In this document: in pieces, positions 1 through 64,000 of the stretch
How the letters are laid out: every line of letters begins with the position of its first letter
How positions within the stretch are numbered: position 1 is the stretch's first letter
DNA from: an uncultured bacterium
GTDB taxonomy: Bacteria; Oederibacteriota; Oederibacteriia; Oederibacteriales; Oederibacteriaceae
Assembly: GCA_965112635.1 (NCBI GenBank)
Contig: OZ218778.1
Location: 1,824,001 to 1,888,000, forward strand
Length of the DNA stretch: 64,000 bases
Direction: 5' to 3'
The notes under the pieces: model-generated
What the model saw: only the letters and a program-made list of their open reading frames with translations
Databases searched by the model: none
What the model was told of the DNA's origin: nothing
Translations under genes and position numbers: made by a program

Positions 1-3000
1 ACCACTAACGGGGGACACAAAATTTCCGGAATGGTATTAGTAGGGGGGCAGACTTTTAGCCAGCTCGGTTATTTAAATAACAGCAGTAATTTACCTGTTT
101 TTATTTTTAATTCCAGCAATGTTTGGCGTGACGGAAACAGCCTGGACTCGTTGGGTAACTATATTTCACACCAGCTTCCTGACGGAACTTATACCCTGAA
201 GCTTAACCAGAGATTTTTGAGTACTGCCCAGATCAGTCCGACCCTTGCGGGCGTTGACCTCTACAATCAGAACTTTAACCTTACCGTGGATCCCACACAG
301 GATATCTTTTATCCCTATGCCAGCCAGCTCTATCCGGCCAACAATATGACCATTCTCAACAGCCAGCCGACCATCAGCGCGTCTCTGTCCGATGGGACGC
401 TGGGCACTGCTATCCAGAACATCTCGACCAAAATAGACGGCGGCACGGTGGGGAATACTTTCAATTCCGGCGTGGTGAGCTTTAGCCCGGCTGCGGCTCT
501 TTCCGGCGGGTCTCACAGTGCTGAGGTCAAGTTCAGTGATTCCGCCAGCCCTTCAGCCCACAGCCAGGATGAGGTCTGGACCTTCAGTATTGCCACCTCC
601 ACCAACACCCCTTCTTCCACGCTGACCTCTACGATGACACAAACGCCGACACCCTTGCCTACACCCGTTTTCACCAGTATCAACGGCGGGCCCAGCGCGT
701 TCCTGGGCGAGGGTGCCACTGCCCAGACCATAACTATTGTCGGAAACAATTTTGGAGGAACCATCGGGTCAGTAAGTTTCAGCGGGGCTGGTGTCACAGT
801 GACCAGCTATCCAGCCTGGAACAACACTACTATCACTTTATCCGTCAATGTGGATACCTATGCTCCCACCAACACCATTCCCGACCGATTTCTCACTATT
901 GTCAACGGGTCCAACGGCGGCTCCGCGATGACGGGAAATGTGTTTTATGTGGTGCCCCGGCCCAATGCCAGCATTACCACATTCATGTATCCTTCCAACC
1001 TGGGTCAGGGAGCTGTAAACGCTACCATCGATATCTTTGACCCCTCAGGATATTTCGGGTCAACTCCGGGCTCGCTCCTGCTGGATGCTCCCGGCCATAC
1101 CAATATCACCTCGTACAGCATTCAGGCGTGGGACAGTCATTCCATCACCATGACCGCCAGCGCTAGCAGCAGCGCTATTCCAGGCGACTATGGACTGACC
1201 ATCACCGCCTCTTCGGCCAGCGGATCCGGTATTGGTGTGTTTAATTGGTTCTCAGTTGTGCCCGGCCCCGTGGTCAACAGTGTTTCCACCACATCCAACC
1301 TCAACTATCTGGGCCAGGGCGCAGTCAATCAGATTGTGAATGTCTATGGCGCTGGGTTTGGGGCTAGCCGTGGGACAAGCGGGTCAGTCAGTTTCAGTGG
1401 GCCCGGTATTACAGTAAACGGATATCCAAGCTGGAGCGATAGTCAGATACAGGTCAATGTATCTGTTGCGCTAAATGCTTGGACCACATCCCGGACGGTC
1501 ACCGTGGTGAACGGCCTGAACTACGGCCAGGTAACCACGGGCAATATATTCAGCGTATCTCCTTCCCCCAATTCGTTCGGTTTCACGGTGATGACCCCTC
1601 CCGGCTTGTTCCAAGGGGCTAGCAACGTGACCATCAATCTCTATGACCCCAATGCGACTTTTGGGACCGCTCCTGGTTTGCTGCTGCTGGATAGCGCCAG
1701 CGGTAATGCCAACATTACCTCTTATAGCCCCAATATGTGGAGCGCTAATTCCATTACCCTGACCGCCAGCGTGAGCAGTACTGCCGCCTTTGGGTACTAT
1801 GCCCTGACCATCACGGCGAATGTCGGTAACGGGTCCGGTGTCGGGGCTTTCAACGGGTTCCGCATCATCCCGTCGTCCACGGCTACAGCCACGGCAACGG
1901 CGACGGCAACCAGCACCGCCACCGTGACGACCACGGCCACGCAGACAGCCACCCAGACGGCGACCCAGACGGCCACCAATACCGCCACAACCACAGCAAC
2001 TAGCACGGCTTCTAGTACGGCTACCAATACGGCGACCCAGTCTGCCACAGCTACGAGCACGGCAGCATTCACAGGGACCTATACAGCTACGGGCACGGCT
2101 ACCCAGACTGCCACGAATACAAACACCGAGACCGCGACCAGCACAGCAACAAATACGGAGACCCAGAGTGCCACTAATACGGCTTCCCAAACAGCATCCC
2201 AGACCGTGACCCTGACGGCTACAAATACAGCTACGAATTCAGCGACGGCCACGGCCACCAATACGGTGACGCAGACCGCCACAGCCACTGGCACGGCAGC
2301 ATTCACAGGGACCTATACAGCTACGGGCACGGCTACTCAGACTGCCACGAATACAAACACCGAGACCGCGACCAGCACAGCAACAAATACGGCTACCCAG
2401 ACGGCCTCCCAGACGACCACTCAGACCACCACGGCAACGGGCACGGCAGCATTCACAGGGACCTATACGGCCACAGGAACGGCTACCCAGACGGTTACGA
2501 ATACGGACACCCAGACTGGGACCAGCACAGCTACAAATACGGCTACCCAAACCTCCAGCCAGACGGCTTCCCAAACAGCATCCCAGACCACAACCCAGAC
2601 GGCCACCAATACCATAACGAATACAGCTACGGCCACAGTCACCAGCACGATCACACAGACCGCCACAGCCACGGACACGGCAGCATTTACAGGGACCTAT
2701 TCAGCTACGAGCACGGCTACCCAGACGGTTACAAATACAGCCACCCAGACAGCGACCAGTACGGCGACGAATTCAGCGACTGAAACGGTTACCGGCACGA
2801 TCACCCAAACCGCCACAGCCACCAATACCATAACGAATACTGCGACGGCCACGGCGACCAGCACGATTACCCAGACCACCACAGCCACGAATACGGCTGT
2901 ATTCACAGGGACCAATACGGATACGAGTACGGCTACCCTGACGGTCACCAATACGGATAGCCAGACGGCTACGGCTACAGCCACCCAGTCGGCTACCGCC

Positions 3001-5004
3001 ACGACCACGGCAACGGCGACCTATACCGGGACCATTACCAACACGGCTACGGAAACCGCGACCGCGACCCTGACGCTCTCCACCACCGAGACTGCCACCT
3101 CGTCCTTGACCCAGACGATTACGCTGACTGCTACCGCCACCAACACGGCCACCGAGACTATGACCACCACGGCAACCCTGACCTCCACGGTAACAGGGTC
3201 CCAGACCGTGACCGCTACGGAAACCCTGACCGCTACGATCACTTTGACCTTTACGGACACGCCAGTCAATACCGGCACAGCCACCGTGACCGCGACCTAT
3301 ACGGCGACCAATACGGTCAGCCCGTCTGCGACATACACCGCGACTGTGACGGCATCGGGCAGCCCTACAGTCACGGCGACCATAACCCAGACCATGACCC
3401 AGACCATGACGATGACCGTTTCGCCGACAGCGACTGATTCAGGCACTCCGACCATAACCAATACCCAGAGCCAGACCGCCACCATCACTCTGACCTCTAC
3501 CGTGACTTTGACGGGCACCCAGACACAAACACCCTCCCAGACCTTTACCCCGGGCGGGTCCACAGCGCCGGGAGGATTGACCATCACCGCCCAGCTCAAT
3601 CAGGAAATTGACCTCAAATGGAATGCCGCGATACAGGGTTATTACCGCATCACCAACTATAAGATTTATAGGAACGTTGGAGTGCCGGGTCCGCCTTGGC
3701 TGAACTCTTTCCAGGTCAACTCAACACAATTGTCCTATCAGGACCACAACGTGACGAACGGGACCCTTTATTACTACACCGTGGCTGCGGTAGACAGTCA
3801 ACTTAACGAAGTGGCAGCATTCCCCGTCTATGGGACGCCGCAAAATATCGTTGATCCCGCTCAAAATCTTGCGGCTTCCTGCGGGAGCGGCGGCATTACC
3901 CTTACCTGGAACGAGCCCTATGGGGGCAGCAGAACATTGAACTATTTCAATGTATTCCGTTCAACCACTCCGGGGGGGCCATATCCCATTACCGTAACAG
4001 CGGTTACTTATACTTCAGCAGGCTATGCCGATTCTTGCCTGGATCCCTACGCTCCCAACGGGATGACCATTTATTACATTGTGATTACGTATGATAATGC
4101 CGGTAATCCCAGCACAGGGTCCAACGAAGCCAGCGTGGTCAACACCAAATCTTTGGATGGCTATGTTTACAAAACCGACGGGAGTACTCCGATTTCAGCA
4201 GTTTCTGTTTACGCCTATCTGAACGGCTTGCAGCAGAGTGTGGCCACGACGGATGTTACAGGTTATTACTCGTTCTTTAACCTGTCCGACGGGATCTATA
4301 GTGTCCAGGCTTCAGCCAGCACTTTGGAAGGGATATTGAGTTCGGCTTACCAGCCGGCTGCCACAGGCATGTCCGGGTTTAACTTTACCCTGGAGGTCAA
4401 CTATGTACTGAGCGTGGTGAGCGGGGCGTTGGATATGAAATCAGCCAAGGCCAAAGCCGCGTCCATTACAGCCATTCACACCTATGCCGCGGAAGGAAGC
4501 TGGATAGAATTATGGCAGAACGGCCGGTCCCTGGTTAGGGTCAACACAGACCCCAATGGGAACTTCACCATACCCAACCTGCTTTCCGGGATGTACCAGG
4601 TCAGGGGATACTATAACGGGGTGGAGGTGGTCACCCAGACCGTGACTCTGCATGCCGGCGAGCGTCTGGCTTTGAACCTCAACGGGGTCAACGGCGTGCC
4701 AGATGACCAGGTTTACGTGTTCCCCAACCCCGCCAAGACAGGCAGCGCGACCTTCAGGTTCCAGGTAGGCTTTACAAACTACGATATATCGCTGAAGATA
4801 TTCACGCTGGCCGGCGATATGGTCAGGGAGTTCACGAACACGGATATCAGCTGCAACACGACCGATTGCAGGGTCAAGTGGGACCTCACCGACGAGCAGC
4901 ACAAGGCAGTCGCCAGTGGCGTTTATTTCTATGTCCTGAAAGTGAAGGACTTGGATACCAATAACCTCTACACGGTGGTCAAGAAAGTGGCTGTGATAAA
5001 GTAA
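1..5004 (+). CDS. Large surface protein, 5'-truncated by the window edge: Ig-like and four IPT/TIG-like domains, ~560-aa Thr-Xaa tract, two FN3-like domains, two carboxypeptidase-regulatory-like domains, C-terminal FlgD-Ig/T9SS-like CTD
   Basis: Frame is open from base 1 (TTNGGHKISGM), so the real start is upstream. Repeated LGQGAxN...W(N/S/D)xxxI units; Thr tract ~1873-3552; LKWNA...YKIYR...YYYTVAAVD FN3 pattern; C-terminus VYVFPNP...LKIFTLAGDMVR...KWDLTD...ASGVYFY...KKVAVIK. Confidence 0.85.
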   Translation, partial: TTNGGHKISGMVLVGGQTFSQLGYLNNSSNLPVFIFNSSNVWRDGNSLDSLGNYISHQLPDGTYTLKLNQRFLSTAQISPTLAGVDLYNQNFNLTVDPTQDIFYPYASQLYPANNMTILNSQPTISASLSDGTLGTAIQNISTKIDGGTVGNTFNSGVVSFSPAAALSGGSHSAEVKFSDSASPSAHSQDEVWTFSIATSTNTPSSTLTSTMTQTPTPLPTPVFTSINGGPSAFLGEGATAQTITIVGNNFGGTIGSVSFSGAGVTVTSYPAWNNTTITLSVNVDTYAPTNTIPDRFLTIVNGSNGGSAMTGNVFYVVPRPNASITTFMYPSNLGQGAVNATIDIFDPSGYFGSTPGSLLLDAPGHTNITSYSIQAWDSHSITMTASASSSAIPGDYGLTITASSASGSGIGVFNWFSVVPGPVVNSVSTTSNLNYLGQGAVNQIVNVYGAGFGASRGTSGSVSFSGPGITVNGYPSWSDSQIQVNVSVALNAWTTSRTVTVVNGLNYGQVTTGNIFSVSPSPNSFGFTVMTPPGLFQGASNVTINLYDPNATFGTAPGLLLLDSASGNANITSYSPNMWSANSITLTASVSSTAAFGYYALTITANVGNGSGVGAFNGFRIIPSSTATATATATATSTATVTTTATQTATQTATQTATNTATTTATSTASSTATNTATQSATATSTAAFTGTYTATGTATQTATNTNTETATSTATNTETQSATNTASQTASQTVTLTATNTATNSATATATNTVTQTATATGTAAFTGTYTATGTATQTATNTNTETATSTATNTATQTASQTTTQTTTATGTAAFTGTYTATGTATQTVTNTDTQTGTSTATNTATQTSSQTASQTASQTTTQTATNTITNTATATVTSTITQTATATDTAAFTGTYSATSTATQTVTNTATQTATSTATNSATETVTGTITQTATATNTITNTATATATSTITQTTTATNTAVFTGTNTDTSTATLTVTNTDSQTATATATQSATATTTATATYTGTITNTATETATATLTLSTTETATSSLTQTITLTATATNTATETMTTTATLTSTVTGSQTVTATETLTATITLTFTDTPVNTGTATVTATYTATNTVSPSATYTATVTASGSPTVTATITQTMTQTMTMTVSPTATDSGTPTITNTQSQTATITLTSTVTLTGTQTQTPSQTFTPGGSTAPGGLTITAQLNQEIDLKWNAAIQGYYRITNYKIYRNVGVPGPPWLNSFQVNSTQLSYQDHNVTNGTLYYYTVAAVDSQLNEVAAFPVYGTPQNIVDPAQNLAASCGSGGITLTWNEPYGGSRTLNYFNVFRSTTPGGPYPITVTAVTYTSAGYADSCLDPYAPNGMTIYYIVITYDNAGNPSTGSNEASVVNTKSLDGYVYKTDGSTPISAVSVYAYLNGLQQSVATTDVTGYYSFFNLSDGIYSVQASASTLEGILSSAYQPAATGMSGFNFTLEVNYVLSVVSGALDMKSAKAKAASITAIHTYAAEGSWIELWQNGRSLVRVNTDPNGNFTIPNLLSGMYQVRGYYNGVEVVTQTVTLHAGERLALNLNGVNGVPDDQVYVFPNPAKTGSATFRFQVGFTNYDISLKIFTLAGDMVREFTNTDISCNTTDCRVKWDLTDEQHKAVASGVYFYVLKVKDLDTNNLYTVVKKVAVIK

Positions 5005-5053
5005 TGCCCTTAAAAAGGAAAGGGTCAGGAAGATGAGAATAAGGAGAGCTGGT

Positions 5054-7069
5054 ATGAAAAAAATCAGGATGGCCGGCTGGGGACTTTTGGCTTGGTTATG
5101 TTTGGCCGGACTTCTTCACGCTCAGACAGTGGTTACTGTTTCCAACCTGGCGACCATGGACAGCAACAATACTTACCGCACGACCTTTTCCAAGGGCGAG
5201 AACATCACCTTTCAGGTTAATGGATATTACAACGCGGTCACTTATTGCGCCTCCATAGGTTTTGCCTTTACCATCCAGGACCCCAATGCCAGGACCGTCC
5301 TGAGCCAGCAGGGAAATTCCGTCAGGGGGAACCTGGGGTATTCCGGACCCGTGGGTGCCAGTTTGTCCAACTTCCCCACTAATTCGTTCTTTACGGTCAG
5401 CGGGACTTATACTTTTACGGGCAAGGCCTCCGCTTACCATGTGCTGGACAACGCTGTCATGACCACGGTCAACCAGACCATGACTTTTAATATTACCTCG
5501 CCGCAAGTTTCGCTATCCTATCCTTTTAACGGCGCGCAGAACTTGGCAGACAACCCTTTGATATTCAGCTGGAGCGCATCCGGAGCGGTACAGTACGAGG
5601 TCCAGGTGGATATCAGCCAGGGGTTCAGCCAGCCTGTTTGGCAGTCCATCGTCTCGACCACCAGCGCTACCTACCCTCTTAACCCGCCGGCCAACCAGCA
5701 ACTAGTAGGAGGTACGATTTACTTCTGGAGGGTGCTGGCGCTCAATGCCGCTGGGGCAGTGGTCGCAACTTCCAGTCAGACCTACACCTTTACCAAGGCC
5801 CCTTCCCAGCAGACGCAGATAAGGGACATCGGCGTCATGGGGGTAGGCTTTCTCGACTGGACCGGCGCGTTATCGACCAGTGTAAATCTGCAGGCCAACC
5901 AATCCACCACTATTGCGGTGCAGGTGCAAAACAACGGCACCCAGACCGAAGTGAATGTTCCAGTCTATCTTTATTTGAACGGCAGGGCCTTGCCCATGCA
6001 GACCGTTTCCAGCCTGGCTTCAAATCAGAGCCAGTTCGTTTCCTTTGCCTATCAGTATGACGGCTCGGTGACCACCCTCAACGCTTCGGGAAGCGTTGAT
6101 TTTGCCGATGATAACCCTTCCAATAACCTCCTGACCAAAACCCTGTCCTTTAACCAGACCGCGGCCGGGACCGCAGGCACGGGTGGGCAGAGCGGGCCGG
6201 GCCAGGGCACTGCGGGCACGGGCGGGACCGGCCTGAGCGGAACAGCCGGGGTCACAGGAACCTATACCACAGGCAGTACCGGGACGACCATGACCGAACA
6301 GCAGGCCTGGGAAGTCATCAAGCAGTATGTGGGGGCCGGGGCTGGCGACCTGAGCGGGTATCAATACGCAGGGGTCCAGGGCGGGGATATTATTTCCCTT
6401 GCGCAGTCCCTGCAAGGCGGACAAAGCCAGGTCAGCGGCACTACGATGGTTTCCTCCGATAGTTCAGGAGCAGGGGTTTCTTACGCTTACACCCCTACGC
6501 CTTCTCCCACACTCGAGCCAACGCCCAATCCTTTGGCTAGTTTGCCTGCCGTACAGGCTGAGAATAAGGAGGCTCCTGTCATTGGATACGCGGAAACCAG
6601 CGGGTCTGTCCAGGTCAAAAGAGAAGGCTCTGACTGGCAGGGCCTCAGTAATAACTCCAATATTCAAGCAGGTGACCAAATCAGGACCTTGGCGGGAGGT
6701 CGCAGCACCATTTTTGGCCAAGATGGCATTAAAATGACCCTGTGGGAGAAAACCATTATTGACATTGACGTTGTCAAGAATAATGAGCAGGGCAAGACCG
6801 TAAAAAGTTTCAGGGTAGACAAGGGGAGCATGGAGGCGGACCTGCCAAAAGCCTCCAATACGGTTTATAAAGTTGAGTGTCCTTTGGGCATTCTAGATTG
6901 CGAAGAAGGTCTCGTTCAGTGTAAAGTCACGGATGCCCAGGACCTCTTCAGGTCCAAAAGAGGCAAGGTCTCGGTTTCTAACCTGATGGGCAAGGTCGAT
7001 GCCGAAGAGGGGAAGATCGTGGTTTTGACCAGCGGTAAAGCCCCCGTCATCTTTGAAGAAAAGAAGTAG
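5054..7069 (+). CDS. Secreted multidomain protein: Ig/FN3-like domains, CARDB domain, Gly/Thr linker, C-terminal FecR-like domain
   Basis: AGGAG RBS before ATG 5054 (track starts at 5033). Signal peptide ending LHA-Q. CARDB-like DIGVMGV...VQVQNNGTQTE...VDFADDNPSNN. FecR-like GSVQVKREGSDW...GDQIRTLAGGRS. Confidence 0.75.
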   Translation: MKKIRMAGWGLLAWLCLAGLLHAQTVVTVSNLATMDSNNTYRTTFSKGENITFQVNGYYNAVTYCASIGFAFTIQDPNARTVLSQQGNSVRGNLGYSGPVGASLSNFPTNSFFTVSGTYTFTGKASAYHVLDNAVMTTVNQTMTFNITSPQVSLSYPFNGAQNLADNPLIFSWSASGAVQYEVQVDISQGFSQPVWQSIVSTTSATYPLNPPANQQLVGGTIYFWRVLALNAAGAVVATSSQTYTFTKAPSQQTQIRDIGVMGVGFLDWTGALSTSVNLQANQSTTIAVQVQNNGTQTEVNVPVYLYLNGRALPMQTVSSLASNQSQFVSFAYQYDGSVTTLNASGSVDFADDNPSNNLLTKTLSFNQTAAGTAGTGGQSGPGQGTAGTGGTGLSGTAGVTGTYTTGSTGTTMTEQQAWEVIKQYVGAGAGDLSGYQYAGVQGGDIISLAQSLQGGQSQVSGTTMVSSDSSGAGVSYAYTPTPSPTLEPTPNPLASLPAVQAENKEAPVIGYAETSGSVQVKREGSDWQGLSNNSNIQAGDQIRTLAGGRSTIFGQDGIKMTLWEKTIIDIDVVKNNEQGKTVKSFRVDKGSMEADLPKASNTVYKVECPLGILDCEEGLVQCKVTDAQDLFRSKRGKVSVSNLMGKVDAEEGKIVVLTSGKAPVIFEEKK

Positions 7070-7134
7070 CACTAAAAAACAGATGGTCATTAGCGGTCTG
7101 TGTATGGATAAAACTATTTAAAAGGAGGGGTTAG

Positions 7135-7879
7135 ATGAAAAAATTAAATAGAAAGGAAATGGCCTGGCTCTCAGTGGGGGTTGGGCGCGGTTTTATGCGG
7201 TTTAGCAGCCGTGTGCGTGATCCTGCCTTTAGCCGCCGCAAAAGCCGATTCGCCCATTGCCATTGTGACATTCTTGGCCGGGCCCGTGGATGTCCAGAAG
7301 GCGGGAGCCGTACAGTGGAATCCTCTAAGGCGTGGCGATTATCTCTATGAGGACCAGGTAGTCAAGACAGGCCGAAGGGCCCAAGTTGCTCTTTTTTATA
7401 CCGAGGGAACTGAGTTGAGGCTGAACGGAGACACAACCTTAAACGTGGGGACCAAGGAGAAAAAGGTCGTGTCCGCGGGGATGCAGGTAGTCCGTACCAT
7501 CAAACTTATGATCGGTGAGTTCTGGGGGCAGTTTGCCAAGACCTCTGACACCGGTGTTAGCTACGATATAAAAACCTCTTCCGCCGTGGCCGCGGTCAAA
7601 GGCACCAAGTTGGATTCTGAAGCACAATCCTCAGGCGCTTCAGCTTTTTCTGTGATGGAAGGATTGGTACAGGTCAGCAATAATTTGGGCAGCGTGAATG
7701 TCGGCGCGGGAATGAAAACCACCGTCCAAGCCGGCGGCGCGCCCACCGCACCCAAGTCGTTTGCCAGTCGTGCTGCATGGGAAGCAGGGATGAACGGGAA
7801 ATCTCCCAAAACATTGATCCTTAAGATCAAAGGAAAGGGTGGCGCGGAGAGAGAATTGAAAGTGTTCCTGCAAAAGTAA
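7135..7879 (+). CDS. FecR-domain periplasmic protein; apparent +1 frameshift in the G5 run at 7176-7180
   Basis: AAGGAGGGG RBS precedes ATG 7135 (MKKLNRKEMAWLSVG). Removing one G joins it to the 7181 frame and completes a signal peptide (LGAVLCGLAAVCVILPLAAAKA). FecR motifs GPVDVQKAG...GDYLYEDQVVKTG and TSSAVAAVKGT...VMEGLVQV. Confidence 0.75.
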
Positions 7880-7996
7880 TCCCAGGGAATAGGGCAGCTT
7901 TTTCGGCTGCCCCCCGGGTCCAGGTTTTGCGGGCGATGTTTTCCCCTCGAGGTTGGGGGGAGGGTAACTCTATGAAAATCAATACATATTACAGGA

Positions 7997-9947
7997 ATGC
8001 CATTGAAAAAAATGTTTGTTCAAAACATATTTCGAAAGATATTCATCAAACTTTTCGCAGGGGCCTTGCTGCTGTCAGTCCTCCTGTCTCCCCTGGAGAT
8101 GTGGGCGGCTGATTTTGCCAAAATCCTGCAAGCAGTCCCCGCGCCTAATCCCGTCAAAGCCGGGGATACGGTCAACTTCCAAGTGGTCATCAAGAACGTC
8201 GGGAATATAAACTGGCCAGCCGAGCAGTATTCCATCAAGGCGGAGATCTATTCCAAGGATAAAGAACTGATTCTGAATTCATCCGCCCTGGTCGGGCCTT
8301 TTGATACGGCGCCTGGAGAAACGGCCCTGCTCTACCTGCCATTCAACGTGCCGCAGGATTTTAAGGGTGAGTACTATTTCAAAATAGACCTGGACCATAA
8401 CGGCAATAGGGTGCTTACCAGTGATTTTTACAGTTTCCAAACCATTGCCGTAAACCAGGCTGAAGAGGAAGCTGTGCCTCCCTCTGTGCATTTCAGCGGT
8501 AACATCCTGGCCTCCTACAAGAACAGTTCCTTGACGAATTACTTGGGCAATATAACTCTCAACATGATGGGCCAGGTATTTCAAAAAACCGTCTCATTTA
8601 ATGGTTATGTAGATTACGACAAAACAGGCAATTATCAACTCACGCGCGGTCTTTTATCCTACTATGACGACTGGGGCGATCTTCAGTTGGGGGACGTGAC
8701 CCCTGAGCTTTCCTCGTTTACCTTGTCCAACCTGCTGATAAGAGGGGGCATGGCAGAGGTCCACACCAACAATAACTTATTTACCTGGACTGCGGTGGCT
8801 GCCCGTGTCAAATATCCCAGTGAGGGAACATCTTTGATAGCCGGGATCTATGCCCGTGATTTGTGGGGCGGCAGGGGAGCGGTGGACCTTCCTTTGTTCG
8901 GATTTGACACCATCTCCGGTGTTTCCTATTCCCATGCCTATGACGAACAGAATTCCATCAGCACCCCGGGTCCTGGAGTTTCACCCGTGGTGGACGACGT
9001 GTATGCCGTGGATACCACCTGGAAGCTTCCCAATGTGATCAAGATCACCGCGGAGGCAGCCCAAAGCCAATATAACCCCAATGCCTTAACAACAGGCGCC
9101 AATACGACCGATATCGCCTACCGGCTTAATACTACGACCCTTATTTCCTCCGCCACGGTCAACGTGGGCTACCGGAAGCGTGGGAACGAACTTTTATTCG
9201 CTGGGAAACCCGGCTAACGTGCCGGACAGAGCTGGTATTGAGTCTTCTTTGTTCTGGAACACTACTCCTTGGACCACCCTTACTGGAGTGTTCAACCAGT
9301 ACACCAATAATCTCGATCAAAATCCTCAGACCGTGACCACTACCAATGACGTGATGGGAGGCGGTCTGAACATCAATGTCACAGAATTTCCCATCCTGAG
9401 CTTAGGTTATAATCTCAATACTTTTGTAGGCCAGGATACCAAAGTTGTGGATAACGCCACCACCAGCATCAATGGGGGTCTTTCATATACTAAAAGCAAC
9501 CTCGGAGGCAACATATCCTACTCGTTATCCAATTTTGTGGACCAGACCCAGAATGCCAATAACCTGAACACTAGCAGCTTGAACCTTTCCTTAAATTCTA
9601 TTTGGTGGAATGTCCTGTCCTTGGCAGGGGGCGCTACGCAGACTTTGAGCACCAATGTCACCACCAATGATACAACCACGACGATCTCTTACAGTGTGAA
9701 TTCGAGCTACCAAATCGTTCCCAAGCAATACACGTTGAGCGCCTGGACCAGCATGACCCAGCGGAGCGATGGAATGAATACGGTCAATAATAACAACCTC
9801 TCTTGGAATCTGGAGGTAAGCGATCAGCTGAGCCCGACCGCAATGATCACCCTTGGATATTCTCTTACGCAATACTCTGATTCGATCACCAATTTGCTTT
9901 CATATAATGATAATGCTGTTAGCGCAAGGGCCAATATGGGTTTCTAA
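7997..9947 (+). CDS. Outer-membrane beta-barrel protein with N-terminal Ig-like (NBR1-like) domain; split into ORFs 7997-9217 and 9180-9947 by an apparent +1 frameshift at ~9170-9180
   Basis: Signal peptide; GDTVNFQVVIKNVGNINW Ig domain; LQLGDVTPELSSFTL...RGG; alternating beta strands. VGYR|xVGTNFYSLGNP reads continuously across the frame change. C-terminal aromatic beta-signal-like SARANMGF. Confidence 0.7.
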
Positions 9948-10048
9948 TTTTTCCACTTTTCGTATTTGACACTTCCCCGCAGATCCCTGATTTTTATTGA
10001 CCCAAAAAACCAGGCCGCTAATGCCCAATATTGCCTCCGGAATATTTA

Positions 10049-10057
10049 TGGTATAAT
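10049..10057 (+). promoter_or_regulatory. Extended -10 sigma70-type promoter element for the oxidoreductase operon
   Basis: TGgTATAAT about 30 nt upstream of GGAGG RBS and GTG 10086. Confidence 0.5.
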
Positions 10058-10085
10058 TATTTTATTCCAGTTTGGAGGATTGATC

Positions 10086-10307
10086 GTGCCTAACCGTTTT
10101 AAAATCAAGGTAGACCCCATTTTTTGTAAATCCTGTGAGTTGTGCGTGGTGGCCTGCCCCAAGAAAATCATGAAAATATCAGATAAAAAGAACGACCGTG
10201 GTTTCAGCCTGGCCGTGTGCATGGATGAAGAGGCCTGCATAGGCTGTATGGCTTGCGCTGAAGTATGCCCGGATGTGGCCATAGAGATCATCCGGCTGGA
10301 GCCCTAA
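10086..10307 (+). CDS. 2[4Fe-4S] ferredoxin, delta subunit of 2-oxoacid:ferredoxin oxidoreductase
   Basis: CKSCELCVVACP and CIGCMACAEVCP motifs; GGAGG RBS before GTG 10086 (track start 9966 is too long). Confidence 0.9.
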   Translation: MPNRFKIKVDPIFCKSCELCVVACPKKIMKISDKKNDRGFSLAVCMDEEACIGCMACAEVCPDVAIEIIRLEP

Positions 10308-11402
10308 ATGGGTAAAAAAATCTTTATCAAGGGTAACGAGGCCATGGCTGAAGGAGCCATTTTGGCGGGTTGCAGGTACTATTTTGGATACCCCATAACC
10401 CCGCAAAACGAAGTTCCCGCCTACATGTCCCGGCGCATGCCTGAGGTCAGAGGGGTATTTTTGCAGGCTGAATCCGAACTGGCGGCCATCAATATGGTTC
10501 TGGGCGCTGCGGTGACCGGAGTGCGGGCCATGACCTCGTCCTCGTCACCGGGTATCTCGCTCATGCAGGAAGCCATCTCTTATATGGCTGGAATGGAGCT
10601 TCCTAGTGTGATCGCCAATGTGGTGCGGGGCGGCCCGGGTTTAGGTAATATCGCCCCTTCTCAGGCGGATTATTTCCAATCCACGCGGGGGGGTGGGCAT
10701 GGCGATTATCGGACCATCGTTTTGGCTCCCCATAACGTTCAAGAGCTGGTGGATCTGACCATGGATGCTTTTGACCTGGCCGATCTATACCGCAATCCGG
10801 TGCTGGTCCTTGCCGACGGTCTGCTGGGCCAAATGATGGAATCGGTTTATATGCCTGATCCGCAGGAGGAACGGAAAAACAGCTGGCTGGCCGGCAGGAA
10901 ACTGCCGCCCAAGACCTGGGCTTTGACAGGCGCCAAGGGGCGGCCAGCCCAATTCATCAGGTCATTGCTCATGGCCCAGGGAGCGTTGGAAAAACACAAT
11001 GTTCACCTGGCGCAAAAGTATGCCGATATTGAAAAAACAGAGCAAAAGGCAGAACTGACCGGAGACACAGACCCCCAGATAGTCATTGCCGCCTATGGTT
11101 CATCAGCGCGCATTGCCAAAGGCGCCCTCAAACTTTTGCAAGCCAGGGGCGTCAAGGCCACTTTGTTCAGGCCCATTTCCCTCTGGCCCTTTCCTATGCA
11201 AATGATGGCCGGACTGGCCAAACGGGTCGATAGGTTTTTGGTGGTGGAGATGAGTTCGGGCCAGCTCATCGAGGATATAAAACTGGGTGTGGCGCAGGAA
11301 AAAAGTTTGAAACAGGTAAGGATCAACCTGCTGGCCCGTCCGGGCGGAGGTGTCCCTTCGCCTGAGGAGATCGCCGATAAGGCGCAAGAGGTGTTGAGAT
11401 GA
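10308..11402 (+). CDS. vorB: 2-oxoacid (2-ketoisovalerate-type):ferredoxin oxidoreductase alpha subunit
   Basis: KGNEAMAEGAILAGCRYYFGYPITPQNE, QAESELAA, MTSSSSPGISL, RGGPGLGNIAPSQADY, GGGHGDY. Confidence 0.9.
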   Translation: MGKKIFIKGNEAMAEGAILAGCRYYFGYPITPQNEVPAYMSRRMPEVRGVFLQAESELAAINMVLGAAVTGVRAMTSSSSPGISLMQEAISYMAGMELPSVIANVVRGGPGLGNIAPSQADYFQSTRGGGHGDYRTIVLAPHNVQELVDLTMDAFDLADLYRNPVLVLADGLLGQMMESVYMPDPQEERKNSWLAGRKLPPKTWALTGAKGRPAQFIRSLLMAQGALEKHNVHLAQKYADIEKTEQKAELTGDTDPQIVIAAYGSSARIAKGALKLLQARGVKATLFRPISLWPFPMQMMAGLAKRVDRFLVVEMSSGQLIEDIKLGVAQEKSLKQVRINLLARPGGGVPSPEEIADKAQEVLR

Positions 11403-12148
11403 GCGAAAAAACCATTTTTTCCCGCACCAAGGGGTTGAAACCCGCGGCCAATATTTATTGCCCTGGTTGCGGGCATGGGGTGGCGCACCGGATCCTGACC
11501 GAAGTGGTGGAGGAGGCCAAGGCCCTGGACCGCACCATTGCCGTGGCTCCTGTAGGCTGCGCGGTCTATGGGTATGATTATTGGAATTTTGATACCACCG
11601 AGGCTCCCCATGGCCGGACGCCGGCCGTGGCCACGGCCATCAAGCGCGTGCTCCCGGACCGTTTGGTGATCTCTTACCAAGGGGACGGAGATCTGGCCGC
11701 TATCGGCATGGGTGAGATCGTGCATGCCGCCGGGCGCGGGGAACTGATCACCGTCATTTTTATCAATAATATCAACTACGGAATGACCGGGGGCCAGATG
11801 GCACCCACGACATTACTGGGCCAAAAAACAGCTACCACTCCCGCAGGCCGCAAGAGCGAGGAAGCCGGGTTCCCTTTCAAGATGGTGGAATTTTTGTCCC
11901 AACTGCCGGGCGTGAAATACGCGGCACGCGGGGCCATGCACAAACAAAATTTGATAAGGACTGCCAAGTCCTATATCAAACGGGCCATCAGCGTCCAAGA
12001 GGCCAAGTCCGGTTTTTCCATCGTGGAATTGCTTTCCCTGTGCCCGGCCAATTGGGGGTTGGACCCGGCCAGTGCCGCGAAAAAGGTAGATGAAATCTTG
12101 GTGCCGTTTTATCCTTTGGGCGTGGTCAAGGACGAGGGGCCTAAATAA
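11399..12148 (+). CDS. 2-oxoacid:ferredoxin oxidoreductase beta subunit (TPP-binding)
   Basis: YCPGCGHG, HGRTPAVAT, YQGDGDLAAIG...NNINYGMTGGQMAPTT; ATGA overlap with the alpha subunit gene. Confidence 0.92.
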   Translation: MSEKTIFSRTKGLKPAANIYCPGCGHGVAHRILTEVVEEAKALDRTIAVAPVGCAVYGYDYWNFDTTEAPHGRTPAVATAIKRVLPDRLVISYQGDGDLAAIGMGEIVHAAGRGELITVIFINNINYGMTGGQMAPTTLLGQKTATTPAGRKSEEAGFPFKMVEFLSQLPGVKYAARGAMHKQNLIRTAKSYIKRAISVQEAKSGFSIVELLSLCPANWGLDPASAAKKVDEILVPFYPLGVVKDEGPK

Positions 12149-12163
12149 TGAGGAGCATTTCGG

Positions 12164-12709
12164 ATGTTGACTGAAATATCTATCGCGGGGTCCGGCGGGC
12201 AGGGTATACAGTTCATTGGACAGCTGTTGGCCAAGGCGGCAACCCGGCAGGGGTTGATCGCCACCTATGTACCGTCCTATGGAGCGGAGCGCCGGGGTGG
12301 TCCTTCTTTTTGTTCGGTGGTTATTGGCGATAGCGAGATTTTTTCCCCTGTTTTTATCCAAGCCGATGTGCTGCTGGCCTTGGACCAGCGGGGCAGGGAA
12401 CAGGGCTCTTCCATGGTCAAATCAAATGGTTTGATCCTTGTAAACCAGGACTTGGCTGGAACAGCGGTTCCCGGAGAAAAGGGAAGAGTGGTCGCGTTGC
12501 ACGCCACCCAAATGGCGGATGAACTGGGTCCCAGCGGCCCAATGAATTTGATCATGGCAGCGGCCTATGTGGGAGTCAGCGGGATAATAAACCCGCAAGG
12601 GTTGGAAGAAGAGTTAAGGGAAGTTACTGCCAAGAAACCCCAGCTGTTAACTTTAAATCTTGGAGCATTGGCTCAAGGTTTGAAATGGGGACAAGAACAC
12701 AAAAAATAA
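12164..12709 (+). CDS. 2-oxoacid:ferredoxin oxidoreductase gamma subunit
   Basis: IAGSGGQGI, PSYGAERRGG, MNLIM...ALAQG. Confidence 0.9.
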   Translation: MLTEISIAGSGGQGIQFIGQLLAKAATRQGLIATYVPSYGAERRGGPSFCSVVIGDSEIFSPVFIQADVLLALDQRGREQGSSMVKSNGLILVNQDLAGTAVPGEKGRVVALHATQMADELGPSGPMNLIMAAAYVGVSGIINPQGLEEELREVTAKKPQLLTLNLGALAQGLKWGQEHKK

Positions 12710-12756
12710 TTATCATGAACAAACCCACCGAGACCGTTTTTTTAAGGGTGATACCA

Positions 12757-12957
12757 ATGAAAGTCAAACTCAATGGTAAGGAACAGGTCATTGAAGATGG
12801 CATGACGGTACTCCAGCTGATGCAAAAAAATGGAGTAACAAGTCCAGGGGTCGCCGTTGCTTGTAATAGTGAGGTGGTGCACCAAAAAAATTTAGGTAGA
12901 GTTTTACTTAAAGAAGGGGACGAGATAGAAATTATCCACGCTGTAGGCGGCGGGTAG
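12757..12957 (+). CDS. thiS: Sulfur carrier protein ThiS
   Basis: MKVKLNG...VAVACNSEVV...LKEGDEIEIIHAVGGG with C-terminal GG; directly upstream of thiG. Confidence 0.93.
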   Translation: MKVKLNGKEQVIEDGMTVLQLMQKNGVTSPGVAVACNSEVVHQKNLGRVLLKEGDEIEIIHAVGGG

Positions 12958-12986
12958 TTCTACCGAGTTTCAAGGAGGGTAGATAA

Positions 12987-13799
12987 GTGTCTGGCAATCC
13001 AAGAGAACCACAAGGTGGCAAAGCGGATAAGCCCCTGAAAATAGGGGGCAACTCCTTTAATTCCAGGCTTATTTTGGGAACAGGAAAATACAAAACATTT
13101 GAAGAAATGGCTGCAGCCCATGAAGCAAGTGGAACTGAACTGGTGACCGTGGCCATTCGCAGGATCAATTTGGATGACAAGTCGGGGAAGGCCCTTCTTG
13201 ATTTCATTGACCTGAAAAAACGGAAAATATTACCCAACACCGCTGCCTGTTATACGGCCAAGGACGCTATCCTGACCGCGCGGTTGGCGCGAGAGGCTCT
13301 CAAGACAAATTTGATCAAACTGGAAGTGATTGGAGACGAAAAAACACTATTCCCTGATGGTCCAGCGTTGCTGGAAGCAGCTAAAGTCCTGGTCAAGGAG
13401 GGATTTGTGGTCCTGCCCTATACCATGGATGATCCGGTCCTCTGTAAAAAACTGGAGGAAGCCGGATGCGCTGCGGTCATGCCGCTTGGCGCTCCCATCG
13501 GTTCTGGGCTGGGGATAAGAAATCCGTACAACATACGCATCATCATGGAAACTGTCAAGGTTCCGGTGATCGTGGATGCCGGAGTGGGGACAGCTTCGGA
13601 TGCGGCACTGGCCATGGAACTGGGTTGCGATGCTGTGCTAATGAATACCGCCGTGGCCCAAGCCAAGGAACCGGTCAGGATGGCGGAGGCCATGAAAAAA
13701 GCCGTTGAGGCGGGAAGGTTAGCCTATCTCTCCGGGCGCATACCCAAAAAATTATACGCGACAGCTTCCAGTCCGCTTTCGGATGTGATCGGTAGTTAA
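12987..13799 (+). CDS. thiG: Thiazole synthase ThiG
   Basis: [56 protein letters not shown]. Confidence 0.97.
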
Positions 13800-13824
13800 A
13801 AAATGGCGGCAAGGAAAAATAAAT

Positions 13825-14448
13825 TTGGTAGATTTTAAATTTTATCTGATCACAGACAGCCAAAAATGTGTGGCTAGGACTTTAGAGCAGACATTAGAAG
13901 AGGCTTGCGCTGCCGGTGTGAGGGCGATACAAATAAGAGAAAAAAGCATTGGTTCTGAAAGAGTTCTTGATCTCACTCAAAAACTGAAAAGTATCCTGCC
14001 CAAAGAAACTTTGCTGTTCGTCAACGACCGACCTGACATCGCCATCATGACCGGTATTTCTGGAGTGCATCTTTCATCCAAGAGTCCATCGGCAGAGATC
14101 GTCAGAGAAAAATATCCACAAAAAAAATTGATAATTGGAAGATCCACTCATTCTTTAGAAGAGGTCAGAGGGGCTGAACAACAGGGAGTTGATTTTGTAG
14201 TTTATGGACCGGTGTATGACACTCCTTCCAAAAGGTTATACGGACCTCCGATAGGAGTCAAGGCGCTAGGTGAGGCTGCTAGAAAAAGTAAAGTCCCGAT
14301 TTTTGCTCTGGGAGGGGTGACATCGGCGCGGGTGAAAGAATGTTTGGATGCAGGAGCTCACGGAGTTGCGGTCATCTCGGCTATCATGGCAGCATCTTCG
14401 GTCAAAGAGACGGTGAATGATTTCAATAAAACATTGGGGCAGTTATAA
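13825..14448 (+). CDS. thiE: Thiamine-phosphate synthase ThiE (TenI-like subfamily not excluded)
   Basis: YLITD, IQIREK, VNDRPDIA, GVHL, GRSTHS, GPVYDTPSK, FALGGV, GVAVIS. Confidence 0.8.
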   Translation: MVDFKFYLITDSQKCVARTLEQTLEEACAAGVRAIQIREKSIGSERVLDLTQKLKSILPKETLLFVNDRPDIAIMTGISGVHLSSKSPSAEIVREKYPQKKLIIGRSTHSLEEVRGAEQQGVDFVVYGPVYDTPSKRLYGPPIGVKALGEAARKSKVPIFALGGVTSARVKECLDAGAHGVAVISAIMAASSVKETVNDFNKTLGQL

Positions 14449-14487
14449 TCTCTAAACAAAAGTTTGTGTATAGGAGAGGGTTTAAAG

Positions 14488-15951
14488 GTGAGAAAAACTC
14501 TTTTTGTTTTATTGTCCATTTTATTGTTTTATTCAAGTCCGATCAGAGCAGTAGATTTCCAGCCCTATCAGGTTCCTGGCCAGGACATCATTGTTAGGCC
14601 TGAATCCGAGAGACCTTTTAAAAGAGTGGTCATAGGGCTGGAACCCAATAAAACCAGCTATTTTATGCTTCCCAAGACAGACGAGTTTGATGTCAAGGCA
14701 ACCAATGAACAAATTGAATATTTAAGGCGGCAGGTCTACTGGCTGAACTATGAACTGACCCACGGACAAATATTCAGACACATGCCGGATTACACACATT
14801 TTTTTGTAGCTATCCCGGACCCCAAATATGTTCACGAATCCCCTGGGAATGAGCAAGAAGAATTCATTGATTACTTGAAAACCAGGGCTCGATGGAACGA
14901 TAAGAAGATAAAAGACAGGGTTAGTTTTTGTAAAATACCCATGACCCTAGTTTATCCCCAGGATATGGCTGAACCAGTTGGGACTGACAGCAAAGGCCGT
15001 TTGGTTCTTGGAATTGGAATGGATTATGACAGATGGTATTACGAACCTCTGAAAGTTCTTCTGAAATATTTTTCCGATGATTTCCAATTTGTAAAATTAA
15101 ACGGGAAAAATAATGAGGAGATCAATACCGAAGGCGGGGATATTAATTTAACCTGGCTTCCTGAGGGGAAAGTTGGTTTGTTGATCGGCTACCACCGAGT
15201 TCTTCGATATATTCAGCACAAGACCGGAATGGATATGAGGGGACAAAAAGTTGATGCTGCTTTGATCGAAGAGGCACGCAAAGCTTTTCAGGATGCTTTT
15301 TTTGGTGTCGAGGTAATTATCGTGGGGGAGGACCTCCTGCGTAAACCTTTAATTGTGAACGATGAGCTTTTTCATCTGGATATGATCGTTAACCTTGTCA
15401 AATCTGGGGATAAGACCCTGGCATTTATACCTACCTATCTCGTTTCTCCCGTGGATGCGATCACACATGTTCATCTCTCTGATGTGGTACGGGATAGGAT
15501 ACAAAAAGTTTACGACATTTGTGCAGCGCAACTAAAGAAAAGAGGTTTCAAGGTAATCAGACTGCCTTTTGCAGACCATCCGGTCCGCAATCCTGTCAAT
15601 GTAGGAAAGTTTATTAATCCCGAAGATGGCAAACCCTATGTCCTGCTCGGTAAATACCCATATCACTTTGCCCTTTCTGATGGATCCATTCCGCAGTTTG
15701 AACTTCAAGCAGGTTTTGATGCATTAACCTTGATCGTTGACAAGTGGAGACAGGACCCTTCAGGTTCAAATTGGCAGGAAGTACAGAAATATTTCGATGA
15801 AATTTGGAAAATGATGGATGATATTCCTCAAAAAAAGAACCCATTATTTGACAGGCAGGCTGAGATCTATAAGTTGCACGGTATTTCCGTGATAGGTGTC
15901 CCGATTTTCCCGACCGGGGATGGCGGTTTGCATTGTCTTTTATTGAAATAA
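14488..15951 (+). CDS. Secreted pentein-superfamily (guanidino-modifying; PAD/agmatine-deiminase/amidinotransferase-like) protein
   Basis: AGGAG RBS, GTG start and signal peptide (MRKTLFVLLSILLFYSSPIRA). Ordered motifs YPQD, EGGD, FHLD and C-terminal GGLHC match the pentein catalytic Asp / His-x-Asp / Cys layout. Confidence 0.65.
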   Translation: MRKTLFVLLSILLFYSSPIRAVDFQPYQVPGQDIIVRPESERPFKRVVIGLEPNKTSYFMLPKTDEFDVKATNEQIEYLRRQVYWLNYELTHGQIFRHMPDYTHFFVAIPDPKYVHESPGNEQEEFIDYLKTRARWNDKKIKDRVSFCKIPMTLVYPQDMAEPVGTDSKGRLVLGIGMDYDRWYYEPLKVLLKYFSDDFQFVKLNGKNNEEINTEGGDINLTWLPEGKVGLLIGYHRVLRYIQHKTGMDMRGQKVDAALIEEARKAFQDAFFGVEVIIVGEDLLRKPLIVNDELFHLDMIVNLVKSGDKTLAFIPTYLVSPVDAITHVHLSDVVRDRIQKVYDICAAQLKKRGFKVIRLPFADHPVRNPVNVGKFINPEDGKPYVLLGKYPYHFALSDGSIPQFELQAGFDALTLIVDKWRQDPSGSNWQEVQKYFDEIWKMMDDIPQKKNPLFDRQAEIYKLHGISVIGVPIFPTGDGGLHCLLLK

Positions 15952-16235
15952 AAATATAACTTTGTTGCGCTAACGTAACTCTACAGATCCCAACAAACCT
16001 CAAAAATAGAACTATCCAAATATTAAACCTCGGTAATTTGTATAGTAACTCTTTATAAAACAACATAAAAGGTCGCAGCATGTATCCTGTAAACTATCCC
16101 TATAAATGTAATAAAATAGATAGCAAAGAAGGGGATAATGGATATAATAAATGCTAGTGCAATAAAATAATCTAAAAAAACCAACAAAAAAATTAATAAA
16201 TAATTGCGAAATAATTAATTTAAACCGGAGTCACC
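15952..16235 (+). promoter_or_regulatory. Very AT-rich intergenic leader of the giant Thr-rich gene
   Basis: 284-bp non-coding, A-tract-rich stretch ending in GGAG RBS before ATG 16236; exact promoter not resolved. Confidence 0.4.
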
Positions 16236-19200
16236 ATGAGTTTGTGGGGCAGAAGGTTTGACAAAGAAGACAAAATAATATTTTGGATTACATTTTCAAT
16301 ATTATTTTGTCTTTTCTTTTTTTGGCTTGTCTTTTTTATGCCTGGTCCAGAACATGAGATTCCCCAATATGTTTACGCGGCAGGTACAAACACCGCTACT
16401 GCGACCGCAACCAGGACAGCTACGAAAACTGCAACGCAGACAGCTACGAGTACTATAACCAAGACGGCTACGAGCACGGCTACTAATACCGTGACAAACA
16501 CAGCGACAAGTTCAGCGACGCGGACATCGACCCAGACTGCCACTGCAACCGCCACGCAGACCTATTCTCAAACTGCAACCGTTACCAGGACAGCTACGAA
16601 TACGGCAACTAACACTGCTACAAATACAGCTACCCAGACGTCGACTCAAACTGCCACTGCAACCGCCACGCAGACCTATTCTCAAACTGCAACCGTTACC
16701 AGGACAGCTACGAATACGGCAACTAACACTGCTACAAATACAGCTACCCAGACGTCGACTCAAACTGCCACTCCAACCGCCACTCAGACCTATTCTCAAA
16801 CTGCAACCATTACTAGGACGGCTACGAACACGTCTACTAACACCGCTACAAATACAGCCACTAATACTGCAACGAATACTTCCACAAGTTCAGCGACGCG
16901 GACATCGACTCAAACAGCGACAAGTACAGCTACTAATACGATGACAGGCACAGGGTCAGCGACCAATACGGCAACCAATACCGCAACCAACACCGCTACA
17001 AATACAGCGACCCGGACATCGACCCAGACTGCCACTGCAACCGCCACTCAGACCTATTCTCAAACTGCAACCATTACTAGGACGGCTACGAACACGTCTA
17101 CCAACACCGCTACGAATACGGCCACTAATACTGCAACGAATACTTCCACAAGTTCAGCGACGCGGACATCGACTCAAACGGCGACAAGTACAGCTACTAA
17201 TACAGTGACAGGCACAGGGTCAGCGACTAATACATCAACAAGTACCGCAACAAATACGGCGACAAGCACAACAACCAATACGGTGACGAATACTGCAACT
17301 AACACAACCACAAACACTACCACCCAAACAGCTACGCAAACTGCTACGAACACGGTAACTAATTCAGCTACCAACACTGCCACCCAGACAGCGACCAATA
17401 CAGCTTCCCAGACGGCAACGCAAACAGCCACAAACACGGAAACGCAAACGGCTACTCAGACAGCTACTCAGACCGCGACAGCGACAGCAACGGTAACAGG
17501 ATCAGTGACGAATACATCAACGCAAACAACCACAAATACAGCCACGAATACCGCGACCAATACGGAAACCCAGACATTAACCTCGACTATTACTGCCACT
17601 GTTACTTCAACGGTAACGGCAACAAACACGGCCAGTCAAACAGCAACAAACACATCCACAAATACCATGACGAATACGGAGACCCAGACAATAACCTCGA
17701 CTATTACTGCCACTGCTACTTCAACGTTGACTGCAACAAACACAGCCACTCAAACAACAACAAATACAGCCACGAATACTGCATCGAATACGGCGACCAA
17801 TACGGTTACGAATACAACCACAAACACGGCGACCAGCACGGCGACGTATACGGCTACTAGTACGATTACCCTGACCATTACGGCAACAGCAACATCTACG
17901 GCTACAGCAACAAATACCCCCACCAACACCGCGACTAATACTGCAACTAGGACAGCTACGAGTACAATAACCCGGACGGCTACGAGCACGGCTACCGCAA
18001 CAAGTACATCTACTCGGACAGCAACAAATACAGCCACGAATACTGCGACGAATACAGCGACAAGTACGGCGACCAGAACGATTACTTTGACCGCTACGGC
18101 CACAGCTACAAATACTGCAACACGGACAGCTACGAGCACGGCTACCGCAACAAGTACATCTACTCGGACAGCAACACAGACAGCCACCAATACGGTTACG
18201 AATACAGCGACAAATACTGCAACAAGGACTGCTACGAGCACGGCTACCGCAACAAGCACATCTACTCGGACGGCAACCCAGACAGCTACCAATACGGCAA
18301 CCCAGACAGCTACCAATACGGCTACCCAGACAGCAACTCAAACTGCCACTGCAACTGCCACGCAGACCTATTCTCAGACTGCAACCGTTACCAGGACGGC
18401 CTCTAATACGGCTACTAACACTGCGACAAATACAGCTACCCAGACAGCAACTCAAACTGCCACTGCAACTGCCACGCAGACCTATTCTCAAACTGCAACC
18501 GTTACCAGGACGGCCACGAATACGGCTACGAACACTGCTACCAACACAGCCACTAACACGGCCAGCAACACAACTACTCTGACAGCGACTTCAACTGCTA
18601 CTACTACAGCTACAACTACGGTTACGGCCACCAATACGGCCTCTAATACTGCAACTAACACAGCTACAAACACAGCTACAAACACAGCCACCAATACAGC
18701 TACGAACACAGCAACTCAAACTGCCACTGCAACTGCCACGCAGACCTATTCTCAAACTGCAACCGTTACCAGGACGGCCACGAATACGGCTACGAACACT
18801 GCTACCAATACAGTTACTCAGACGGCGACAATTACAGCTACCCAGACAGCAACTCAAACTGCCACTGCAACTGCCACGCAGACCTATTCTCAAACTGCAA
18901 CCGTTACCAGGACGGCCACGAATACGGCTACTAACACTGCTACCAATACAGCTACTCGGACAGCGACCTCAACGGCTACCGTTACAGCCACATCTACGGT
19001 TACAGCCACAAATACCGCCACGAACACAGCCACGGCTACAGCTACGCAGACCTATACTTTGACCAACACCGCTACAGCTACATCCACGAACACAAACACG
19101 CAGACGGCTACCAGCACGGCCACTTACACGCTAACCAGCACCGCTACCGCCACGGCCACGCAGACCTACACGTTGACTAATACAGCTACCGTTACATCCA

Positions 19201-22200
19201 CGAATACGAACACGCAGACGGCTACGAGCACGCAGACCTATACTTTAACTAACACAGCCACCGCCACGGCCACGAACACGAACACGCGGACAGCTACCAG
19301 CACGGCCACTTACACACTAACCAGCACAGCCACGGCTTCGGCTACACAGACCTACACGTTGTCCAACACCGCTACCGCTACAGCCACGAATACGAACACG
19401 CGGACAGCCACGAGCACAGCGACCTGTACGTTGACCAGCACAGCCACCGCCACGGCTACGCAGACCTATACTTTAACTAACACCGCTACCGCCACGGCCA
19501 CGAATACGAATACGCGGACGACTACCAGCACGGGGACCTATACGCTAACCTTCACGGCAACCGCCACGGCTACGCAGACCTATTCTTTGACCAACACAGC
19601 TACCGCTACGGCCACGAATACGAATACACAGACGGCCACGAGCACGGCTACCTATACTTTGACCAGCACCGCCACGGCTACGCAGACTTATTCTTTGACC
19701 AACACAGCTACCGCTACGGCCACGAATACGAATACGCGGACGGCTACCAGCACAGCTACCTATACTTTGACCAGCACAGCTACGGCCACCGCAACGCAGA
19801 CCTATACTTTAACTAACACCGCTACCGCCACGGCCACACAGACCTATTCTTTGACCAACACAGCCACCGCCACGGCCACGAACACGAACACGCGGACAGC
19901 TACCAGCACGGCCACTTACACACTAACCAGCACAGCCACGGCTTCGGCTACACAGACCTACACGTTGTCCAACACCGCTACCGCTACAGCCACGAATACG
20001 AACACGCGGACAGCCACGAGCACAGCGACCTGTACGTTGACCAGCACAGCCACCGCCACGGCTACGCAGACCTATACTTTAACTAACACCGCTACCGCCA
20101 CGGCCACACAGACCTATTCTTTGACCAACACGGCTACCGCTACATTCACGAATACGAACACACAGACCGCTACGAGCACGGCGACCTATACGCTAACCAG
20201 CACAGCCACGGCTACAGCTACGCAGACCTATACTTTGACCAACACCGCTACAGCTACAGCCACGAACACAAACACGCAGACGGCTACCAGCACGGCCACT
20301 TACACGCTAACCAGCACCGCTACCGCCACGGCTACGCAGACCTATACTTTAACTAACACCGCTACCGCCACGGCCACGCAGACCTATACTTTAACTAACA
20401 CCGCTACCGCCACGGCCACGCAGACCTATACTTTAACTAACACCGCTACCGCCACGGCCACACAGACCTATTCTTTGACCAACACGGCTACCGCTACATT
20501 CACGAATACGAATACACAGACCGCTACGAGCACGGCCACTTATACGCTAACCAGCACTGCTACCGCCACGGCTACGCAGACCTATTCTTTGACCAATACA
20601 GCTACTGTCACGAATACAAATACGCGAACGGCTACGAGCACAGCTACCTATACTTTGACCAGCACAGCTACGGCCACCGCAACGCAGACCTATACCTTGA
20701 CCAACACCGCTACAGCTACGACTACGAACACGAACACGCAGACGGCTACGAGTACGGCCACTTATACGCTAACCAGCACAGCCACGACCACCGCTACGCA
20801 GACCTATTCTTTGTCCAACACCGCTACCGCTACAGCCACGAATACGAACACGCGGACAGCCACAAGCACAGCGACCTGTACGTTGACCAGCACAGCCACC
20901 GCCACGGCCACGCAGACCTATACTTTAACTAACACCGCTACCGCCACGGCCACACAGACCTATTCTTTGACCAATACAGCTACTGTCACGAATACAAATA
21001 CGCGAACGGCTACGAGCACAGCTACCTATACTTTGACCAGCACAGCTACGGCCACCGCAACGCAGACCTATACCTTGACCAACACCGCTACAGCTACGAC
21101 TACGAACACGAACACGCAGACGGCTACGAGTACGGCCACTTATACGCTAACCTCCACGGCCACAGCTACGCAGACCTACACCTTGACCAGTACCGTTACT
21201 GCCACGGCCACGAATACGAATACGCAGACAGCTACGAGCACGGCCACCTATACGCTAACCAGTACAGCAACCGCTACGATCACGAATACGAACACGCGGA
21301 CGGCTACCAGCACGGCGACCTATACGCTAACCAGCACTGCTACCGCCACGGCTACGCAGACCTATTCTTTGACCAATACAGCTACTGTCACGAATACAAA
21401 TACGCGAACGGCTACCAGCACAGCTACCTATACTTTGACCAGCACAGCTACCGCCACGGCCACACAGACCTATTCTTTGACCAACACGGCTACCGCTACA
21501 TTCACGAATACGAATACACAGACCGCTACGAGCACGGCGACCTATACGCTAACCAGCACAGCCACGGCTACAGCTACGCAGACCTATACTTTGACCAACA
21601 CCGCTACAGCTACGGCCACGAACACAAACACGCAGACGGCTACGAGCACGCAGACCTATACGCTAACCAGCACAGCCACGGCTACAGCTACGCAGACCTA
21701 TACTTTGACCAACACCGCTACAGCTACATCCACGAACACAAACACGCAGACGGCTACCAGCACGGCCACTTACACGCTAACCAGCACCGCTACCGCCACG
21801 GCCACGCAGACCTACACGTTGACTAATACAGCTACCGTTACATCCACGAATACGAACACCCAGACCGCTACCGCCACGGCCACACAGACCTATTCTTTGA
21901 CCAACACAGCTACAGCTACGGCCACGAACACAAACACGCGGACAGCTACCAGCACGGCCACTTACACGCTAACCAGCACCGCTACCGCCACGGCCACGCA
22001 GACCTATACTTTAACTAACACCGCTACAGCTACGGTTACGAATACAAACACGCGGACGGCCACAAGCACGGCTACCTATACTTTGACCAGCACCGCTACA
22101 GCTACGAATACGGCCACGAACACGGCTACCAATACGGCTACTAGCACAGCTACAAATACGGCCACCCAGACGGCGACCTCAACCGCTACCGCCACAGCTA

Positions 22201-25200
22201 CATCTACGGTTACCGCCACCAATACGGCCACCAGCACTACTACCAGCACAGCAACTAATACGACTACCAACACAGCTACTAATACAGCCACCCAGACCGC
22301 TACCGCCACGGCCACACGGACCTATTCTTTGACCAACACAGCTACGAACACAGCTACACCAACGCTGACCTCAACTACTACCGCAACAGCTACATCTACG
22401 GTTACAGCGACCAATACGACAACGAATACTGCAACAAATACGGCTACGAACACAACTACTCAGACAGCGACCTCAACTACTACTGCCACAGCTACATCCA
22501 CGATTACAGCGACCAGCACGGCTACTAATACGGCCACTAACACAGCAACCAATACTGGGACAAATACTGCCACGAATACTGTTACCCAGACGATGACCGC
22601 AACTATTACTGTCACAGCTACATCTACAGCTTCAGCCACCAATTCGGCTACGAACACAGCTACTAACACGGCGACTAATACGGCCACGAACACGGCTACA
22701 AATACTGCCACGAATACAGCCACCCAGACGGCGACCTCAACTGCTACCGCCACAGCTACATCTACGGTTACCGCCACCAATACGGCCACCAGCACTACTA
22801 CCAGCACAGCAACTAATACGACTACCAACACAGCTACTAATACAGCCACCCAGACCGCTACCGCCACGGCCACACAGACCTATTCTTTGACTAACACAGC
22901 TACCGCTACATCCACGAACACAAACACGCAGACGGCCACAAGCACGGCCACTTACACGCTAACCAGCACAGCTACGGCCACCGCTACGCAGACCTATACT
23001 TTGACCAGCACCGCTACAGCTACGGTTACGAATACAAACACGCGGACGGCCACAAGCACGGCTACCAATACGGCTACTAGCACAGCTACAAATACGGCCA
23101 CCAACACAGCTACGAACACAGCTACACCAACGCTGACCTCAACTACTACCGCAACAGCTACATCTACGGTTACAGCGACCAATACGACAACGAATACTGC
23201 AACAAATACGGCTACGAACACAACTACTCAGACAGCGACCTCAACTACTACTGCCACAGCTACATCCACGATTACAGCGACCAGCACGGCTACTAATACG
23301 GCCACTAACACAGCAACCAATACTGGGACAAATACTGCCACGAATACTGTTACCCAGACGATGACCGCAACTATTACTGTCACAGCTACATCTACAGCTT
23401 CAGCCACCAATTCGGCTACGAACACAGCTACTAACACGGCGACTAATACGGCCACGAACACGGCTACAAATACTGCCACGAATACAGCCACCCAGACGGC
23501 GACCTCAACTGCTACCGCCACAGCTACATCTACGGTTACCGCCACCAATACGGCCACCAGCACTACTACCAGCACAGCAACTAATACGACTACCAACACA
23601 GCTACTAATACAGCCACCCAGACCGCTACCGCCACGGCCACACAGACCTATTCTTTGACCAACACAGCTACAGCTACGGTTACGAATACAAACACGCGGA
23701 CGGCCACAAGCACGGCTACCAATACGGCTACTAGCACAGCTACAAATACGGCCACCAACACAGCTACGAACACAGCTACACCAACGCTGACCTCAACTAC
23801 TACCGCCACAGCTACATCTACGGTTACAGCGACCAATACTTCTACGAATACAGCTACTAATACGCCCACCAATACAGCTACTTGGACTGCGACCCCAACC
23901 GCCACTGCCACATCAACATCTACAGTTACAGACACCAGTACAGCTACTTATACTGGGACAAATACGGCTACGAACACCACTACCAATACGGCCACTAACA
24001 CGGCAACCAACACAGCGACGAATACAGCTACAAGTACGGCAACCAGCACGAGTACCACGACAAATACGGTAACGAATACAGTTACTAACACAGCCACAAA
24101 TACGGTTACTTGGACAATGACTAATACGGCTACCAACACAGCTACAAATACAGCCACCCAGACGGCGACCTCAACTGCTACCGCCACAGCTACATCTACG
24201 GTTACAGCGACCAATACGACAACGAATACTGCAACAAATACCGCAACGAACACAACTACTCAGACAGCGACCTCAACTACTACTGCCACAGCTACATCCA
24301 CGATTACAGCGACCAGCACGGCTACTAATACGGCCACTAAAACAGCAACCAATACTGGGACAAATACTGCCACGAATACTGTTACCCAGACGATGACCGC
24401 AACTATTACTGTCACAGCTACATCTACGGTTACCGCAACCAATACGGCCACAAACACAGCTACGAATACGGCTTCTCAGACAACAACAGCAACAACTACT
24501 ACTACAGCTACCAATACAGCTACTAATACGTCCACCAATACTGCTACTTGGACTGCGACCCTAACTGCCACTGCCACGTTAACATCTACAGTTACGGCCA
24601 CCAGTACAGCTACTTATACTGGGACAAATACGGCTACGAACACCGCTACCAATACAGCTACTTGGACAGCAACTAATACGGCCACCAACACAGCTACGAA
24701 CACAAATACTCAGACAGCGACCTCAACTGCTACTGCCACGGCTACGTCTACTAATACAGTAACCAATACGACAACCAATACGGCCACAAATACTGCAACA
24801 AATACATCCACGATTACAGCTACCCAGACGGCAACAACAACTGCTACTGCCACTGCTACATCTACGGTTACAGCTACCAATACAGCTACTGATACGACAA
24901 CGAATACGGCCACAAATACGACTACGAACACCACTACCAATACGGTTACTAACACGGCAACAAATACAGCGACGAATACGGCTACCAGTACGGCAACCAG
25001 TACGAGTACCACTACGAACACAGCCACGAACACAGCCACTAATACTGCGACAAATACAGGCACAAATACTGCTACCCAGACGATGACATCAACTGTTACT
25101 GCCACAGCTACATCTACTGCTACAACTACCAATACGGCGACCAGCACGGCAACTAATACAGCTACGAATACAGCTTCTCAGACAGCAACCGCAACCCCTA

Positions 25201-28200
25201 CCGCCACAGCTACGGCTTCTAATACAACAACCAATACTGCAACAAATACTGTCACTACCACGACTACCAACACGGCCACTACTACAGTTACCAATACGGC
25301 TACAAATACCACTACAGATACGGCAACTAATACGACTACCAGCACAGCTACAAACACAGCAACTCAGACTTCTACGAACACCACTACCAGCACAGCTACA
25401 AATACGGTTACAAATACGGCTACTTCTACAATAACCAACACAGCTTCGAGTACCGCTACAAACACAACAACTAATACGATTACCAATACTGCTACAAACA
25501 CAGCGACTCAGACTGTGACGAACACGGCTACCATTACAGCTACAAGCACGACTACAAACACAGCTACGAACACGGCAACTAGCACTGCGACAAATACAGC
25601 GACGAATACAGCTACAAGTACTGCAACAAGTACGAGTTCCGCTACCAATACAGCTACCAACACTGCTACAAATACCGTCACTAATACTGCTACGAACACG
25701 GCAACCAATACTGCGACAAATACAACGACGATTACAGCTACCCAGACGGCGACCTTAACTACTACTACCACAGCTACATCTACGGTTACGGCAACCAACA
25801 CGGCTTCTAATACAACAACAAATACTGCTACCAGCACGGCCACTAATACGGCAACAAATACTGCTACAAATACTGCCACGAATACTGCTACACAGACGGC
25901 GAGCTCAACTGTTACTGCCACAGCGACAGCTACATTGACAGCGACCAACACAACCACAAACACGACTTCCAATACAACTACGAACTCAGACACTCCAACA
26001 GCTACGAACACCGCTACCATTACAGTTACCAGTACGGCCACTAATACTATGACTAATACATCAACTAGTACTGGCACGAATACCAATACAACAACCCAAA
26101 CAACCACGAACACAACAACAAATACGGCTACTTGGACGGCGACTATTACTCCTACTAATACCACCACGAACACAGCTACAAACACGACTACAAACACAAC
26201 CACGAACACAGCAACTAACACTGCGACAATTACTTCAACTACTACCACTACCAATACTGCCACCAATACGGTTACTAACACTGCAAGCAATACTGCTACA
26301 AATACAGCGACGATTACTGCTACCCAGACGGCGACCTCAACTGCTACCGCCACAGCTACATCTACGGTTACAGCGACCATCACAACTACTAACACGACTA
26401 CGAATACCGCTACGAACACGACCACTAATACAGCTACCAATACAGCGACCAATACGGCTACGAATACCGCCACGAATACAACAACTAATACGACTACCAA
26501 TACAGCTTCAAACACGGCAACCCAGACGGCTACGAACACCGCTACTATTACCTCTACAAACACGACTACAAACACAGCCACCAACACGGAAACTAACACT
26601 GTGACTATTACTTCAACTACTACCGCTACCAATACTGCCACCAACACCGCGACGAGTACTGCAACTAATACAGCTACAAACACGACCACGGGAACCGTAA
26701 CAAATACTGCAACCAACACAGCGACTCAGACGGCTACGAGCACCACTACAAATACAGCTACCAATACGGCCACCAATACTGTGACCAATACATCAACTAG
26801 TACAGGTACGAATACCGATACGGCAACCCAAACAACTACGAATACAACAACAAATACGGCGACTTGGACGGCGACTAATACTCCTACTAATACCATCACG
26901 AACACTTCCACTAACACGACTACAAATACCACAACAAATACTGCAACTAATACGGTAACGAACACAAATACGATCACGAATACAGCGACCCAGACGATTA
27001 CCAATACTGTGACCAGTACAACAACAAGCACCACGACTTATACAACAACGAACACGAGCACCAGCACTAACACGGCGACTCAAACCGCAACGAATACAAC
27101 TACAAGCACTGTTACAAATACAAGCACCCAAACAGCGACAAATACGACTACTCAGACCGCCACTCAAACAGCAACTCAGACAGAGACAGTTACTGCAACC
27201 GACACGGCAACTCAAACTGCCACCCAGACAATCACTCAGACAGCGTCAAGTACGGAGACCGTCACGAATACCACCACAGCAACCAGCACGACTACGACAA
27301 CCAATACAACTACTGCAACTTGTTCGTCTACCTTGACCGCAACTCCTACAGTGACCAGCACGTTGACAACGACCTTTACGGGGACAAGTTCAGCAACTCA
27401 AACGGCGACTGCAACTAGTACAAATACGAATACGAATACTGCAACAGGCACTACGACCAATACGGAAACTAATACAGCTACTCAGACTGCTTCGAGTACC
27501 GTGACAACAACTGGCACGCCGACGAATACGGTTACCTCGACAGCCACTATTTCCCTTACATTCACAAATACAGTGACTCAAACCACAACAGCTACGGCTA
27601 CTTTGACGGTTACGACTACTACTACAAGTACAATTACAAATACTGCCACCACCACCAATACGGAGACATCGACATCTACCAGCACGACCACTGGTTCGGA
27701 GACTGCTACAAGTTCCGCGACAACGACGCCCACTAATACTGGTACCTCAACCACTACCGCAACGGAAACGATTACCGCTACTATAACTTGTACATTTACC
27801 GAAACTTACACGGAAACTAGCACATCAACTAATACAGCTACTCCTACAAATACCTGCACTGTAACTGTGACTACAACTTCAACTGAAACTATGACTTCCA
27901 CCTGTTCTTACACTGCCACTTTGACAGATACAGTGACTTTAACTTGGACTGAAACAGCAACTTGTACTGAGACGGCAACCTGGACTGAAACAAGTTCACC
28001 AACAGCAACTGCCACGATCACGCTGACCCCAACCTCGACTCAGACAGGGACCCAAACGGCGACTCAGACTGATACGCAATCTGCAACCTCTACGGGCACC
28101 CCAACAAGCACTAACACAGTTTCGAATACAGTGACCCAGACAAGTACCAGCACTTTAACTTCAACGTTGTCATCTACCGGAACGACCACATCAACTGGGA

Positions 28201-29780
28201 CAATAACGAGCACGGGAACAATGACTATGACAGCGACTAATACAGGTACAGTGACGTTGAGTTCTACCTCAACCAATACCCCCACTCCAACTCCAACAAG
28301 TAGTGCCACCAATACGATTACGCTGACTTATACTCAAACTAAGACTGGCACCGTCACCACTACAGCAACACAAACAGCAACGGTGACCACGACAGGCACC
28401 ATCACCCTTACCTTTACACAAACGGCTACATCTACGATGACCGCCACGACGACCATGACAGCAACGATCACCCTGACCAGTACTATTACTTTGACTTTTA
28501 CGCAGACGGCAACAGCTACTAACACGGCAACGATCACTCTGACTTTCACGAGCACCAATTCTGCTACAAACACTGATACAGCATCTAGGACGAGCACCGC
28601 CACCATGACAGCGACTATTACTCTGACCCCAACTATCACCCAGACACCTACAACAACTACTACATATTCTTTGACCCTAACTCCGAGTTTAACCTTTACT
28701 TATTTGCCTTCTTCTACCCAAACCATGACAAGCACCATTAGCCCAACTTCATCCAAAACACCAACAATCACTTTGACATTTACCCAATCCTTAACAACGA
28801 CTAATACCGGTACCGTGACGGTTACCATGACCATCACTACTACCGGGACCATAACGGCTACCTCCACTTCAACACAAACTTATTCGAGGACGGCGACTAT
28901 CACCCTCACTGCCACAATTTCCAATACGCCCTCTCAAACCCTAACGCTTACAATTACAACCACCTCGTCCCTCACGCCTACTTCGACTAACACCAGTACA
29001 GCAACAAGGACTGCGACAGTTACCGCGACGAGCATTGGAACCTCTACCCAAACATGGACCTTAACCACCACTCTGACCCTAACCTATACTCCCACTACCA
29101 CTATGACCATTACGCTCACCACGACCCCTACGACGACTCCAACGCCCTCACTTACCCTAACCAGCACCTATTCAGTCACGTCTTCCCAAACCTTCACTGC
29201 TAGCACGACCTTCACGATCACTCCCACCCCTGGACCTTCTACTCTAACGGTCCAGGTTTTGGATGCGTTTGATGAACTGAGGTTGTCTGGGGCCACGGTT
29301 TCTATCACAGGGCCTTCAGGAACGCTAACTGGCAGTACGGATGGACGGGGGAATGTTACCTTTAACGGACTAGTCTTTGGGTCATATACCGTAAGTGCTT
29401 CAATGACCGGCTATAATGGATCTTCAGGGAATGCTGTGCTAGCTCAACTAAATAATAGTTTGTTGATACGGCTCTACACGCAGTACAAGTCCAGTGTCCC
29501 TTATCTGACCAAGAACATAATCAACCCACTGAAAAATGAGAGCCTTGAGATCGGATGTCTGCTTACTCAGAAAGAGCACGTTTTGATCAAGATATTTACC
29601 CTTTCTGGCGGGGCAGAGATCATCACTCTTGTTGATCAGGACATTAGTCAGGGTCGCTATGCTGTAGAATGGTTCGGCAAAACCATTAATGGTGACACTG
29701 TGGGCAATGGGATTTATATAGTCTTTATTCAACTCGGGACTGACAGGTTCATCAAGAAAGTCGCTGTAGTTAAGCAATAA
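16236..29780 (+). CDS. Giant 4514-aa Thr-Xaa repeat surface protein: N-terminal hydrophobic signal/anchor, one carboxypeptidase-regulatory-like domain, C-terminal FlgD-Ig/T9SS-like CTD
   Basis: Uninterrupted 13.5-kb ORF with GGAG RBS. Hydrophobic IIFWITFSILFCLFFFWLVFF then VYA-A. Thr/Ser at nearly every second residue from ~aa 51 to ~4330. LSGATVSI...TDGRGNVTFNGLVFGSYTVSASMTGY; ends YLTKNIINP...IKIFTLSG...EWFGK...GNGIYIV...KKVAVVKQ. Confidence 0.9.
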   Translation: MSLWGRRFDKEDKIIFWITFSILFCLFFFWLVFFMPGPEHEIPQYVYAAGTNTATATATRTATKTATQTATSTITKTATSTATNTVTNTATSSATRTSTQTATATATQTYSQTATVTRTATNTATNTATNTATQTSTQTATATATQTYSQTATVTRTATNTATNTATNTATQTSTQTATPTATQTYSQTATITRTATNTSTNTATNTATNTATNTSTSSATRTSTQTATSTATNTMTGTGSATNTATNTATNTATNTATRTSTQTATATATQTYSQTATITRTATNTSTNTATNTATNTATNTSTSSATRTSTQTATSTATNTVTGTGSATNTSTSTATNTATSTTTNTVTNTATNTTTNTTTQTATQTATNTVTNSATNTATQTATNTASQTATQTATNTETQTATQTATQTATATATVTGSVTNTSTQTTTNTATNTATNTETQTLTSTITATVTSTVTATNTASQTATNTSTNTMTNTETQTITSTITATATSTLTATNTATQTTTNTATNTASNTATNTVTNTTTNTATSTATYTATSTITLTITATATSTATATNTPTNTATNTATRTATSTITRTATSTATATSTSTRTATNTATNTATNTATSTATRTITLTATATATNTATRTATSTATATSTSTRTATQTATNTVTNTATNTATRTATSTATATSTSTRTATQTATNTATQTATNTATQTATQTATATATQTYSQTATVTRTASNTATNTATNTATQTATQTATATATQTYSQTATVTRTATNTATNTATNTATNTASNTTTLTATSTATTTATTTVTATNTASNTATNTATNTATNTATNTATNTATQTATATATQTYSQTATVTRTATNTATNTATNTVTQTATITATQTATQTATATATQTYSQTATVTRTATNTATNTATNTATRTATSTATVTATSTVTATNTATNTATATATQTYTLTNTATATSTNTNTQTATSTATYTLTSTATATATQTYTLTNTATVTSTNTNTQTATSTQTYTLTNTATATATNTNTRTATSTATYTLTSTATASATQTYTLSNTATATATNTNTRTATSTATCTLTSTATATATQTYTLTNTATATATNTNTRTTTSTGTYTLTFTATATATQTYSLTNTATATATNTNTQTATSTATYTLTSTATATQTYSLTNTATATATNTNTRTATSTATYTLTSTATATATQTYTLTNTATATATQTYSLTNTATATATNTNTRTATSTATYTLTSTATASATQTYTLSNTATATATNTNTRTATSTATCTLTSTATATATQTYTLTNTATATATQTYSLTNTATATFTNTNTQTATSTATYTLTSTATATATQTYTLTNTATATATNTNTQTATSTATYTLTSTATATATQTYTLTNTATATATQTYTLTNTATATATQTYTLTNTATATATQTYSLTNTATATFTNTNTQTATSTATYTLTSTATATATQTYSLTNTATVTNTNTRTATSTATYTLTSTATATATQTYTLTNTATATTTNTNTQTATSTATYTLTSTATTTATQTYSLSNTATATATNTNTRTATSTATCTLTSTATATATQTYTLTNTATATATQTYSLTNTATVTNTNTRTATSTATYTLTSTATATATQTYTLTNTATATTTNTNTQTATSTATYTLTSTATATQTYTLTSTVTATATNTNTQTATSTATYTLTSTATATITNTNTRTATSTATYTLTSTATATATQTYSLTNTATVTNTNTRTATSTATYTLTSTATATATQTYSLTNTATATFTNTNTQTATSTATYTLTSTATATATQTYTLTNTATATATNTNTQTATSTQTYTLTSTATATATQTYTLTNTATATSTNTNTQTATSTATYTLTSTATATATQTYTLTNTATVTSTNTNTQTATATATQTYSLTNTATATATNTNTRTATSTATYTLTSTATATATQTYTLTNTATATVTNTNTRTATSTATYTLTSTATATNTATNTATNTATSTATNTATQTATSTATATATSTVTATNTATSTTTSTATNTTTNTATNTATQTATATATRTYSLTNTATNTATPTLTSTTTATATSTVTATNTTTNTATNTATNTTTQTATSTTTATATSTITATSTATNTATNTATNTGTNTATNTVTQTMTATITVTATSTASATNSATNTATNTATNTATNTATNTATNTATQTATSTATATATSTVTATNTATSTTTSTATNTTTNTATNTATQTATATATQTYSLTNTATATSTNTNTQTATSTATYTLTSTATATATQTYTLTSTATATVTNTNTRTATSTATNTATSTATNTATNTATNTATPTLTSTTTATATSTVTATNTTTNTATNTATNTTTQTATSTTTATATSTITATSTATNTATNTATNTGTNTATNTVTQTMTATITVTATSTASATNSATNTATNTATNTATNTATNTATNTATQTATSTATATATSTVTATNTATSTTTSTATNTTTNTATNTATQTATATATQTYSLTNTATATVTNTNTRTATSTATNTATSTATNTATNTATNTATPTLTSTTTATATSTVTATNTSTNTATNTPTNTATWTATPTATATSTSTVTDTSTATYTGTNTATNTTTNTATNTATNTATNTATSTATSTSTTTNTVTNTVTNTATNTVTWTMTNTATNTATNTATQTATSTATATATSTVTATNTTTNTATNTATNTTTQTATSTTTATATSTITATSTATNTATKTATNTGTNTATNTVTQTMTATITVTATSTVTATNTATNTATNTASQTTTATTTTTATNTATNTSTNTATWTATLTATATLTSTVTATSTATYTGTNTATNTATNTATWTATNTATNTATNTNTQTATSTATATATSTNTVTNTTTNTATNTATNTSTITATQTATTTATATATSTVTATNTATDTTTNTATNTTTNTTTNTVTNTATNTATNTATSTATSTSTTTNTATNTATNTATNTGTNTATQTMTSTVTATATSTATTTNTATSTATNTATNTASQTATATPTATATASNTTTNTATNTVTTTTTNTATTTVTNTATNTTTDTATNTTTSTATNTATQTSTNTTTSTATNTVTNTATSTITNTASSTATNTTTNTITNTATNTATQTVTNTATITATSTTTNTATNTATSTATNTATNTATSTATSTSSATNTATNTATNTVTNTATNTATNTATNTTTITATQTATLTTTTTATSTVTATNTASNTTTNTATSTATNTATNTATNTATNTATQTASSTVTATATATLTATNTTTNTTSNTTTNSDTPTATNTATITVTSTATNTMTNTSTSTGTNTNTTTQTTTNTTTNTATWTATITPTNTTTNTATNTTTNTTTNTATNTATITSTTTTTNTATNTVTNTASNTATNTATITATQTATSTATATATSTVTATITTTNTTTNTATNTTTNTATNTATNTATNTATNTTTNTTTNTASNTATQTATNTATITSTNTTTNTATNTETNTVTITSTTTATNTATNTATSTATNTATNTTTGTVTNTATNTATQTATSTTTNTATNTATNTVTNTSTSTGTNTDTATQTTTNTTTNTATWTATNTPTNTITNTSTNTTTNTTTNTATNTVTNTNTITNTATQTITNTVTSTTTSTTTYTTTNTSTSTNTATQTATNTTTSTVTNTSTQTATNTTTQTATQTATQTETVTATDTATQTATQTITQTASSTETVTNTTTATSTTTTTNTTTATCSSTLTATPTVTSTLTTTFTGTSSATQTATATSTNTNTNTATGTTTNTETNTATQTASSTVTTTGTPTNTVTSTATISLTFTNTVTQTTTATATLTVTTTTTSTITNTATTTNTETSTSTSTTTGSETATSSATTTPTNTGTSTTTATETITATITCTFTETYTETSTSTNTATPTNTCTVTVTTTSTETMTSTCSYTATLTDTVTLTWTETATCTETATWTETSSPTATATITLTPTSTQTGTQTATQTDTQSATSTGTPTSTNTVSNTVTQTSTSTLTSTLSSTGTTTSTGTITSTGTMTMTATNTGTVTLSSTSTNTPTPTPTSSATNTITLTYTQTKTGTVTTTATQTATVTTTGTITLTFTQTATSTMTATTTMTATITLTSTITLTFTQTATATNTATITLTFTSTNSATNTDTASRTSTATMTATITLTPTITQTPTTTTTYSLTLTPSLTFTYLPSSTQTMTSTISPTSSKTPTITLTFTQSLTTTNTGTVTVTMTITTTGTITATSTSTQTYSRTATITLTATISNTPSQTLTLTITTTSSLTPTSTNTSTATRTATVTATSIGTSTQTWTLTTTLTLTYTPTTTMTITLTTTPTTTPTPSLTLTSTYSVTSSQTFTASTTFTITPTPGPSTLTVQVLDAFDELRLSGATVSITGPSGTLTGSTDGRGNVTFNGLVFGSYTVSASMTGYNGSSGNAVLAQLNNSLLIRLYTQYKSSVPYLTKNIINPLKNESLEIGCLLTQKEHVLIKIFTLSGGAEIITLVDQDISQGRYAVEWFGKTINGDTVGNGIYIVFIQLGTDRFIKKVAVVKQ
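19261..20106 (+). repeat. Intragenic direct repeat, ~240 bp at ~19261-19500 and ~19867-20106 (offset 606 bp)
   Basis: Both copies read ccgccacggccacgaacacgaacacgcggacagctaccagcacggccacttacacactaaccagcacagccacggcttcggctacacag... and both contain the rare TCTL codons. Confidence 0.8.
22333..23659 (+). repeat. Intragenic near-perfect direct repeat, ~560 bp at 22333-22891 and 23101-23659 (offset 768 bp); partial third copy ~24181-24427
   Basis: Identical antisense ORF translations at 22460-22873 and 23228-23641; DNA ends compared by eye. Confidence 0.85.
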
Positions 29781-29836
29781 ATACACATGATTTTCGGTTG
29801 TTTTATCTGGGAGGAACAGTTGAAAGGCTGGCTTAA

Positions 29837-30232
29837 ATGAACTGGAAAAAGGTTGTTCTTTGTATTTTTATTACCCTTTTCTCCTTATGGGGCAATCTTG
29901 CATTCAGCCAAGGCATTCCATGGCTGGACCAAGATGGGTTGTTTCTGGGCCATAACAAGATCAATCCGCTGAATCATGAGTCTGTATCTGTTGTCTATCA
30001 TTTGGCGCAGGACACCCATGTGGTCATAAAAATTTATGATCTTTCCGGCCAGAAACTTATCAGGACATTAGTGGACGGGAATTTTGGAGGGAGTTGGTCA
30101 TACCAAGTTTTTTGGGATGGCACCAGTAGAAGTGGAGATGTTGTTGGAAATGGTATTTACGTCATTCAGTTAGTAACCAAAAGTGTAAATATACTCAAAT
30201 TCATTGCCGTGGTTAAAACCACAGGCAGTTAA
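29837..30232 (+). CDS. Small secreted protein consisting only of a FlgD-Ig/T9SS-like CTD
   Basis: Signal peptide (MNWKKVVLCIFITLFSLWGNLAFS) then LFLGHNKINP...IKIYDLSGQKLIRTLVD...FWDGTSRSGDVVGNGIYVI...KFIAVVK. Confidence 0.8.
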   Translation: MNWKKVVLCIFITLFSLWGNLAFSQGIPWLDQDGLFLGHNKINPLNHESVSVVYHLAQDTHVVIKIYDLSGQKLIRTLVDGNFGGSWSYQVFWDGTSRSGDVVGNGIYVIQLVTKSVNILKFIAVVKTTGS

Positions 30233-30238
30233 AGGGGG

Positions 30239-31891
30239 GTGGGTAGGGTGCAAATCTTTATGGTTGGTTTGGTCATTCTGTTGATGTGGGCGCCCAATGT
30301 TTTTGGCACGGCTTTTGGAACCACGGGCCAAAATTTTCTAACCATTGGCGTTGGTGCAAGGCCGACGGCGATGGGAGGGGCTTTCGTCGGTCTAGCTGAC
30401 GACCCTGATGCGATCCACTGGAACCCAGCTGGTTTGATTAATCTTGAAGACTATGAAATTTCCCTGATGCATAGCGCTCTCATCGGAGACGTCAGCTATG
30501 ATACCGTTTCCTACGCCCAGCCCATAGCTGTTGATTATGGTTATATTGGAGCCGGCATTGCCTATTTAGGTGTCCCCCCGTTTGATAATACCGTTGGTCG
30601 CGAAAACTCGATCTCTGCCCATAATTTCCTGTTAGACATTGCCTATGCGAATCGATTGAGCGATATGTTTGATATAGGCAATCCAATCGGCCGGCGTTTA
30701 AGTTTGGGACTAGGTATAAAATGGATCAATTTTTCGATCGATAACTTGGTGAGTTATAATGACGTGGCCTTCGATGTTGGCACCTATTTCATCACTCCCT
30801 GGGAACCGTTAACTCTGGGCGCGAGTTTGCAAAATTTAGGTATTTCTCTGGACCCTGCCGCTGTTTCAGACCCACTGCCTTTGACCTTTAGATGCGGAGC
30901 GTGTGTCCACATTGCAGACCTATCTATGCAGCTTGACCTGATCCAGCAAGTGGATAATGACGCCGTGATAGGATGGGGAACAGAATATAATTTCCAGGAT
31001 TTATTGTTCCTAAGGGGTGGTTATGCGATTGGCGGGCCTTCTCTAAACGGGTTGTCCGGGATAACATGCGGTGCCGGATGGAGGATGAGGTCCTTTGAGT
31101 TTGATTATACCTTTGTACCTATGGGGGAGTTGGGCGCCACCCACCGTTTTTCTCTTAACGTTTCCTTTGAACAGGAGCTCAAAGAATTACGTAAGAATCT
31201 GGCCGTGGAATCCAAAGACAAGGTCCAAAAAGATGAAATCATTGCTTTATATAAGAAGGGCAATGAATTCTATTATCAGGGGAACTACACTCAAGCTTTG
31301 GATGCCTGGCAGCAGATCCTGATCGTGGACCCGAAAAATCAAAAAGCGCAGGAAAGAATCACTTTTACCACGAACCTTTTGAACAAGAAGTTCACGGAAA
31401 ACGAAGCAACGCAGTATTATGAACAGGGAATGAGTGATTATTCGGCTGGTGACTACGAAAAGGCTTTGGAACAATGGGCTAGTGTCCAAAAGATAGTTCC
31501 CGATTACTTGAATATAAAGGAGATGATAAGTAAGGCAGAGGCGAAGTTGGCTGAAAAGAGAGTCGACAGGGCTGGAGTGGGTCCTTTGCTTGAAGCTGCT
31601 CGTACTTCCTATAAACAAGGGCAACTGCTGGATGCCGTCAAAGATTGGAGAAAAGTTTTAGAAGCAAATCCTCAAAATCAGGAAGCCCTGAAGTCGTTAA
31701 AGGATGCTAATGCGGAGATTTTAAACTTGGCAAAGAAAACCTATGATAAGGGGTTAGAATTTTACACCAATGGGGATTACGATAATGCCATTGCCACCTG
31801 GAAAAATGTGGTAATACTTCAGCCTGATCACCCAACCGTATTGGGTGATATTGAGAGAGCCCAGAAAGAGGTAAATTCGTTGAAAAAATAA
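30239..31891 (+). CDS. PorV/UPF0164 (FadL-like) outer-membrane barrel fused to C-terminal TPR repeats
   Basis: FLTIGVGARPTAMGGAFVGLADDPDAIHWNPAGL signature; DVG...LGASLQNLG; FLRGGY...FDYTFVPMGELGATHRFSL; then about four TPRs (YxxGxY..A...W..(I/V)L..xP). Confidence 0.85.
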   Translation: MGRVQIFMVGLVILLMWAPNVFGTAFGTTGQNFLTIGVGARPTAMGGAFVGLADDPDAIHWNPAGLINLEDYEISLMHSALIGDVSYDTVSYAQPIAVDYGYIGAGIAYLGVPPFDNTVGRENSISAHNFLLDIAYANRLSDMFDIGNPIGRRLSLGLGIKWINFSIDNLVSYNDVAFDVGTYFITPWEPLTLGASLQNLGISLDPAAVSDPLPLTFRCGACVHIADLSMQLDLIQQVDNDAVIGWGTEYNFQDLLFLRGGYAIGGPSLNGLSGITCGAGWRMRSFEFDYTFVPMGELGATHRFSLNVSFEQELKELRKNLAVESKDKVQKDEIIALYKKGNEFYYQGNYTQALDAWQQILIVDPKNQKAQERITFTTNLLNKKFTENEATQYYEQGMSDYSAGDYEKALEQWASVQKIVPDYLNIKEMISKAEAKLAEKRVDRAGVGPLLEAARTSYKQGQLLDAVKDWRKVLEANPQNQEALKSLKDANAEILNLAKKTYDKGLEFYTNGDYDNAIATWKNVVILQPDHPTVLGDIERAQKEVNSLKK

Positions 31892-31940
31892 GAATCATTA
31901 ACTTATCTCAGAGCCAAAAACGGTAATAATATCTATATAT

Positions 31941-31969
31941 TTGACAATTAAAATTTGGATAGGTAGACT
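31941..31969 (+). promoter_or_regulatory. Sigma70-type promoter
   Basis: TTGACA-17 bp-TAGACT, followed by GAGG RBS and ATG 31998. Confidence 0.65.
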
Positions 31970-31997
31970 TTCAACCAAATGGTGAGGATAAGTAAAT

Positions 31998-33998
31998 ATG
32001 AAAAGTAATTCCAATAAGAGAAGCTATTTTCCTTTTTATTGTTTTTGGATAGTTGTAAGTTTATTTCTCCTCCTTTCTGTTTCCATGCTCCTTCAAATTG
32101 CGCTTGCCCAAGACAATGCTTCTCATGTTGCCTCTATATCTGTTGATGAGGGTGTTAAGGCTTATTTAGGGGGGGATTTAGATAAGGCTATTTTATCCTT
32201 TGAAGATGCGTTAAATTCCGGTCAGGACGCCGAAAAAATAAAGGCTCTTTTAGTAAAAGCCCTGGTGGAGCGGAGCAACCAGTTGTTCGTGCAGGGAGAT
32301 TTTACCAAAGCTTTTACTTACTCCAGCCGCGCCAAAGAGTTAGCTCCCAATAACCAGGAAGTGGCCTTAATTAATAGCCTTATCCTGCAAGCTAAAAGAG
32401 CCGTTGATGTGCGGCCTATCAGAAAAACAGAAACGGTTTTGATCAGGGAGACCAGCACTGCTAACCGCCAGATGCAGAAGCAAATAGGGCAATTACTAGA
32501 GGCTTTCAAGCAGACCCAGCAGAAAATCTCCTTGTTGAATGTTTCACCCACAGCCGTATCAAAGTCGGTCGGCGCAGATATTATCTTTTATGTTTTATTG
32601 ATTGGGGTGTTATTGGCCGGTGCGATTATCGTGTTTATTAGAGTGTGGTTTAGGTCCCACGAATCAATATTTACCCAGCAGCAAAATAAATTATTAGGTG
32701 TCATCTATAACCAACAGCAAGTCCTGCTCAAAGATAACCAGAGGCTTGTTCCTGAGTCTACTCCAACCAACAAGGAAAGCATTAGCACGAGGGAAATGCT
32801 CAGCGATCTCAATCCGCATGTCCGGGCCAGAGGCTTGGAGGTCTTGGCTGAGGAGCTCGAGCGCGAAAAGACTCCGAGCATTGTGGCCAAAAAGATCATT
32901 ACCCCGTTTTTAAGCGAAAAAGACAATCGAGTCAGGGGCAATGCCGTTAAGGTTCTTTATAAATACGACGTTGAACAGGCGCGCGAGATCTTGAGGGAGA
33001 TGTTTTGGAGTGGCAATGAATGGATGAGGCTTTCGGCAGCTTGGGTAATCGGGGAAGTAGCGGATCACGAGGGTGCGAGATGGATATTGCAGGCTATGGA
33101 TGAGGCTCTGCCTCACCTGAAGCGGCGTTGCATCAAAACGATCCAGATATTTTTGAAGAATAGGAATCCACAATTACCCCTAGATCTTCATGACCAGATG
33201 AAGGAAACGCTGGAAAAATTTAGGGATTATGTAGAAGAGGAAAACTCCCGACCTAATAGCCAGTCAGGAGTTTTGGGCACTACTACGGACAGTAAGGGGG
33301 GGGCTACCGATGACAGTTCAAGCAGAAACATTTCGCCGAGGTGGAGGTACGTTTTAAAGAATTTATTTAGGAAACAGTGGCAAGCTCTAGAACGAGAGGT
33401 TCGGGAGCGCGAGCGGATAGCGTTCAAGTCCAGGGAAGACGTTGAATCTTTAGCTTTAGCAGAAAAGCAGAGGAATATTAGGCTTAGTACTGATATGGAA
33501 AAGTTGGAAAGGCAATATTTTGCCGTAAAAAAGAAGCTGGAAGAAGCAGAGAGCCAGTTTGCAGAATATAAAGCAGAGAATGACAGGGTGAGCAATCTGT
33601 TAAGTCAAAATTTGGCGGAGATCAATGAGCTCAAAAAGATCAAAGAAGATTTCAAAAAGGTCGTTGAAGAGAACAAAAACCTCCAGAATATGCTCATGGA
33701 TAAAAGTAGTTCTTGGGCCACGGTTGTTCCAGGCGGGAGCCCTATTCTCGATGAAAGCAAAAGCAAAGCGGATGATGTACAGAATCTGGTCAATTCATAC
33801 ACGGAATTGGAAAAACAGTGGCAAGCCATTTTGGCGGAGAAAGAAAGCCGTGTGGGTTCCCTTAAACAAAAAATGACGGAAACGGACGAGAAAGTCAAAA
33901 AAAAGGGGGAAGTTCGTAAGAAAGTAAGCAAAGAAAAAAGCAGCAGTATCGGAAGGTTGTATTATTTTGTGAACAAGAAATTGGGCGGTCTGCAGTAA
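31998..33998 (+). CDS. Membrane protein: periplasmic TPR, transmembrane helix, cytoplasmic HEAT repeats and long coiled coil
   Basis: N-terminal hydrophobic signal; TPRs (GVKAYLGGDLDKAI, ELAPNNQEV); TM IIFYVLLIGVLLAGAIIVFI; HEAT motifs DLNPHVRARG, DNRVRGNAVKVL, NEWMRLSAAWVIGEV; E/K/L-rich tail. Confidence 0.7.
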   Translation: MKSNSNKRSYFPFYCFWIVVSLFLLLSVSMLLQIALAQDNASHVASISVDEGVKAYLGGDLDKAILSFEDALNSGQDAEKIKALLVKALVERSNQLFVQGDFTKAFTYSSRAKELAPNNQEVALINSLILQAKRAVDVRPIRKTETVLIRETSTANRQMQKQIGQLLEAFKQTQQKISLLNVSPTAVSKSVGADIIFYVLLIGVLLAGAIIVFIRVWFRSHESIFTQQQNKLLGVIYNQQQVLLKDNQRLVPESTPTNKESISTREMLSDLNPHVRARGLEVLAEELEREKTPSIVAKKIITPFLSEKDNRVRGNAVKVLYKYDVEQAREILREMFWSGNEWMRLSAAWVIGEVADHEGARWILQAMDEALPHLKRRCIKTIQIFLKNRNPQLPLDLHDQMKETLEKFRDYVEEENSRPNSQSGVLGTTTDSKGGATDDSSSRNISPRWRYVLKNLFRKQWQALEREVRERERIAFKSREDVESLALAEKQRNIRLSTDMEKLERQYFAVKKKLEEAESQFAEYKAENDRVSNLLSQNLAEINELKKIKEDFKKVVEENKNLQNMLMDKSSSWATVVPGGSPILDESKSKADDVQNLVNSYTELEKQWQAILAEKESRVGSLKQKMTETDEKVKKKGEVRKKVSKEKSSSIGRLYYFVNKKLGGLQ

Positions 33999-34101
33999 CC
34001 ATCCGTGAGTAAGTCTGTTTTCCTGACGCAAGAATTCCTAGAGTAGATTGGTTCTTTAAATTTGAGTAATTGGTTGCATAAAAACACGGAGGCGAGAAAA
34101 A

Positions 34102-36084
34102 GTGCCAGAGAAAAGCGAGGTTGTTTTAAATATTGAGGGTAACAGGGTAACGGTTTCTGCAGAGACCAGTTCTTTGTCTATTCTGCGGATGTTTGTGGAC
34201 AGAAAACTTCGGGAGTTTTCCTTCAAACAAGATGACATTGATGCAATCGAATTGGCCGTTGACGAAGCCTGCACAAATATTATTGAGTACGCTTATCCTG
34301 ATGCCCCAGGTCCAGAAAAGACCATTACGCTTGAAATTGGGTTGACCAGGGATGATGTCCATGTATTTATTATGGATTATGGAGTCCCCGTTCCCGAAAA
34401 GGTCGTAAAAAAATTTAGCAGCGTTAAAGGAAAGCCTAAAGGCGAACAAGTGGGGGGCTGGGGTATCTACTTAATTGCTAATTCGGTCAACGAGGTTCGA
34501 TATAGTCGCAAAAAGAACGCAAATATTTTGAGATTAAAAAGAAAGCGTTTGAAATTATCAGCAGTCGCAGGGAGGCGTCCTTTTTTTGTGGGCTCTCTTT
34601 CTTTACGGGCCCAATTTAACGCCTATATTTTCTTCATCTTTTTAGTAAGTGCTGTTTGTATAGCCTTTTTGATCATCCCACAAGAGCGCCGTATCATAGA
34701 AAGCAGATCAATCAACAATGGCATATGGCTGGCTAGGAATTTCGCCGGCAGGGTCACGGCTCCTTACTTAGCGCATGATCAGTTGACCCTGGCAGTAACC
34801 GCCCGCTTAATGGAGGAAAATCCCCAGGTCGCCTACGCTGTCATTACCGATTCAAAAGATATAGTCCAAATAGACCCAAAAGGGCAGCTGTCTGGTTTAT
34901 TATTCAGCCATGGGTATTTTGGAAATCCTATTTTAGCGCAAGAAAATGTGCGATGCAGAGAAGCGAGGGTTTTAGATATGAATGTCTATGACCTTCAGTC
35001 AGATCTCACAATCAGGCATCTTAATAAGGCAGTGACTCTCGGCTCCATTCACCTGGGTTTGAACCGCAATATCATTAATCAGGTCATCAATGATGCTATC
35101 AGGAACATTGGAATTATCGCTATTATGATCCTATTAGTCATACTTGTTTTAACGTCGATCATGACAGAGTTTGTAATTCGGCCTATTAGAAAGCTAATGG
35201 CCGGAGTTCGACAAATAGGGAACGGTTATTTCGATTATCGCCTTGATTTGAAAAGTACCCAGGAGTTAAAAGAGCTTTCGGATGCTTTTAATATCATGGC
35301 TCGCGACTTAAAGCAAGGGCGCGAAACGCAGCTAGAAAAGATCAAGATCGAGCAGGAGCTGGATATGGCCAGCCATGTCCAAAAACTGTTATTGCCCAAA
35401 GAGATCCCGTCCATTCCGGGTTGCGACTTTGGAATGTTCTACCGGTCAGCCAAACAACTGGGAGGAGATTATCTAGATTTTATACCTATCAGTGATGAGT
35501 TGATGGGTATTGTGATCGCCGATGTGGCAGGAAAGGGAGTTCCCGCCGCATTGATGATGTCCAATGTTCGGAGTACCCTAAGGGCTGCAGCTAAAAGCGA
35601 AAGGTCACCCAAAAAAGTTCTGACTTTTCTAAATGAGCAAATAACCAAAGATACCACGCCGGATGTTTTTATAACGATGCTTTACTGTATTTTTAATTTG
35701 CAAAACAGGGAAATTAAATATGCTTCAGCAGGACATTGTCCCTTGCTTTGCTTGCCTGCTGGACGCAATAAGATTATTGAATATAAAACCCTGGGTTTTC
35801 CACTGGGAATAGAGCAGGGGCCAAAGTTTGAGGAAAGGTTGGAAGAAGGGGATCAATTGTTAAAGACCGGAGATATTATAGTGTTATACTCCGACGGGGT
35901 GAATGAAGCTTTTAACAACAGAGGTGAAGAATTCGGAGAAAAGAGACTTTTTGAAGCCATTCTTAAGAACCAAGATTTAACTGCCCAGCAGTTAGCTACT
36001 CTAATTGAAAATGAAGTTAGTTCCTTTATTGGACAAAAGAAACGCAGCGATGATATCAGTATTATCACCTGTAAAATAAAATAA
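34102..36084 (+). CDS. Fused RsbW-like anti-sigma kinase (HATPase_c_2) + 2 TM/periplasmic sensor + HAMP + SpoIIE/PP2C phosphatase
   Basis: IELAVDEACTNIIEYAY...DYG...GGWGIYLI kinase boxes; RPIRKL...ELKELSDAFNIM HAMP; LGGDYLDF, IADVAGKGVPAALMM, ASAGH, LYSDGVNE, DDISII phosphatase motifs. Confidence 0.9.
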   Translation: MPEKSEVVLNIEGNRVTVSAETSSLSILRMFVDRKLREFSFKQDDIDAIELAVDEACTNIIEYAYPDAPGPEKTITLEIGLTRDDVHVFIMDYGVPVPEKVVKKFSSVKGKPKGEQVGGWGIYLIANSVNEVRYSRKKNANILRLKRKRLKLSAVAGRRPFFVGSLSLRAQFNAYIFFIFLVSAVCIAFLIIPQERRIIESRSINNGIWLARNFAGRVTAPYLAHDQLTLAVTARLMEENPQVAYAVITDSKDIVQIDPKGQLSGLLFSHGYFGNPILAQENVRCREARVLDMNVYDLQSDLTIRHLNKAVTLGSIHLGLNRNIINQVINDAIRNIGIIAIMILLVILVLTSIMTEFVIRPIRKLMAGVRQIGNGYFDYRLDLKSTQELKELSDAFNIMARDLKQGRETQLEKIKIEQELDMASHVQKLLLPKEIPSIPGCDFGMFYRSAKQLGGDYLDFIPISDELMGIVIADVAGKGVPAALMMSNVRSTLRAAAKSERSPKKVLTFLNEQITKDTTPDVFITMLYCIFNLQNREIKYASAGHCPLLCLPAGRNKIIEYKTLGFPLGIEQGPKFEERLEEGDQLLKTGDIIVLYSDGVNEAFNNRGEEFGEKRLFEAILKNQDLTAQQLATLIENEVSSFIGQKKRSDDISIITCKIK

Positions 36085-36100
36085 GGAAAGGAGTTAGTCC

Positions 36101-36460
36101 ATGAGTGAAACTGGTTTGGATATTGTTATTGCCGGGACAGAGTCTAAAAAAGGATGCAAATTAATATTAAAAGGGTATTTAGACGCTGAAACTGTTCCAA
36201 AGTTAAATGCCAAAATGAAAGATGTTATCCAACAAAAAACAAGCAAAATAATACTTGATCTACAAGAGATATCTTTTATTAGCAGTGCAGGGTGGGGAGC
36301 GTTGGTGATTTTGGCAAAAACGGCTCAAAGAGAAAAAGGAAACATAGTACTAATCAATTTGGGCCCTAAGCTGGCCAGGACCTTTAATCTTTTGGACCTA
36401 TCTCCAATCTTGCAAGTATTTTCTAGTGAAGCCGATGCGTCTGCATTTTTGAATAAATAA
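36101..36460 (+). CDS. STAS-domain anti-anti-sigma factor (RsbV/SpoIIAA-like)
   Basis: LKGYLDAET...IILDLQEISFISSAGWGALV with the phosphorylatable Ser; GGAG RBS. Confidence 0.9.
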   Translation: MSETGLDIVIAGTESKKGCKLILKGYLDAETVPKLNAKMKDVIQQKTSKIILDLQEISFISSAGWGALVILAKTAQREKGNIVLINLGPKLARTFNLLDLSPILQVFSSEADASAFLNK

Positions 36461-36578
36461 ACTAATCGGTAGGTCTAACGAAAGTTCAGTGGTAACCTTT
36501 TAATTAAAACTATTCTTCTGTCATTTATGATGCCTAATCCCTTTTATTCCATTTTTTTTAATATTCCTATTGATTTTA

Positions 36579-36608
36579 TTGAAAATAGTTGTATTTTTGT
36601 GTTAAAAT
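36579..36608 (+). promoter_or_regulatory. Putative sigma70-type promoter with extended -10
   Basis: TTGAAA-18 bp-TAAAAT with TGn extension, in an AT-rich gap upstream of ATG 36655. Confidence 0.45.
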
Positions 36609-36654
36609 TGATATAATAAAATATGTTATAAAGTATGTAACAAAAGGGTTGCAA

Positions 36655-37524
36655 ATGCAAAAGTCTGTGGCTATTGGCACCGTGGTCAGAATGACCGGGC
36701 TCTCCAAGGTAGTGTTGCGTTATTGGGAAAAACTCGGTCTCATCAAACCTCTGCGTTCTGAAAAAGGACGCCGCCGTTATGATATGGACCAACTTAAAGA
36801 GATAATCAGGATCAAAGAACTCCTGAAAAAGCACCGTATGCGGGTTTCAGAACTGGTCAACTCCACCGAGCTTCTAAAAGATAACTTCCTAAAAACGATT
36901 TTTGACAACGAACTGGAACAGGATATTGATAACCTCAAGAGTGGAACAGGGGACCTTAAGCCAGGAGACTCAGGGTTTGTGCCGGATTCTATGGCCGCCA
37001 ATATTATGATGGAACGGATCGAACGAAGGATCGCCAAAGGTAAGCCGTTAGCCCTTATCTTCCTGGATATTCTCCATTTAGATGAATTCCGACAGCGGTA
37101 CGGGGAGGAGCGCACTAACAAACTTTTGAATTTTTCCGCTGTCCTTATTTTAGATATGATCGGCAGTTACGGGAATGCCGAGGATAGCGTACATCACCTT
37201 GGCCAGGGCCGGTTCATTATTCTTACCACTCCCAATAAATTTCAGGGTATCATCCCATCAATCCTTTCTTCCTTCCAAGAATTCGTTGTTTTTAAATATG
37301 ATGAGAAGGATCAGGCGCCTATGCTGTTGAGAATAAAATCCGGACTTTTAGAAGGGAAAGACCAGCCTGGAAAAGGATTTCCTGTCGCGGCCTTAAAAGT
37401 GCTTGTTCAGACCAACCGAAAGTTTATTAATCAAATCATGTCCAATCCAGAAAACAGGAGTGCTGATTCTGTTCTAAATAAGTTGAAAGAAACAAGCACG
37501 CCTTTTGTGCCGCCAACCTTATGA
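36655..37524 (+). CDS. MerR-family HTH regulator fused to a degenerate GGDEF-like domain
   Basis: IGTVVRMTGLSKVVLRYWEKLGLIKPLRSEKGRRRY (MerR HTH); ALIFLDILHLDEFRQRYGEERTNKLL...HLGQGRFIIL (GGDEF fold lacking the signature). Confidence 0.75.
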   Translation: MQKSVAIGTVVRMTGLSKVVLRYWEKLGLIKPLRSEKGRRRYDMDQLKEIIRIKELLKKHRMRVSELVNSTELLKDNFLKTIFDNELEQDIDNLKSGTGDLKPGDSGFVPDSMAANIMMERIERRIAKGKPLALIFLDILHLDEFRQRYGEERTNKLLNFSAVLILDMIGSYGNAEDSVHHLGQGRFIILTTPNKFQGIIPSILSSFQEFVVFKYDEKDQAPMLLRIKSGLLEGKDQPGKGFPVAALKVLVQTNRKFINQIMSNPENRSADSVLNKLKETSTPFVPPTL

Positions 37525-38210
37525 AGACACAACGCCTCATTCTTGCCTTTGAAACAGCTACTTCTCTTGGGAGCGTGGCTCTTTTAGATTCACTAAACCT
37601 GTTAGGTGAGGTGTTTTTCAGCCAATCCCAAAACTATGAAGCAAGCATCATTAAATCCGTTGATTATTTGCTTAGGCAGCATAATAAGAATATTAAGAAT
37701 ATTGATGTTATTGCTGTTTCTGCCGGGCCAGGTTCTTTCACAGGTTTGCGCGTAGGGCTGGCCACTGTCAGAGGACTGGCCCAAAGCCTAAACAAGAAAG
37801 TAGTACCTGTTTGCACTTTGGATTCAATGGCTTTCCAGGAAATGGAAATGTCTAGTATTGATCTTTGTCCACTACTGGATGCGAAACGAGGCGAGGTCTT
37901 TTCAGCAGTATACCGCAAAACTTATCAGGGGATTGCGAGGAATACCCAGCCCTTTGTGAGCAGCCCCGAAGAACTATGCCGTAGGATCAAAAGACCAACC
38001 TGCTTTTTCGGAGAGGGGTGGCTGAAATATGGATCTTTAATAAGAGAAAATTTGGGTGCTGTGGCAGTTGATGGGCCGCCTCATTCTGGAGTTAGAGCTT
38101 CAATCGTGGGATTAATAGCAGCCAAGTCAAGCATGTTAACCAGGGCTATTGATTATAATGAGGTAGAGCCCTGGTATATCCGCAGGCCTTTTGCAAAACA
38201 AAAGAGCTAA
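37521..38210 (+). CDS. tsaB: tRNA t6A biosynthesis protein TsaB
   Basis: ILAFETAT, IAVSAGPGSFTGLRVG, LDAKRGEVF, EPWYIR. Confidence 0.95.
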   Translation: MKTQRLILAFETATSLGSVALLDSLNLLGEVFFSQSQNYEASIIKSVDYLLRQHNKNIKNIDVIAVSAGPGSFTGLRVGLATVRGLAQSLNKKVVPVCTLDSMAFQEMEMSSIDLCPLLDAKRGEVFSAVYRKTYQGIARNTQPFVSSPEELCRRIKRPTCFFGEGWLKYGSLIRENLGAVAVDGPPHSGVRASIVGLIAAKSSMLTRAIDYNEVEPWYIRRPFAKQKS

Positions 38211-38232
38211 GAATGTTGGGAAACCCAGAATA

Positions 38233-38679
38233 ATGCCCATAAATATCGAAAAAATGACCCCAAAAGACATAGATCGAGTTTGGGAGATCGATAAGGCTGC
38301 TTTTCCGCTTCCCTGGAGTAGGAATATGTATGAAAGAGAGTTTCAACACGGTCTTTCCTATTATTTTGTGGCCAGAGAAGATGGGGAAATTGTGGGTTTT
38401 GGGGGGTTTTGGAAAATTGAGCAAGAAGCTCATTTGACTAATTTTGGTGTACATCCCAATTATCAACATAAAGGAATAGGAAGGCAACTTTTGAAGGAAT
38501 TGTTGGAGCTGGCTGTTTCGCTAGGATGCCGCCGAGCAACCCTGGAGGTGAGGGTTAGTAATGAGCGGGCACGCCAATTTTATGAAAAAGCCGGTTTTGA
38601 TATGATTGCCATCAGAAAAAAATATTACCCCGATAATCAGGAAGACGCCCTGGTCTATTGGAACAACGGATTAAAATGA
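38233..38679 (+). CDS. rimI: Ribosomal-protein-alanine N-acetyltransferase RimI
   Basis: FPLPWS, EAHLTNFGVHPNYQHKGIG, LEVRVSNERA...YEKAGF...RKKYY...EDAL; follows tsaB. Confidence 0.93.
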   Translation: MPINIEKMTPKDIDRVWEIDKAAFPLPWSRNMYEREFQHGLSYYFVAREDGEIVGFGGFWKIEQEAHLTNFGVHPNYQHKGIGRQLLKELLELAVSLGCRRATLEVRVSNERARQFYEKAGFDMIAIRKKYYPDNQEDALVYWNNGLK

Positions 38680-38841
38680 GTTACCCTTCCCTAAAAGGCT
38701 GACCGAAACAGCCAGAAATTCCTTGATTTAACAAACATAAAATGATAACTCTAGTCTTAATCATTTCCTAACAAAATACTAATAGTAGGAAACAATTCTG
38801 CGGAAATATTCCGTGATATTAAGATTAAGGAGGAATGGAAC

Positions 38842-40284
38842 ATGATACAGAAAAAGAAATTGTTCCAATTTTCAGCAGTACAAGTTTCCAGGAAAGGAGC
38901 CTTGGTTTTAATTATCGGGCTGGCAGCATTGCTGACTATGGGCATATCCCAGGGAATTTACGCCCAAAACGCGGCGGTTCAGCCGGGTACTACGCCGCAA
39001 GCAGTTGATGCCATGCAACCGGCCATTACAGTGCAGCCAACACCGCAACCCGCTACTATTATACCTAGCAATGCGGTTCAGCCTACAACCTTACAGGTCA
39101 ATTTGGGCAATAATGCCAATGTGACCCTGTACGGTGTTATTGACGCCAATATTGCCGACTCAACCGTTGGCGACAGCCATAGTACCGTCCAAACCAGAAC
39201 CGTGTTCGGGCAGGGCCTTTTTAACGGCAGCCGCTGGGGTATCAAAGGTTCCCAGGACTTGGGCAACGGCAACAAGGCCATTTTTGACCTGGAGAGCGGT
39301 TTTTACCTTGGTACCGCGGTTGCGGACCAGCAGGGCCAGTTGTTCGGCCGTCAGGCTTGGGTGGGTCTGGAAAGCAGCACCCTGGGGCAGTTGACGATGG
39401 GCCGTACTTACGGTACTTTTTCCGATGCCATCGGGCTCGGAGACGTGTTTACCGCGGCCCATGGCAATTTGGTGCTCTACAAACCCTCTGCTCCCGGCAC
39501 TGCCGCGGGTAACTACGGCGGAACTTTTGGGCAGGAAGACACGTTTTTTGAGAACTACTCCGGCCTGCGCTGGGATGAATCGGTCAAGTATACCGGCAAA
39601 TTCTGGGGCGTGACCGTTGGCGGGCAGTACGCGTTCGGCAACCCGGCCGGCGATCTTGACGGCAACTGCATGTATGCCGCCAGCCTGGGATACGACATGG
39701 AAAAACTAAAAGCCGTGGCTTCTTTCCAGAATGAGAATGACGGCATGGGCCGTAACCACCATGATGTCGGCGGCGGCCTGCAATGCAGCTGCATCCCGGC
39801 AGTTCAGCTTTATGGTTTCTACTTCCAGTCGAACTATGACAGGGGATTTGGGAACATCACCGTGGGTGATGAAATGATCGCGGGAACCGCCGTCACGACG
39901 ACAGGGATCGGTTCAACCGCTGTCGGCACCAACTCCGAGCTTTCCGGACCGGCTTCGGACCGCCAGGACCAAGTGCTGAACGTCGCGGCCAAATACGCCC
40001 CGGCAAGCGATTGGGAGTTTACCGCTTCTTATTTCAACGATTTTGCCTGCAATGTTGAGAGCGAAGGCGACTCCGGTACGCGTGATACCTATATGCTCGT
40101 AGCCGATTATTACCTCAGCAAACAGAGCGACATTTATGCCGCCTATGCTTACAGCAACCTCACCGGTGTTGTTGACGGCACCGTGGCCGGGCAGACGAAT
40201 TACTCGGCTGCTTCCGGAATGTTTGCCGCTGATGGCGTCAATGTGGCCCAACTCTATACCTTGGGCACTCGTTACCGCTTCTAG
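38842..40284 (+). CDS. Gram-negative general porin (Porin_4 / betaproteobacterial type) with Q/P/T-rich N-terminal extension
   Basis: AAGGAGG RBS; NVTLYGVID, SRWGIKGSQDLGNGNKAIFDLESGF, LFGRQAWVGL...GQLTMGR, DYYLSKQSDIY, C-terminal LGTRYRF. Confidence 0.88.
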   Translation: MIQKKKLFQFSAVQVSRKGALVLIIGLAALLTMGISQGIYAQNAAVQPGTTPQAVDAMQPAITVQPTPQPATIIPSNAVQPTTLQVNLGNNANVTLYGVIDANIADSTVGDSHSTVQTRTVFGQGLFNGSRWGIKGSQDLGNGNKAIFDLESGFYLGTAVADQQGQLFGRQAWVGLESSTLGQLTMGRTYGTFSDAIGLGDVFTAAHGNLVLYKPSAPGTAAGNYGGTFGQEDTFFENYSGLRWDESVKYTGKFWGVTVGGQYAFGNPAGDLDGNCMYAASLGYDMEKLKAVASFQNENDGMGRNHHDVGGGLQCSCIPAVQLYGFYFQSNYDRGFGNITVGDEMIAGTAVTTTGIGSTAVGTNSELSGPASDRQDQVLNVAAKYAPASDWEFTASYFNDFACNVESEGDSGTRDTYMLVADYYLSKQSDIYAAYAYSNLTGVVDGTVAGQTNYSAASGMFAADGVNVAQLYTLGTRYRF

Positions 40285-40302
40285 ATCTATTTTTTACCTG
40301 AC

Positions 40303-40340
40303 AAAAAAGCCCCTGTATTCAAGCACAGGGGCTTTTTTTT
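40303..40340 (+). terminator. Intrinsic terminator after the porin gene
   Basis: AAAAAAGCCCCTGT-loop-ACAGGGGCTTTTTTTT. Confidence 0.9.
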
Positions 40341-40560
40341 GAAAACCAGGTATTTTTGGATGACAAGAGCATGGTTGTTTTTCCTTGGATTTACTTTGTA
40401 AAACGACAATTCCTGTCATTAAAACAGTGACAAAAATATTTTTGGTATATACTCGCTAAACACGTTTTCTTTGTCTAGAATAACAGTGTTTTTAAATTTT
40501 AAAATCAGGACTGCCCAGGGACCTTTCATAAAAATGCGGCAGCCTATTAAAGGAGCAAAG

Positions 40561-42153
40561 ATGCCGAATTATAAGATCATAGTCCTGGATCCACTAGCCG
40601 AGGAAGGGCTACAGGCCTTAAAAGCCGAGAAGGACATCGAGGTGGAGGTTAAACTCAAGCTGCCTCCCGAGGAGATCAAGAAGATCATTGGCGGCTATGA
40701 CGCCGCCATTGTCCGGAGCGAGACCAAGCTAACGGCAGATGTTCTGGAGGCCGGAAAAAAATTAAAGATCGTGGGCCGGGCCGGTGTAGGTTTAGACAAT
40801 ATCGATATAGCTGCCGCTACCCAAAGAGGGATCATTGTCACCAACTCGCCGGATGCCAATACCCTGTCCACGGCCGAGCTGACCATGAGCATGATCCTGG
40901 CCTTATCCCGCAAGATCGTCCAGGCTGACGCGTCGCTAAGAGCGGGCAAGTGGGAACGCAGCAAATTTACCGGCGTGGAACTCTATGACAAAACTCTTGG
41001 GATCGTGGGACTGGGCCGTATCGGCAAGGAAGTGGCCAAGCGGGCCATGTCCTTCGGGATGCAGGTCATTGGCTATGACCCCTATGTGACCGAAGAGCAG
41101 GCGAAAAAAGTTCAGATAGAGCTAGTTCCTATGGAAGAGATCATCAAAAGGTCGGATTTTATCACGGTCCATGTGCCTTTGACCAAGGACACCACCAAGC
41201 TCTTCGGGGCCAAGGAAATGAGTCAAATGAAAAAGGGCGTCAGGCTCATCAACTGCGCGCGCGGAGGTATTTATGATGAGAAGGCGCTTTTTGATGCCTT
41301 GCAGAGCGGGCAGGTGGCTGGCGTGGCTCTCGATGTTTATGAAAAGGAGCCACCCGTGGATAATCCTCTCCTGACCCTAGCCAATGTGGTCGTGGTCCCG
41401 CATTTGGGCGCTTCCACGGAAGAGGCCCAGAAAAAGGTCGGCAAACAGATCGCCGAGCAGATTATTGCGGGATTAAAGGGGGGGCCAAACTTGAGAGCGG
41501 TCAACGTGCCGTCCATCGACCCGGTCCTTCTCAAGGAGCTTAAACCCTACCTGGATCTCACGGAAAAGCTCGGCCGATTCATTGCCCAGCTGGCAGAAGG
41601 GCCCATCAAAACCCTCAAGATCGTTTATTCCGGGGATGTCCTGCATTATGACCTGTCGCCTTTGACCGTCAGCGGCCTCAAGGGGGTATTGGAAGTACAG
41701 ATCAAGGAAGCGGTTAATTTTGTCAACGCCGGAGTGATCGCCAAACAGCGCGGCCTCGAGGTCGTGGAGTCCCGAAGCACCCAACCCACCGATTATTCCA
41801 GTTTGATCTCCTTTAAAGCTGAGGGGGAGGGCGGCAAGAGTTTCGTGGTTTCAGGGACCCTGCATGATAAAAAGGACCCCCGCTTTGTGAACATAAACGG
41901 CTATGACACGGATGTGGAGCCGACCCAATATATGATAGTGCTGTCCCACTTGGACAAGCCCGGCATCGTCGGTCACCTGGGCACCATTTTAGGGGCCCAT
42001 CAGGTCAATATCGCAGGTCTTTATGTGGGCCGGGAAAAGATCGGCGGCAAGGCCGTGGCGGTCCTGACCGTGGATACTGAAGTTTCCGGGGAAGTCCTAG
42101 GGGAGCTTTCTAAACATAAGAATATAGAAAAGGTCCGTCTGGTCAGGATGTAA
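40561..42153 (+). CDS. serA: D-3-phosphoglycerate dehydrogenase (with ASB and ACT domains)
   Basis: AAGGAG RBS; VRSETK, GRAGVGLDNID, GLGRIG, INCARGG, ALDVYEKEP, PHLGASTEEAQ, DKPGIVG ACT domain. Confidence 0.96.
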   Translation: MPNYKIIVLDPLAEEGLQALKAEKDIEVEVKLKLPPEEIKKIIGGYDAAIVRSETKLTADVLEAGKKLKIVGRAGVGLDNIDIAAATQRGIIVTNSPDANTLSTAELTMSMILALSRKIVQADASLRAGKWERSKFTGVELYDKTLGIVGLGRIGKEVAKRAMSFGMQVIGYDPYVTEEQAKKVQIELVPMEEIIKRSDFITVHVPLTKDTTKLFGAKEMSQMKKGVRLINCARGGIYDEKALFDALQSGQVAGVALDVYEKEPPVDNPLLTLANVVVVPHLGASTEEAQKKVGKQIAEQIIAGLKGGPNLRAVNVPSIDPVLLKELKPYLDLTEKLGRFIAQLAEGPIKTLKIVYSGDVLHYDLSPLTVSGLKGVLEVQIKEAVNFVNAGVIAKQRGLEVVESRSTQPTDYSSLISFKAEGEGGKSFVVSGTLHDKKDPRFVNINGYDTDVEPTQYMIVLSHLDKPGIVGHLGTILGAHQVNIAGLYVGREKIGGKAVAVLTVDTEVSGEVLGELSKHKNIEKVRLVRM

Positions 42154-42195
42154 TCCCCTGTAAACAAGGGGTGTCCGGTGCTTCAGGCCCTTCCC

Positions 42196-42224
42196 TTGAC
42201 AGGGAAGGGCGAGGAGCATAAAAT
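42196..42224 (+). promoter_or_regulatory. Near-consensus sigma70 promoter upstream of purA, -35 box inside a 10-bp perfect inverted repeat
   Basis: TTGACA (42196-42201)-17 bp-TAAAAT (42219-42224); GCCCTTCCCT-TGAC-AGGGAAGGGC at 42187-42210. Confidence 0.7.
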
Positions 42225-42245
42225 ACTTTTGGTTTCAGGGTATTT

Positions 42246-42280
42246 AAAAGAGGTGTCTCGGTTAGGGCGCCTCTTTTTTT
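42246..42280 (+). terminator. Terminator-like hairpin between the promoter and the purA start
   Basis: AAAAGAGGTGTC-loop-GGCGCCTCTTTTTTT (two G-U pairs) with U-tract. Confidence 0.65.
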
Positions 42281-42308
42281 GTGCGCATTTCATTTCCAAA
42301 GGGGTCTT

Positions 42309-43604
42309 ATGGCCAATATTGTCGTGGTGGGTTCCCAGTGGGGTGACGAGGGCAAAGGAAAAATAGTCGACTTCTTGACCAGCAAAGCCGACGTGGTTGC
42401 CAGATACCAGGGCGGCAGCAACGCAGGCCATGAGGTGGTGGTAGGGGACGAACATTATGTCCTGCATCTTATTCCTTCCGGAATCCTCCATAAAGGCAAA
42501 GTCTGCCTCATCGGCAACGGCGTGGTCATCGACCCCAAGGCCCTTCTGGAGGAGATGTTGGACCTCCAAAAAAAGGGTTTCCGCATCCAGGGCAACCTGT
42601 TCATCAGCGAAGCAGCCCATGTGACCTTTCCTTACCACCGGGTCCTGGACGAGGCCAAAGAAATGAAGCGGGGTGGAACCCGCATCGGCACGACCCATCG
42701 CGGTATTGGGCCGACCTATTCGGACAAGATGGGCAGGGTCGGCATCCGCGTGATAGACCTGATGGAGCCAAGGACCCTCAAAGCCAAACTTTACAAAAAT
42801 GTTGAAGAGAAGAACGCTTTGTTCGCCCACTTTTACGGGATCAAACCCCTTTCAGCCAAAAAGATCTACCGGGAATACCTCGGCTACGCGAAAAAACTCC
42901 GACCTTTGGTGGCAGACACTTCGGTGTTGCTGGACCAGGCCTTTAAAAAAGGCAAAAGCGTCCTGCTAGAGGGCGCCCAGGGCACCTTTCTGGATGTTGA
43001 TTTTGGGACCTATCCTTTTGTTACGGCTTCCAACCCGATTGCCGGAGGAGCCTGCATTGGCCTGGGGTTTGGACCCAGCAAAGTGGACAAGGTCATCGGC
43101 GTGATGAAGGCCTATACAACCAGAGTCGGTTTTGGGCCTTTCCCCACGGAGTTCCCGGCCAAGCTGGGGGAGCAGGTCAGAGAAAAGGGAAATGAATACG
43201 GCCGGACGACTGGCCGGGCGAGACGGTGCGGCTGGCTGGACCTGGTTCTCCTCAAAAGGGCGGTCAGGGTCAATGGCTTGACCGGGATTGCGGTCACCAA
43301 GCTGGACATCCTAGATGATATGGCCAAGATCAAGATTTGCGTGGCCTACCGTTGCGGAGGGAAGGTCTTCAGAGAGTTCCCCAACAGCTATAGCATGGTA
43401 GAAAAGGCCAAGCCACTATATATAGAAATGCCGGGATGGCAAAGATCCACGGAAAACGTGACCTCCTACCGCGAACTCCCGGTTCAGGCCAGGAGGTATC
43501 TGGAAAAAGTGGCTTCCTTTGTTGGCACCAAAATCTCATTGATCTCGGTCGGGGCCAAGAGAGACCAGATCATCGTGCTCGACCCCGGTCTCAAAAAACA
43601 CTAA
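42309..43604 (+). CDS. purA: Adenylosuccinate synthetase
   Basis: GSQWGDEGKGKIVD, RYQGGSNAGH, IGTTHRGIGPTY, EGAQG, KAYTTRVG, EYGRTTGRARRCGWLD. Confidence 0.98.
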   Translation: MANIVVVGSQWGDEGKGKIVDFLTSKADVVARYQGGSNAGHEVVVGDEHYVLHLIPSGILHKGKVCLIGNGVVIDPKALLEEMLDLQKKGFRIQGNLFISEAAHVTFPYHRVLDEAKEMKRGGTRIGTTHRGIGPTYSDKMGRVGIRVIDLMEPRTLKAKLYKNVEEKNALFAHFYGIKPLSAKKIYREYLGYAKKLRPLVADTSVLLDQAFKKGKSVLLEGAQGTFLDVDFGTYPFVTASNPIAGGACIGLGFGPSKVDKVIGVMKAYTTRVGFGPFPTEFPAKLGEQVREKGNEYGRTTGRARRCGWLDLVLLKRAVRVNGLTGIAVTKLDILDDMAKIKICVAYRCGGKVFREFPNSYSMVEKAKPLYIEMPGWQRSTENVTSYRELPVQARRYLEKVASFVGTKISLISVGAKRDQIIVLDPGLKKH

Positions 43605-43635
43605 TTTGTAAGAGGTTTATAAAGGACGACTTAAA

Positions 43636-44928
43636 GTGAAGTTCATCCGTTTTTCCTTTTATGTATGGTTATTCCTGTTGTGCGCCCCTGCTTTGGCCCA
43701 AAATCAGACCGCCACGCCGATCGATCCCCATTGTGCCCAATTAGCCGAAAAGCATTACCAACAAGGTTTGTCGTTTTGGGATAGAGATTGGAGGAAAAAG
43801 GCCGTTGAGGAATGGACAGCCGCTTTAAAGCTCAATCCCCAGCACGAAGGGGCGACGAAGAAACTGGATGAGGCCAAACATCCGATTTCCCTGGTTGAAG
43901 AAAGTTACCAAAAAGGGCTTTCCTTTTATAAGAGCAGCCAGCTTGACGACGCCCAGAGCCAATGGTCGAACGCCTTAAAGATAGATCCGACTTTTGCCAA
44001 GGCCAAGACCGCCATGGCCATGCTGGCCGAAGAGAAATATCAGGAAGATCGTAATGTGCCTTTTGATGAGTTGGTCCAAAGTAGTTATGAAGAGGCTATG
44101 AAATTATTCCGGCAGGAGAAATATCCAGAGGCTCTGGTCAAGCTCAAGGAGGCAGCTAAGATGGGGCCCAACCAGCCGCAAGTAAATCTTTTATTAAAGA
44201 GATGCCAGGGAAAAATTGACGCAAAAGAAAATGTTGATTCGATCCTAGAACATACAGCCAAAGCCAGGGAGGCCCAGGCTAAAGCTCTGACCGAGACGGC
44301 GCTGGCCGAGTGGGATGAGGTCCTCAAGCTGGACCCGGATGACAAGGAAGCGCGAAACGCCAAGGAAGTCCTGTCTAGTGCCGTTTTGCAAGAGAATGCT
44401 GGACGGATCAAGGCTCTCCTGGCCAAGGCCCGGCAACTGGGAGACCAGGGAGACTGGGTAGGCGCGAAGAAATGTTATGAGGATGTCCTGGCTTTGAACC
44501 CTGCAGATCAGGAAGCCCAGGAGGGGCTGGCGCAGGCCAAGACCAAGCTCGAAGCCAAGAGTGCAACAATAGAGATCGCCAGTCTTTTGAAGCAGGCGCA
44601 AGAAGCCTTTGACCAAAAGGATTTCAGGCAGGCCAAAAAGTTTTACCAGCAGGTCCTAGACCTTGATCCAAAACAGGCCGAGGCCCTGGCGGGCATGGAC
44701 AGGCTGAGCGACGAGGAAAACCCCATGTCCTCGGATGCTTTTAAGAACGAACATTACAATAATGGGATAGGCTTATACACCTCGACTAATTACACCGAGG
44801 CGCTCAAGGAGTTCCGGGCCGTTCCAGATAACGATCCGGCCTTTGAACAGGCGCAGAAACACATCAAGTCCATCAAGGCAATCATGGAAGGTCCAAAGGA
44901 AGGGGCCCATGCGACACCAACGCCTTAG
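43636..44928 (+). CDS. Secreted/periplasmic TPR-repeat protein
   Basis: Signal peptide ending PALA-Q; about seven TPRs (e.g. WTAALKLNP, WDEVLKLDP, YQQVLDLDP). Confidence 0.85.
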   Translation: MKFIRFSFYVWLFLLCAPALAQNQTATPIDPHCAQLAEKHYQQGLSFWDRDWRKKAVEEWTAALKLNPQHEGATKKLDEAKHPISLVEESYQKGLSFYKSSQLDDAQSQWSNALKIDPTFAKAKTAMAMLAEEKYQEDRNVPFDELVQSSYEEAMKLFRQEKYPEALVKLKEAAKMGPNQPQVNLLLKRCQGKIDAKENVDSILEHTAKAREAQAKALTETALAEWDEVLKLDPDDKEARNAKEVLSSAVLQENAGRIKALLAKARQLGDQGDWVGAKKCYEDVLALNPADQEAQEGLAQAKTKLEAKSATIEIASLLKQAQEAFDQKDFRQAKKFYQQVLDLDPKQAEALAGMDRLSDEENPMSSDAFKNEHYNNGIGLYTSTNYTEALKEFRAVPDNDPAFEQAQKHIKSIKAIMEGPKEGAHATPTP

Positions 44929-46852
44929 CATTCTCTGTCTGTCCGCCTGTCTAGTGCTGTTCTGTATGGGCGGCGCAAGCACGGACAAACCGGCGAACAA
45001 ATTCTTTTCCCTTAAGCAAAAGGACGGCAGGACCTGGTTGGCCGACCCGGACGGTAAGATCTTTTACAGTATGGGGGTCAACATGGTGGTGCCTTCGGAT
45101 TATTCGCCCGACAGCCAGGCCAAATTCTACACCTGGCTTAAAAAACATCTCTATTTTCTGAGCCGGGAGGAGTGGGGGAAATCGGCGGTGGAACAGGTGA
45201 AAAAGTTCGGGTTCAACACCCTGGGCGCTTGGTCCGACGAAGTCACCTTTCACAAGGGCCTTCCTTTCACAGTGGACATGGGGCTCACGGCCGAAAAAGG
45301 TGAGGAACAGGAAAGCGGCCAGGCTTCCAATCTGGTGGATGTATTCGACCCGGTTTGGGAAAGCATGGTCCATAAAAAAGTGGTCAGTGTGGTGGAGCTC
45401 TACAAGGACGACCCCGACCTCATCGGCTATTTCACGGACAACGAACTTCCGTGGTACGGTTCCAAAGACCAATACACGGCCGGGCCGGACCTTTTTAACC
45501 AATACTTGTCTCTTCCAGCCGAGGCGCCGGGCAAGAAGTTTTTGATCCAGTTCCTGATGGATCGTTACCATTCCGACATCCAACAGATCAACGCGGCCTG
45601 GAAGACGGAGATGTCCAATTTCGAGAACCTAGGGGGCCCCCAGCTGCTGAGCAAGACCGAAGCGGCCGTGATCAGGGACAGCCGGGATTTCGAGGCGCTC
45701 GTGTTCAATAAATATTTTGAGATCACCACCAAGGCCATCCGTGCTATCGATCCCAACCACCTCATTCTCGGATGCCGTTTCCTGGAAAAGGTGCCTGACG
45801 ACGCCGTTGCGGCTTGCGGGAAATACTGCGACATCGTTTCGGTCAACCATTTCAGCGGGTCGGGCCGGGTCAACCGCCACCTGCTGGACCGGATCTTCCT
45901 GGTCTCCGGCAAACCGATATTGATCACGGAGTTCTCTTTCCGGGCCACCGAAAACCAGAGCAACGACAGGAACCTCGTGGGGCCGAGCGTGACGGTCAAG
46001 ACCCAGAAAGAACGCGCGGAACACTACAGAAGTTATGTTTTGAGCGCCCTGCCGCTCCCCTATGTGGTCGGCTGTCACTGGTACCAGTTCTTTGACGACC
46101 CGGACCTGGGGAGATGGGACGGCGAGGACAGCAATTTTGGCCTCGTGGACGTGGAGGGGAAGGAATACGAGGACCTTAAAAAAGCCGCAATCGAGCTGAA
46201 TAGCGCAGCGATCAAGACCAGGATGGAAAGCCCGGTCTATTCTTTTCCTTTGACCGCAACAGGGCAGGCCAATAATCCCGCGGGTCTGACCCAGGTCCAC
46301 AACGCGGATGAGTTCAAGGTCTTCAATGATTTCACCCAGCCGTCCCCTGATACCCAGGTCTGGATAGACAAGGCGCGGGGCGGGGTTTGTTCCTGGGAAA
46401 ACGCAGGCGGAAGCCTCAAGCTGACCTATGATCCAGGCAAGGGCAAAGGAATTAAAGTAAGTATTTTCTCCAGCATGGGAGAGGCGGCGGATAAAAGCAA
46501 GAACATGTCCGGGATGGGCGTCCTCAGCTTCACAGCCAGCCTTCCTCAGGACACGGTTTTCTACTTATTTATCAACGAGTCCGGTTTTGATGCTGCAGCC
46601 AGTGCCGGGTTTAAAGGGGTAGCCGGCGCGGATGGCGAATCCTTTGGGATCACCCACAGGCTTTACGGGCGTGGAGGGGATGCGGTATCCTATGTGGTCC
46701 CGCTGGTTGATTTTGAGCAGCGCTGGGAAGCTGGCAACCAAGAGGGAAACCAAACCTTGGATCTCCAGGCTATCAAGTCTGTGGACCTGTATATTCCCGG
46801 AGGCCAGTCGGCCGGGGTCGCGGTTATCAAGAGCGTTTATTTTACCCGTTGA
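44909..46852 (+). CDS. Secreted clan GH-A glycoside hydrolase (GH50/beta-agarase-like) with C-terminal carbohydrate-binding-like domain
   Basis: WLADPDG...FYSMGVN, GFNTLGAWS, IGYFTDNELPW (acid/base), DPNHLILGCRF, KPILITEFSF (nucleophile), VVGCHWYQ. Substrate cannot be read from the sequence. Confidence 0.75.
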   Translation: MRHQRLSILCLSACLVLFCMGGASTDKPANKFFSLKQKDGRTWLADPDGKIFYSMGVNMVVPSDYSPDSQAKFYTWLKKHLYFLSREEWGKSAVEQVKKFGFNTLGAWSDEVTFHKGLPFTVDMGLTAEKGEEQESGQASNLVDVFDPVWESMVHKKVVSVVELYKDDPDLIGYFTDNELPWYGSKDQYTAGPDLFNQYLSLPAEAPGKKFLIQFLMDRYHSDIQQINAAWKTEMSNFENLGGPQLLSKTEAAVIRDSRDFEALVFNKYFEITTKAIRAIDPNHLILGCRFLEKVPDDAVAACGKYCDIVSVNHFSGSGRVNRHLLDRIFLVSGKPILITEFSFRATENQSNDRNLVGPSVTVKTQKERAEHYRSYVLSALPLPYVVGCHWYQFFDDPDLGRWDGEDSNFGLVDVEGKEYEDLKKAAIELNSAAIKTRMESPVYSFPLTATGQANNPAGLTQVHNADEFKVFNDFTQPSPDTQVWIDKARGGVCSWENAGGSLKLTYDPGKGKGIKVSIFSSMGEAADKSKNMSGMGVLSFTASLPQDTVFYLFINESGFDAAASAGFKGVAGADGESFGITHRLYGRGGDAVSYVVPLVDFEQRWEAGNQEGNQTLDLQAIKSVDLYIPGGQSAGVAVIKSVYFTR

Positions 46853-46888
46853 GACTTCTAATAAAAGCTCGCGAAAGGAGGCGTTATT

Positions 46889-47455
46889 TTGCAGGTCAAA
46901 GCTGGTGTGATGGGCGCGGCGGGAGGGAAAATGTCCGCTGAAGCCAAGAAGAAATCCTATATGCTGGGCCGTGCCTTAGCTGAGGCCGGTTGCGTCGTGG
47001 TCACGGGAGGATGTCCCGGCCTGCCCTCAGAGGCCACCCGCGGGGCCAAATATGCCGGGGGCCTGACCCTGGGCATTTCTCCGGGCCTTAATCTCCAGGA
47101 ACATGTGGAGCTTTACAAGTCTCCCACAGAATACCTGGATATCCTCATTTTCACCGGGTCGGGCTTGATGGGCCGAGAAGTCATCGGCGTCAGGAGCTGC
47201 GACATTATCTTCATCGTAGGGGGTCGTTCCGGCACCCTGGGTGAGTTCAGTATCGCCTACGACGAGGGGCTGCCCATCGGAGTTTTAGAAGGGACGGGCG
47301 GCATCACCCTGGGCTTGAGGCAGGTGCAAAAGCTCGTCAACAAGAAAACGGGCAGCGTGGTGCTTTACGACAAAGACCCCTACCAGCTGGTACGGCGGCT
47401 ACTCAAAGAGCATGAAAAACACAAAATCAGAAAGATCAATTATTCCGCGGGGTAA
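46889..47455 (+). CDS. LOG/SLOG-family nucleotide-binding protein (TIGR00725-like)
   Basis: VTGGCPGLP, GISPG, TGSGLMGRE...VGGRSGTLGEFSIAY; AAGGAGG RBS. Confidence 0.85.
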   Translation: MQVKAGVMGAAGGKMSAEAKKKSYMLGRALAEAGCVVVTGGCPGLPSEATRGAKYAGGLTLGISPGLNLQEHVELYKSPTEYLDILIFTGSGLMGREVIGVRSCDIIFIVGGRSGTLGEFSIAYDEGLPIGVLEGTGGITLGLRQVQKLVNKKTGSVVLYDKDPYQLVRRLLKEHEKHKIRKINYSAG

Positions 47456-48317
47456 ATTTTTCCTCTTTTTTTGTCTGGCTGTCATAACGCCATGCCTGGC
47501 TTGGGCCGGGGACAGGGTCTATTTTGATGTTCCCAATGCCCGGTATAACGCCGGAGATACCATCCTTGTGAAATACCAGACAAGCCGCAGGCCGTCCTTC
47601 CCGCGTCTTAAATTCCTCGGGCAAAATATCTCCCTTTATCTGGCTAAACAAGGCCCCAAAGGCCGGTTGTATCAAGGGCTGGTGGGAATACCTGTGGAGA
47701 CCAAACCCGGCAGGTATGCTTTGGATCTTAGCTTGGACCCCAAGAACAAGCTTATGGATATCCACCAAACCATAGAGGTCGGCAAAGAGGGGCTTCCCGC
47801 CAAATTGGTCAAGCTCCAGGTCCCCTCCCTGACCGCTCAAGGTTTGGAGGTGCTGTCCAAGGAAACAGGACAGCTGAAAAAAACCATTAAATCCAAACCG
47901 CGGGACAGGATGTGGAGAGGGACCTTCATCATCCCGGTAAAAGGCAGGATCTCAGGCTATTTCGGGGAAAAAAGGGTTTATAACAAAGGTTTGGCTACCT
48001 GGTATCACAAGGGAGTAGATATCGCGGCGCCAGCCAATACTCCCATCAAGGCTTCCAACCGGGGCGTGGTGATCCTGGCCGAGAAATTACAGGAGCACGG
48101 CAACACGGTCATGATCGACCACGGCCTGGGCGTGAACAGCATTTACCTGCACCTCGGCAGGCTTAAGGTCAAGCCCGGCCAGACCGTGGCCAAGGGTCAG
48201 GTCATCGGCCTGGTAGGCACATCGGGCATTTCCACAGGTAATCATTTGCACTGGGGCATCCAGGTCCACGGAGTAGCGGTCAATCCGGTGCAATGGCTGA
48301 AAAAGACCTTTTTCTGA
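47412..48317 (+). CDS. M23-family metallopeptidase
   Basis: YHKGVDIAAP, GNTVMIDHG, YLHL, GTSGISTGNHLHWG; N-terminal signal. Confidence 0.92.
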   Translation: MKNTKSERSIIPRGKFFLFFCLAVITPCLAWAGDRVYFDVPNARYNAGDTILVKYQTSRRPSFPRLKFLGQNISLYLAKQGPKGRLYQGLVGIPVETKPGRYALDLSLDPKNKLMDIHQTIEVGKEGLPAKLVKLQVPSLTAQGLEVLSKETGQLKKTIKSKPRDRMWRGTFIIPVKGRISGYFGEKRVYNKGLATWYHKGVDIAAPANTPIKASNRGVVILAEKLQEHGNTVMIDHGLGVNSIYLHLGRLKVKPGQTVAKGQVIGLVGTSGISTGNHLHWGIQVHGVAVNPVQWLKKTFF

Positions 48318-48411
48318 ACTTCCTCGCCGGGTTGTATCTGTTGGAAAAGGGTGCAGGCGGGTCTATAATGATTAATCCGTAATTTTAAGCGATGACGCGA
48401 AAGGATTTTTG

Positions 48412-51057
48412 ATGTTTGGAAAGTTGCTGACCGACATTTTCGGGACCAAGCATGGACGGGCCGTCAAGGTTTTGATGCCCAGGGTCGAGGCTATCAATGC
48501 TGTGGAGCCGCAGATCCAAAAGCTCAGTGATGACGAGCTGAAGAACAAAACAGCCGAGTTCAAGGACCGGTTGAGCCATGGCGAGACTTTGGACGACCTC
48601 CTGGTGGAAGCGTTTGGCGTGGTCAGGGAGGCCAGTAAAAGGACCATGGGAATGAGGCATTTTGACGTCCAGCTTCTGGGCGGCATGTTCCTGCACCAAG
48701 GCAAAATTTCCGAGATGAGGACAGGCGAAGGAAAAACCCTGGTGGCTACCCTGCCTGTTTATCTCAACGCCCTGACCGGCAAGGGCGTGCATGTGGTCAC
48801 GGTCAACGATTACCTGGCCGAGAGGGACAGCCTGGGCAGGGGTAATTTCAAGGGCATGGGAAACATCTACCAGTTCTTAGGGCTGACCGTGGGCTGCATC
48901 AAGCATGACCTGCCTACCCTGGAGCGCCAGGCGGCCTACCACGCGGACATCACCTACGGGACCAATAATGAGTTTGGTTTTGATTATTTGCGGGACAATA
49001 TGGTCACGCACCCACAAGAGCGGGTGCAAAGGGAACTGAATTACGCCATCGTGGACGAAGTGGACAGCATCCTCATTGATGAGGCCAGGACACCCCTCAT
49101 CATTTCAGGGCCAGCCGAGGAATCCACCGATAAATACGTGAAAATCGACCGCATTATCCCCAGGCTCAATCCCTCCACGGACTATAAAGTTGATGAAAAA
49201 AGCAGGACCGTGGCCTTGACCGAGGAAGGCGTGACCAAAGCCGAGAAACTCATCAACGTGGGCAACCTCTATGACAACGTGAACATCGAACTGGTGCACC
49301 ATATCAACCAGGCCTTAAAAGCCCACACTCTTTTCAAGCGGGACGTCGATTATGTGGTGAAGGCCGGAGAGGTCATTATCGTGGATGATTTCACGGGCCG
49401 GCTCATGCCCGGCCGCAGATACAGCGACGGCCTGCACCAGGCTTTGGAGGCCAAGGAAAAGGTCGAGGTGGCCCGGGAGAACCAAACCCTCGCCACGATC
49501 TCTTTCCAAAACTACTTCCGTCTGTACAAGAAGCTTTGCGGAATGACCGGTACGGCGGACACCGAGGCCGCGGAGTTCTGGGAGATCTACAAGCTGGACG
49601 TGGTGGTGGTCCCGACCAACCGGCCCATGGTCCGGGAAGACGCGCCTGACCTTATCTATAAGGACAAAAAGCAGAAGATCAAGGACGTGGTCAACGAGAT
49701 CGCGGAACGGAGCCGCAAGGGACAGCCTGTGCTGGTGGGAACGGTTTCGATAGAGAAGAACGAAGAGCTTTCCGAGGCTTTGAAAAAACGGGGAGTACCC
49801 CATCAGGTCCTCAATGCCAAGCAGCACGAACGCGAAGCCGAGATCATCTCCTTGGCCGGCCAAAAAGGGGCGGTCACGGTAGCCACCAACATGGCCGGCC
49901 GGGGCGTGGATATCGTGCTGGGCGAGGGCGTGGTGGACCTGGGCGGTTTGCATGTCATAGGCACGGAACGGCACGAGAGCAGGCGCATCGACAACCAGCT
50001 CAGAGGACGGTCGGGCCGGCAAGGCGACCCGGGTTCCAGCCGGTTCTACGTGGCTTTTGAAGACGATCTGATGCGCATTTTCGCCAACCAATGGGTCACC
50101 TCGCTGATGGGCAAACTGGACGACCTGGACGGGGCTCTTACAGACCATCCCTGGGTGAGCCGGGGCATCGAAAGGGCCCAAAAGGCCGTGGAAGGGCATA
50201 ACTTTGAGATCCGCAAGCACCTCATTGAGTATGACGACGTGATGAACAAGCAGAGAGAGGTCATTTATAGGGAACGGAGCTTGGTGTTGGAGGGGGCCAA
50301 CCTCAAGCCCCATGTCCTGGAGATGATGCGGGATGTGGTCAGCGAACTGGTCGGACCTTACGCGCCGGCCAAAGTCTATCCCGAAGAATGGCCCCTCAAG
50401 GACCTGCAGGCCAGGGTCAAGCAGGACTTTCCCGTCGTGCTGGACCTGACCGGCGTGGAAATAGTCCGGCTGACCCGTGAAAACCTGGAGAATATCCTAT
50501 ACGACGAACTTTTAAAGGCCTACGAGAACAAGGAAAAAGAGGTCGGGCCGGACACCCTGCGGGAAATAGAAAGAGCGGTCCTTTTGCAGGTTGTGGACAC
50601 CCAGTGGAAAGACCATCTGTACAACATGGACCAGCTCAAGGAAGGCATCGGCCTGCGGGGTTATGGTCAAAAAGACCCTCTGGTGGAATACAAGAGGGAA
50701 GGTTATGAGATGTTCAGCGCTATGATCCAGCGCATCAAGGAAGAGACCGTCCAGTTCATCTTCAAGGTCAAGGTGGTGACCCAGCAGGCTCCAGCCAGCA
50801 GTCTATTGCCCAGGCGTTACAGGGAAGAGCACCCGGAGTTCGACCGGGCCAAGGCTGTGGCTCCCCAGAGGCAGCCGGAGCCCGCGGCAGGTCCTTACGG
50901 CCAGGCGCCTTTTGGAGCGCCGCCAGGTTATCCGCCGCCCCAGGAAGAGTCTAGGGAAAAATTGCAACCCGTCACCAGGGACAAGCCAAAAATTGGGCGT
51001 AATGACCCCTGTTTTTGCGGCAGCGGTAAAAAGTACAAGAAATGCCACGGGGCCTAG
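48412..51057 (+). CDS. secA: Preprotein translocase subunit SecA
   Basis: [78 protein letters not shown] motif [19 protein letters not shown]. Confidence 0.99.
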
Positions 51058-51181
51058 TGAACTTGGTATTGGGACTAGACGAGCAGTGTTTTTGGAGAGT
51101 ATGATATCAATTCGTAGGTTTGAGTCTGTTTTTCTGAGCTTCATTAATTTAAATGGTCGGGGAAAGGGAGGTAGGTCAAAG

Positions 51182-54133
51182 ATGATCAGGAAGATCGGTT
51201 CCATATTCGTTATCCTTGCCGCCATGGCGGCTGTTTTGAAAATGAGCGCCAGGGCGGAGGTGTTGACGCTTCCCATTACCCAGGACACTTCCATTTCCTG
51301 CTCCGATGGGGAGCTGGATTTTAACCAGGGCAAATGCCCCAGGATCAAGATGAAAGGCATCGAGAACCTGCTGCTCCTGGGCATCGACCCGGCCTCCCTG
51401 AAGAACAAAGTCATCACCAAGGCCATCCTTCATATCCAGGGCACGGACAAGAATATGATGGTCCGTAAAGTGGGTTTTTCCACGGTGGCCTATATCGGCT
51501 GGCCGGAGGGAAATTCGGAGCATGACAACAAGGGCACGGCAGGGGATTCTTGTTTCCTGACCCCGGAGCTGGGCTCCGGCAAAACCTGGGCCGGCCCGGG
51601 CTCCAACTTTTTGGACGTGGTCTGGGGCCATGGCGGCACCTTTTGGACAGAGAGCTTTGTGCAGCCCGATGACCAGCAGTGGTACTTGATGGAGTTTGAC
51701 GGCCGCATTGTGGAGGCTTACGCGGCCGGTCTGTCAGGCGGTATCCTGGTCACCGACGACAACGGTGAGACCAAAGGCATAAGCAAAGATGCCGTTCCGG
51801 ACACCAACTATTCCAATAATTTATTCTTTGCCCATGAGCAAAACGCTTCGGCGCCGTTCCTTGTCGTGCATACCCAGGCGGCATCCAGGAGCGGGGCCAA
51901 GAGCCTCAAAGTGAGCGTCAAGCCGTGGAATTCAGGGGCTGATTTTGACAACGGCGGGCTGGAGCTATCCTGGCCCGGCCCCAGGGACCAAAAAGAATAC
52001 AAGAGCATCCTTGGATACAGGATCAAGATCACCAAGGGGGGCAAGACAGAGGACGTGCCTTTGTGGGCTCATCCGCCGCTGGCCAGACCAGGCGAAAGAG
52101 CCAGGGCTCTTTTGAAATATCCCGAAGCAGGCGCCAGGGTGACGGCCCGCGTCGAGGTAGTGGGCCGGGGCGGGGTCGTGGCGGCCTCGGGCGGAGCTAG
52201 CGGCGTCATATCCAAGAAGCTCAAAAATCCTAAGGCCCTTTCCTTTCCAGAGATCAAGAACGCTCCGGGAGAGCCTCTGTCCAACGACTTGGCCAAGATT
52301 TGGGTGATCCCCGACTGTACCAAGGCTAATCCCATTACCGGCAATGTGCAGGAGGAAGCTGGCGTTTCCTATGACGGCGACCCCTCCGGCAGTTACCGCA
52401 ACGCCAATATGACCTGGAGCGGCAAAAACCACACGGTGACCTTGTCCGCCATCCGGGGCGAATGGGTCGGGTTCCAGGTCGTGTGCGAGAATGTCAGCAC
52501 CACCAGCGTGACCTATAAGATCCAGCCGGGACCTCTCAAAGGTCCGGGGAGTTCCCTGATACCCGCCAAGGCCATTGAGCTTTCCAAGTTGTGGTATGTC
52601 AAGGTCGGCGACAAGGACAGGGACTGGTACGCGGACCCCATGCTGCCGCTCAAGGCCGGAGACTCTTTCTCGGTACCCGACGAAAAGAACGCCGTGCCCC
52701 AGCAAAGCAACCAGACCGTTTATGTCGAGTTTTTCGTGCCCTTAAAAGCAAAGCCCGGCAAATACGCGGGAAGCCTGGCCGTCAAAACAGGGGACCAGGG
52801 TACCTTGGCCCTCAAGGTCAATCTCCAGGTCGCGGCGCCGGTGATGCCCAAAGAAGCGCACTTTGTTTTCTCCATGAACGCTTACAACTCACCGGGCGGG
52901 CCTTACGGAGACGCCTGTTTCAGTGATTTTAACAACGCCGAACGGACCTTCTATGTCATGGCCCATACCCATCGTACGGACCTTGTCGTGGTCCATTACA
53001 AACACAACGGCGGCCTCGATGATGTGAACTGCATCGCTCCTCCTTTGACGGGCCAGGGCAAGAATTTGAGGGTCAAGGATTGGGCGTTGTGGGACAAGAG
53101 GTTCGGACCGCTTTTTGACGCGTCCGCTTTTAAAGGGACCCCGCGGGAAGGCGTGCCGTTATCCCACTTTTTCCTGGTGTTCTCCGAGAACTATCCCACG
53201 ACCATGGCCGACGGTTATAAGTGGAACAGCTCCACCTGGGAAGACCACTGGAAGGTGGCCGGCCAGCCCGAGGACGGGTTCAGCCAGGTTTACAAGGACC
53301 AGTGGGTGGCCTTGGCCAAGGATTACATCAAGCATTTCAAACAAAAACACTGGAAGACCAATTTCCTGCTGATGCCCAATGACAAGTGCGATTACAAACA
53401 ATATAACTCGGGCACCAAAAAAGACGGCAGCGGGGTCAGTTTCTGGAGGATGGATGAGCCGATGTTCGTCAGCGATTTTGAGGCCCTGGGAGTGCTGGGC
53501 AACCTGCTGCGGCAGGCCCAAAAAGGCGACCGCAGCAGCTTCAGCTTCCGGGCCGATATTTCCTACCCGCAGTGGGGCAGGGATGTCCTGGACAGGGTCC
53601 TGGACCTTAACTGTTCCGGCAATTTCACCGGATACAGGAGGTTCCTCCTGGACTGGAGAGAAAGGTACGGCGAAAGGATATGGACCTACGGCGGAACCCC
53701 TGCCTGCACGGACAGCCCGTTCGGGCTATGCGCTCACGCGTTGGATCTGTATTCCAGCGGAGCGGATGGTTTTGCGCCGTGGCTGGTGCTGGGCAACGAG
53801 GGCAACTGGACCAAGTTCGAAGATACCAGCGTGATCTACACCGGCAAGCCCATGGGCATCATGGGAGCCTGCGCGTCGCTGAGGCTCAAAGCCTACCGCC
53901 GTGCGGAGCAGGATGTTGAGTATGTTTGGCTTTACGCGGCCAAGAAGGGATTGCTCAAGAACGACCCGAACCGGCTGCAAGTTGCCAAGGCGCTGGAAGG
54001 GGCCATCAAGACCACCAAGCAGACCGGGAAACTTGATGCCAACGGCGGGGCGGAAGTGCAGACCTACATGAGCACCAACCCCGATGATTTTGAAAAGCTC
54101 AGGCTGGCCCTGGTCAAGGCGATGAAAAAGTAA
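51182..54133 (+). CDS. Large secreted protein, probable glycoside hydrolase (GH123/DUF4091-like C-terminal region)
   Basis: GGAGG upstream of ATG 51182 and signal peptide ending ARA-E (track start 50912 overlaps secA). LSAIRGEWVGFQV...VYVEFFVP..AKPGKYAGSL, MDEP, and SLRLKAYRRAEQDVEY resemble GH123/DUF4091. Confidence 0.6.
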   Translation: MIRKIGSIFVILAAMAAVLKMSARAEVLTLPITQDTSISCSDGELDFNQGKCPRIKMKGIENLLLLGIDPASLKNKVITKAILHIQGTDKNMMVRKVGFSTVAYIGWPEGNSEHDNKGTAGDSCFLTPELGSGKTWAGPGSNFLDVVWGHGGTFWTESFVQPDDQQWYLMEFDGRIVEAYAAGLSGGILVTDDNGETKGISKDAVPDTNYSNNLFFAHEQNASAPFLVVHTQAASRSGAKSLKVSVKPWNSGADFDNGGLELSWPGPRDQKEYKSILGYRIKITKGGKTEDVPLWAHPPLARPGERARALLKYPEAGARVTARVEVVGRGGVVAASGGASGVISKKLKNPKALSFPEIKNAPGEPLSNDLAKIWVIPDCTKANPITGNVQEEAGVSYDGDPSGSYRNANMTWSGKNHTVTLSAIRGEWVGFQVVCENVSTTSVTYKIQPGPLKGPGSSLIPAKAIELSKLWYVKVGDKDRDWYADPMLPLKAGDSFSVPDEKNAVPQQSNQTVYVEFFVPLKAKPGKYAGSLAVKTGDQGTLALKVNLQVAAPVMPKEAHFVFSMNAYNSPGGPYGDACFSDFNNAERTFYVMAHTHRTDLVVVHYKHNGGLDDVNCIAPPLTGQGKNLRVKDWALWDKRFGPLFDASAFKGTPREGVPLSHFFLVFSENYPTTMADGYKWNSSTWEDHWKVAGQPEDGFSQVYKDQWVALAKDYIKHFKQKHWKTNFLLMPNDKCDYKQYNSGTKKDGSGVSFWRMDEPMFVSDFEALGVLGNLLRQAQKGDRSSFSFRADISYPQWGRDVLDRVLDLNCSGNFTGYRRFLLDWRERYGERIWTYGGTPACTDSPFGLCAHALDLYSSGADGFAPWLVLGNEGNWTKFEDTSVIYTGKPMGIMGACASLRLKAYRRAEQDVEYVWLYAAKKGLLKNDPNRLQVAKALEGAIKTTKQTGKLDANGGAEVQTYMSTNPDDFEKLRLALVKAMKK

Positions 54134-54159
54134 GGCTTTACGATAGCTTGTTTTCAATC

Positions 54160-54201
54160 AGCCTATCCCTTGCGTAAAAGCAGGGGATAGGCTTTTTTTT
54201 T
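54160..54201 (+). terminator. Intrinsic terminator
   Basis: AGCCTATCCCTTGC-loop-GCAGGGGATAGGCT followed by a U-run. Confidence 0.9.
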
Positions 54202-54314
54202 GGAATTTAGACTGTTTCTAAGCATGTCGTCCGCCTGTAACTAACCGGAGATGATGGTAAACTTGACACAGCCGCTTCGTCGGGCATCCAAAATACATTT
54301 TTTGGGGCGTTGAA

Positions 54315-56981
54315 ATGGGCAGACGACTCGTTTTACTTATCATCCTATTTTGGTCTGTTTCGGCCTGGAAAGCTGAGGCGGCAGTGTACTGGTATATGGA
54401 GGCGCCCGGCTGGGTCGAACCCACCGGCAATCCCGATTGGACGAACCTGTCGTACTTTAATGTCTACAACGAGCTGACCACCACGGCCACAGGCCCAATC
54501 CTCGTGACCTATACCCTGGCGAATGGTCTCACTTTTAAGCCCGTCTCTTTCGGATTACAGCCGTCCAGCGTCAACTATGACGCCGGCACCGGGGTGACCA
54601 CCGTGACCTATAATTTGGGCAGTATGGCCGGACAGACCAATAACTATGGTTATTGCGGCTTTGCTATCAATTACACCACGGTCAACCCCACGACCCTGAT
54701 CCAGGAAAACCAGCAATTCACTGTGACAGCGACCCTGAGCGGGGCCAGCAGCGTCAGTGCCAACCCCCAGAGCTTCCAGGCGCCCGCTTTATTCGAGACC
54801 GTCGGCAAGAACATTGATCCCGACCCGATCGAGGCGGTGCCGAGCACGGCCACGGCCAACCTCTATTTGGAAACTTCGCAATATTATAACTGCTCCAACC
54901 TCGTGGTCTGGGATACGCTTCCCAACGGCACCTCCTACATCCCCGGCACCAGTTATCTGGATAACGAGACCAGCGATGAACCCGGGTCCGGGACCCAGCT
55001 CTGCCGTCCTGACGGGACTTCGCTGCTGGTGTGGTCTGTTCCAGCTGACCCTTGGACCCTGGCCGGGTCAGACCCCGTCCTGAGCTACGGGTTCACCATC
55101 AACTCGAATTACAGCGTTACGGGCTGCGACAGCGCCGGAGCGCCGGTCTATTGCACCGACATGCTGCCCAATCTCGTGGGTGACAGCTTTAATTACGCCA
55201 GCATCAGCGGCCAGTCCCCGGCCAACGCGGGATCCGCCCTGCAAACCGGTGTGTTTGCGGACATCGATATCGACGACCCCTCCATCACCAAGACCATCGG
55301 GAGCATTACCGACAGCCAGGGTAACCCTGTTTCGGGTAGTTATGTCACGCCCGGCGATATCGTGACCTACAGCATCACGGTAGTTTCTCCGACGGCACCT
55401 ACCCATGACCTCAAGGTCAGGGATTTCCTGCCATCATCCATGGCTTTTTTGGGTTCCCTTACCAATTACACCACGACCGGAGGCGTGCCCGCGCCGACCC
55501 AGAGTTTTGTCAATTCCAATTTGTGCTACTGGACCTGGTCCGCGGATTTTCCCAAGGGCGGGTCCTGGAACGTCACCTTCCAGACCCAAGTGCTGGATAA
55601 TACCTATTTGCCCGACCCCGGGGCCTCGACCCTGACCAACATGGGCGATTTTTGGGACACTAATACCTCGGGGACCACCTCGGGGTTGGGACAGTACGAT
55701 GCCCCGGATTTGACCTACCAGAACAATGTGGTTACGACCAAGAGCGCCAGCAAAAGCACGGGTACTGGCGGCGATATCATTAACTATACGATCGCGGTCA
55801 CCAATAACGGCGGCAGGGCCATTAACAATGTTGAGGTCTTTGACACCATCCCGGCCGGCATGACCTATGTCAGCAGCACGCCCACGGCCAGTTCCGAGGC
55901 CGTCAACGGGGACTCCAGCACCACGGTCAAATGGAACAACCTGGGGATTCTGAACCCCGGCAGTTTCCTGACCCTCTATGTGTCCGCCTCGGTCAATCCG
56001 GGCGACCCGGGAGGGGAGACACTGACCAATTTTGTCGCCCCTGTTTTTTACTCCTCCCAGCTGACCCCTGGAGCGCCCGGGAGGAACTATTACAACGGCG
56101 TTACGGCTTTGGCCAGCGTGCAGGTGGCCACCTGGACCATGACCCCGACCCAGACCAGGACAGCGACCGCCACCAGCACGCAGACCTATACCGCCAGCGC
56201 GACCGCCACCCCCACCAGCACCGCGACCCAGACCTCGACGGCGACGCAGACCCTGACCAGGACCTATTCGCTTACCGGGACGCAGACTTTCACTCTCACG
56301 CAGACCCTGACCCCGTCCCTGACGCTGACCAGCAGTTACACGGCCACCGCCACCAGCACGGCCACGCAGACATCCACTTCGACCTTGACGCTGACCCCAT
56401 CCGAAACTTTTACCCCCAGCGAGACGGCCACTTACAGCCAAACCTCCACGCAGTCCTATACGGTCACCCTGACCCTGACCCCTTCCAAGACTTTTACCCC
56501 CAGCGAGACGGCCACGATCACTTTGACCTGGACCATCACCTGCACTTCGACCAATTCCTATACCAGCACGCAAACCCTGACCCCTTGCCAGACCCTGACG
56601 CCATCCCAGACCCTGACGCCATCCCTGACCCAGACCCATACCCCAACCTTGACGCCGTCCCACACCGCGACAGCCACGCCTACCTTTATCACCACACCTC
56701 CCGCAGTCGGGACATCCTTTATTTATCCCTCACCGGCTACCGGGGACACGGCGGCCATTGCTTTTTTCATGTCCGTGCCAGGGAACTTCAAGATACGGGT
56801 GTATAACGAGGCAGCCGAACTGGTGGAGACCGTAGAGGGGAATATGCAGGCAGGGCCGCAGTTGAGCATGATCCATACTAGGGACTATGTTTCAGGAGTT
56901 TACTTGTATATTATCAAGTTGGATTACGGGTCGCAGGGTTCCATCAAAATCGGTCCCAAGAAGTTCATTGTGTTGCATTAG
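54315..56981 (+). CDS. Secreted surface protein: DUF11 (conserved-repeat) domains, ~190-aa Thr-Xaa tract, T9SS-like CTD
   Basis: Signal peptide ending AEA-A; DUF11 motifs (VWDTLPNGTSYIPG, PGDIVTYSITV...VRDFLP, GDIINYTIAVTNNG...DTIPAGMTYVS); Thr tract ~56128-56700; FIYPSPATGD...IRVYNEAAELV...SGVYLY...KKFIVLH. Confidence 0.85.
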   Translation: MGRRLVLLIILFWSVSAWKAEAAVYWYMEAPGWVEPTGNPDWTNLSYFNVYNELTTTATGPILVTYTLANGLTFKPVSFGLQPSSVNYDAGTGVTTVTYNLGSMAGQTNNYGYCGFAINYTTVNPTTLIQENQQFTVTATLSGASSVSANPQSFQAPALFETVGKNIDPDPIEAVPSTATANLYLETSQYYNCSNLVVWDTLPNGTSYIPGTSYLDNETSDEPGSGTQLCRPDGTSLLVWSVPADPWTLAGSDPVLSYGFTINSNYSVTGCDSAGAPVYCTDMLPNLVGDSFNYASISGQSPANAGSALQTGVFADIDIDDPSITKTIGSITDSQGNPVSGSYVTPGDIVTYSITVVSPTAPTHDLKVRDFLPSSMAFLGSLTNYTTTGGVPAPTQSFVNSNLCYWTWSADFPKGGSWNVTFQTQVLDNTYLPDPGASTLTNMGDFWDTNTSGTTSGLGQYDAPDLTYQNNVVTTKSASKSTGTGGDIINYTIAVTNNGGRAINNVEVFDTIPAGMTYVSSTPTASSEAVNGDSSTTVKWNNLGILNPGSFLTLYVSASVNPGDPGGETLTNFVAPVFYSSQLTPGAPGRNYYNGVTALASVQVATWTMTPTQTRTATATSTQTYTASATATPTSTATQTSTATQTLTRTYSLTGTQTFTLTQTLTPSLTLTSSYTATATSTATQTSTSTLTLTPSETFTPSETATYSQTSTQSYTVTLTLTPSKTFTPSETATITLTWTITCTSTNSYTSTQTLTPCQTLTPSQTLTPSLTQTHTPTLTPSHTATATPTFITTPPAVGTSFIYPSPATGDTAAIAFFMSVPGNFKIRVYNEAAELVETVEGNMQAGPQLSMIHTRDYVSGVYLYIIKLDYGSQGSIKIGPKKFIVLH

Positions 56982-57069
56982 CAAAAAAGGGGTCGGGTTG
57001 GATTTGCAAAAAGGAATAGACTCTAGGCAAATATCGAGGAGCATCACGCCTTTTCAGTGGCATTAGAGT

Positions 57070-58146
57070 CTAGTCCTTCAACCATTCTTCAAGATGTTTT
57101 TGGACAAAGGCGTCGTCGTTCAGGTGGGGGTAGGCCTTGTAGATGCGGTCGATTTCCCTGGCCTGGCCTGGGGAAAGGGTCAGGTGCGGGTCAAGGCACC
57201 AGATGCCTTTGAGGAGTCCCTGGCGGTGGAGGACTTCATGGAGGCCGGGAACGCAGCCTTTAAAATCGTGAGCTGAGTCAAAAAAAGCCGCATTGCAATC
57301 AGTGACCTGAGGACCCAGTCGGACCAGCCAGCCAGGAATTGGCCTGTTTTTTTCCGTGACAGCGTGGATCTTGGCCAGCAATTCCACAGCGCAGCGAGTC
57401 CACACCGCCCAGTGCCCCAGCAGTCCTCCCTTGATACGCAGGGCGACCGTCTTTTTTCCCAGTTTGAATGTGTAAGGTGTAAGCAGGTCGCTGACGATAT
57501 TATCGTCATTGCCCGTATAGAGAGTGATATCTTGAGCCCGGCTGCTGGCAGCCACGGCCCGGAGCACTTCCAAAGTCTGATAACGGTTAAAGGGCGAGAT
57601 TTTGATGCCTAGCACATTGTCAATCTCGGCGAACTCACGCCAAAATCCATAAGGGAGCGGGCGGCCTCCTACGGCCGGCTGAAGATAAAAACCAAGGATA
57701 GGAATGACCTTGGCCACACGACGGCAGTGAGCCAACAGCTCTTGGACCGAAGCCTGGGACAAGGCGGCCAGGCTCAGCAGGCCGGCGTGGTATCCGCAGG
57801 ACAGGGCCAGGCTGGCTTCTTTTATGGCCTGGTCAGTTTTACCGCAAAGGCCGGCAATTTTAAGCATGGACCTTTTATTTTTTACAGCGGCCTCATCCAA
57901 AGTTTCCGAGGCCAGTTGCAGTATAGGCAGGAAAAGATTGTATTTGGGCTGGCGGATCTCAAACTGGGTGGTATGGACACCCACGGCCAAACCTCCTGCT
58001 CCGGACGCGTGATAATACCGGATCAAAGCTTTTTGTCTGATTGGGTCCAGGCGGCGCCGGCTATCCAGGGCCAGGGGCATGGCCGGTATGACCATGCCGC
58101 GCTGGAAATCAGCAAAAAGATTTTGCGGGACATCGTTGATTTTCAT
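57070..58146 (-). CDS. Dihydrodipicolinate-synthase-like (DapA superfamily) aldolase/dehydratase
   Basis: VIPAMPLAL, GLAVGVHTTQF, GFYLQPAVGG, GIKISPFNRY (Schiff-base Lys), YTGNDD. Confidence 0.85.
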   Translation of the reverse strand: MKINDVPQNLFADFQRGMVIPAMPLALDSRRRLDPIRQKALIRYYHASGAGGLAVGVHTTQFEIRQPKYNLFLPILQLASETLDEAAVKNKRSMLKIAGLCGKTDQAIKEASLALSCGYHAGLLSLAALSQASVQELLAHCRRVAKVIPILGFYLQPAVGGRPLPYGFWREFAEIDNVLGIKISPFNRYQTLEVLRAVAASSRAQDITLYTGNDDNIVSDLLTPYTFKLGKKTVALRIKGGLLGHWAVWTRCAVELLAKIHAVTEKNRPIPGWLVRLGPQVTDCNAAFFDSAHDFKGCVPGLHEVLHRQGLLKGIWCLDPHLTLSPGQAREIDRIYKAYPHLNDDAFVQKHLEEWLKD

Positions 58147-58147
58147 C

Positions 58148-59209
58148 TCAGTATTTTCCTGTCCGGACCTCAAAGTGCGTTGGTTTATTGAATTCCAGCC
58201 CCTTGTTTTTTACCCAATGCCCCACCCAGGCCACCATCTGGTCAACACTGACCCGGGGCTTTCCAAAAAGTTCCACGGCTTTGGAGGCGTTGGACAAGAG
58301 TGCCGTGTCGGATGCAACGCCCTCGAAAACCGGGTCGACGCCGAATATTTTACCGAATTGGCCGGCAATTGCCCTGATGGAAACAGTTTCCAAGCCCGTT
58401 ACATTGATGACCAGGGGAGGCGTCTGACAGAGGGGAAGGCTTCGCAGGACCATTTCCTGGGCGTCTCCCTGCCAGATGATATTGGCATAGCCGGTATTGA
58501 GGGGAACTGCCTGACCCGTGAACACTTTTTTGGCCACATCCAAAAGCACCCCATAGCGCAGGTCAATGGCATAGTTGAGCCGGATGAGACAGGTCTTGGT
58601 CTTGTTCTCGCGGCTGAAATATTCAAAGATACGTTCCCTGGCCAGGCCGGACTGGGCATATTCTCCCACAGGGCCCGGAGTATCGGTTTCTTGGCAGCCG
58701 CCCATTTTAACAGGCGCGAGAGGATAGACATTGCCCGTTGAAAGCGCCACGATCCTGGAGCGTTTAAAACGGTTGGCGATGAAGGTAGGCGCCAGGGCAT
58801 TGGTAGCCCAGGTCAGGTATTCGGCGCCGGTGGAGCCGAATTTGCGGCCTACCAGGAAAATAACATTGGCAGCGTCCGGCAAGTTCTTTATCTGGTCCTC
58901 GTTCAAAACGTCGGCGTTGAGGGTCCGGATATTATTTTTTTCCAGTTTTTCCTGGACACCAGGCTCGGAAAAACGGGAAACGCCGTACACATTACTTTTG
59001 AGGCCGCCAGCATCCAAGGCCCGGCGTAGCATCAAGGCCAGGGTGGGACCCATTTTCCCGGCAACGCCCAGGATGAGGAAATCCCCGGATAAGCGTTCCA
59101 TGTCCCGTATAAGTTCAGGAGAAGGACGGGACATTACTTCTTCGAGTTCTTGTTCAGTAGATATGAATTTGGGGAGCTTCAGGTTTTTCGCTGCCATTTT
59201 CGGTCTCAT
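58148..59209 (-). CDS. NAD-dependent epimerase/dehydratase (extended SDR)
   Basis: ILGVAGKMGP Rossmann motif, STGNVY, GEYAQSGLARE, RLNYA; ATGA overlap with the RidA-family gene. Confidence 0.85.
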   Translation of the reverse strand: MRPKMAAKNLKLPKFISTEQELEEVMSRPSPELIRDMERLSGDFLILGVAGKMGPTLALMLRRALDAGGLKSNVYGVSRFSEPGVQEKLEKNNIRTLNADVLNEDQIKNLPDAANVIFLVGRKFGSTGAEYLTWATNALAPTFIANRFKRSRIVALSTGNVYPLAPVKMGGCQETDTPGPVGEYAQSGLARERIFEYFSRENKTKTCLIRLNYAIDLRYGVLLDVAKKVFTGQAVPLNTGYANIIWQGDAQEMVLRSLPLCQTPPLVINVTGLETVSIRAIAGQFGKIFGVDPVFEGVASDTALLSNASKAVELFGKPRVSVDQMVAWVGHWVKNKGLEFNKPTHFEVRTGKY

Positions 59210-59589
59210 TGTCCAGGGACCAGAGCCACACAATCGATCTCCAGGCTGAAAGTTCCCATGCCTGCCTGGACAGTGGTCCGGCTGGGGTAAGGTTCATGGA
59301 CGAAATTTTTATATACCTCGTTGAATTCAGAGAGGTTTTTAAAATCCGAAAGATATACATTTACCTTAACCACATTCTCCCAGGAAGTTTTGCTGGCCTC
59401 TAATAAAGAGCCCACATTGATCAAGGCTTGTTCTGCTTGGTCCTTGAAGGTCCCCTGTTTGGGTTCTCCAGTTACAGGGTCAACCGGAAGCTGGCCGGAA
59501 ACAAAAACGAGCGGTCCATCGACTTTCATGGCGGGTGAATAGGGGCCCTTGGGTTTGGCGCCCTTGTTTGAAAAGACGGCCTCACGCAT
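59206..59589 (-). CDS. RidA/YjgF/UK114-family enamine/imine deaminase
   Basis: GPYSPA, FVSGQLP, VVKVNVYL, NEVY..F...YPSRT, EIDCVA. Confidence 0.92.
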   Translation of the reverse strand: MREAVFSNKGAKPKGPYSPAMKVDGPLVFVSGQLPVDPVTGEPKQGTFKDQAEQALINVGSLLEASKTSWENVVKVNVYLSDFKNLSEFNEVYKNFVHEPYPSRTTVQAGMGTFSLEIDCVALVPGQ

Positions 59590-59718
59590 GCTTTTTCCCT
59601 TTCCGTAACTTGATAATCGATCCCTAACTCTCTATACTTTAACAGAAAACTATTGTAATCTCATTTGCAGGCACGAACAATACCTGAAGAAAAACCATTG
59701 GTAAAAAAGAAGAAAACC

Positions 59719-60885
59719 ATGTTCCCAGGGAAACGACGAATCATCGCCTTGTTGGTGGTCTTTGGGGCCGTTGCGGGTTGGTCGGCAGTCCATGCTCAGA
59801 CGAATACTGCGACCAATACGGATACTGACACTGAGACGGCTACTGCAACCGCAACTCCCTCCGCTTCCGCGACAACCACCATGACTCTTACAGTCACCCC
59901 AACTCCCACGGCTTATTTATCCCTTATGAAGGTTGTGACGCCCAGCGGGGTTATCCTTCTTCCCGCGACTACCCAGACCCCAGTCACTTTTACCATCAGC
60001 TATTCCAATACGGGAGGCGAAGTTCTGACCAATGTGATGATTTGGGATACGCTTAATACCGGTTTGTGCTACCTGACCACCACGGCAGGGGCAGCCCTGA
60101 CCGCCGACAGCGTCATTTCTTGCACTTCAGGTTCTTTCCTGGTCTGGAACGCGCCATCTCCTCTAGTTCCCGGGAGCAGCGGCAATATTGTTTTTTCAGC
60201 CCTAATTAATAATGTGCCCTATTACACCAATATAACTAATTTTGCGCTGGCCGGAGCCGACCAGCTAGCCAGCCCCGTGACCTCCACGACCACCAGTTCA
60301 ATAATTATTTATACCCTTCCTCAGGCGGGGAGCGCTCCTCCTACCTTTGTGTTGAATAATTTGTCCCTGCAGTTATCTTGGACCCCCGGCATAGCTGGAA
60401 GTTATCCTATAGCGGGATATCCTGTTTGGCGCAGCGCTGACGGTGGCTTTTCCTACTCGCAAATCACTTTGACCGGAAGCAGCATTACCAGTTGCACCGA
60501 CCAACTTCCCGCAGTCCAAACGTTTATTTACCTCGTGAAGGTGATGGATACCCTGGGCAATGAAGTCGCTTATCCGCCTCTTGTCCTTAAACCTTTGCCG
60601 GTCAGCATGGCACTGGACCACAACAGTTTTAATCCAGCCAAGGGCGGAACCTTGAACGTCAAATATCACCTCAGACAGCTCGGCAGTGTGTCCATCTACA
60701 TCTATAACCTCAGGGGAAATCTGGTCAGGAAATTGGTGGATGACACGGAGACTTTCGGGGAACATGTGGCCCAGTGGGACGGAAAGAACGGACAAGGAGA
60801 TACAGTCAGCAGCGGGGTTTATTTGTTCCATTTAGAAGCCGCGGGAGGGGATGCCGTGAACCAGAGAGTGGCGGTCATCAAGTGA
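59719..60885 (+). CDS. Secreted protein: short Thr-Xaa tract, DUF11-like domain, FN3-like domain, FlgD-Ig/T9SS-like CTD
   Basis: Signal peptide ending VHA-Q; TNTATNTDTDTETATATATP; VTFTISYSNTG...IWDTL; LSWTP...YPVWRS; LDHNSFNP...IYIYNLRGNLVRKLVD...WDGKNGQGDTVSSGVYLF...QRVAVIK. Confidence 0.85.
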   Translation: MFPGKRRIIALLVVFGAVAGWSAVHAQTNTATNTDTDTETATATATPSASATTTMTLTVTPTPTAYLSLMKVVTPSGVILLPATTQTPVTFTISYSNTGGEVLTNVMIWDTLNTGLCYLTTTAGAALTADSVISCTSGSFLVWNAPSPLVPGSSGNIVFSALINNVPYYTNITNFALAGADQLASPVTSTTTSSIIIYTLPQAGSAPPTFVLNNLSLQLSWTPGIAGSYPIAGYPVWRSADGGFSYSQITLTGSSITSCTDQLPAVQTFIYLVKVMDTLGNEVAYPPLVLKPLPVSMALDHNSFNPAKGGTLNVKYHLRQLGSVSIYIYNLRGNLVRKLVDDTETFGEHVAQWDGKNGQGDTVSSGVYLFHLEAAGGDAVNQRVAVIK

Positions 60886-61865
60886 TGGATAATTTCTTTC
60901 ACCCAGGAAAATGCAGGAAGATCAATCCCGTGATCTTTGCTTGCTTATTTGTATTGTTCCCAACTTTTTTTATTGGGGTCTTTCCCAGCTTGAGCTGGGG
61001 CGGGGGAGCAGGAACAACTGGCGCTGATATTATGGCAGAGGAGTTGGGGGCCAGGCCCAGGGGCATGGGAGGCGCTTATGGGGCTGTGGCCAATGACGCC
61101 AATGCCGTAGATTATAATCCAGCGGGATTAACTCAGATCCTAAGGTCCAATGCTACCCTAACCCACTGGATCGAATTGGACGGCACGACCCTTGATTTCA
61201 TTAGCTATGTTTTGCCCCTGGGAGCCATGGGGACCGTGGCGGGCAGTGCGACCCTCCGTCAAGTCCCTTCCATCAGCAATACGACCGCTGAACCGTCAGT
61301 CAATGTGGACGATATTCTGGTGGGTCTATCCGGGGCAACAAAACTGGAGAATTGGTGGCCTGGTTTGTCGGGCGGAATGTCCTTAAAATTTGTCAGCTCC
61401 ACCCTGGGAAACTATACGGCTTATACGGGAGCCCTTGACGCAGGGGTCCTCTTGGAGGACCTGCCCTACCATTCCAAGGCGGCTTTGGCCATGGAAAATT
61501 TAGGTATGCCTATCAAATACATTGATGTGGCCGACCCCCTTCCGTTTTGCTTAAGGTTGGCCGGCTGCAGTCAGATCTTTGAAGATAGCGTCAAGGAGCT
61601 ATTAGTAGCCGCTGATCTCGTTCAACCAATCAATGGCTACGCCAACTTGGACATCGGGGCTGAATTCATTTACCTCGGGTTCGTAGCTTTCAGGGGAGGT
61701 TATACCTTGGATTTTCAGGAAGGAACAAGGGGGCTCGTGGGCGGCCTTGGGATCAAGTATGTTTGGGATAAGACCGATTACAGACTGGATTATGCCTACA
61801 ACCCTTTTTACTGGAAAAATAGTTACACGCCCACCCATCTGATCTCTCTGTCCGTATTCTTTTAA
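60885..61865 (+). CDS. PorV/UPF0164 (FadL-like) outer-membrane barrel
   Basis: TGATG overlap with the upstream CTD gene; LGARPRGMGGAYGAVANDANAVDYNPAGL; ALDAG, MENLG, AFRGGY, RLDYAY, THLISLSVFF. Confidence 0.87.
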   Translation: MDNFFHPGKCRKINPVIFACLFVLFPTFFIGVFPSLSWGGGAGTTGADIMAEELGARPRGMGGAYGAVANDANAVDYNPAGLTQILRSNATLTHWIELDGTTLDFISYVLPLGAMGTVAGSATLRQVPSISNTTAEPSVNVDDILVGLSGATKLENWWPGLSGGMSLKFVSSTLGNYTAYTGALDAGVLLEDLPYHSKAALAMENLGMPIKYIDVADPLPFCLRLAGCSQIFEDSVKELLVAADLVQPINGYANLDIGAEFIYLGFVAFRGGYTLDFQEGTRGLVGGLGIKYVWDKTDYRLDYAYNPFYWKNSYTPTHLISLSVFF

Positions 61866-61876
61866 GGCTTGCGGGA

Positions 61877-62626
61877 ATGAAAAATATATTTTGCAGAAGC
61901 TTATCAATTATCCTGAGTCATTTGCTTCCCACGCATTGCCAGCAATGCCAGAAGATCCTGCGGGCCGCTCCAAACCCCTGTTTTTGTACGGAATGCTGGG
62001 GCAGTATCAAGGTGGTCCGGAAACCGTTTTGCCAATACTGCGGGAAACCTTTCCCGTCTTCCCCTGGATTGGAGAAAAGCGGTCCCTCGCTGTGTTATTT
62101 CTGTAAGAAGAAAAAACCTTGTTTTGAAAAAGCAAGGGTAGCGGCGTTGTACGAGGGGGTCATGAAAAAAGCCATTCGTCTTTACAAGTTCGAGGATAAA
62201 GAAAGGCTGGCGCGCCCCCTCGCTGTTTTCCTTGAAAAAACCTGGAGGGACGAACCGGAGTTTGCGGGGTGCGAGGGGATCGTGCCCGTTCCTTTGTTTT
62301 GGAAAGTCCGAAAAGAGAGGGGATTTAACTCTGTCCTGCTTTTGGCCCAAGAGACAGGCAGGCTGTTGCGCTTGCCTGTCCTGGGTTACGGCTTGAAGAA
62401 AATCAAGCCCACCCTGCCGCAAAGGGGATTGAAAAGGAAACAGCGGTTGAAAAACATCCAGGGTGTCTTCGCGGCGGGCTCTGAATCCAATAAGATTGTC
62501 GGGAAAAAGATTTTGCTTGTGGACGACCTTTTTACAACTGGCGCCACCGCAGGCGAGTGCAGCATTGTCCTTAAACAAGCCGGAGCAAAACAGGTCTTTG
62601 TCTTGACCTTGGCCCGGGGAGCCTGA
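61877..62626 (+). CDS. comF: ComF-family double-zinc-ribbon phosphoribosyltransferase-like protein
   Basis: Four CxxC pairs, IVPVPL...ERGFN, ILLVDDLFTTGAT, VLTLAR. Confidence 0.92.
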   Translation: MKNIFCRSLSIILSHLLPTHCQQCQKILRAAPNPCFCTECWGSIKVVRKPFCQYCGKPFPSSPGLEKSGPSLCYFCKKKKPCFEKARVAALYEGVMKKAIRLYKFEDKERLARPLAVFLEKTWRDEPEFAGCEGIVPVPLFWKVRKERGFNSVLLLAQETGRLLRLPVLGYGLKKIKPTLPQRGLKRKQRLKNIQGVFAAGSESNKIVGKKILLVDDLFTTGATAGECSIVLKQAGAKQVFVLTLARGA

Positions 62627-62649
62627 GCCCAGAGAAAACAGGTTGGTTA

Positions 62650-62678
62650 TTGACAAGGAACAATGCATTGTTTAACAT
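62650..62678 (+). promoter_or_regulatory. Sigma70-type promoter
   Basis: TTGACA-17 bp-TAACAT upstream of AAGGAGG and ATG 62714. Confidence 0.6.
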
Positions 62679-62713
62679 TTGCTTCAAAACCAAACTTTAA
62701 AGGAGGGTTAAGC

Positions 62714-63259
62714 ATGAGGAAGATTGTTTTTGTTTTGGCGGTTGTTGTGGCCATGCTGTTCGCTTTAAAACCGGCACTGGCAAGAAAGAATGTGGCTGAG
62801 GAAGGCAGTGGCGGTATTGAGCAGATCGGCATTGGGTTGGATGCCATTCAGAATGCCAGTGGATCCGTTCCGGCTGCCGCTGTGCGGTTACAGATGGATA
62901 AGTTGAATGTGGACGGCCTGCTGGGACTGCAGACCACCTCTAATCCCAGTGTGACCAATTTTGGGATTGGCGTGCAGGGCGGTTACCTGATCAAACAGAC
63001 CACCAACCTCAAAATAAGGGCCATGGGAAGATTCACCCTGGGCACCTACTCAGGGGGCGGCGTGAACGCCACGACGATCGGGCTAGGAGGGGGATTGAGC
63101 GCCGAGTTATTTTTATCCAATATCCCCGAACTTGGACTGGAAAGCAGCCTGTTGCTTGGATTGCTTTCCTCATCCGGGTCAGGCCAGTCCAGCACTACTT
63201 TTGGAATTATGGGAAATGGGTTTACTCCGTTAACGCTGGCGATCCATTATTATTTCTAA
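62714..63259 (+). CDS. Small outer-membrane beta-barrel protein
   Basis: AAGGAGG RBS; signal peptide ending ALA-R; Gly-rich amphipathic strands; C-terminal IHYYF. Confidence 0.75.
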   Translation: MRKIVFVLAVVVAMLFALKPALARKNVAEEGSGGIEQIGIGLDAIQNASGSVPAAAVRLQMDKLNVDGLLGLQTTSNPSVTNFGIGVQGGYLIKQTTNLKIRAMGRFTLGTYSGGGVNATTIGLGGGLSAELFLSNIPELGLESSLLLGLLSSSGSGQSSTTFGIMGNGFTPLTLAIHYYF

Positions 63260-63280
63260 AAAATAGAACAGAAGTTTCTT

Positions 63281-63318
63281 AAAAAGGCCTTATTGCTTGT
63301 TGGGAATAAGGCCTTTTT
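63281..63318 (+). terminator. Intrinsic (possibly bidirectional) terminator
   Basis: AAAAAGGCCTTATT-loop-AATAAGGCCTTTTT. Confidence 0.85.
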
Positions 63319-63367
63319 CTTTGGCATAATATTGACTTTATCATTTGGCAAGCTACAATTTGCTCTA

Positions 63368-64000
63368 ATGAATAACCCTTTGCGAAAAAACCCTTTAAAA
63401 TCTATAAAAAATAGAAAAGCGGGAGCCGTTTTTTTATCGGTGCCAGTAGTCATTTTGCTGGTTTTGTCTGGTTTTTTGCCCGCATCCTCCGCTGTAAAAA
63501 AAGAGCCGGCCCGTGTTGTCCCTCAAGATAATTTGAACGGCAGTATCATCGGCATTCCCCTGAGCAAGGAAGTCAACGCCACCTATATCAATACCGGGCT
63601 TGTCCATGGGGCAGAGCCGGGTATGCAATTCGGCGTCTACAGAAACGGTTCTTTGATCGCCGTATTAGAGATCACCATCGTGATGCAAAGGATGTCCGCG
63701 GTCAAAATCGTACAGATGGAAAAAGGGGAATCGCTCCAAATCGGCGACCAAGTGGCCTTATTGCGCGGCGCTCCCGTCAGGCTTATCCCTAAGCGTAAGC
63801 CTGCAGAAGAAAGGCCCAAGCTTGCTCTGGGTCCGGAGAAACCGCCTGCTTACCTGCCTCAAGGACCGGCCAACGAACGGATCGCCCTACTGGAAAAACG
63901 GGTCGATGAACTGGAAAAATTGCTGGCCAAGACTTACGCCATGATCCCCCAAGCCGGACCCCAGGAATTGGCAGTTCCGCCCTTGCCCGAGTTTCCGGTG
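63368..64000 (+). CDS. 3'-truncated secreted/membrane protein with a FlgT-C-terminal-like beta domain (absent from the ORF track)
   Basis: Manual translation: MNNPLRKNPLKSIKNRKAGAVFLSVPVVILLVLSGFLPASSA...YINTGLVHGAEPGMQFGVYRNGSLIAVLEITIVMQRMSAVKIV...LQIGDQV; no stop seen before the window end; TTGACT-16-TACAAT upstream. Confidence 0.65.
   Translation, partial: MNNPLRKNPLKSIKNRKAGAVFLSVPVVILLVLSGFLPASSAVKKEPARVVPQDNLNGSIIGIPLSKEVNATYINTGLVHGAEPGMQFGVYRNGSLIAVLEITIVMQRMSAVKIVQMEKGESLQIGDQVALLRGAPVRLIPKRKPAEERPKLALGPEKPPAYLPQGPANERIALLEKRVDELEKLLAKTYAMIPQAGPQELAVPPLPEFPV

Follow-up and report, generated by a model that had tools for sequence, protein, structure and literature searches.

Tail domains and PorV/PorQ-family outer-membrane barrels related to T9SS parts are encoded side by side in an uncultured bacterium

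The window, by which we mean the whole 64-kb stretch of DNA that was analysed, holds exactly five open reading frames (ORFs) that finish with the same domain, a beta sandwich of ~90 aa (ORF ends 5004, 29780, 30232, 56981 and 60885). When a profile of the five copies was run against 756 stop-to-stop ORFs of at least 40 aa, only those five were returned, with E ≤ 2.5e-31 (the next match at 0.041). Exactly the same five were found by a profile of 75 tails from other genomes, themselves chosen with the window-derived profile (E 6.6e-26 to 4.9e-5; next 4.7), and the weakest copy was that of the ORF ending at 56981. An earlier note on this DNA had described the motifs of the tail and we found them as claimed: an NP/SP turn, I(Y/F)xxxG/A and (S/N)G(V/I)Y in all five copies and a W in four of five, with the termini KKVAVIK, KKVAVVKQ, KFIAVVKTTGS, KKFIVLH and QRVAVIK. 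The hydrophobic or signal-like N-terminal segments that it had ascribed to the four complete tail proteins were likewise recovered when the translations were read by eye. The arrangement typical of T9SS type A substrates, i.e., a beta sandwich at the extreme C-terminus combined with an N-terminal signal, is thus present here, all five domains being terminal.

The tail-bearing genes, like the barrel genes described below, all lie on the + strand. The first (1..5004) encodes a large surface protein truncated at its 5' end by the window boundary (1667 aa visible; tail at ~4690-5001). Only two NCBIfam models match this tail, both at their C-terminal ends, namely that of PorU (40.5 bits, positions 987-1094) and an M6-like one, and no PorV-family barrel gene follows. 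The second (16236..29780) encodes a Thr-rich protein of 4514 aa, composed of a hydrophobic N-terminal segment, a Thr region of ~4300 aa, an Ig-like domain and a tail at ~29463-29777; in the central region Thr stands at every second position (48.4% Thr), and no Pfam or NCBIfam match to the protein was found at E ≤ 0.01. It is followed by a gene for a 131-aa protein that consists of a signal peptide and the tail domain only (29837..30232), a counterpart of which is encoded in a related locus (L044:808-1185). The AF2 model of this small protein is a beta sandwich with pLDDT of 84.6 (above 90 over residues 40-125), and its best PDB match is the PorU chain 6za2_A, which also matches by sequence at its C-terminal end. 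Further downstream, a surface protein of 888 aa with DUF11 repeats and a signal peptide (54315..56981; DUF11 52.5 bits, TIGR01451 60.4 bits) carries the most divergent tail, recognised with E of 6.8e-32 by the window profile and 4.9e-5 by the external one; no barrel gene directly adjoins it. The last gene (59665..60885) encodes a DUF11-type surface protein of 406 aa, with a signal peptide, a Thr-rich linker and a tail at ~60568-60882.

Two genes of the window encode outer-membrane barrels. Barrel 1 (30239..31891) is composed of a signal peptide, a hatch-like N-terminal segment, the barrel proper (~72-310) and a TPR-like helical C-terminal domain (312-549; TPR_2 64.9 bits). Its AF2 model has 14 strands between residues 72 and 310 (mean pLDDT 85.1), and a Foldseek search of the PDB placed the PorV chains 8gl6_F (E 5.7e-13) and 6h3i_F (1.8e-11) on top, followed by FadL and TodX; the closest solved structure is therefore F. 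johnsoniae PorV. Barrel 2 (60885..61865) is 326 aa long when counted from the ATG that overlaps the upstream gene, the most likely start; it shares 27% identity with barrel 1 (E 4e-26) and matches the external barrel profile with E of 9.4e-55. Both barrels pass the PorV/PorQ subfamily model NF033709 (161.5 and 104.8 bits; cut-off 90), the match covering nearly the whole model in each case (30239-31891 and 60774/60885-61865). Thus, both are 14-stranded members of the PorV/PorQ family, the strand count being taken from the model of barrel 1, while barrel 2 was modelled together with its tail partner. The scores stayed below the cut-offs of the PorV equivalog NF033710 (62.9 and 20.3 bits vs 250; 438.7 and 366.9 in the Bacteroidota control L078) and of the PorQ equivalog NF033711 (77.0 and 50.4 bits vs 220). 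A profile of the two window barrels alone had PorV as its only PDB match (E 2e-11). The PorP/SprF model TIGR03519 gave no match on either window barrel at E ≤ 0.01 and weak sub-threshold matches only in the relatives L012 and L079, and the NCBIfam BamG model gave none on the window barrels at the same limit. The barrel scan gave no self-hit, and the nearest relatives of the window barrels come from Elusimicrobiota MAGs (37-39% identity); neither of the two is placed in a starred clade of the barrel tree, where barrel 2 has a long branch. Two further candidates were rejected as a third barrel: 7997-9217 together with 9180-9947 is outer-membrane-protein-like and not of the PorV family (E 0.46; hhalign probability 0.7%), and 62663-63259 is not of that family either.

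Both barrel genes adjoin tail genes, as the earlier note had stated. Barrel 1 starts 6 nt after the tail-only gene, whereas the ATG of barrel 2 at 60885 overlaps the upstream stop by 1 nt (TGATG), and the second pair (59665-60885 with barrel 2) is, judging from its sequence, translationally coupled. A TPR/HEAT-repeat protein with a hydrophobic N-terminal segment (31998..33998; HEAT_2 35.5 bits, TPR_2 19.0 bits) begins 106 nt downstream of barrel 1 and, by its position, may belong to the same operon and be part of the system. Since there are five tails and two barrels in the window, the pairing is not one-to-one for all of them.

Across phyla, the pairing of tail genes with barrel genes is conserved. 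In 68 of 80 related loci taken from other genomes, a barrel gene is preceded within 400 nt by a tail-ending ORF of the same strand, and therefore the pairing in the window is not a matter of local chance. Conversely, 71 of the 78 tail-ending ORFs of those loci hold this position; as the loci were fetched with the barrel as query and at most 20 kb was seen per related genome, these counts are silent on tails far from barrels. The hosts include many members of FCB-group phyla (Zixibacteria, Ignavibacteriota, Calditrichota, Chlorobiota), and some are labelled outside FCB (Elusimicrobiota, Firestonebacteria, Lindowbacteria). The passengers vary widely (FN3 arrays, kelch, NHL, M6 peptidase, CBM, PKD), several pairs per locus occur in L005, L010, L012 and L040, and the tails of two relatives (L080, L009) pass Pfam CHU_C. 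In L005, L053, L040 and L079 the C-terminal extension of the barrel is OmpA-like and is therefore placed in the periplasm. The Bacteroidota control L078 shows the gene order porU-porV. Comparison of 36 window proteins with all related-locus ORFs by blastp revealed neither close synteny nor high identity.

Among solved structures, the tail domain is nearest to the C-terminal domain of PorU. Searched against the PDB, the window-only profile of the five tails matched best at the C-terminal end of PorU (E 8.3e-6). A wider tail profile reached the PorU end with E of 3.7e-10 and the PorZ end with 3.4e-7, the wider profiles containing one Bacteroidota PorU tail and two PorV rows, a bias of which the window-only profiles are free. 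The tails of cleaved cargo (8glj_D, 8glk_D, gingipain) were matched far more weakly than the PorU and PorZ ends (0.016-0.2). Matches of the PorU model NF033707 in the window span only the tail part of that model. The cut-off of TIGR04183 (23 bits) was reached, barely, by two of the five tails (25.7 for the 131-aa protein and 23.5 for the 406-aa protein), the other three giving no match; PF18962 scored 22.1 bits (Pfam cut-off 27), and PF13860 (FlgD_ig, cut-off 27) gave 34.3 for the 406-aa protein and 21.1 for another tail. Solved type A domains have seven strands (PMC10994853).

We also ran the modelling of tail and barrel together that the earlier note had suggested, and an interface was predicted. 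Barrel 2 (chain 1) with the tail of the 406-aa protein scored 0.88, in comparison to 0.01 for the best of three controls; 58 of 80 solved complexes scored this high, as did 2 of 110 mismatched pairs, counts which hold only roughly because our own alignments were used. Three runs shared at least 95% of contacts, with partner pLDDT of at least 87. The contacts, mapped by hand, involve the loops between strands 1-2, 3-4, 5-6, 7-8, 11-12 and 13-14 together with the N-terminal segment (barrel residues 40-52), and the contact face lies opposite the C-terminal extension of the barrel. The model thus predicts that the tail docks on the extracellular loops of the barrel, in the manner described for PorV (PMC10994853), although the score may reflect memory of known structures, since PorV with a bound tail has already been solved (8gl6; PMC10994853).

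The pairs stand alone among housekeeping genes. Among 21 window proteins scanned with NCBIfam, models of SprA, PorK/L/M/N and PorU gave no match beyond the tail domain, in line with the earlier note, which had recognised no SprA or PorK/L/M/N gene; the analysis being limited to the window, this absence covers 64 kb of the host only. A further 21 window ORFs had ordinary Pfam matches or none, and the window gave no tRNA or Rfam match. Scans of ORFs neighbouring the pairs in related loci, 40 from single-pair loci and 42 from trio loci (the latter at E ≤ 1e-25), revealed no T9SS core component. In the Zixibacteria/Ignavibacteriota trio, the ~900-aa protein was considered as a PorU and rejected: it has no NF033707 match, only weak ones to glycosylhydrolase, BNR and Reg_prop. 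The claim of Shine-Dalgarno sites was upheld, SD-like cores preceding 15 of 27 assumed starts (11% at random positions). The claim of conspicuous promoters proved weaker: promoter-like sites were in excess at 44-64 kb (17 vs 10.3 ± 3.4 expected) but not at 1-17 kb (13 vs 15.5 ± 3.5), and a few of them are well placed, e.g., 59610-59638 before the gene at 59665. An ESM Atlas look-up of the window SecA gave Actinomycetota, Bacillota and Campylobacterota clusters at 0.99, and is of no taxonomic value. A review places T9SS in the FCB superphylum (PMC11205867). In the parts of the literature open to our search, no paper linking T9SS to Elusimicrobia was found, and within literature outside subscription journals and supplementary files we found no description of dedicated pairs of a tail and a PorV-family barrel outside Bacteroidota.

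Several known systems resemble this arrangement. With F. johnsoniae PorV and the type A CTDs (6h3i, 8gl6) the locus shares the C-terminal beta-sandwich tail and the 14-stranded FadL-like barrel, for which PorV is the best solved match in both structure and sequence. However, a cell has a single general carrier in PorV, whereas the barrels of this locus are encoded beside particular passengers; moreover, barrel 1 has a TPR extension of 240 aa, the PorV equivalog cut-off is not reached and no SprA is seen in the window. In the pairs PorQ-PorZ and PorV-PorU, sub-complexes of the P. gingivalis attachment complex, a PorV/PorQ-family barrel is paired with one protein. The partner proteins keep their C-terminal domain: PorU and PorZ retain their tails and remain bound to PorV and PorQ, and better than cargo tails our tails match the PorU end, and the wider profile the PorZ end. 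These pairs differ in that PorU and PorZ are a sortase and an LPS-delivery protein, while the window passengers are adhesin-like or fibre-like; several pairs per genome region are present here, and the PorQ cut-off is not reached. The PorQ-Z sub-complex was reported to form independently of PorU and PorV (PMC10947112).

The same logic is found in SprF-SprB and PorP-PG1035-PorE, where the gene of a large adhesin is linked to one for its cognate barrel and the barrel is the carrier and then the surface anchor (PMC9143113; PMC12618676). PorE is a periplasmic TPR/OmpA protein bound to the PorP barrel (PMC12773672), whereas in the window and its relatives the barrel protein itself carries the TPR or OmpA part. 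PorP/SprF, however, form a different barrel family serving type B CTDs, and the window tails resemble type A and FlgD_ig more closely than type B. In BamG-BamH, a 14-stranded FadL-like barrel grips an extracellular protein by its loops, with a conserved N-terminal segment in contact (PMC12578637), which resembles the modelled contact of our barrel, residues 40-52 included; BamH differs in being a lipoprotein without a tail domain, and BamG is bound to BamA. The FadL-like proteins of Treponema pallidum likewise combine a barrel with a periplasmic helical TPR extension and were read as nutrient importers, no tail-bearing partner gene being described in the accessible part of that source (PMC8407342).

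Since the function of the pairs can be read in several ways, we weighed these readings against each other. It seems rather unlikely that the pairs are self-sufficient display modules without a SprA pore, in which tail and barrel are assembled together at the outer membrane, e.g., by BAM as the barrel folds, and each passenger therefore needs its own barrel. The isolation of the pairs among housekeeping genes, with no T9SS core gene in the window or among the 40 or 42 neighbour ORFs, fits such modules but says little for 20-kb neighbourhoods, because T9SS genes are scattered even in Bacteroidota. The coupling of the second pair, the several pairs in four loci and the hosts labelled outside FCB would also agree with it, yet both parts are clearly kin to T9SS parts, and FCB-group phyla host many such pairs. 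In addition, a 4514-aa passenger would need a route through or beside a 14-stranded, hatch-plugged barrel, and we know of none. A precedent is offered by BamG-BamH and BamG2-H2, each reported as one putative operon, with the loop grip noted above (PMC12578637). That such pairs work outside FCB without a SprA pore or PorKLMN motor, the T9SS carrier-cargo pair being an invention of earlier and independent origin to which Bacteroidota afterwards coupled a translocon, we likewise regard as improbable.

It is quite unlikely, in our judgement, that the barrels are extra PorV paralogues of an ordinary T9SS, shuttling passengers transiently from SprA to a PorU-type sortase, after which the tail is cut and the passenger is released or LPS-linked. 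Cleavage by PorU may be a candidate fate of the window tails, by analogy with the known fate of type A substrates (PMC10994853); two of the five tails pass TIGR04183, and PorV is the nearest solved relative of the barrels. However, no PorU was found in the window or beside any non-Bacteroidota pair scanned (among 52 related-locus proteins only in L078, with 1225 bits), the window tails are nearer to those of PorU and PorZ than to those of cleaved cargo, and a general shuttle would need neither a gene beside each passenger nor a TPR/OmpA extension. Very improbable is the reading of the barrels as FadL-type importers of hydrophobic nutrients whose position beside tail genes has no functional meaning. 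The FadL-like fold, the NPAG motif of the hatch and the match of barrel 1 to Pfam UPF0164 (31.5 vs cut-off 21.4), the Treponema FadL-like family, point that way. Against this stand the adjacency in 68/80 loci across many phyla, the docking score of 0.88 vs 0.01, the low score on Toluene_X (PF03349, FadL/TodX; 18.8 on barrel 1, cut-off 29.7, and none on barrel 2) and the profile comparison, in which PorV (E 3.1e-47) is far better than FadL (1e-12 or weaker).

We therefore lean, by a modest measure, towards each barrel being a dedicated carrier or anchor for the neighbouring surface protein, like PorQ-PorZ or SprF-SprB, with the pore encoded elsewhere in the genome. According to this dedicated-carrier reading, the passengers (the DUF11 adhesin-like proteins, the 4514-aa Thr-rich fibre and the tail-only protein), each with a T9SS-type beta-sandwich end, would be exported by Sec, and dedicated 14-stranded PorV/PorQ-family barrels would be provided from genes beside some of them. 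To cross the outer membrane they would need a pore whose gene lies outside the window and which is most likely a SprA-type T9SS translocon. The tail would then dock, as modelled, onto the extracellular loops of the barrel encoded next door, and the barrel would be the carrier and then the lasting anchor, keeping the passenger on display at the cell surface. The putative periplasmic extension (TPR here, OmpA-like in relatives) would tie the assembly to periplasmic partners or the cell wall.

The analysis established the homology, the folds and the conserved gene pairing, and the kinship of tails and barrels with T9SS parts is genuine. Of the divergent CTD-directed export or display pathway proposed in the earlier note, the T9SS kinship, the conserved pairing and the predicted docking were retained, but not the placement of the host outside FCB or a mechanism other than T9SS; a new export mechanism is possible. 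Where the earlier note had compared the layout with the general PorV shuttle, the nearest precedents, which it had missed, are dedicated pairs, namely PorQ-PorZ, PorV-PorU and SprF-SprB.

In T9SS research PorV is regarded as a general shuttle, and the only dedicated carriers known to us are those of type B signals (PorP/SprF). In the present loci, which span Elusimicrobiota, Firestonebacteria, Lindowbacteria and several FCB phyla, tails of the type A-like/FlgD-Ig kind come, gene by gene, with PorV/PorQ-family barrels of their own, some of which carry a fused wall-binding (OmpA-like) or TPR domain. If the host has a full T9SS, the pairs are an ordinary extension of known biology. The tail and barrel pair is a simple, testable unit for asking how tails are recognised, and with it one could examine whether carrier and cargo can function in the absence of the large T9SS machine. 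Dedicated barrels would, in addition, account for the retention of very large fibres, the 4514-aa Thr-rich protein among them, on the cells of uncultured lineages.

The five window ORFs ending at 5004, 29780, 30232, 56981 and 60885 share a C-terminal domain of about 90 aa (here called the tail), as the earlier note had claimed. They close with KKVAVIK, KKVAVVKQ, KFIAVVKTTGS, KKFIVLH and QRVAVIK, and a profile built from these five tails matched them alone among the 756 window ORFs. A profile built only from 75 foreign tails recovered exactly these ORFs (E 6.6e-26 to 4.9e-5), the next match standing at 4.7. The signal-like hydrophobic N-terminal segments described in that note were found, reading the sequence by eye, in all four complete tail proteins. 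Comparison with public tail models, which it had proposed, gave partial recognition: two of the five tails narrowly exceeded the TIGR04183 (type A sorting domain) cut-off of 23 (25.7 and 23.5) and one passed that of Pfam FlgD_ig (34.3 vs 27), while Por_Secre_tail and CHU_C scores of the window tails fell under the cut-offs. The 131-aa tail-only protein is predicted to fold as a beta sandwich; among PDB structures it most resembles PorU chain 6za2_A (E 1.7e-5) and next FlgD, C5a peptidase and PorZ. Against PDB, the five-window-tail profile also ranked the C-terminal end of PorU first (residues 1063-1154, E 8.3e-6). A wider tail profile matched the ends of PorU (3.7e-10) and PorZ (3.4e-7) far better than cargo tails (0.016 to 0.2); one Bacteroidota PorU tail is among its members, which may bias the PorU match.

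Two barrel genes adjoin such tail genes, and their reading as PorV-like was borne out at the family level. Barrel 1 (30239-31891, + strand, 550 aa) and barrel 2 (60885-61865, + strand, 326 aa, a length taken from the ATG that shares one base with the upstream stop) are paralogues (27% identity, E 4e-26). With 161.5 and 104.8 bits, both exceeded the cut-off of 90 set for 'PorV/PorQ family', a subfamily model of NCBIfam, while neither reached the equivalog models PorV (cut-off 250) and PorQ (cut-off 220); the PorP/SprF model matched neither window barrel. In the AF2 prediction for barrel 1 (pLDDT 85.1), a hatch-like segment at the N-terminus precedes 14 strands, and residues 312-549 form a helical TPR domain. 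Its closest solved structures are PorV of F. johnsoniae translocon complexes, 8gl6_F (E 5.7e-13) and 6h3i_F (1.8e-11), and then FadL, TbuX and TodX; for a profile of the two window barrels only, PorV was the sole PDB match (E 2e-11). Extensions of at least 150 residues follow the barrel in 5 of 91 full-length barrel matches, OmpA-like in loci L005, L053, L040 and L079 of other genomes and TPR in barrel 1 of the window.

We scanned genome contigs with a profile of the two-barrel alignment; 341 stretches matched, 89 of them encode relatives, and the best 80 of the 89 were kept. The scan returned no self-match, and all compared loci are from other genomes. Among these 80, the top matches were Elusimicrobia MAGs (37, 35 and 32% identity), followed by Zixibacteria, Ignavibacteriales, Firestonebacteria, Edwardsbacteria, Lindowbacteria, Latescibacterota, WOR-3 and others. 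A tail-ending ORF lies at most 400 nt upstream of the barrel, on the same strand, in 68 of the best 80 loci, and 71 of 78 tail-ending ORFs within loci fetched by barrel stand in that position; these counts, scored with the window-derived tail profile, are lower bounds, since the profile overlooked a tail-like C-terminus in the upstream protein of locus L004. Single pairs, the layout of the window, make up 11 of the 12 Elusimicrobiota loci and occur also in Firestonebacteria, Lindowbacteria, Edwardsbacteria, Chlorobiota and Fidelibacterota, with two or three pairs per locus in L005, L010, L012 and L040. The second layout is a conserved trio, with two barrels downstream of a ~900-aa protein (15 Zixibacteria, 12 Ignavibacteriota and 1 Calditrichota loci), whose barrels split into two clades (support 100 each). 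The sole Bacteroidota locus among the best 80 of 89 carries classical PorU (1225 bits), then PorV, then a second PorV. The relatives' tail-bearing partners, or passengers, vary: a 3301-aa FN3 array, kelch and NHL propellers, an M6 peptidase, and CBM11/CBM30, PKD and CarboxypepD_reg arrays.

The trio neighbourhood is syntenic, with etfA-like, isocitrate-dehydrogenase-like, amidase and ligA genes, and the trio stands around 6200-10900 in L011, L014, L015, L020, L031, L049, L063 and about 30 more loci. Its first protein is propeller-like with the tail at its end; we rejected its identification as PorU, and the trio may be these phyla's counterpart of PorZ with PorQ and PorV. Near-identical barrels bear different phylum names (Ignavibacteriales vs Zixibacteria) in L022, L024, L061 and others, thus submitters' phylum labels in such records are unreliable.

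The tail + barrel complex suggested in the earlier note was modelled by pairing barrel 2 with the C-terminal 105 aa of the 406-aa protein (59665-60885, + strand), an alignment being supplied for each. The predicted interface scored 0.88 (runs 0.90, 0.88, 0.87) and the top of three controls 0.01. Among solved complexes 58 of 80 attain this mark, and among mismatched pairs 2 of 110; both counts are only rough here because custom alignments were supplied. Contacts common to the three runs amounted to at least 95%, and partner pLDDT was at least 87. Since PorV with substrate tails is already solved (8gl6 and related entries), the high score may mean likeness to these complexes and not binding by this copy. 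Transferred by hand through the barrel pairwise alignment to the strand map of barrel 1, the predicted contacts involve the loops between strands 1-2, 3-4, 5-6, 7-8, 11-12 and 13-14 and the N-terminal segment 40-52. They appear to lie on a single barrel face, opposite the C-terminal extension; as the relatives' extension is a peptidoglycan-binding OmpA-like domain, this face should be extracellular. This placement agrees with the account in PMC10994853 of PorV loops gripping the tail within the SprA pore.

Threonine makes up 48.4% of the 4514-aa ORF at 16236-29780 (+ strand), occupying every second position over about 4300 aa (T-X, X mostly A, N, S or Q); Pfam and NCBIfam gave no match. This ORF explains both the extreme skews of the 16-28 kb region (GC skew about -0.37, AT skew +0.38) and why so many spurious antisense ORFs appear there. 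Its product may be a surface fibre that is glycosylated or rich in beta structure. Between this gene and barrel 1 lies the tail-only gene (29837-30232, + strand), whose product has no part other than a signal peptide and the tail; a 126-aa counterpart stands immediately 5' of a barrel in an Elusimicrobia MAG (L044:808-1185, FlgD_ig 31.5 bits). Such a protein could be a cap, placeholder or minimal cargo. The tail-bearing gene ending at 5004 is followed by FecR-domain proteins (5033-7069, 7181-7879) resembling Leptospira LipL45/Lsa33 models, and proteins of this kind recur after the tail-barrel pair of three loci from Elusimicrobia (L001:9133-10737, L002:5645-6922, L003:10909-12072).

Nearly all window genes lie on the + strand. 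Judging by the housekeeping genes (four-subunit 2-oxoacid:ferredoxin oxidoreductase, thiG, thiE, serA, purA, secA, tsaB, rimI, a porin and an M23 peptidase), the window is chromosome of a diderm bacterium, probably anaerobic; no tRNA genes or Rfam matches at gathering score were found within the 64 kb. Shine-Dalgarno-like cores are indeed conspicuous (15 of 27 assumed starts vs 11% at random positions), and as Bacteroidota seldom use such sites, this speaks weakly against a classical Bacteroidota host. The claim of conspicuous promoters held up less well, promoter-like sites showing no overall enrichment. The nearest barrels, from Elusimicrobiota MAGs, are only a lead to host affinity, given an identity of 37-39% and a tree in which the window barrels take no clear position. 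A strong terminator-like hairpin (54160-54193, 14-bp stem, then a T run) separates a GH123-like gene from the DUF11 tail-bearing gene. Directly after the barrel-1 operon lies a partner-switching module (34102-36460): a 660-aa fused anti-sigma-type kinase domain/sensor/HAMP/SpoIIE-phosphatase protein, then a STAS protein. The 495-aa secreted-looking protein at 14464-15951 has no Pfam or NCBIfam match; an ESM Atlas match (score 0.89) to a cluster with PF04371, the Porphyromonas-type peptidyl-arginine deiminase family, in 83% of members is a lead only. Overlapping + strand ORFs in different frames (7997-9217 and 9180-9947) together resemble one outer-membrane protein (signal peptide, beta-rich body, end ...ANMGF), which suggests a frameshift or sequencing error; they matched no family and were rejected as a PorV-family barrel.

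The data show homology, folds and a conserved order of the genes; the docking face is a model prediction, and lasting anchorage and surface display of the passengers are what we infer. On the reading with the best support, every barrel would be a dedicated carrier and anchor for the adjoining tail-bearing surface protein. Precedents are described for a barrel with a dedicated tail protein (PorQ-PorZ and PorV-PorU, PMC10947112), for a dedicated carrier/anchor (SprF-SprB and PorP-PG1035-PorE, PMC9143113) and for genetically linked cognate shuttles (PMC12618676). PorE, with domains as given in PMC12773672, is a separate protein beside PorP, whereas in barrel 1 and in some relatives the TPR or OmpA-like part is fused to the barrel, a fusion that would unite the PorP and PorE roles. 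As far as model matches tell, both parts are already covered by public models, and standard annotation would give 'PorV/PorQ family protein' and 'T9SS type A sorting domain-containing protein'. In the literature searched, we found no account of dedicated tail/PorV-family barrel pairs outside Bacteroidota, of PorV-family barrels fused to TPR or OmpA domains, or of tail-only partner proteins.

How a passenger would cross the outer membrane can be read in two ways. The T9SS is described for the FCB superphylum (PMC11205867). As the earlier note had observed for SprA and PorK/L/M/N, the window includes no T9SS core gene, nor did any turn up in the neighbourhoods scanned in related loci (40 ORFs beside single pairs, 42 beside trios). 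T9SS genes are usually dispersed over the genome and these searches covered neighbourhoods, so we give the larger share to an SprA-dependent route. Co-assembly of passenger and barrel independently of SprA, for which the BamG-BamH contact (PMC12578637) is the nearest precedent, seems to us unlikely. The significance of the dedicated carrier/anchor pairs would be high only if they turn out to be independent of SprA, and moderate otherwise.

Follow-up and report, generated by a model that had tools for sequence, protein, structure and literature searches.

A possible micron-scale threonine-x tether or brush encoded next to a PorV-like barrel in an FCPU426/Goldbacteria-like bacterium

The closest described analogues of the protein reported here are the Gram-positive stalks built of Ser-x dipeptide repeats, a comparison absent from the initial annotation of this locus. 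The repeat regions of the serine-rich-repeat proteins (SRRPs; Fap1, GspB, PsrP, Srr1/2) are Ala-rich and Pro-poor, and the SD repeat of the staphylococcal SDR proteins is an acidic stretch of a few hundred residues. SRRPs are described as ranging from 970 to more than 5,000 aa, with a glycosylated repeat region that forms an extended stalk, and as turning insoluble upon mutation of the core glycosyltransferases (PMC7661464). The Ser-Asp repeat of the SDR proteins is described as O-glycosylated by SdgA and SdgB (PMC3794999). Among T9SS cargos, those of type B in Flavobacterium are described as genetically linked to cognate PorP/SprF-like shuttles, SprB binding SprF (PMC12618676, PMC9143113), and PorV as the shuttle for type-A C-terminal sorting domains (CTDs) (PMC5562754). 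The giant protein presented here resembles SRRPs in its very long hydroxy-residue repeat and putative C-terminal surface anchor, but it uses Thr and not Ser, belongs to a diderm host, and in place of a sortase has a T9SS-type CTD with a PorV-like barrel; we consider the resemblance a functional analogy and not family membership.

We analysed a 64,000-nt stretch of DNA (the window) from the genome of an uncultured peat bacterium of FCPU426/Goldbacteria-like lineage, assembled as a single 2.88-Mb contig. A single ORF in it (16236..29780, forward strand) encodes, as assembled, 4,514 aa, the length given initially. An SD-like GGAG (16227..16230, forward strand) stands 5 nt ahead of the start codon, where a 284-bp AT-rich intergenic gap ends; promoter-like matches in this gap are no commoner than in shuffled sequence, and an in-frame TAA lies four codons 5' of the ATG, so no head is concealed upstream. 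A gene split between this ORF and the upstream 495-aa ORF is unlikely, because the latter has its own signal-like N-terminus and the gap and the in-frame stop lie between them. The first 50 aa of the giant (16236..16385, forward strand) open with a basic n-region, continue into 22 hydrophobic residues and end in a short polar segment. By 15-aa window hydrophobicity (2.7) this N-terminus falls among the signal peptides of other CTD proteins encoded in the genome, but its hydrophobic stretch exceeds theirs in length, and about 14 residues separate the hydrophobic core from the nearest site with a small residue. The N-terminus may serve as a Sec signal peptide or stay uncleaved as a signal anchor.

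The Thr-x tract (aa 51-4332; 16386..29231, forward strand) consists of 4,282 aa, or 2,141 dipeptides, in one parity throughout. Thr makes up 48.4% of the giant, followed by Ala (16.0%), Asn (9.5%), Ser (7.5%) and Gln (3.6%), with Pro at 0.9% and Gly at 1.2%. Thr fills 2,054 of the parity sites and Ser 85 (a ratio of about 24:1), leaving one Leu and one Ile. The autocorrelation of the Thr indicator (aa 51-4330) alternates between -0.81 (lag 1) and +0.82 (lag 2), unchanged as far as lag 12; when aa 101-4300 are split into 100-aa bins, Thr takes 41-50 of the 50 sites of one parity in each and 0-8 of the other, and a two-state Viterbi scan of aa 51-4332 found no phase slip. The alternation noticed at the outset therefore holds, with none of the frequent parity breaks that had been considered as an objection. 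A hydroxyl residue is retained at 2,139 of the 2,141 parity sites, with all four Thr codons in use and with Ala and Ile/Met one transition away, which shows that selection acts on the hydroxyl.

Zone counts recovered both the four vocabulary zones and the scarcity of Pro, Gly and charge before the distal part that the initial annotation had reported. The tract is rich in Tyr and Leu at aa 1051-2050 and in Asn at aa 2551-3550, and from aa 3551 onward Glu, Cys, Gly, Pro, Ile and Leu increase. Each 500-aa zone up to aa 3550 holds 0-3 Pro and 0-5 Gly, both of which climb beyond this point, and aa 51-3550 contain 50 charged residues with a net charge near zero. Tandem units were detected in 42 TRF rows, with periods of 42-378 nt (14-126 aa) and 64-93% identity; all periods are multiples of 6 and none is dominant as a coil length. 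Of the 30-mers of the gene, 32% recur inside it, yet it has no exact repeat of at least 800 nt and duplicated 500-mers amount to only 0.9%, so long reads would resolve it. Reverse-strand ORFs within the tract (up to 403 aa) were rejected as by-products of the ACN-NNN repeat.

Beyond the tract we found only a CarboxypepD_reg domain of prealbumin/Ig-like type (aa 4336-4401; 29241..29438, forward strand; PF13620, 7e-9, 36.4 bits against a cut-off of 32.3) and a T9SS type-A-like CTD of about 97 aa, which together with the stop codon spans 29487..29780 (forward strand) and was recognised by BLASTP and alignment. The giant thus has no enzyme or adhesin head, and its C-terminal parts are those first described, an Ig-like domain and a CTD. 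In BLASTP against the ORFs of the genome, the tail matches the extreme C-termini of nine other ORFs, best of all that of a 131-aa neighbour (43% identity, 3e-15), its closest paralogue; aligned with the CTDs of nine proteins, it shares the invariant residues N105, P109, G136, W157, G159, V167, G170 and Y172. Curated models match it weakly (FlgD_ig 4.4e-4, 20.6 bits against a cut-off of 27; PorZ C-terminus 0.002) and the genome-derived CTD HMM does not match it, which points to a divergent CTD subfamily. On its length and motifs, the tail can be classed as a type-A CTD (80-100 aa or so, with the conserved motifs of this sorting domain). A HMMER search of the 192-aa tail against 1.84 billion cluster representatives gave 3,369 matches, mostly CarboxypepD_reg repeat proteins and with no informative orthologue among them, and the one identical sequence among these representatives is a 114-aa fragment. 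The same query in 30 relatives gave matches at 1e-8 in 20 of them (25-45% identity, ORFs of 230-2,604 aa) and no orthologous giant.

The 131-aa ORF (29837..30232, forward strand) consists of a signal peptide and a CTD only (TIGR04183 Por_Secre_tail, 25.7 bits against a cut-off of 23), and it matches the genome-derived CTD HMM at 1.4e-15. It is followed by a gene for a 550-aa protein (30239..31891, forward strand) in which an outer-membrane barrel (aa ~1-310) is fused to TPR repeats. Terminator-like sites were not found among these three genes, in a scan that stands at or below shuffle expectation. The barrel matches NF033709 at 161.5 bits (cut-off 90, model positions 1-326), a profile of 45 of its homologues matches the solved PorV 6h3i_F at 3.7e-37, and the source annotation of these homologues reads 'PorV/PorQ family protein'. 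By these matches we assign it to the PorV/PorQ family of FadL-like outer-membrane barrels, and it is probably the shuttle or anchor of the upstream CTD proteins. The N-terminal hydrophobic segment, the CTD and this adjoining barrel agree with the secreted surface-type protein first proposed.

Such pairings are frequent in the genome, where the PorV family has 37 matches, 31 of them over the cut-off, and where 25 of 35 PorV-like genes are preceded, within 1,500 bp and in the same orientation, by the end of a CTD ORF. The similarities of CTDs and of barrels co-vary (Mantel r=0.20, matched by 37 of 5,000 permutations). In a docking model, which, as PorV structures are already solved, shows likeness to a known kind of complex and is not proof that the pair binds, the giant's CTD scored 0.86 on its own barrel and the best of three controls 0.01; 0.86 is attained by 58 of 80 solved complexes and by 2 of 110 mismatched pairs. 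Three runs agree on at least 97% of the contacts, with a partner pLDDT of at least 87. As for the remaining machinery, SprA (TIGR04189) is matched only in part, at five colinear places of one 1,851-aa ORF, the best at 104.5 bits against a cut-off of 200. The body of PorU was not found in the genome: NF033707 matches at 19 places, none over the cut-off and all at model positions 984-1095, which are the PorU model's own CTD portion. GldL/GldM (PorL/PorM; TIGR03513, TIGR03517) had no match in the genome or in 14 control genomes, whose silence leaves this search without a positive control. The PorV_fam profile matches in all 31 phylum genomes (10-55 times each), including 10 Thr-x-negative ones, and therefore does not discriminate. 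No paper on PorV or T9SS in Goldbacteria or Elusimicrobia was found in the literature searched.

Counted at a Thr-x length of at least 30 aa, the genome has 56 tract ORFs (54 ordinary ones and two giants), of which 53 end in a T9SS-type CTD, 51 by the CTD HMM at the extreme C-terminus and the two giants by BLASTP. In 31 of those 51, the tract stops 5-13 aa ahead of the CTD. The ordinary tracts (38-910 aa) are placed between a folded head and the CTD. Among 19 sampled cargo ORFs, seven have binding or enzyme heads (FG-GAP in two, Malectin, DUF11+bMG10, DUF7948+SBBP, CBM30, and a GDSL-like match under its cut-off), two contain FlgD_ig only, and ten have no Pfam match at 1e-6. The pattern (ACNNNN)x19+ACN, for which a backwards control gives 0-13 hits per genome, is present in 21 of the 31 phylum genomes (20 of 30 relatives plus the host), and eight long ORFs of relatives share, without exception, the order head, tract, tail. 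From the CTD-ended ORFs and this spread in the phylum, the Thr-x repeat is the lineage's standard spacer between heads and CTD and not an invention of the giant, which is a hypertrophied, head-less, Pro-depleted extreme of it. We found no paper on alternating-Thr tracts in bacteria in the literature searched; that on FCPU426 consists of surveys save for PMC7031533, whose main text is silent on threonine or linkers.

The second giant (6,061 aa) has a head and a Thr-x tract of 4,162 aa, again without a phase slip, and CarboxypepD_reg also stands ahead of its CTD. The head gave a DUF1349 match under threshold (23.1 bits against 32.4) and none in a PDB sequence search. The two giants are followed by PorV-TPR barrels that are mutual best paralogues, and they share no 30-mers, their DNA identity of about 62% being the composition baseline. 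Pro occupies 1.6% of the x positions in this giant and 1.1% in the second, against 12.7% overall in the ordinary tracts (5.8-29% in each of the 54) and 13-43% in those of relatives; Ala and Asn together take up 53% and 69% in the two giants. Thr codons (ACA/ACC/ACG/ACT) are used at.25/.26/.35/.14 in the giants' tracts, whereas the figures are.15/.46/.23/.17 for the 54 ordinary tracts and.11/.54/.22/.14 for the background. The genome has three tRNA-Thr genes, each single-copy, and the giants' Thr codons are spread across all three tRNA-Thr species, a translation-level signature limited to the giants. By length, Pro depletion and Thr codons, the two are a subclass apart from the ordinary tracts.

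We tentatively read the giant as a tether or brush of micron scale that is anchored at the cell surface and probably O-glycosylated, comparable to the Gram-positive serine-rich-repeat stalks, and give this a little less than an even chance. Of the functions initially put forward, a surface filament or glyco-brush is the best supported, and an ice- or mineral-templating beta structure is unsupported. The N-terminal hydrophobic segment would carry the chain over the inner membrane by Sec export, and the Ig-like domain plus CTD would be recognised by the PorV-like barrel encoded alongside and by a translocon of SprA type. As the PorU sortase was not found, the CTD would probably remain docked on the barrel and serve as anchor. 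The hydroxyls of the 2,141 Thr/Ser sites would be O-glycosylated in the periplasm, for which PMT-like GT-C transferases are candidates, and the glycans would hold the Pro-free chain soluble and extended. The outcome would be a hydrophilic filament of up to ~1-1.5 micrometres; the contour length of 4,282 fully extended residues at 0.34 nm is 1.46 micrometres, in line with the ~1.4 micrometres estimated at first. Together with the headed second giant, of the same tract length, it could form a brush or tether layer round the cell.

PMT_2 has 26 matches in the genome, with two ORFs above the PMT model cut-off of 22.7 bits (30.0 and 27.2 bits). It is present in all 31 phylum genomes (3-47 matches each) and also expanded in the 10 Thr-x-negative relatives, so it does not discriminate; these matches suggest an O-glycosylation capacity with no tract-specific link. 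Several further points count against the tether reading. There is no glycosyltransferase gene within the giant's operon, PorU and GldL/GldM were not found in the genome and SprA only in part, the giant's tail scores under the cut-offs of curated CTD models, and the N-terminal hydrophobic stretch, if it is an uncleaved anchor, would clash with a free outer-surface filament. A head-less tether has no obvious ligand, and the Ala/Asn-rich, Pro-poor giants are unlike ordinary spacers in a composition that favours beta-sheet, as do the hairpin meanders predicted by AlphaFold for aa 1101-1400.

The alternative that survives best is that the giant is a structural beta-sheet polymer, a Pro-free (Thr-Ala/Asn/Ser)n silk-, amyloid- or solenoid-like ribbon forming a fibre or sheath, in which Ala, Asn, Ser, Gln and some Tyr and Leu would be packed in or between sheets with Thr on the exposed faces. 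We judge it unlikely, if worth serious attention. The two-residue periodicity is that of a beta-strand, and the single-sequence AlphaFold model of aa 1101-1400 shows beta-hairpin meanders and not coil, with strands of 14-16 residues (pLDDT 63.1, pTM 0.69; strand blocks at pLDDT 70-80). Pro depletion and Ala+Asn enrichment would have arisen independently in the two giants, given their baseline identity and lack of common 30-mers, and neither has a slip where about three would be expected per giant at the rate of the ordinary tracts (7 in 9,515 aa; P about 0.04 each). However, confidence in the model is low, the five models disagree (the other four score 55, 55, 45 and 27), and alternating low-complexity sequence invites spurious strands; the model of aa 4101-4514 is unusable (pLDDT 39.1). 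Foldseek against the PDB with the aa 1101-1400 model returned eight rows, none at E<=0.001, 300 aa of the tract compared with PDB sequences gave a single weak match (8zvk_A, 2e-4), and the best ESM Atlas score (0.85, recognition 686) is under any useful level. Structure prediction on windows, as suggested in the initial annotation, thus yielded a low-confidence hairpin meander and no solenoid. The repeat periods also lack a single coil length, the turn formers Gly, Pro and Asp are nearly absent ahead of aa 3550, and the periplasmic passage of a 4,000-aa aggregation-prone sheet former would be hazardous. The tract is moreover placed, before an Ig-like domain and CTD, like the Pro-rich spacers, which cannot form sheets. 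The broader proposal that both giants, as independently expanded Pro-free (Thr-Ala/Asn)n chains with tracts of nearly equal length, are a new structural polymer and not spacers, either an anchored Thr-faced beta-ribbon or an envelope of set height, seems to us improbable; the head-less chain would then be the matrix, the headed chain would show lectin-like domains at the outer edge, and the cognate PorV-like barrels would anchor both.

It is very unlikely that the giant is a runaway repeat expansion of little or no function of its own, either descended from an ordinary cargo gene that lacks its head and whose spacer grew by slippage or unequal crossing-over, or inflated in length by the assembly. 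Its tandem units and recurring 30-mers, the missing head, the 114-aa fragment as sole identical representative and the lack of an orthologous giant by tail query in the 30 relatives would fit this explanation. A sequence search found the giant's sequence in five peat-metagenome runs, four of which we compared along the gene. Their contigs (150-581 bp, depth 2-5) cover 24, 12, 15 and 10 of 30 bins of the gene in X1, X2, X3 and X4, empty bins being uninformative, and none of them spans the tract. Three joints inside the tract (skips of 5,332 and 1,068 and a step back of 2,478) would also suit an expansion, but they are not trusted, since each occurs in one contig with sides of 21-76 nt; they could be length variants or artefacts. 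Against an expansion, the 13.5-kb frame is open in one phase, with a hydroxyl at 99.9% of parity sites and synonymous variation saturated, and the Thr codon re-balancing is common to the unrelated second giant. The giant retains an intact signal, CTD and SD-like motif and is followed by its barrel gene, the gene is of a kind that long reads would resolve in a genome assembled as one contig, and pieces of it occur at >=99% identity in contigs of four independent peat studies. As giant-type genes break up in short-read assemblies, their frequency in soil and peat is probably underestimated.

Known TxT ice-binding proteins, among them insect antifreeze and bacterial ice-nucleation proteins, have one short TxT per coil and a constant coil length. 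The giant differs from these solenoids in its unbroken alternation, irregular units, hairpin-meander model and lack of a significant fold match. An ice-binding, ice-nucleating or mineral-templating surface made of Thr hydroxyl/methyl arrays on a flat beta face, which would order water or a crystal lattice, is highly improbable: the preference for Thr over Ser, the near-identical gene pieces in peat, the literature that treats TxT repeats, whose alternate Thr give flat arrays, as an ice-binding surface (PMC12091574, PMC11803617) and a top Foldseek row from a bacterial ice-binding protein (5uyt_B) speak for it, but this row is far short of significance (E=2.5, TM 0.10), the periods (14-126 aa) offer no one coil length for the beta-solenoid first imagined, no cold-adaptation context was found in our analysis, and the Thr-x motif spaces domains in 50-odd proteins with unrelated heads, which argues for a generic physical role over lattice matching.

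Returning to the tether or brush reading, the giants share with SRR regions an Ala-rich, Pro-poor make-up, whereas the SRRP ligand-binding region lies between repeats and the giant's one continuous tract has no domain inserted in it. An LPXTG (LP.TG) motif is absent from the giant. SecA2 was not found, the whole genome having one SecA_DEAD match, and TIGR02918, for the GtfA class, stayed at or below 37 bits where the cut-off is 574.6, with generic matches also in 14 of 14 control genomes; this accessory-Sec search covered SecA_DEAD and TIGR02918. The SDR proteins and the giant have in common a strict dipeptide alternation with a hydroxy residue at every second site. The SDR repeat links a ligand-binding domain to the wall anchor, whereas the giant has no head, its x is Ala, Asn, Ser or Gln, its net charge is near zero and its tract reaches 4,282 residues. 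The placement of a mucin-like stalk, from functional domain to anchor, is seen in the ordinary tracts and in the second giant, but not in this one. PT boxes are Pro/Thr-rich O-glycosylated linkers of secreted carbohydrate-active enzymes, and with their Pro content the ordinary tracts and those of relatives resemble them; the giant differs in its near lack of Pro at x, its 10-100x greater length, its strict register and the absence of a joined catalytic or binding module.

SprB and SprF offer the same arrangement: a giant protein of the cell surface ends in a C-terminal sorting domain, and its partner barrel is encoded immediately 3'. SprB is made of folded repeats, in contrast to the giant's dipeptide tract, and here the CTD is type-A-like and paired with PorV/PorQ-family barrels, against the PorP family in type-B pairs. 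About 31 PorV-like barrels above the cut-off, rather than one, with 25 of 35 such genes just 3' of a CTD cargo and PorU not found in the genome, extend the type-A/type-B logic of the T9SS; no description of such a pattern was found in the literature searched. Silk fibroin, (Gly-x)n, is an alternate-residue repeat that forms sheets with two chemically distinct faces. The giant likewise has one residue type at every second site over thousands of residues, but it has Thr for Gly and belongs, with its sorting domain, to the surface proteins of bacteria. If the polymer reading were true, it would be a domain-free silk-like or water-ordering envelope with no described bacterial counterpart. Whether brush, tether or beta-fibre, the head-less giant is a clean natural object for the physics of a ~4,000-residue Thr-x chain. 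If the tether or brush reading holds, long hydroxy-amino-acid dipeptide stalks would not be confined to Gram-positives, and an uncultured diderm phylum would have reached the same solution with Thr, coupled to a T9SS-like CTD/PorV route.

The alternating-threonine protein, hereafter the giant, is encoded by a genuine ORF of 4,514 aa (16236..29780, +), with an in-frame TAA four codons 5' of its ATG and, 5 nt before the ATG, a GGAG motif closing a 284-bp AT-rich gap. Threonine makes up 48.4% of the protein. The initial annotation described a tract of alternating Thr (sometimes Ser) with another residue (Thr-x), and this was confirmed: over aa 51-4332, 2,139 of the 2,141 parity sites, the positions expected to hold Thr or Ser, do so (2,054 Thr, 85 Ser; the others are one Leu and one Ile). 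We ran the Thr-parity autocorrelation suggested there and obtained -0.81 at lag 1 against +0.82 at lag 2, with no decay to lag 12, and a two-state Viterbi scan of the tract found zero phase slips. The zones of differing vocabulary are also present, and the reported scarcity of Pro, Gly and charged residues holds up to aa 3550, before which there are almost none. The tract is followed only by a CarboxypepD_reg Ig-like domain (36.4 bits, cut-off 32.3) and a T9SS-type C-terminal domain (CTD) of ~97 aa (aa 4418-4514).

Directly upstream of the giant, a 495-aa ORF (14464-15951) has a signal-peptide-like N-terminus and matches neither Pfam nor NCBIfam; the genome holds no paralogue of it. The antisense ORFs of 100-403 aa within 17721-29786 (-), such as 25508-26719, are not genes and were rejected as mechanical consequences of the ACN-NNN repeat. 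Also in the window are GH42-like and GH123-like ORFs, a SpoIIE-phosphatase/HATPase sensor fusion, and an 888-aa DUF11 protein carrying a CTD and a Thr-x tract of 186 aa.

The regularity of the giant's tract sits at the protein level, not the DNA level. All four Thr codons are used along its whole length, and the 85 parity Ser comprise 76 TCN and 9 AGY codons. Because Ala never occurs at parity sites and Ile/Met only once, though they are one transition from ACN, purifying selection acts strongly on the parity hydroxyl. From Tandem Repeats Finder came 42 rows, whose periods span 42-378 nt and whose identities are 64-93%; all 42 periods are multiples of 6 nt, so the register was kept through repeat expansion. 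No exact repeat of at least 800 nt was found in the giant, where 0.9% of 500-mers and 32% of 30-mers are duplicated. In four peat-metagenome studies, short contigs match parts of it at 99% or more (66 of 70 records), with nine single-letter differences among those listed, and its local sequence therefore recurs across independent samples. Its total length is given solely by the single-contig assembly.

That contig is the whole host genome (2,876,006 bp, 51.3% GC; positions on it are prefixed C1). The best named relative of a housekeeping protein, at only 54% identity, is from a 'candidate division FCPU426' MAG; one report equates the FCPU426 16S cluster with the candidate phylum Goldbacteria (PMC7031533). 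Thr-x tracts 30 aa or longer occur in 56 ORFs of this genome. A CTD HMM built from the genome's own sequences matches the extreme C-terminus of 51 of them, and the giant and a second giant of 6,061 aa match CTDs by BLASTP, which brings the count to 53/56; in the reverse direction, tracts are found in 51 of 80 CTD ORFs. In 31 of those 51, 5-13 aa separate the end of the tract from the CTD. Among 19 sampled cargo ORFs, seven have binding or enzyme heads (FG-GAP in two, and Malectin, DUF11+bMG10, DUF7948+SBBP, CBM30 and a GDSL-like match below cut-off), two have FlgD_ig only, and ten gave no Pfam match at 1e-6. The giant's upstream neighbour, a 3,740-aa ORF (C1:1817782-1829004, its 3' part being window positions 1..5004), is ordered as IPT-like repeats, a 560-aa Thr-x tract, FN3-like segments, an Ig-like domain and a CTD, and its end matches the PorU/PorZ C-terminus at 8.8e-12 and 5.3e-9. 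Taken together, the CTD counts, the heads and the plan of this ORF show that the Thr-x tract is the spacer which this organism routinely places between a displayed head and a C-terminal sorting/anchor domain.

Across the phylum, the pattern (ACNNNN)x19+ACN is present in 21 of 31 genomes, this one included, and absent from four families (10 genomes); a backwards-pattern control gave 0-13 matches per genome. Among proteins of 2,482-7,900 aa from a large protein collection, 60 scored, and 56 of these contain at least one tract of at least 16 aa, the longest contiguous tract being 916 aa and the largest summed tract 1,494 aa; the named sources include Goldbacteria, Chloracidobacterium, Chloroflexi and FCPU426. 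Tract ORFs of five tract-rich relatives reach at least ~3,100-3,660 aa among the 150 of 263 matches listed. In eight ORFs of relatives, some of them incomplete at region edges, the longest tracts are 1,629 and 1,426 aa, several hundred to ~1,500 residues precede the first long tract in all eight, and the CTD HMM matches the C-terminus in six.

Within the genome, tract lengths span 38-910 aa, followed by a jump to 4,162 and 4,282 aa. The second giant (C1:2639993-2658178, minus strand) lies outside the window and consists of a head of ~1,270 aa, whose only match is a sub-threshold DUF1349, a tract at aa 1275-5436, an inserted domain, a second tract at aa 5626-5879, and an Ig-like domain with a CTD; a PorV-TPR barrel of 580 aa comes after it. 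The Ig-like and CTD ends of the two giants are 31% identical over 190 aa. Their tracts have zero 30-mers in common, and their DNA identity of ~62% is the level given by composition alone. Pro occupies 1.6% and 1.1% of x positions in the giants versus 12.7% overall, 5.8-29% in each of the ordinary tract ORFs and 8.7-43% in sampled relatives' tracts, and Ala+Asn account for 53% and 69% of the giants' x positions. The proportions of ACA/ACC/ACG/ACT are.25/.26/.35/.14 in the giants' tracts,.15/.46/.23/.17 in ordinary tracts and.11/.54/.22/.14 in the background; tRNA-Thr UGU, GGU and CGU have a single gene each. Pro depletion, Ala+Asn enrichment and re-balanced Thr codons are common to both giants and missing from the 54 ordinary tracts. 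The two giants are thus a subclass and not merely long spacers. Their codon pattern argues that they are probably translated and subject to their own selection, for either isoacceptor load sharing or DNA de-homogenising. Ordinary tracts show 7 parity slips in 9,515 aa; at this rate ~3 would be expected per giant, and the 0 observed (P ~0.04 each) is suggestive only.

A 131-aa ORF with only a signal peptide and a CTD (29837-30232, +) begins 56 bp after the giant; it passes the TIGR04183 model and shares 43% identity with the giant's CTD. Six bp past its end begins the gene for a 550-aa PorV/PorQ-family outer-membrane barrel with TPRs (ending at 31891; NF033709 161.5 bits, cut-off 90), and no terminator-like sites were found among the three genes. 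CTD-only mini-proteins of this type (80-174 aa, with CTD-HMM matches) occur at several genome sites, including this one; Porphyromonas PorA is described as a small CTD-only protein with a regulatory role (PMC7712824, PMC12152298).

PorV-family matches number 37 in the genome, 31 of them over cut-off, and 10-55 each in 31/31 genomes of the phylum. For 25 of 35 barrels examined, a same-strand CTD ORF ends no more than 1,500 bp upstream, in most cases at 66-240 bp, and the window contains a further cassette of a CTD cargo (59665-60885) followed by a PorV/PorQ-like barrel (60774-61865). The PorV-like gene next to the 3,740-aa ORF (C1:1816941-1817765) lies directly upstream, not downstream, of it. 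An 8,344-aa ORF with a CTD (C1:29359-54393, -) has a PorV-like gene 363 bp downstream; it is not among the 56 tract-bearing ORFs, and in its N-terminal part it is similar to the IPT-like repeats found in the first ORF of the window.

The best paralogue of the giant's barrel is that of the second giant (30% over 545 aa, 259 bits; next 170). Over 25 cargo-barrel pairs, CTD similarity co-varies with barrel similarity (Mantel Spearman r=0.20, reached in 37 of 5,000 permutations) and nearest neighbours agree in 7; this shows that the modules have been inherited together, and it does not imply binding. Complex prediction with the giant's CTD and barrel domain, run on alignments made for this analysis, gave 0.86 versus 0.01 for the best of three controls, a level attained by 58 of 80 solved complexes and by 2 of 110 mismatched pairs. 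Across the three runs at least 97% of contacts are common, and the partner's pLDDT is 87 or more. Because PorV is solved in seven entries, this pass may reflect likeness to known complexes. As for other T9SS components, the PorU model matched only via its own CTD and no PorU body was found in the genome, SprA gave five colinear partial matches inside one 1,851-aa ORF, and the GldL and GldM models had zero matches in the genome, but the control genomes were equally silent.

Putative O-glycosylation is the simplest explanation for the strict Thr/Ser requirement. The genome's periplasm-facing GT-C capacity is ample, with 26 PMT_2 matches and two ORFs (C1:899041-901185 and C1:1007242-1009377) that additionally pass the protein-O-mannosyltransferase (PMT) model; PMT_2 enzymes are present in tract-negative relatives too and have no specific tie to the tract. 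Seven of nine PMT_2 ORFs examined are PMT_2-PA14 fusions, a GT-C family with 9-16 TM-like segments and a C-terminal PA14 glycan-binding domain, located at C1:2622190-2628329, 1112191-1118064, 1144321-1147254 and 2169850-2176780. Two GT-C/PA14 ORFs sit at a distance of 2.6-8 kb from the gene cluster of the second giant. A PMT_2+YkcB_C protein over the PMT model cut-off (C1:1007242-1009377) is a candidate tract-modifying enzyme. Its gene begins ~130 bp past a small CTD ORF (C1:1006734-1007108) and 1.9 kb past a CTD-less Thr-x ORF (C1:1003833-1005383).

The giant is an extreme, head-less and compositionally distinct member of a lineage-wide Thr-x spacer class, putatively sorted by a CTD/PorV-like route. 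It would be exported by Sec (the genome's only SecA, at 48409-51057, lies 19 kb downstream), its CTD would be recognised and probably retained by the co-encoded barrel, and its long hydrophilic chain would be displayed on the cell surface. A beta-sheet fibre is a serious rival to such a glycosylated tether, because the tract is Pro-free and Ala/Asn-rich and AlphaFold returned a hairpin-meander model, albeit of low confidence (pLDDT 63.1, pTM 0.69). The interpretation in the initial annotation was right in part; its ice-binding idea is without positive support, given irregular repeat periods and a best Foldseek match of E=2.5. The giant's physical state, glyco-tether or beta-fibre, is the interesting question.

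In the Bacteroidota T9SS, as described in PMC12618676 and PMC9143113, type-A CTDs all share one PorV, and type-B cargos have linked cognate partners that are PorP/SprF-like. In contrast, the arrangement here is a hybrid: the cargo-barrel cassette looks like type-A-like CTDs with dedicated barrels, a combination that our literature search did not find described. The giant's best analogy is the stalk of serine-rich repeat proteins (SRRPs), but it does not belong to that family, since the genome has one SecA and lacks GtfA, and an LPXTG motif is missing.
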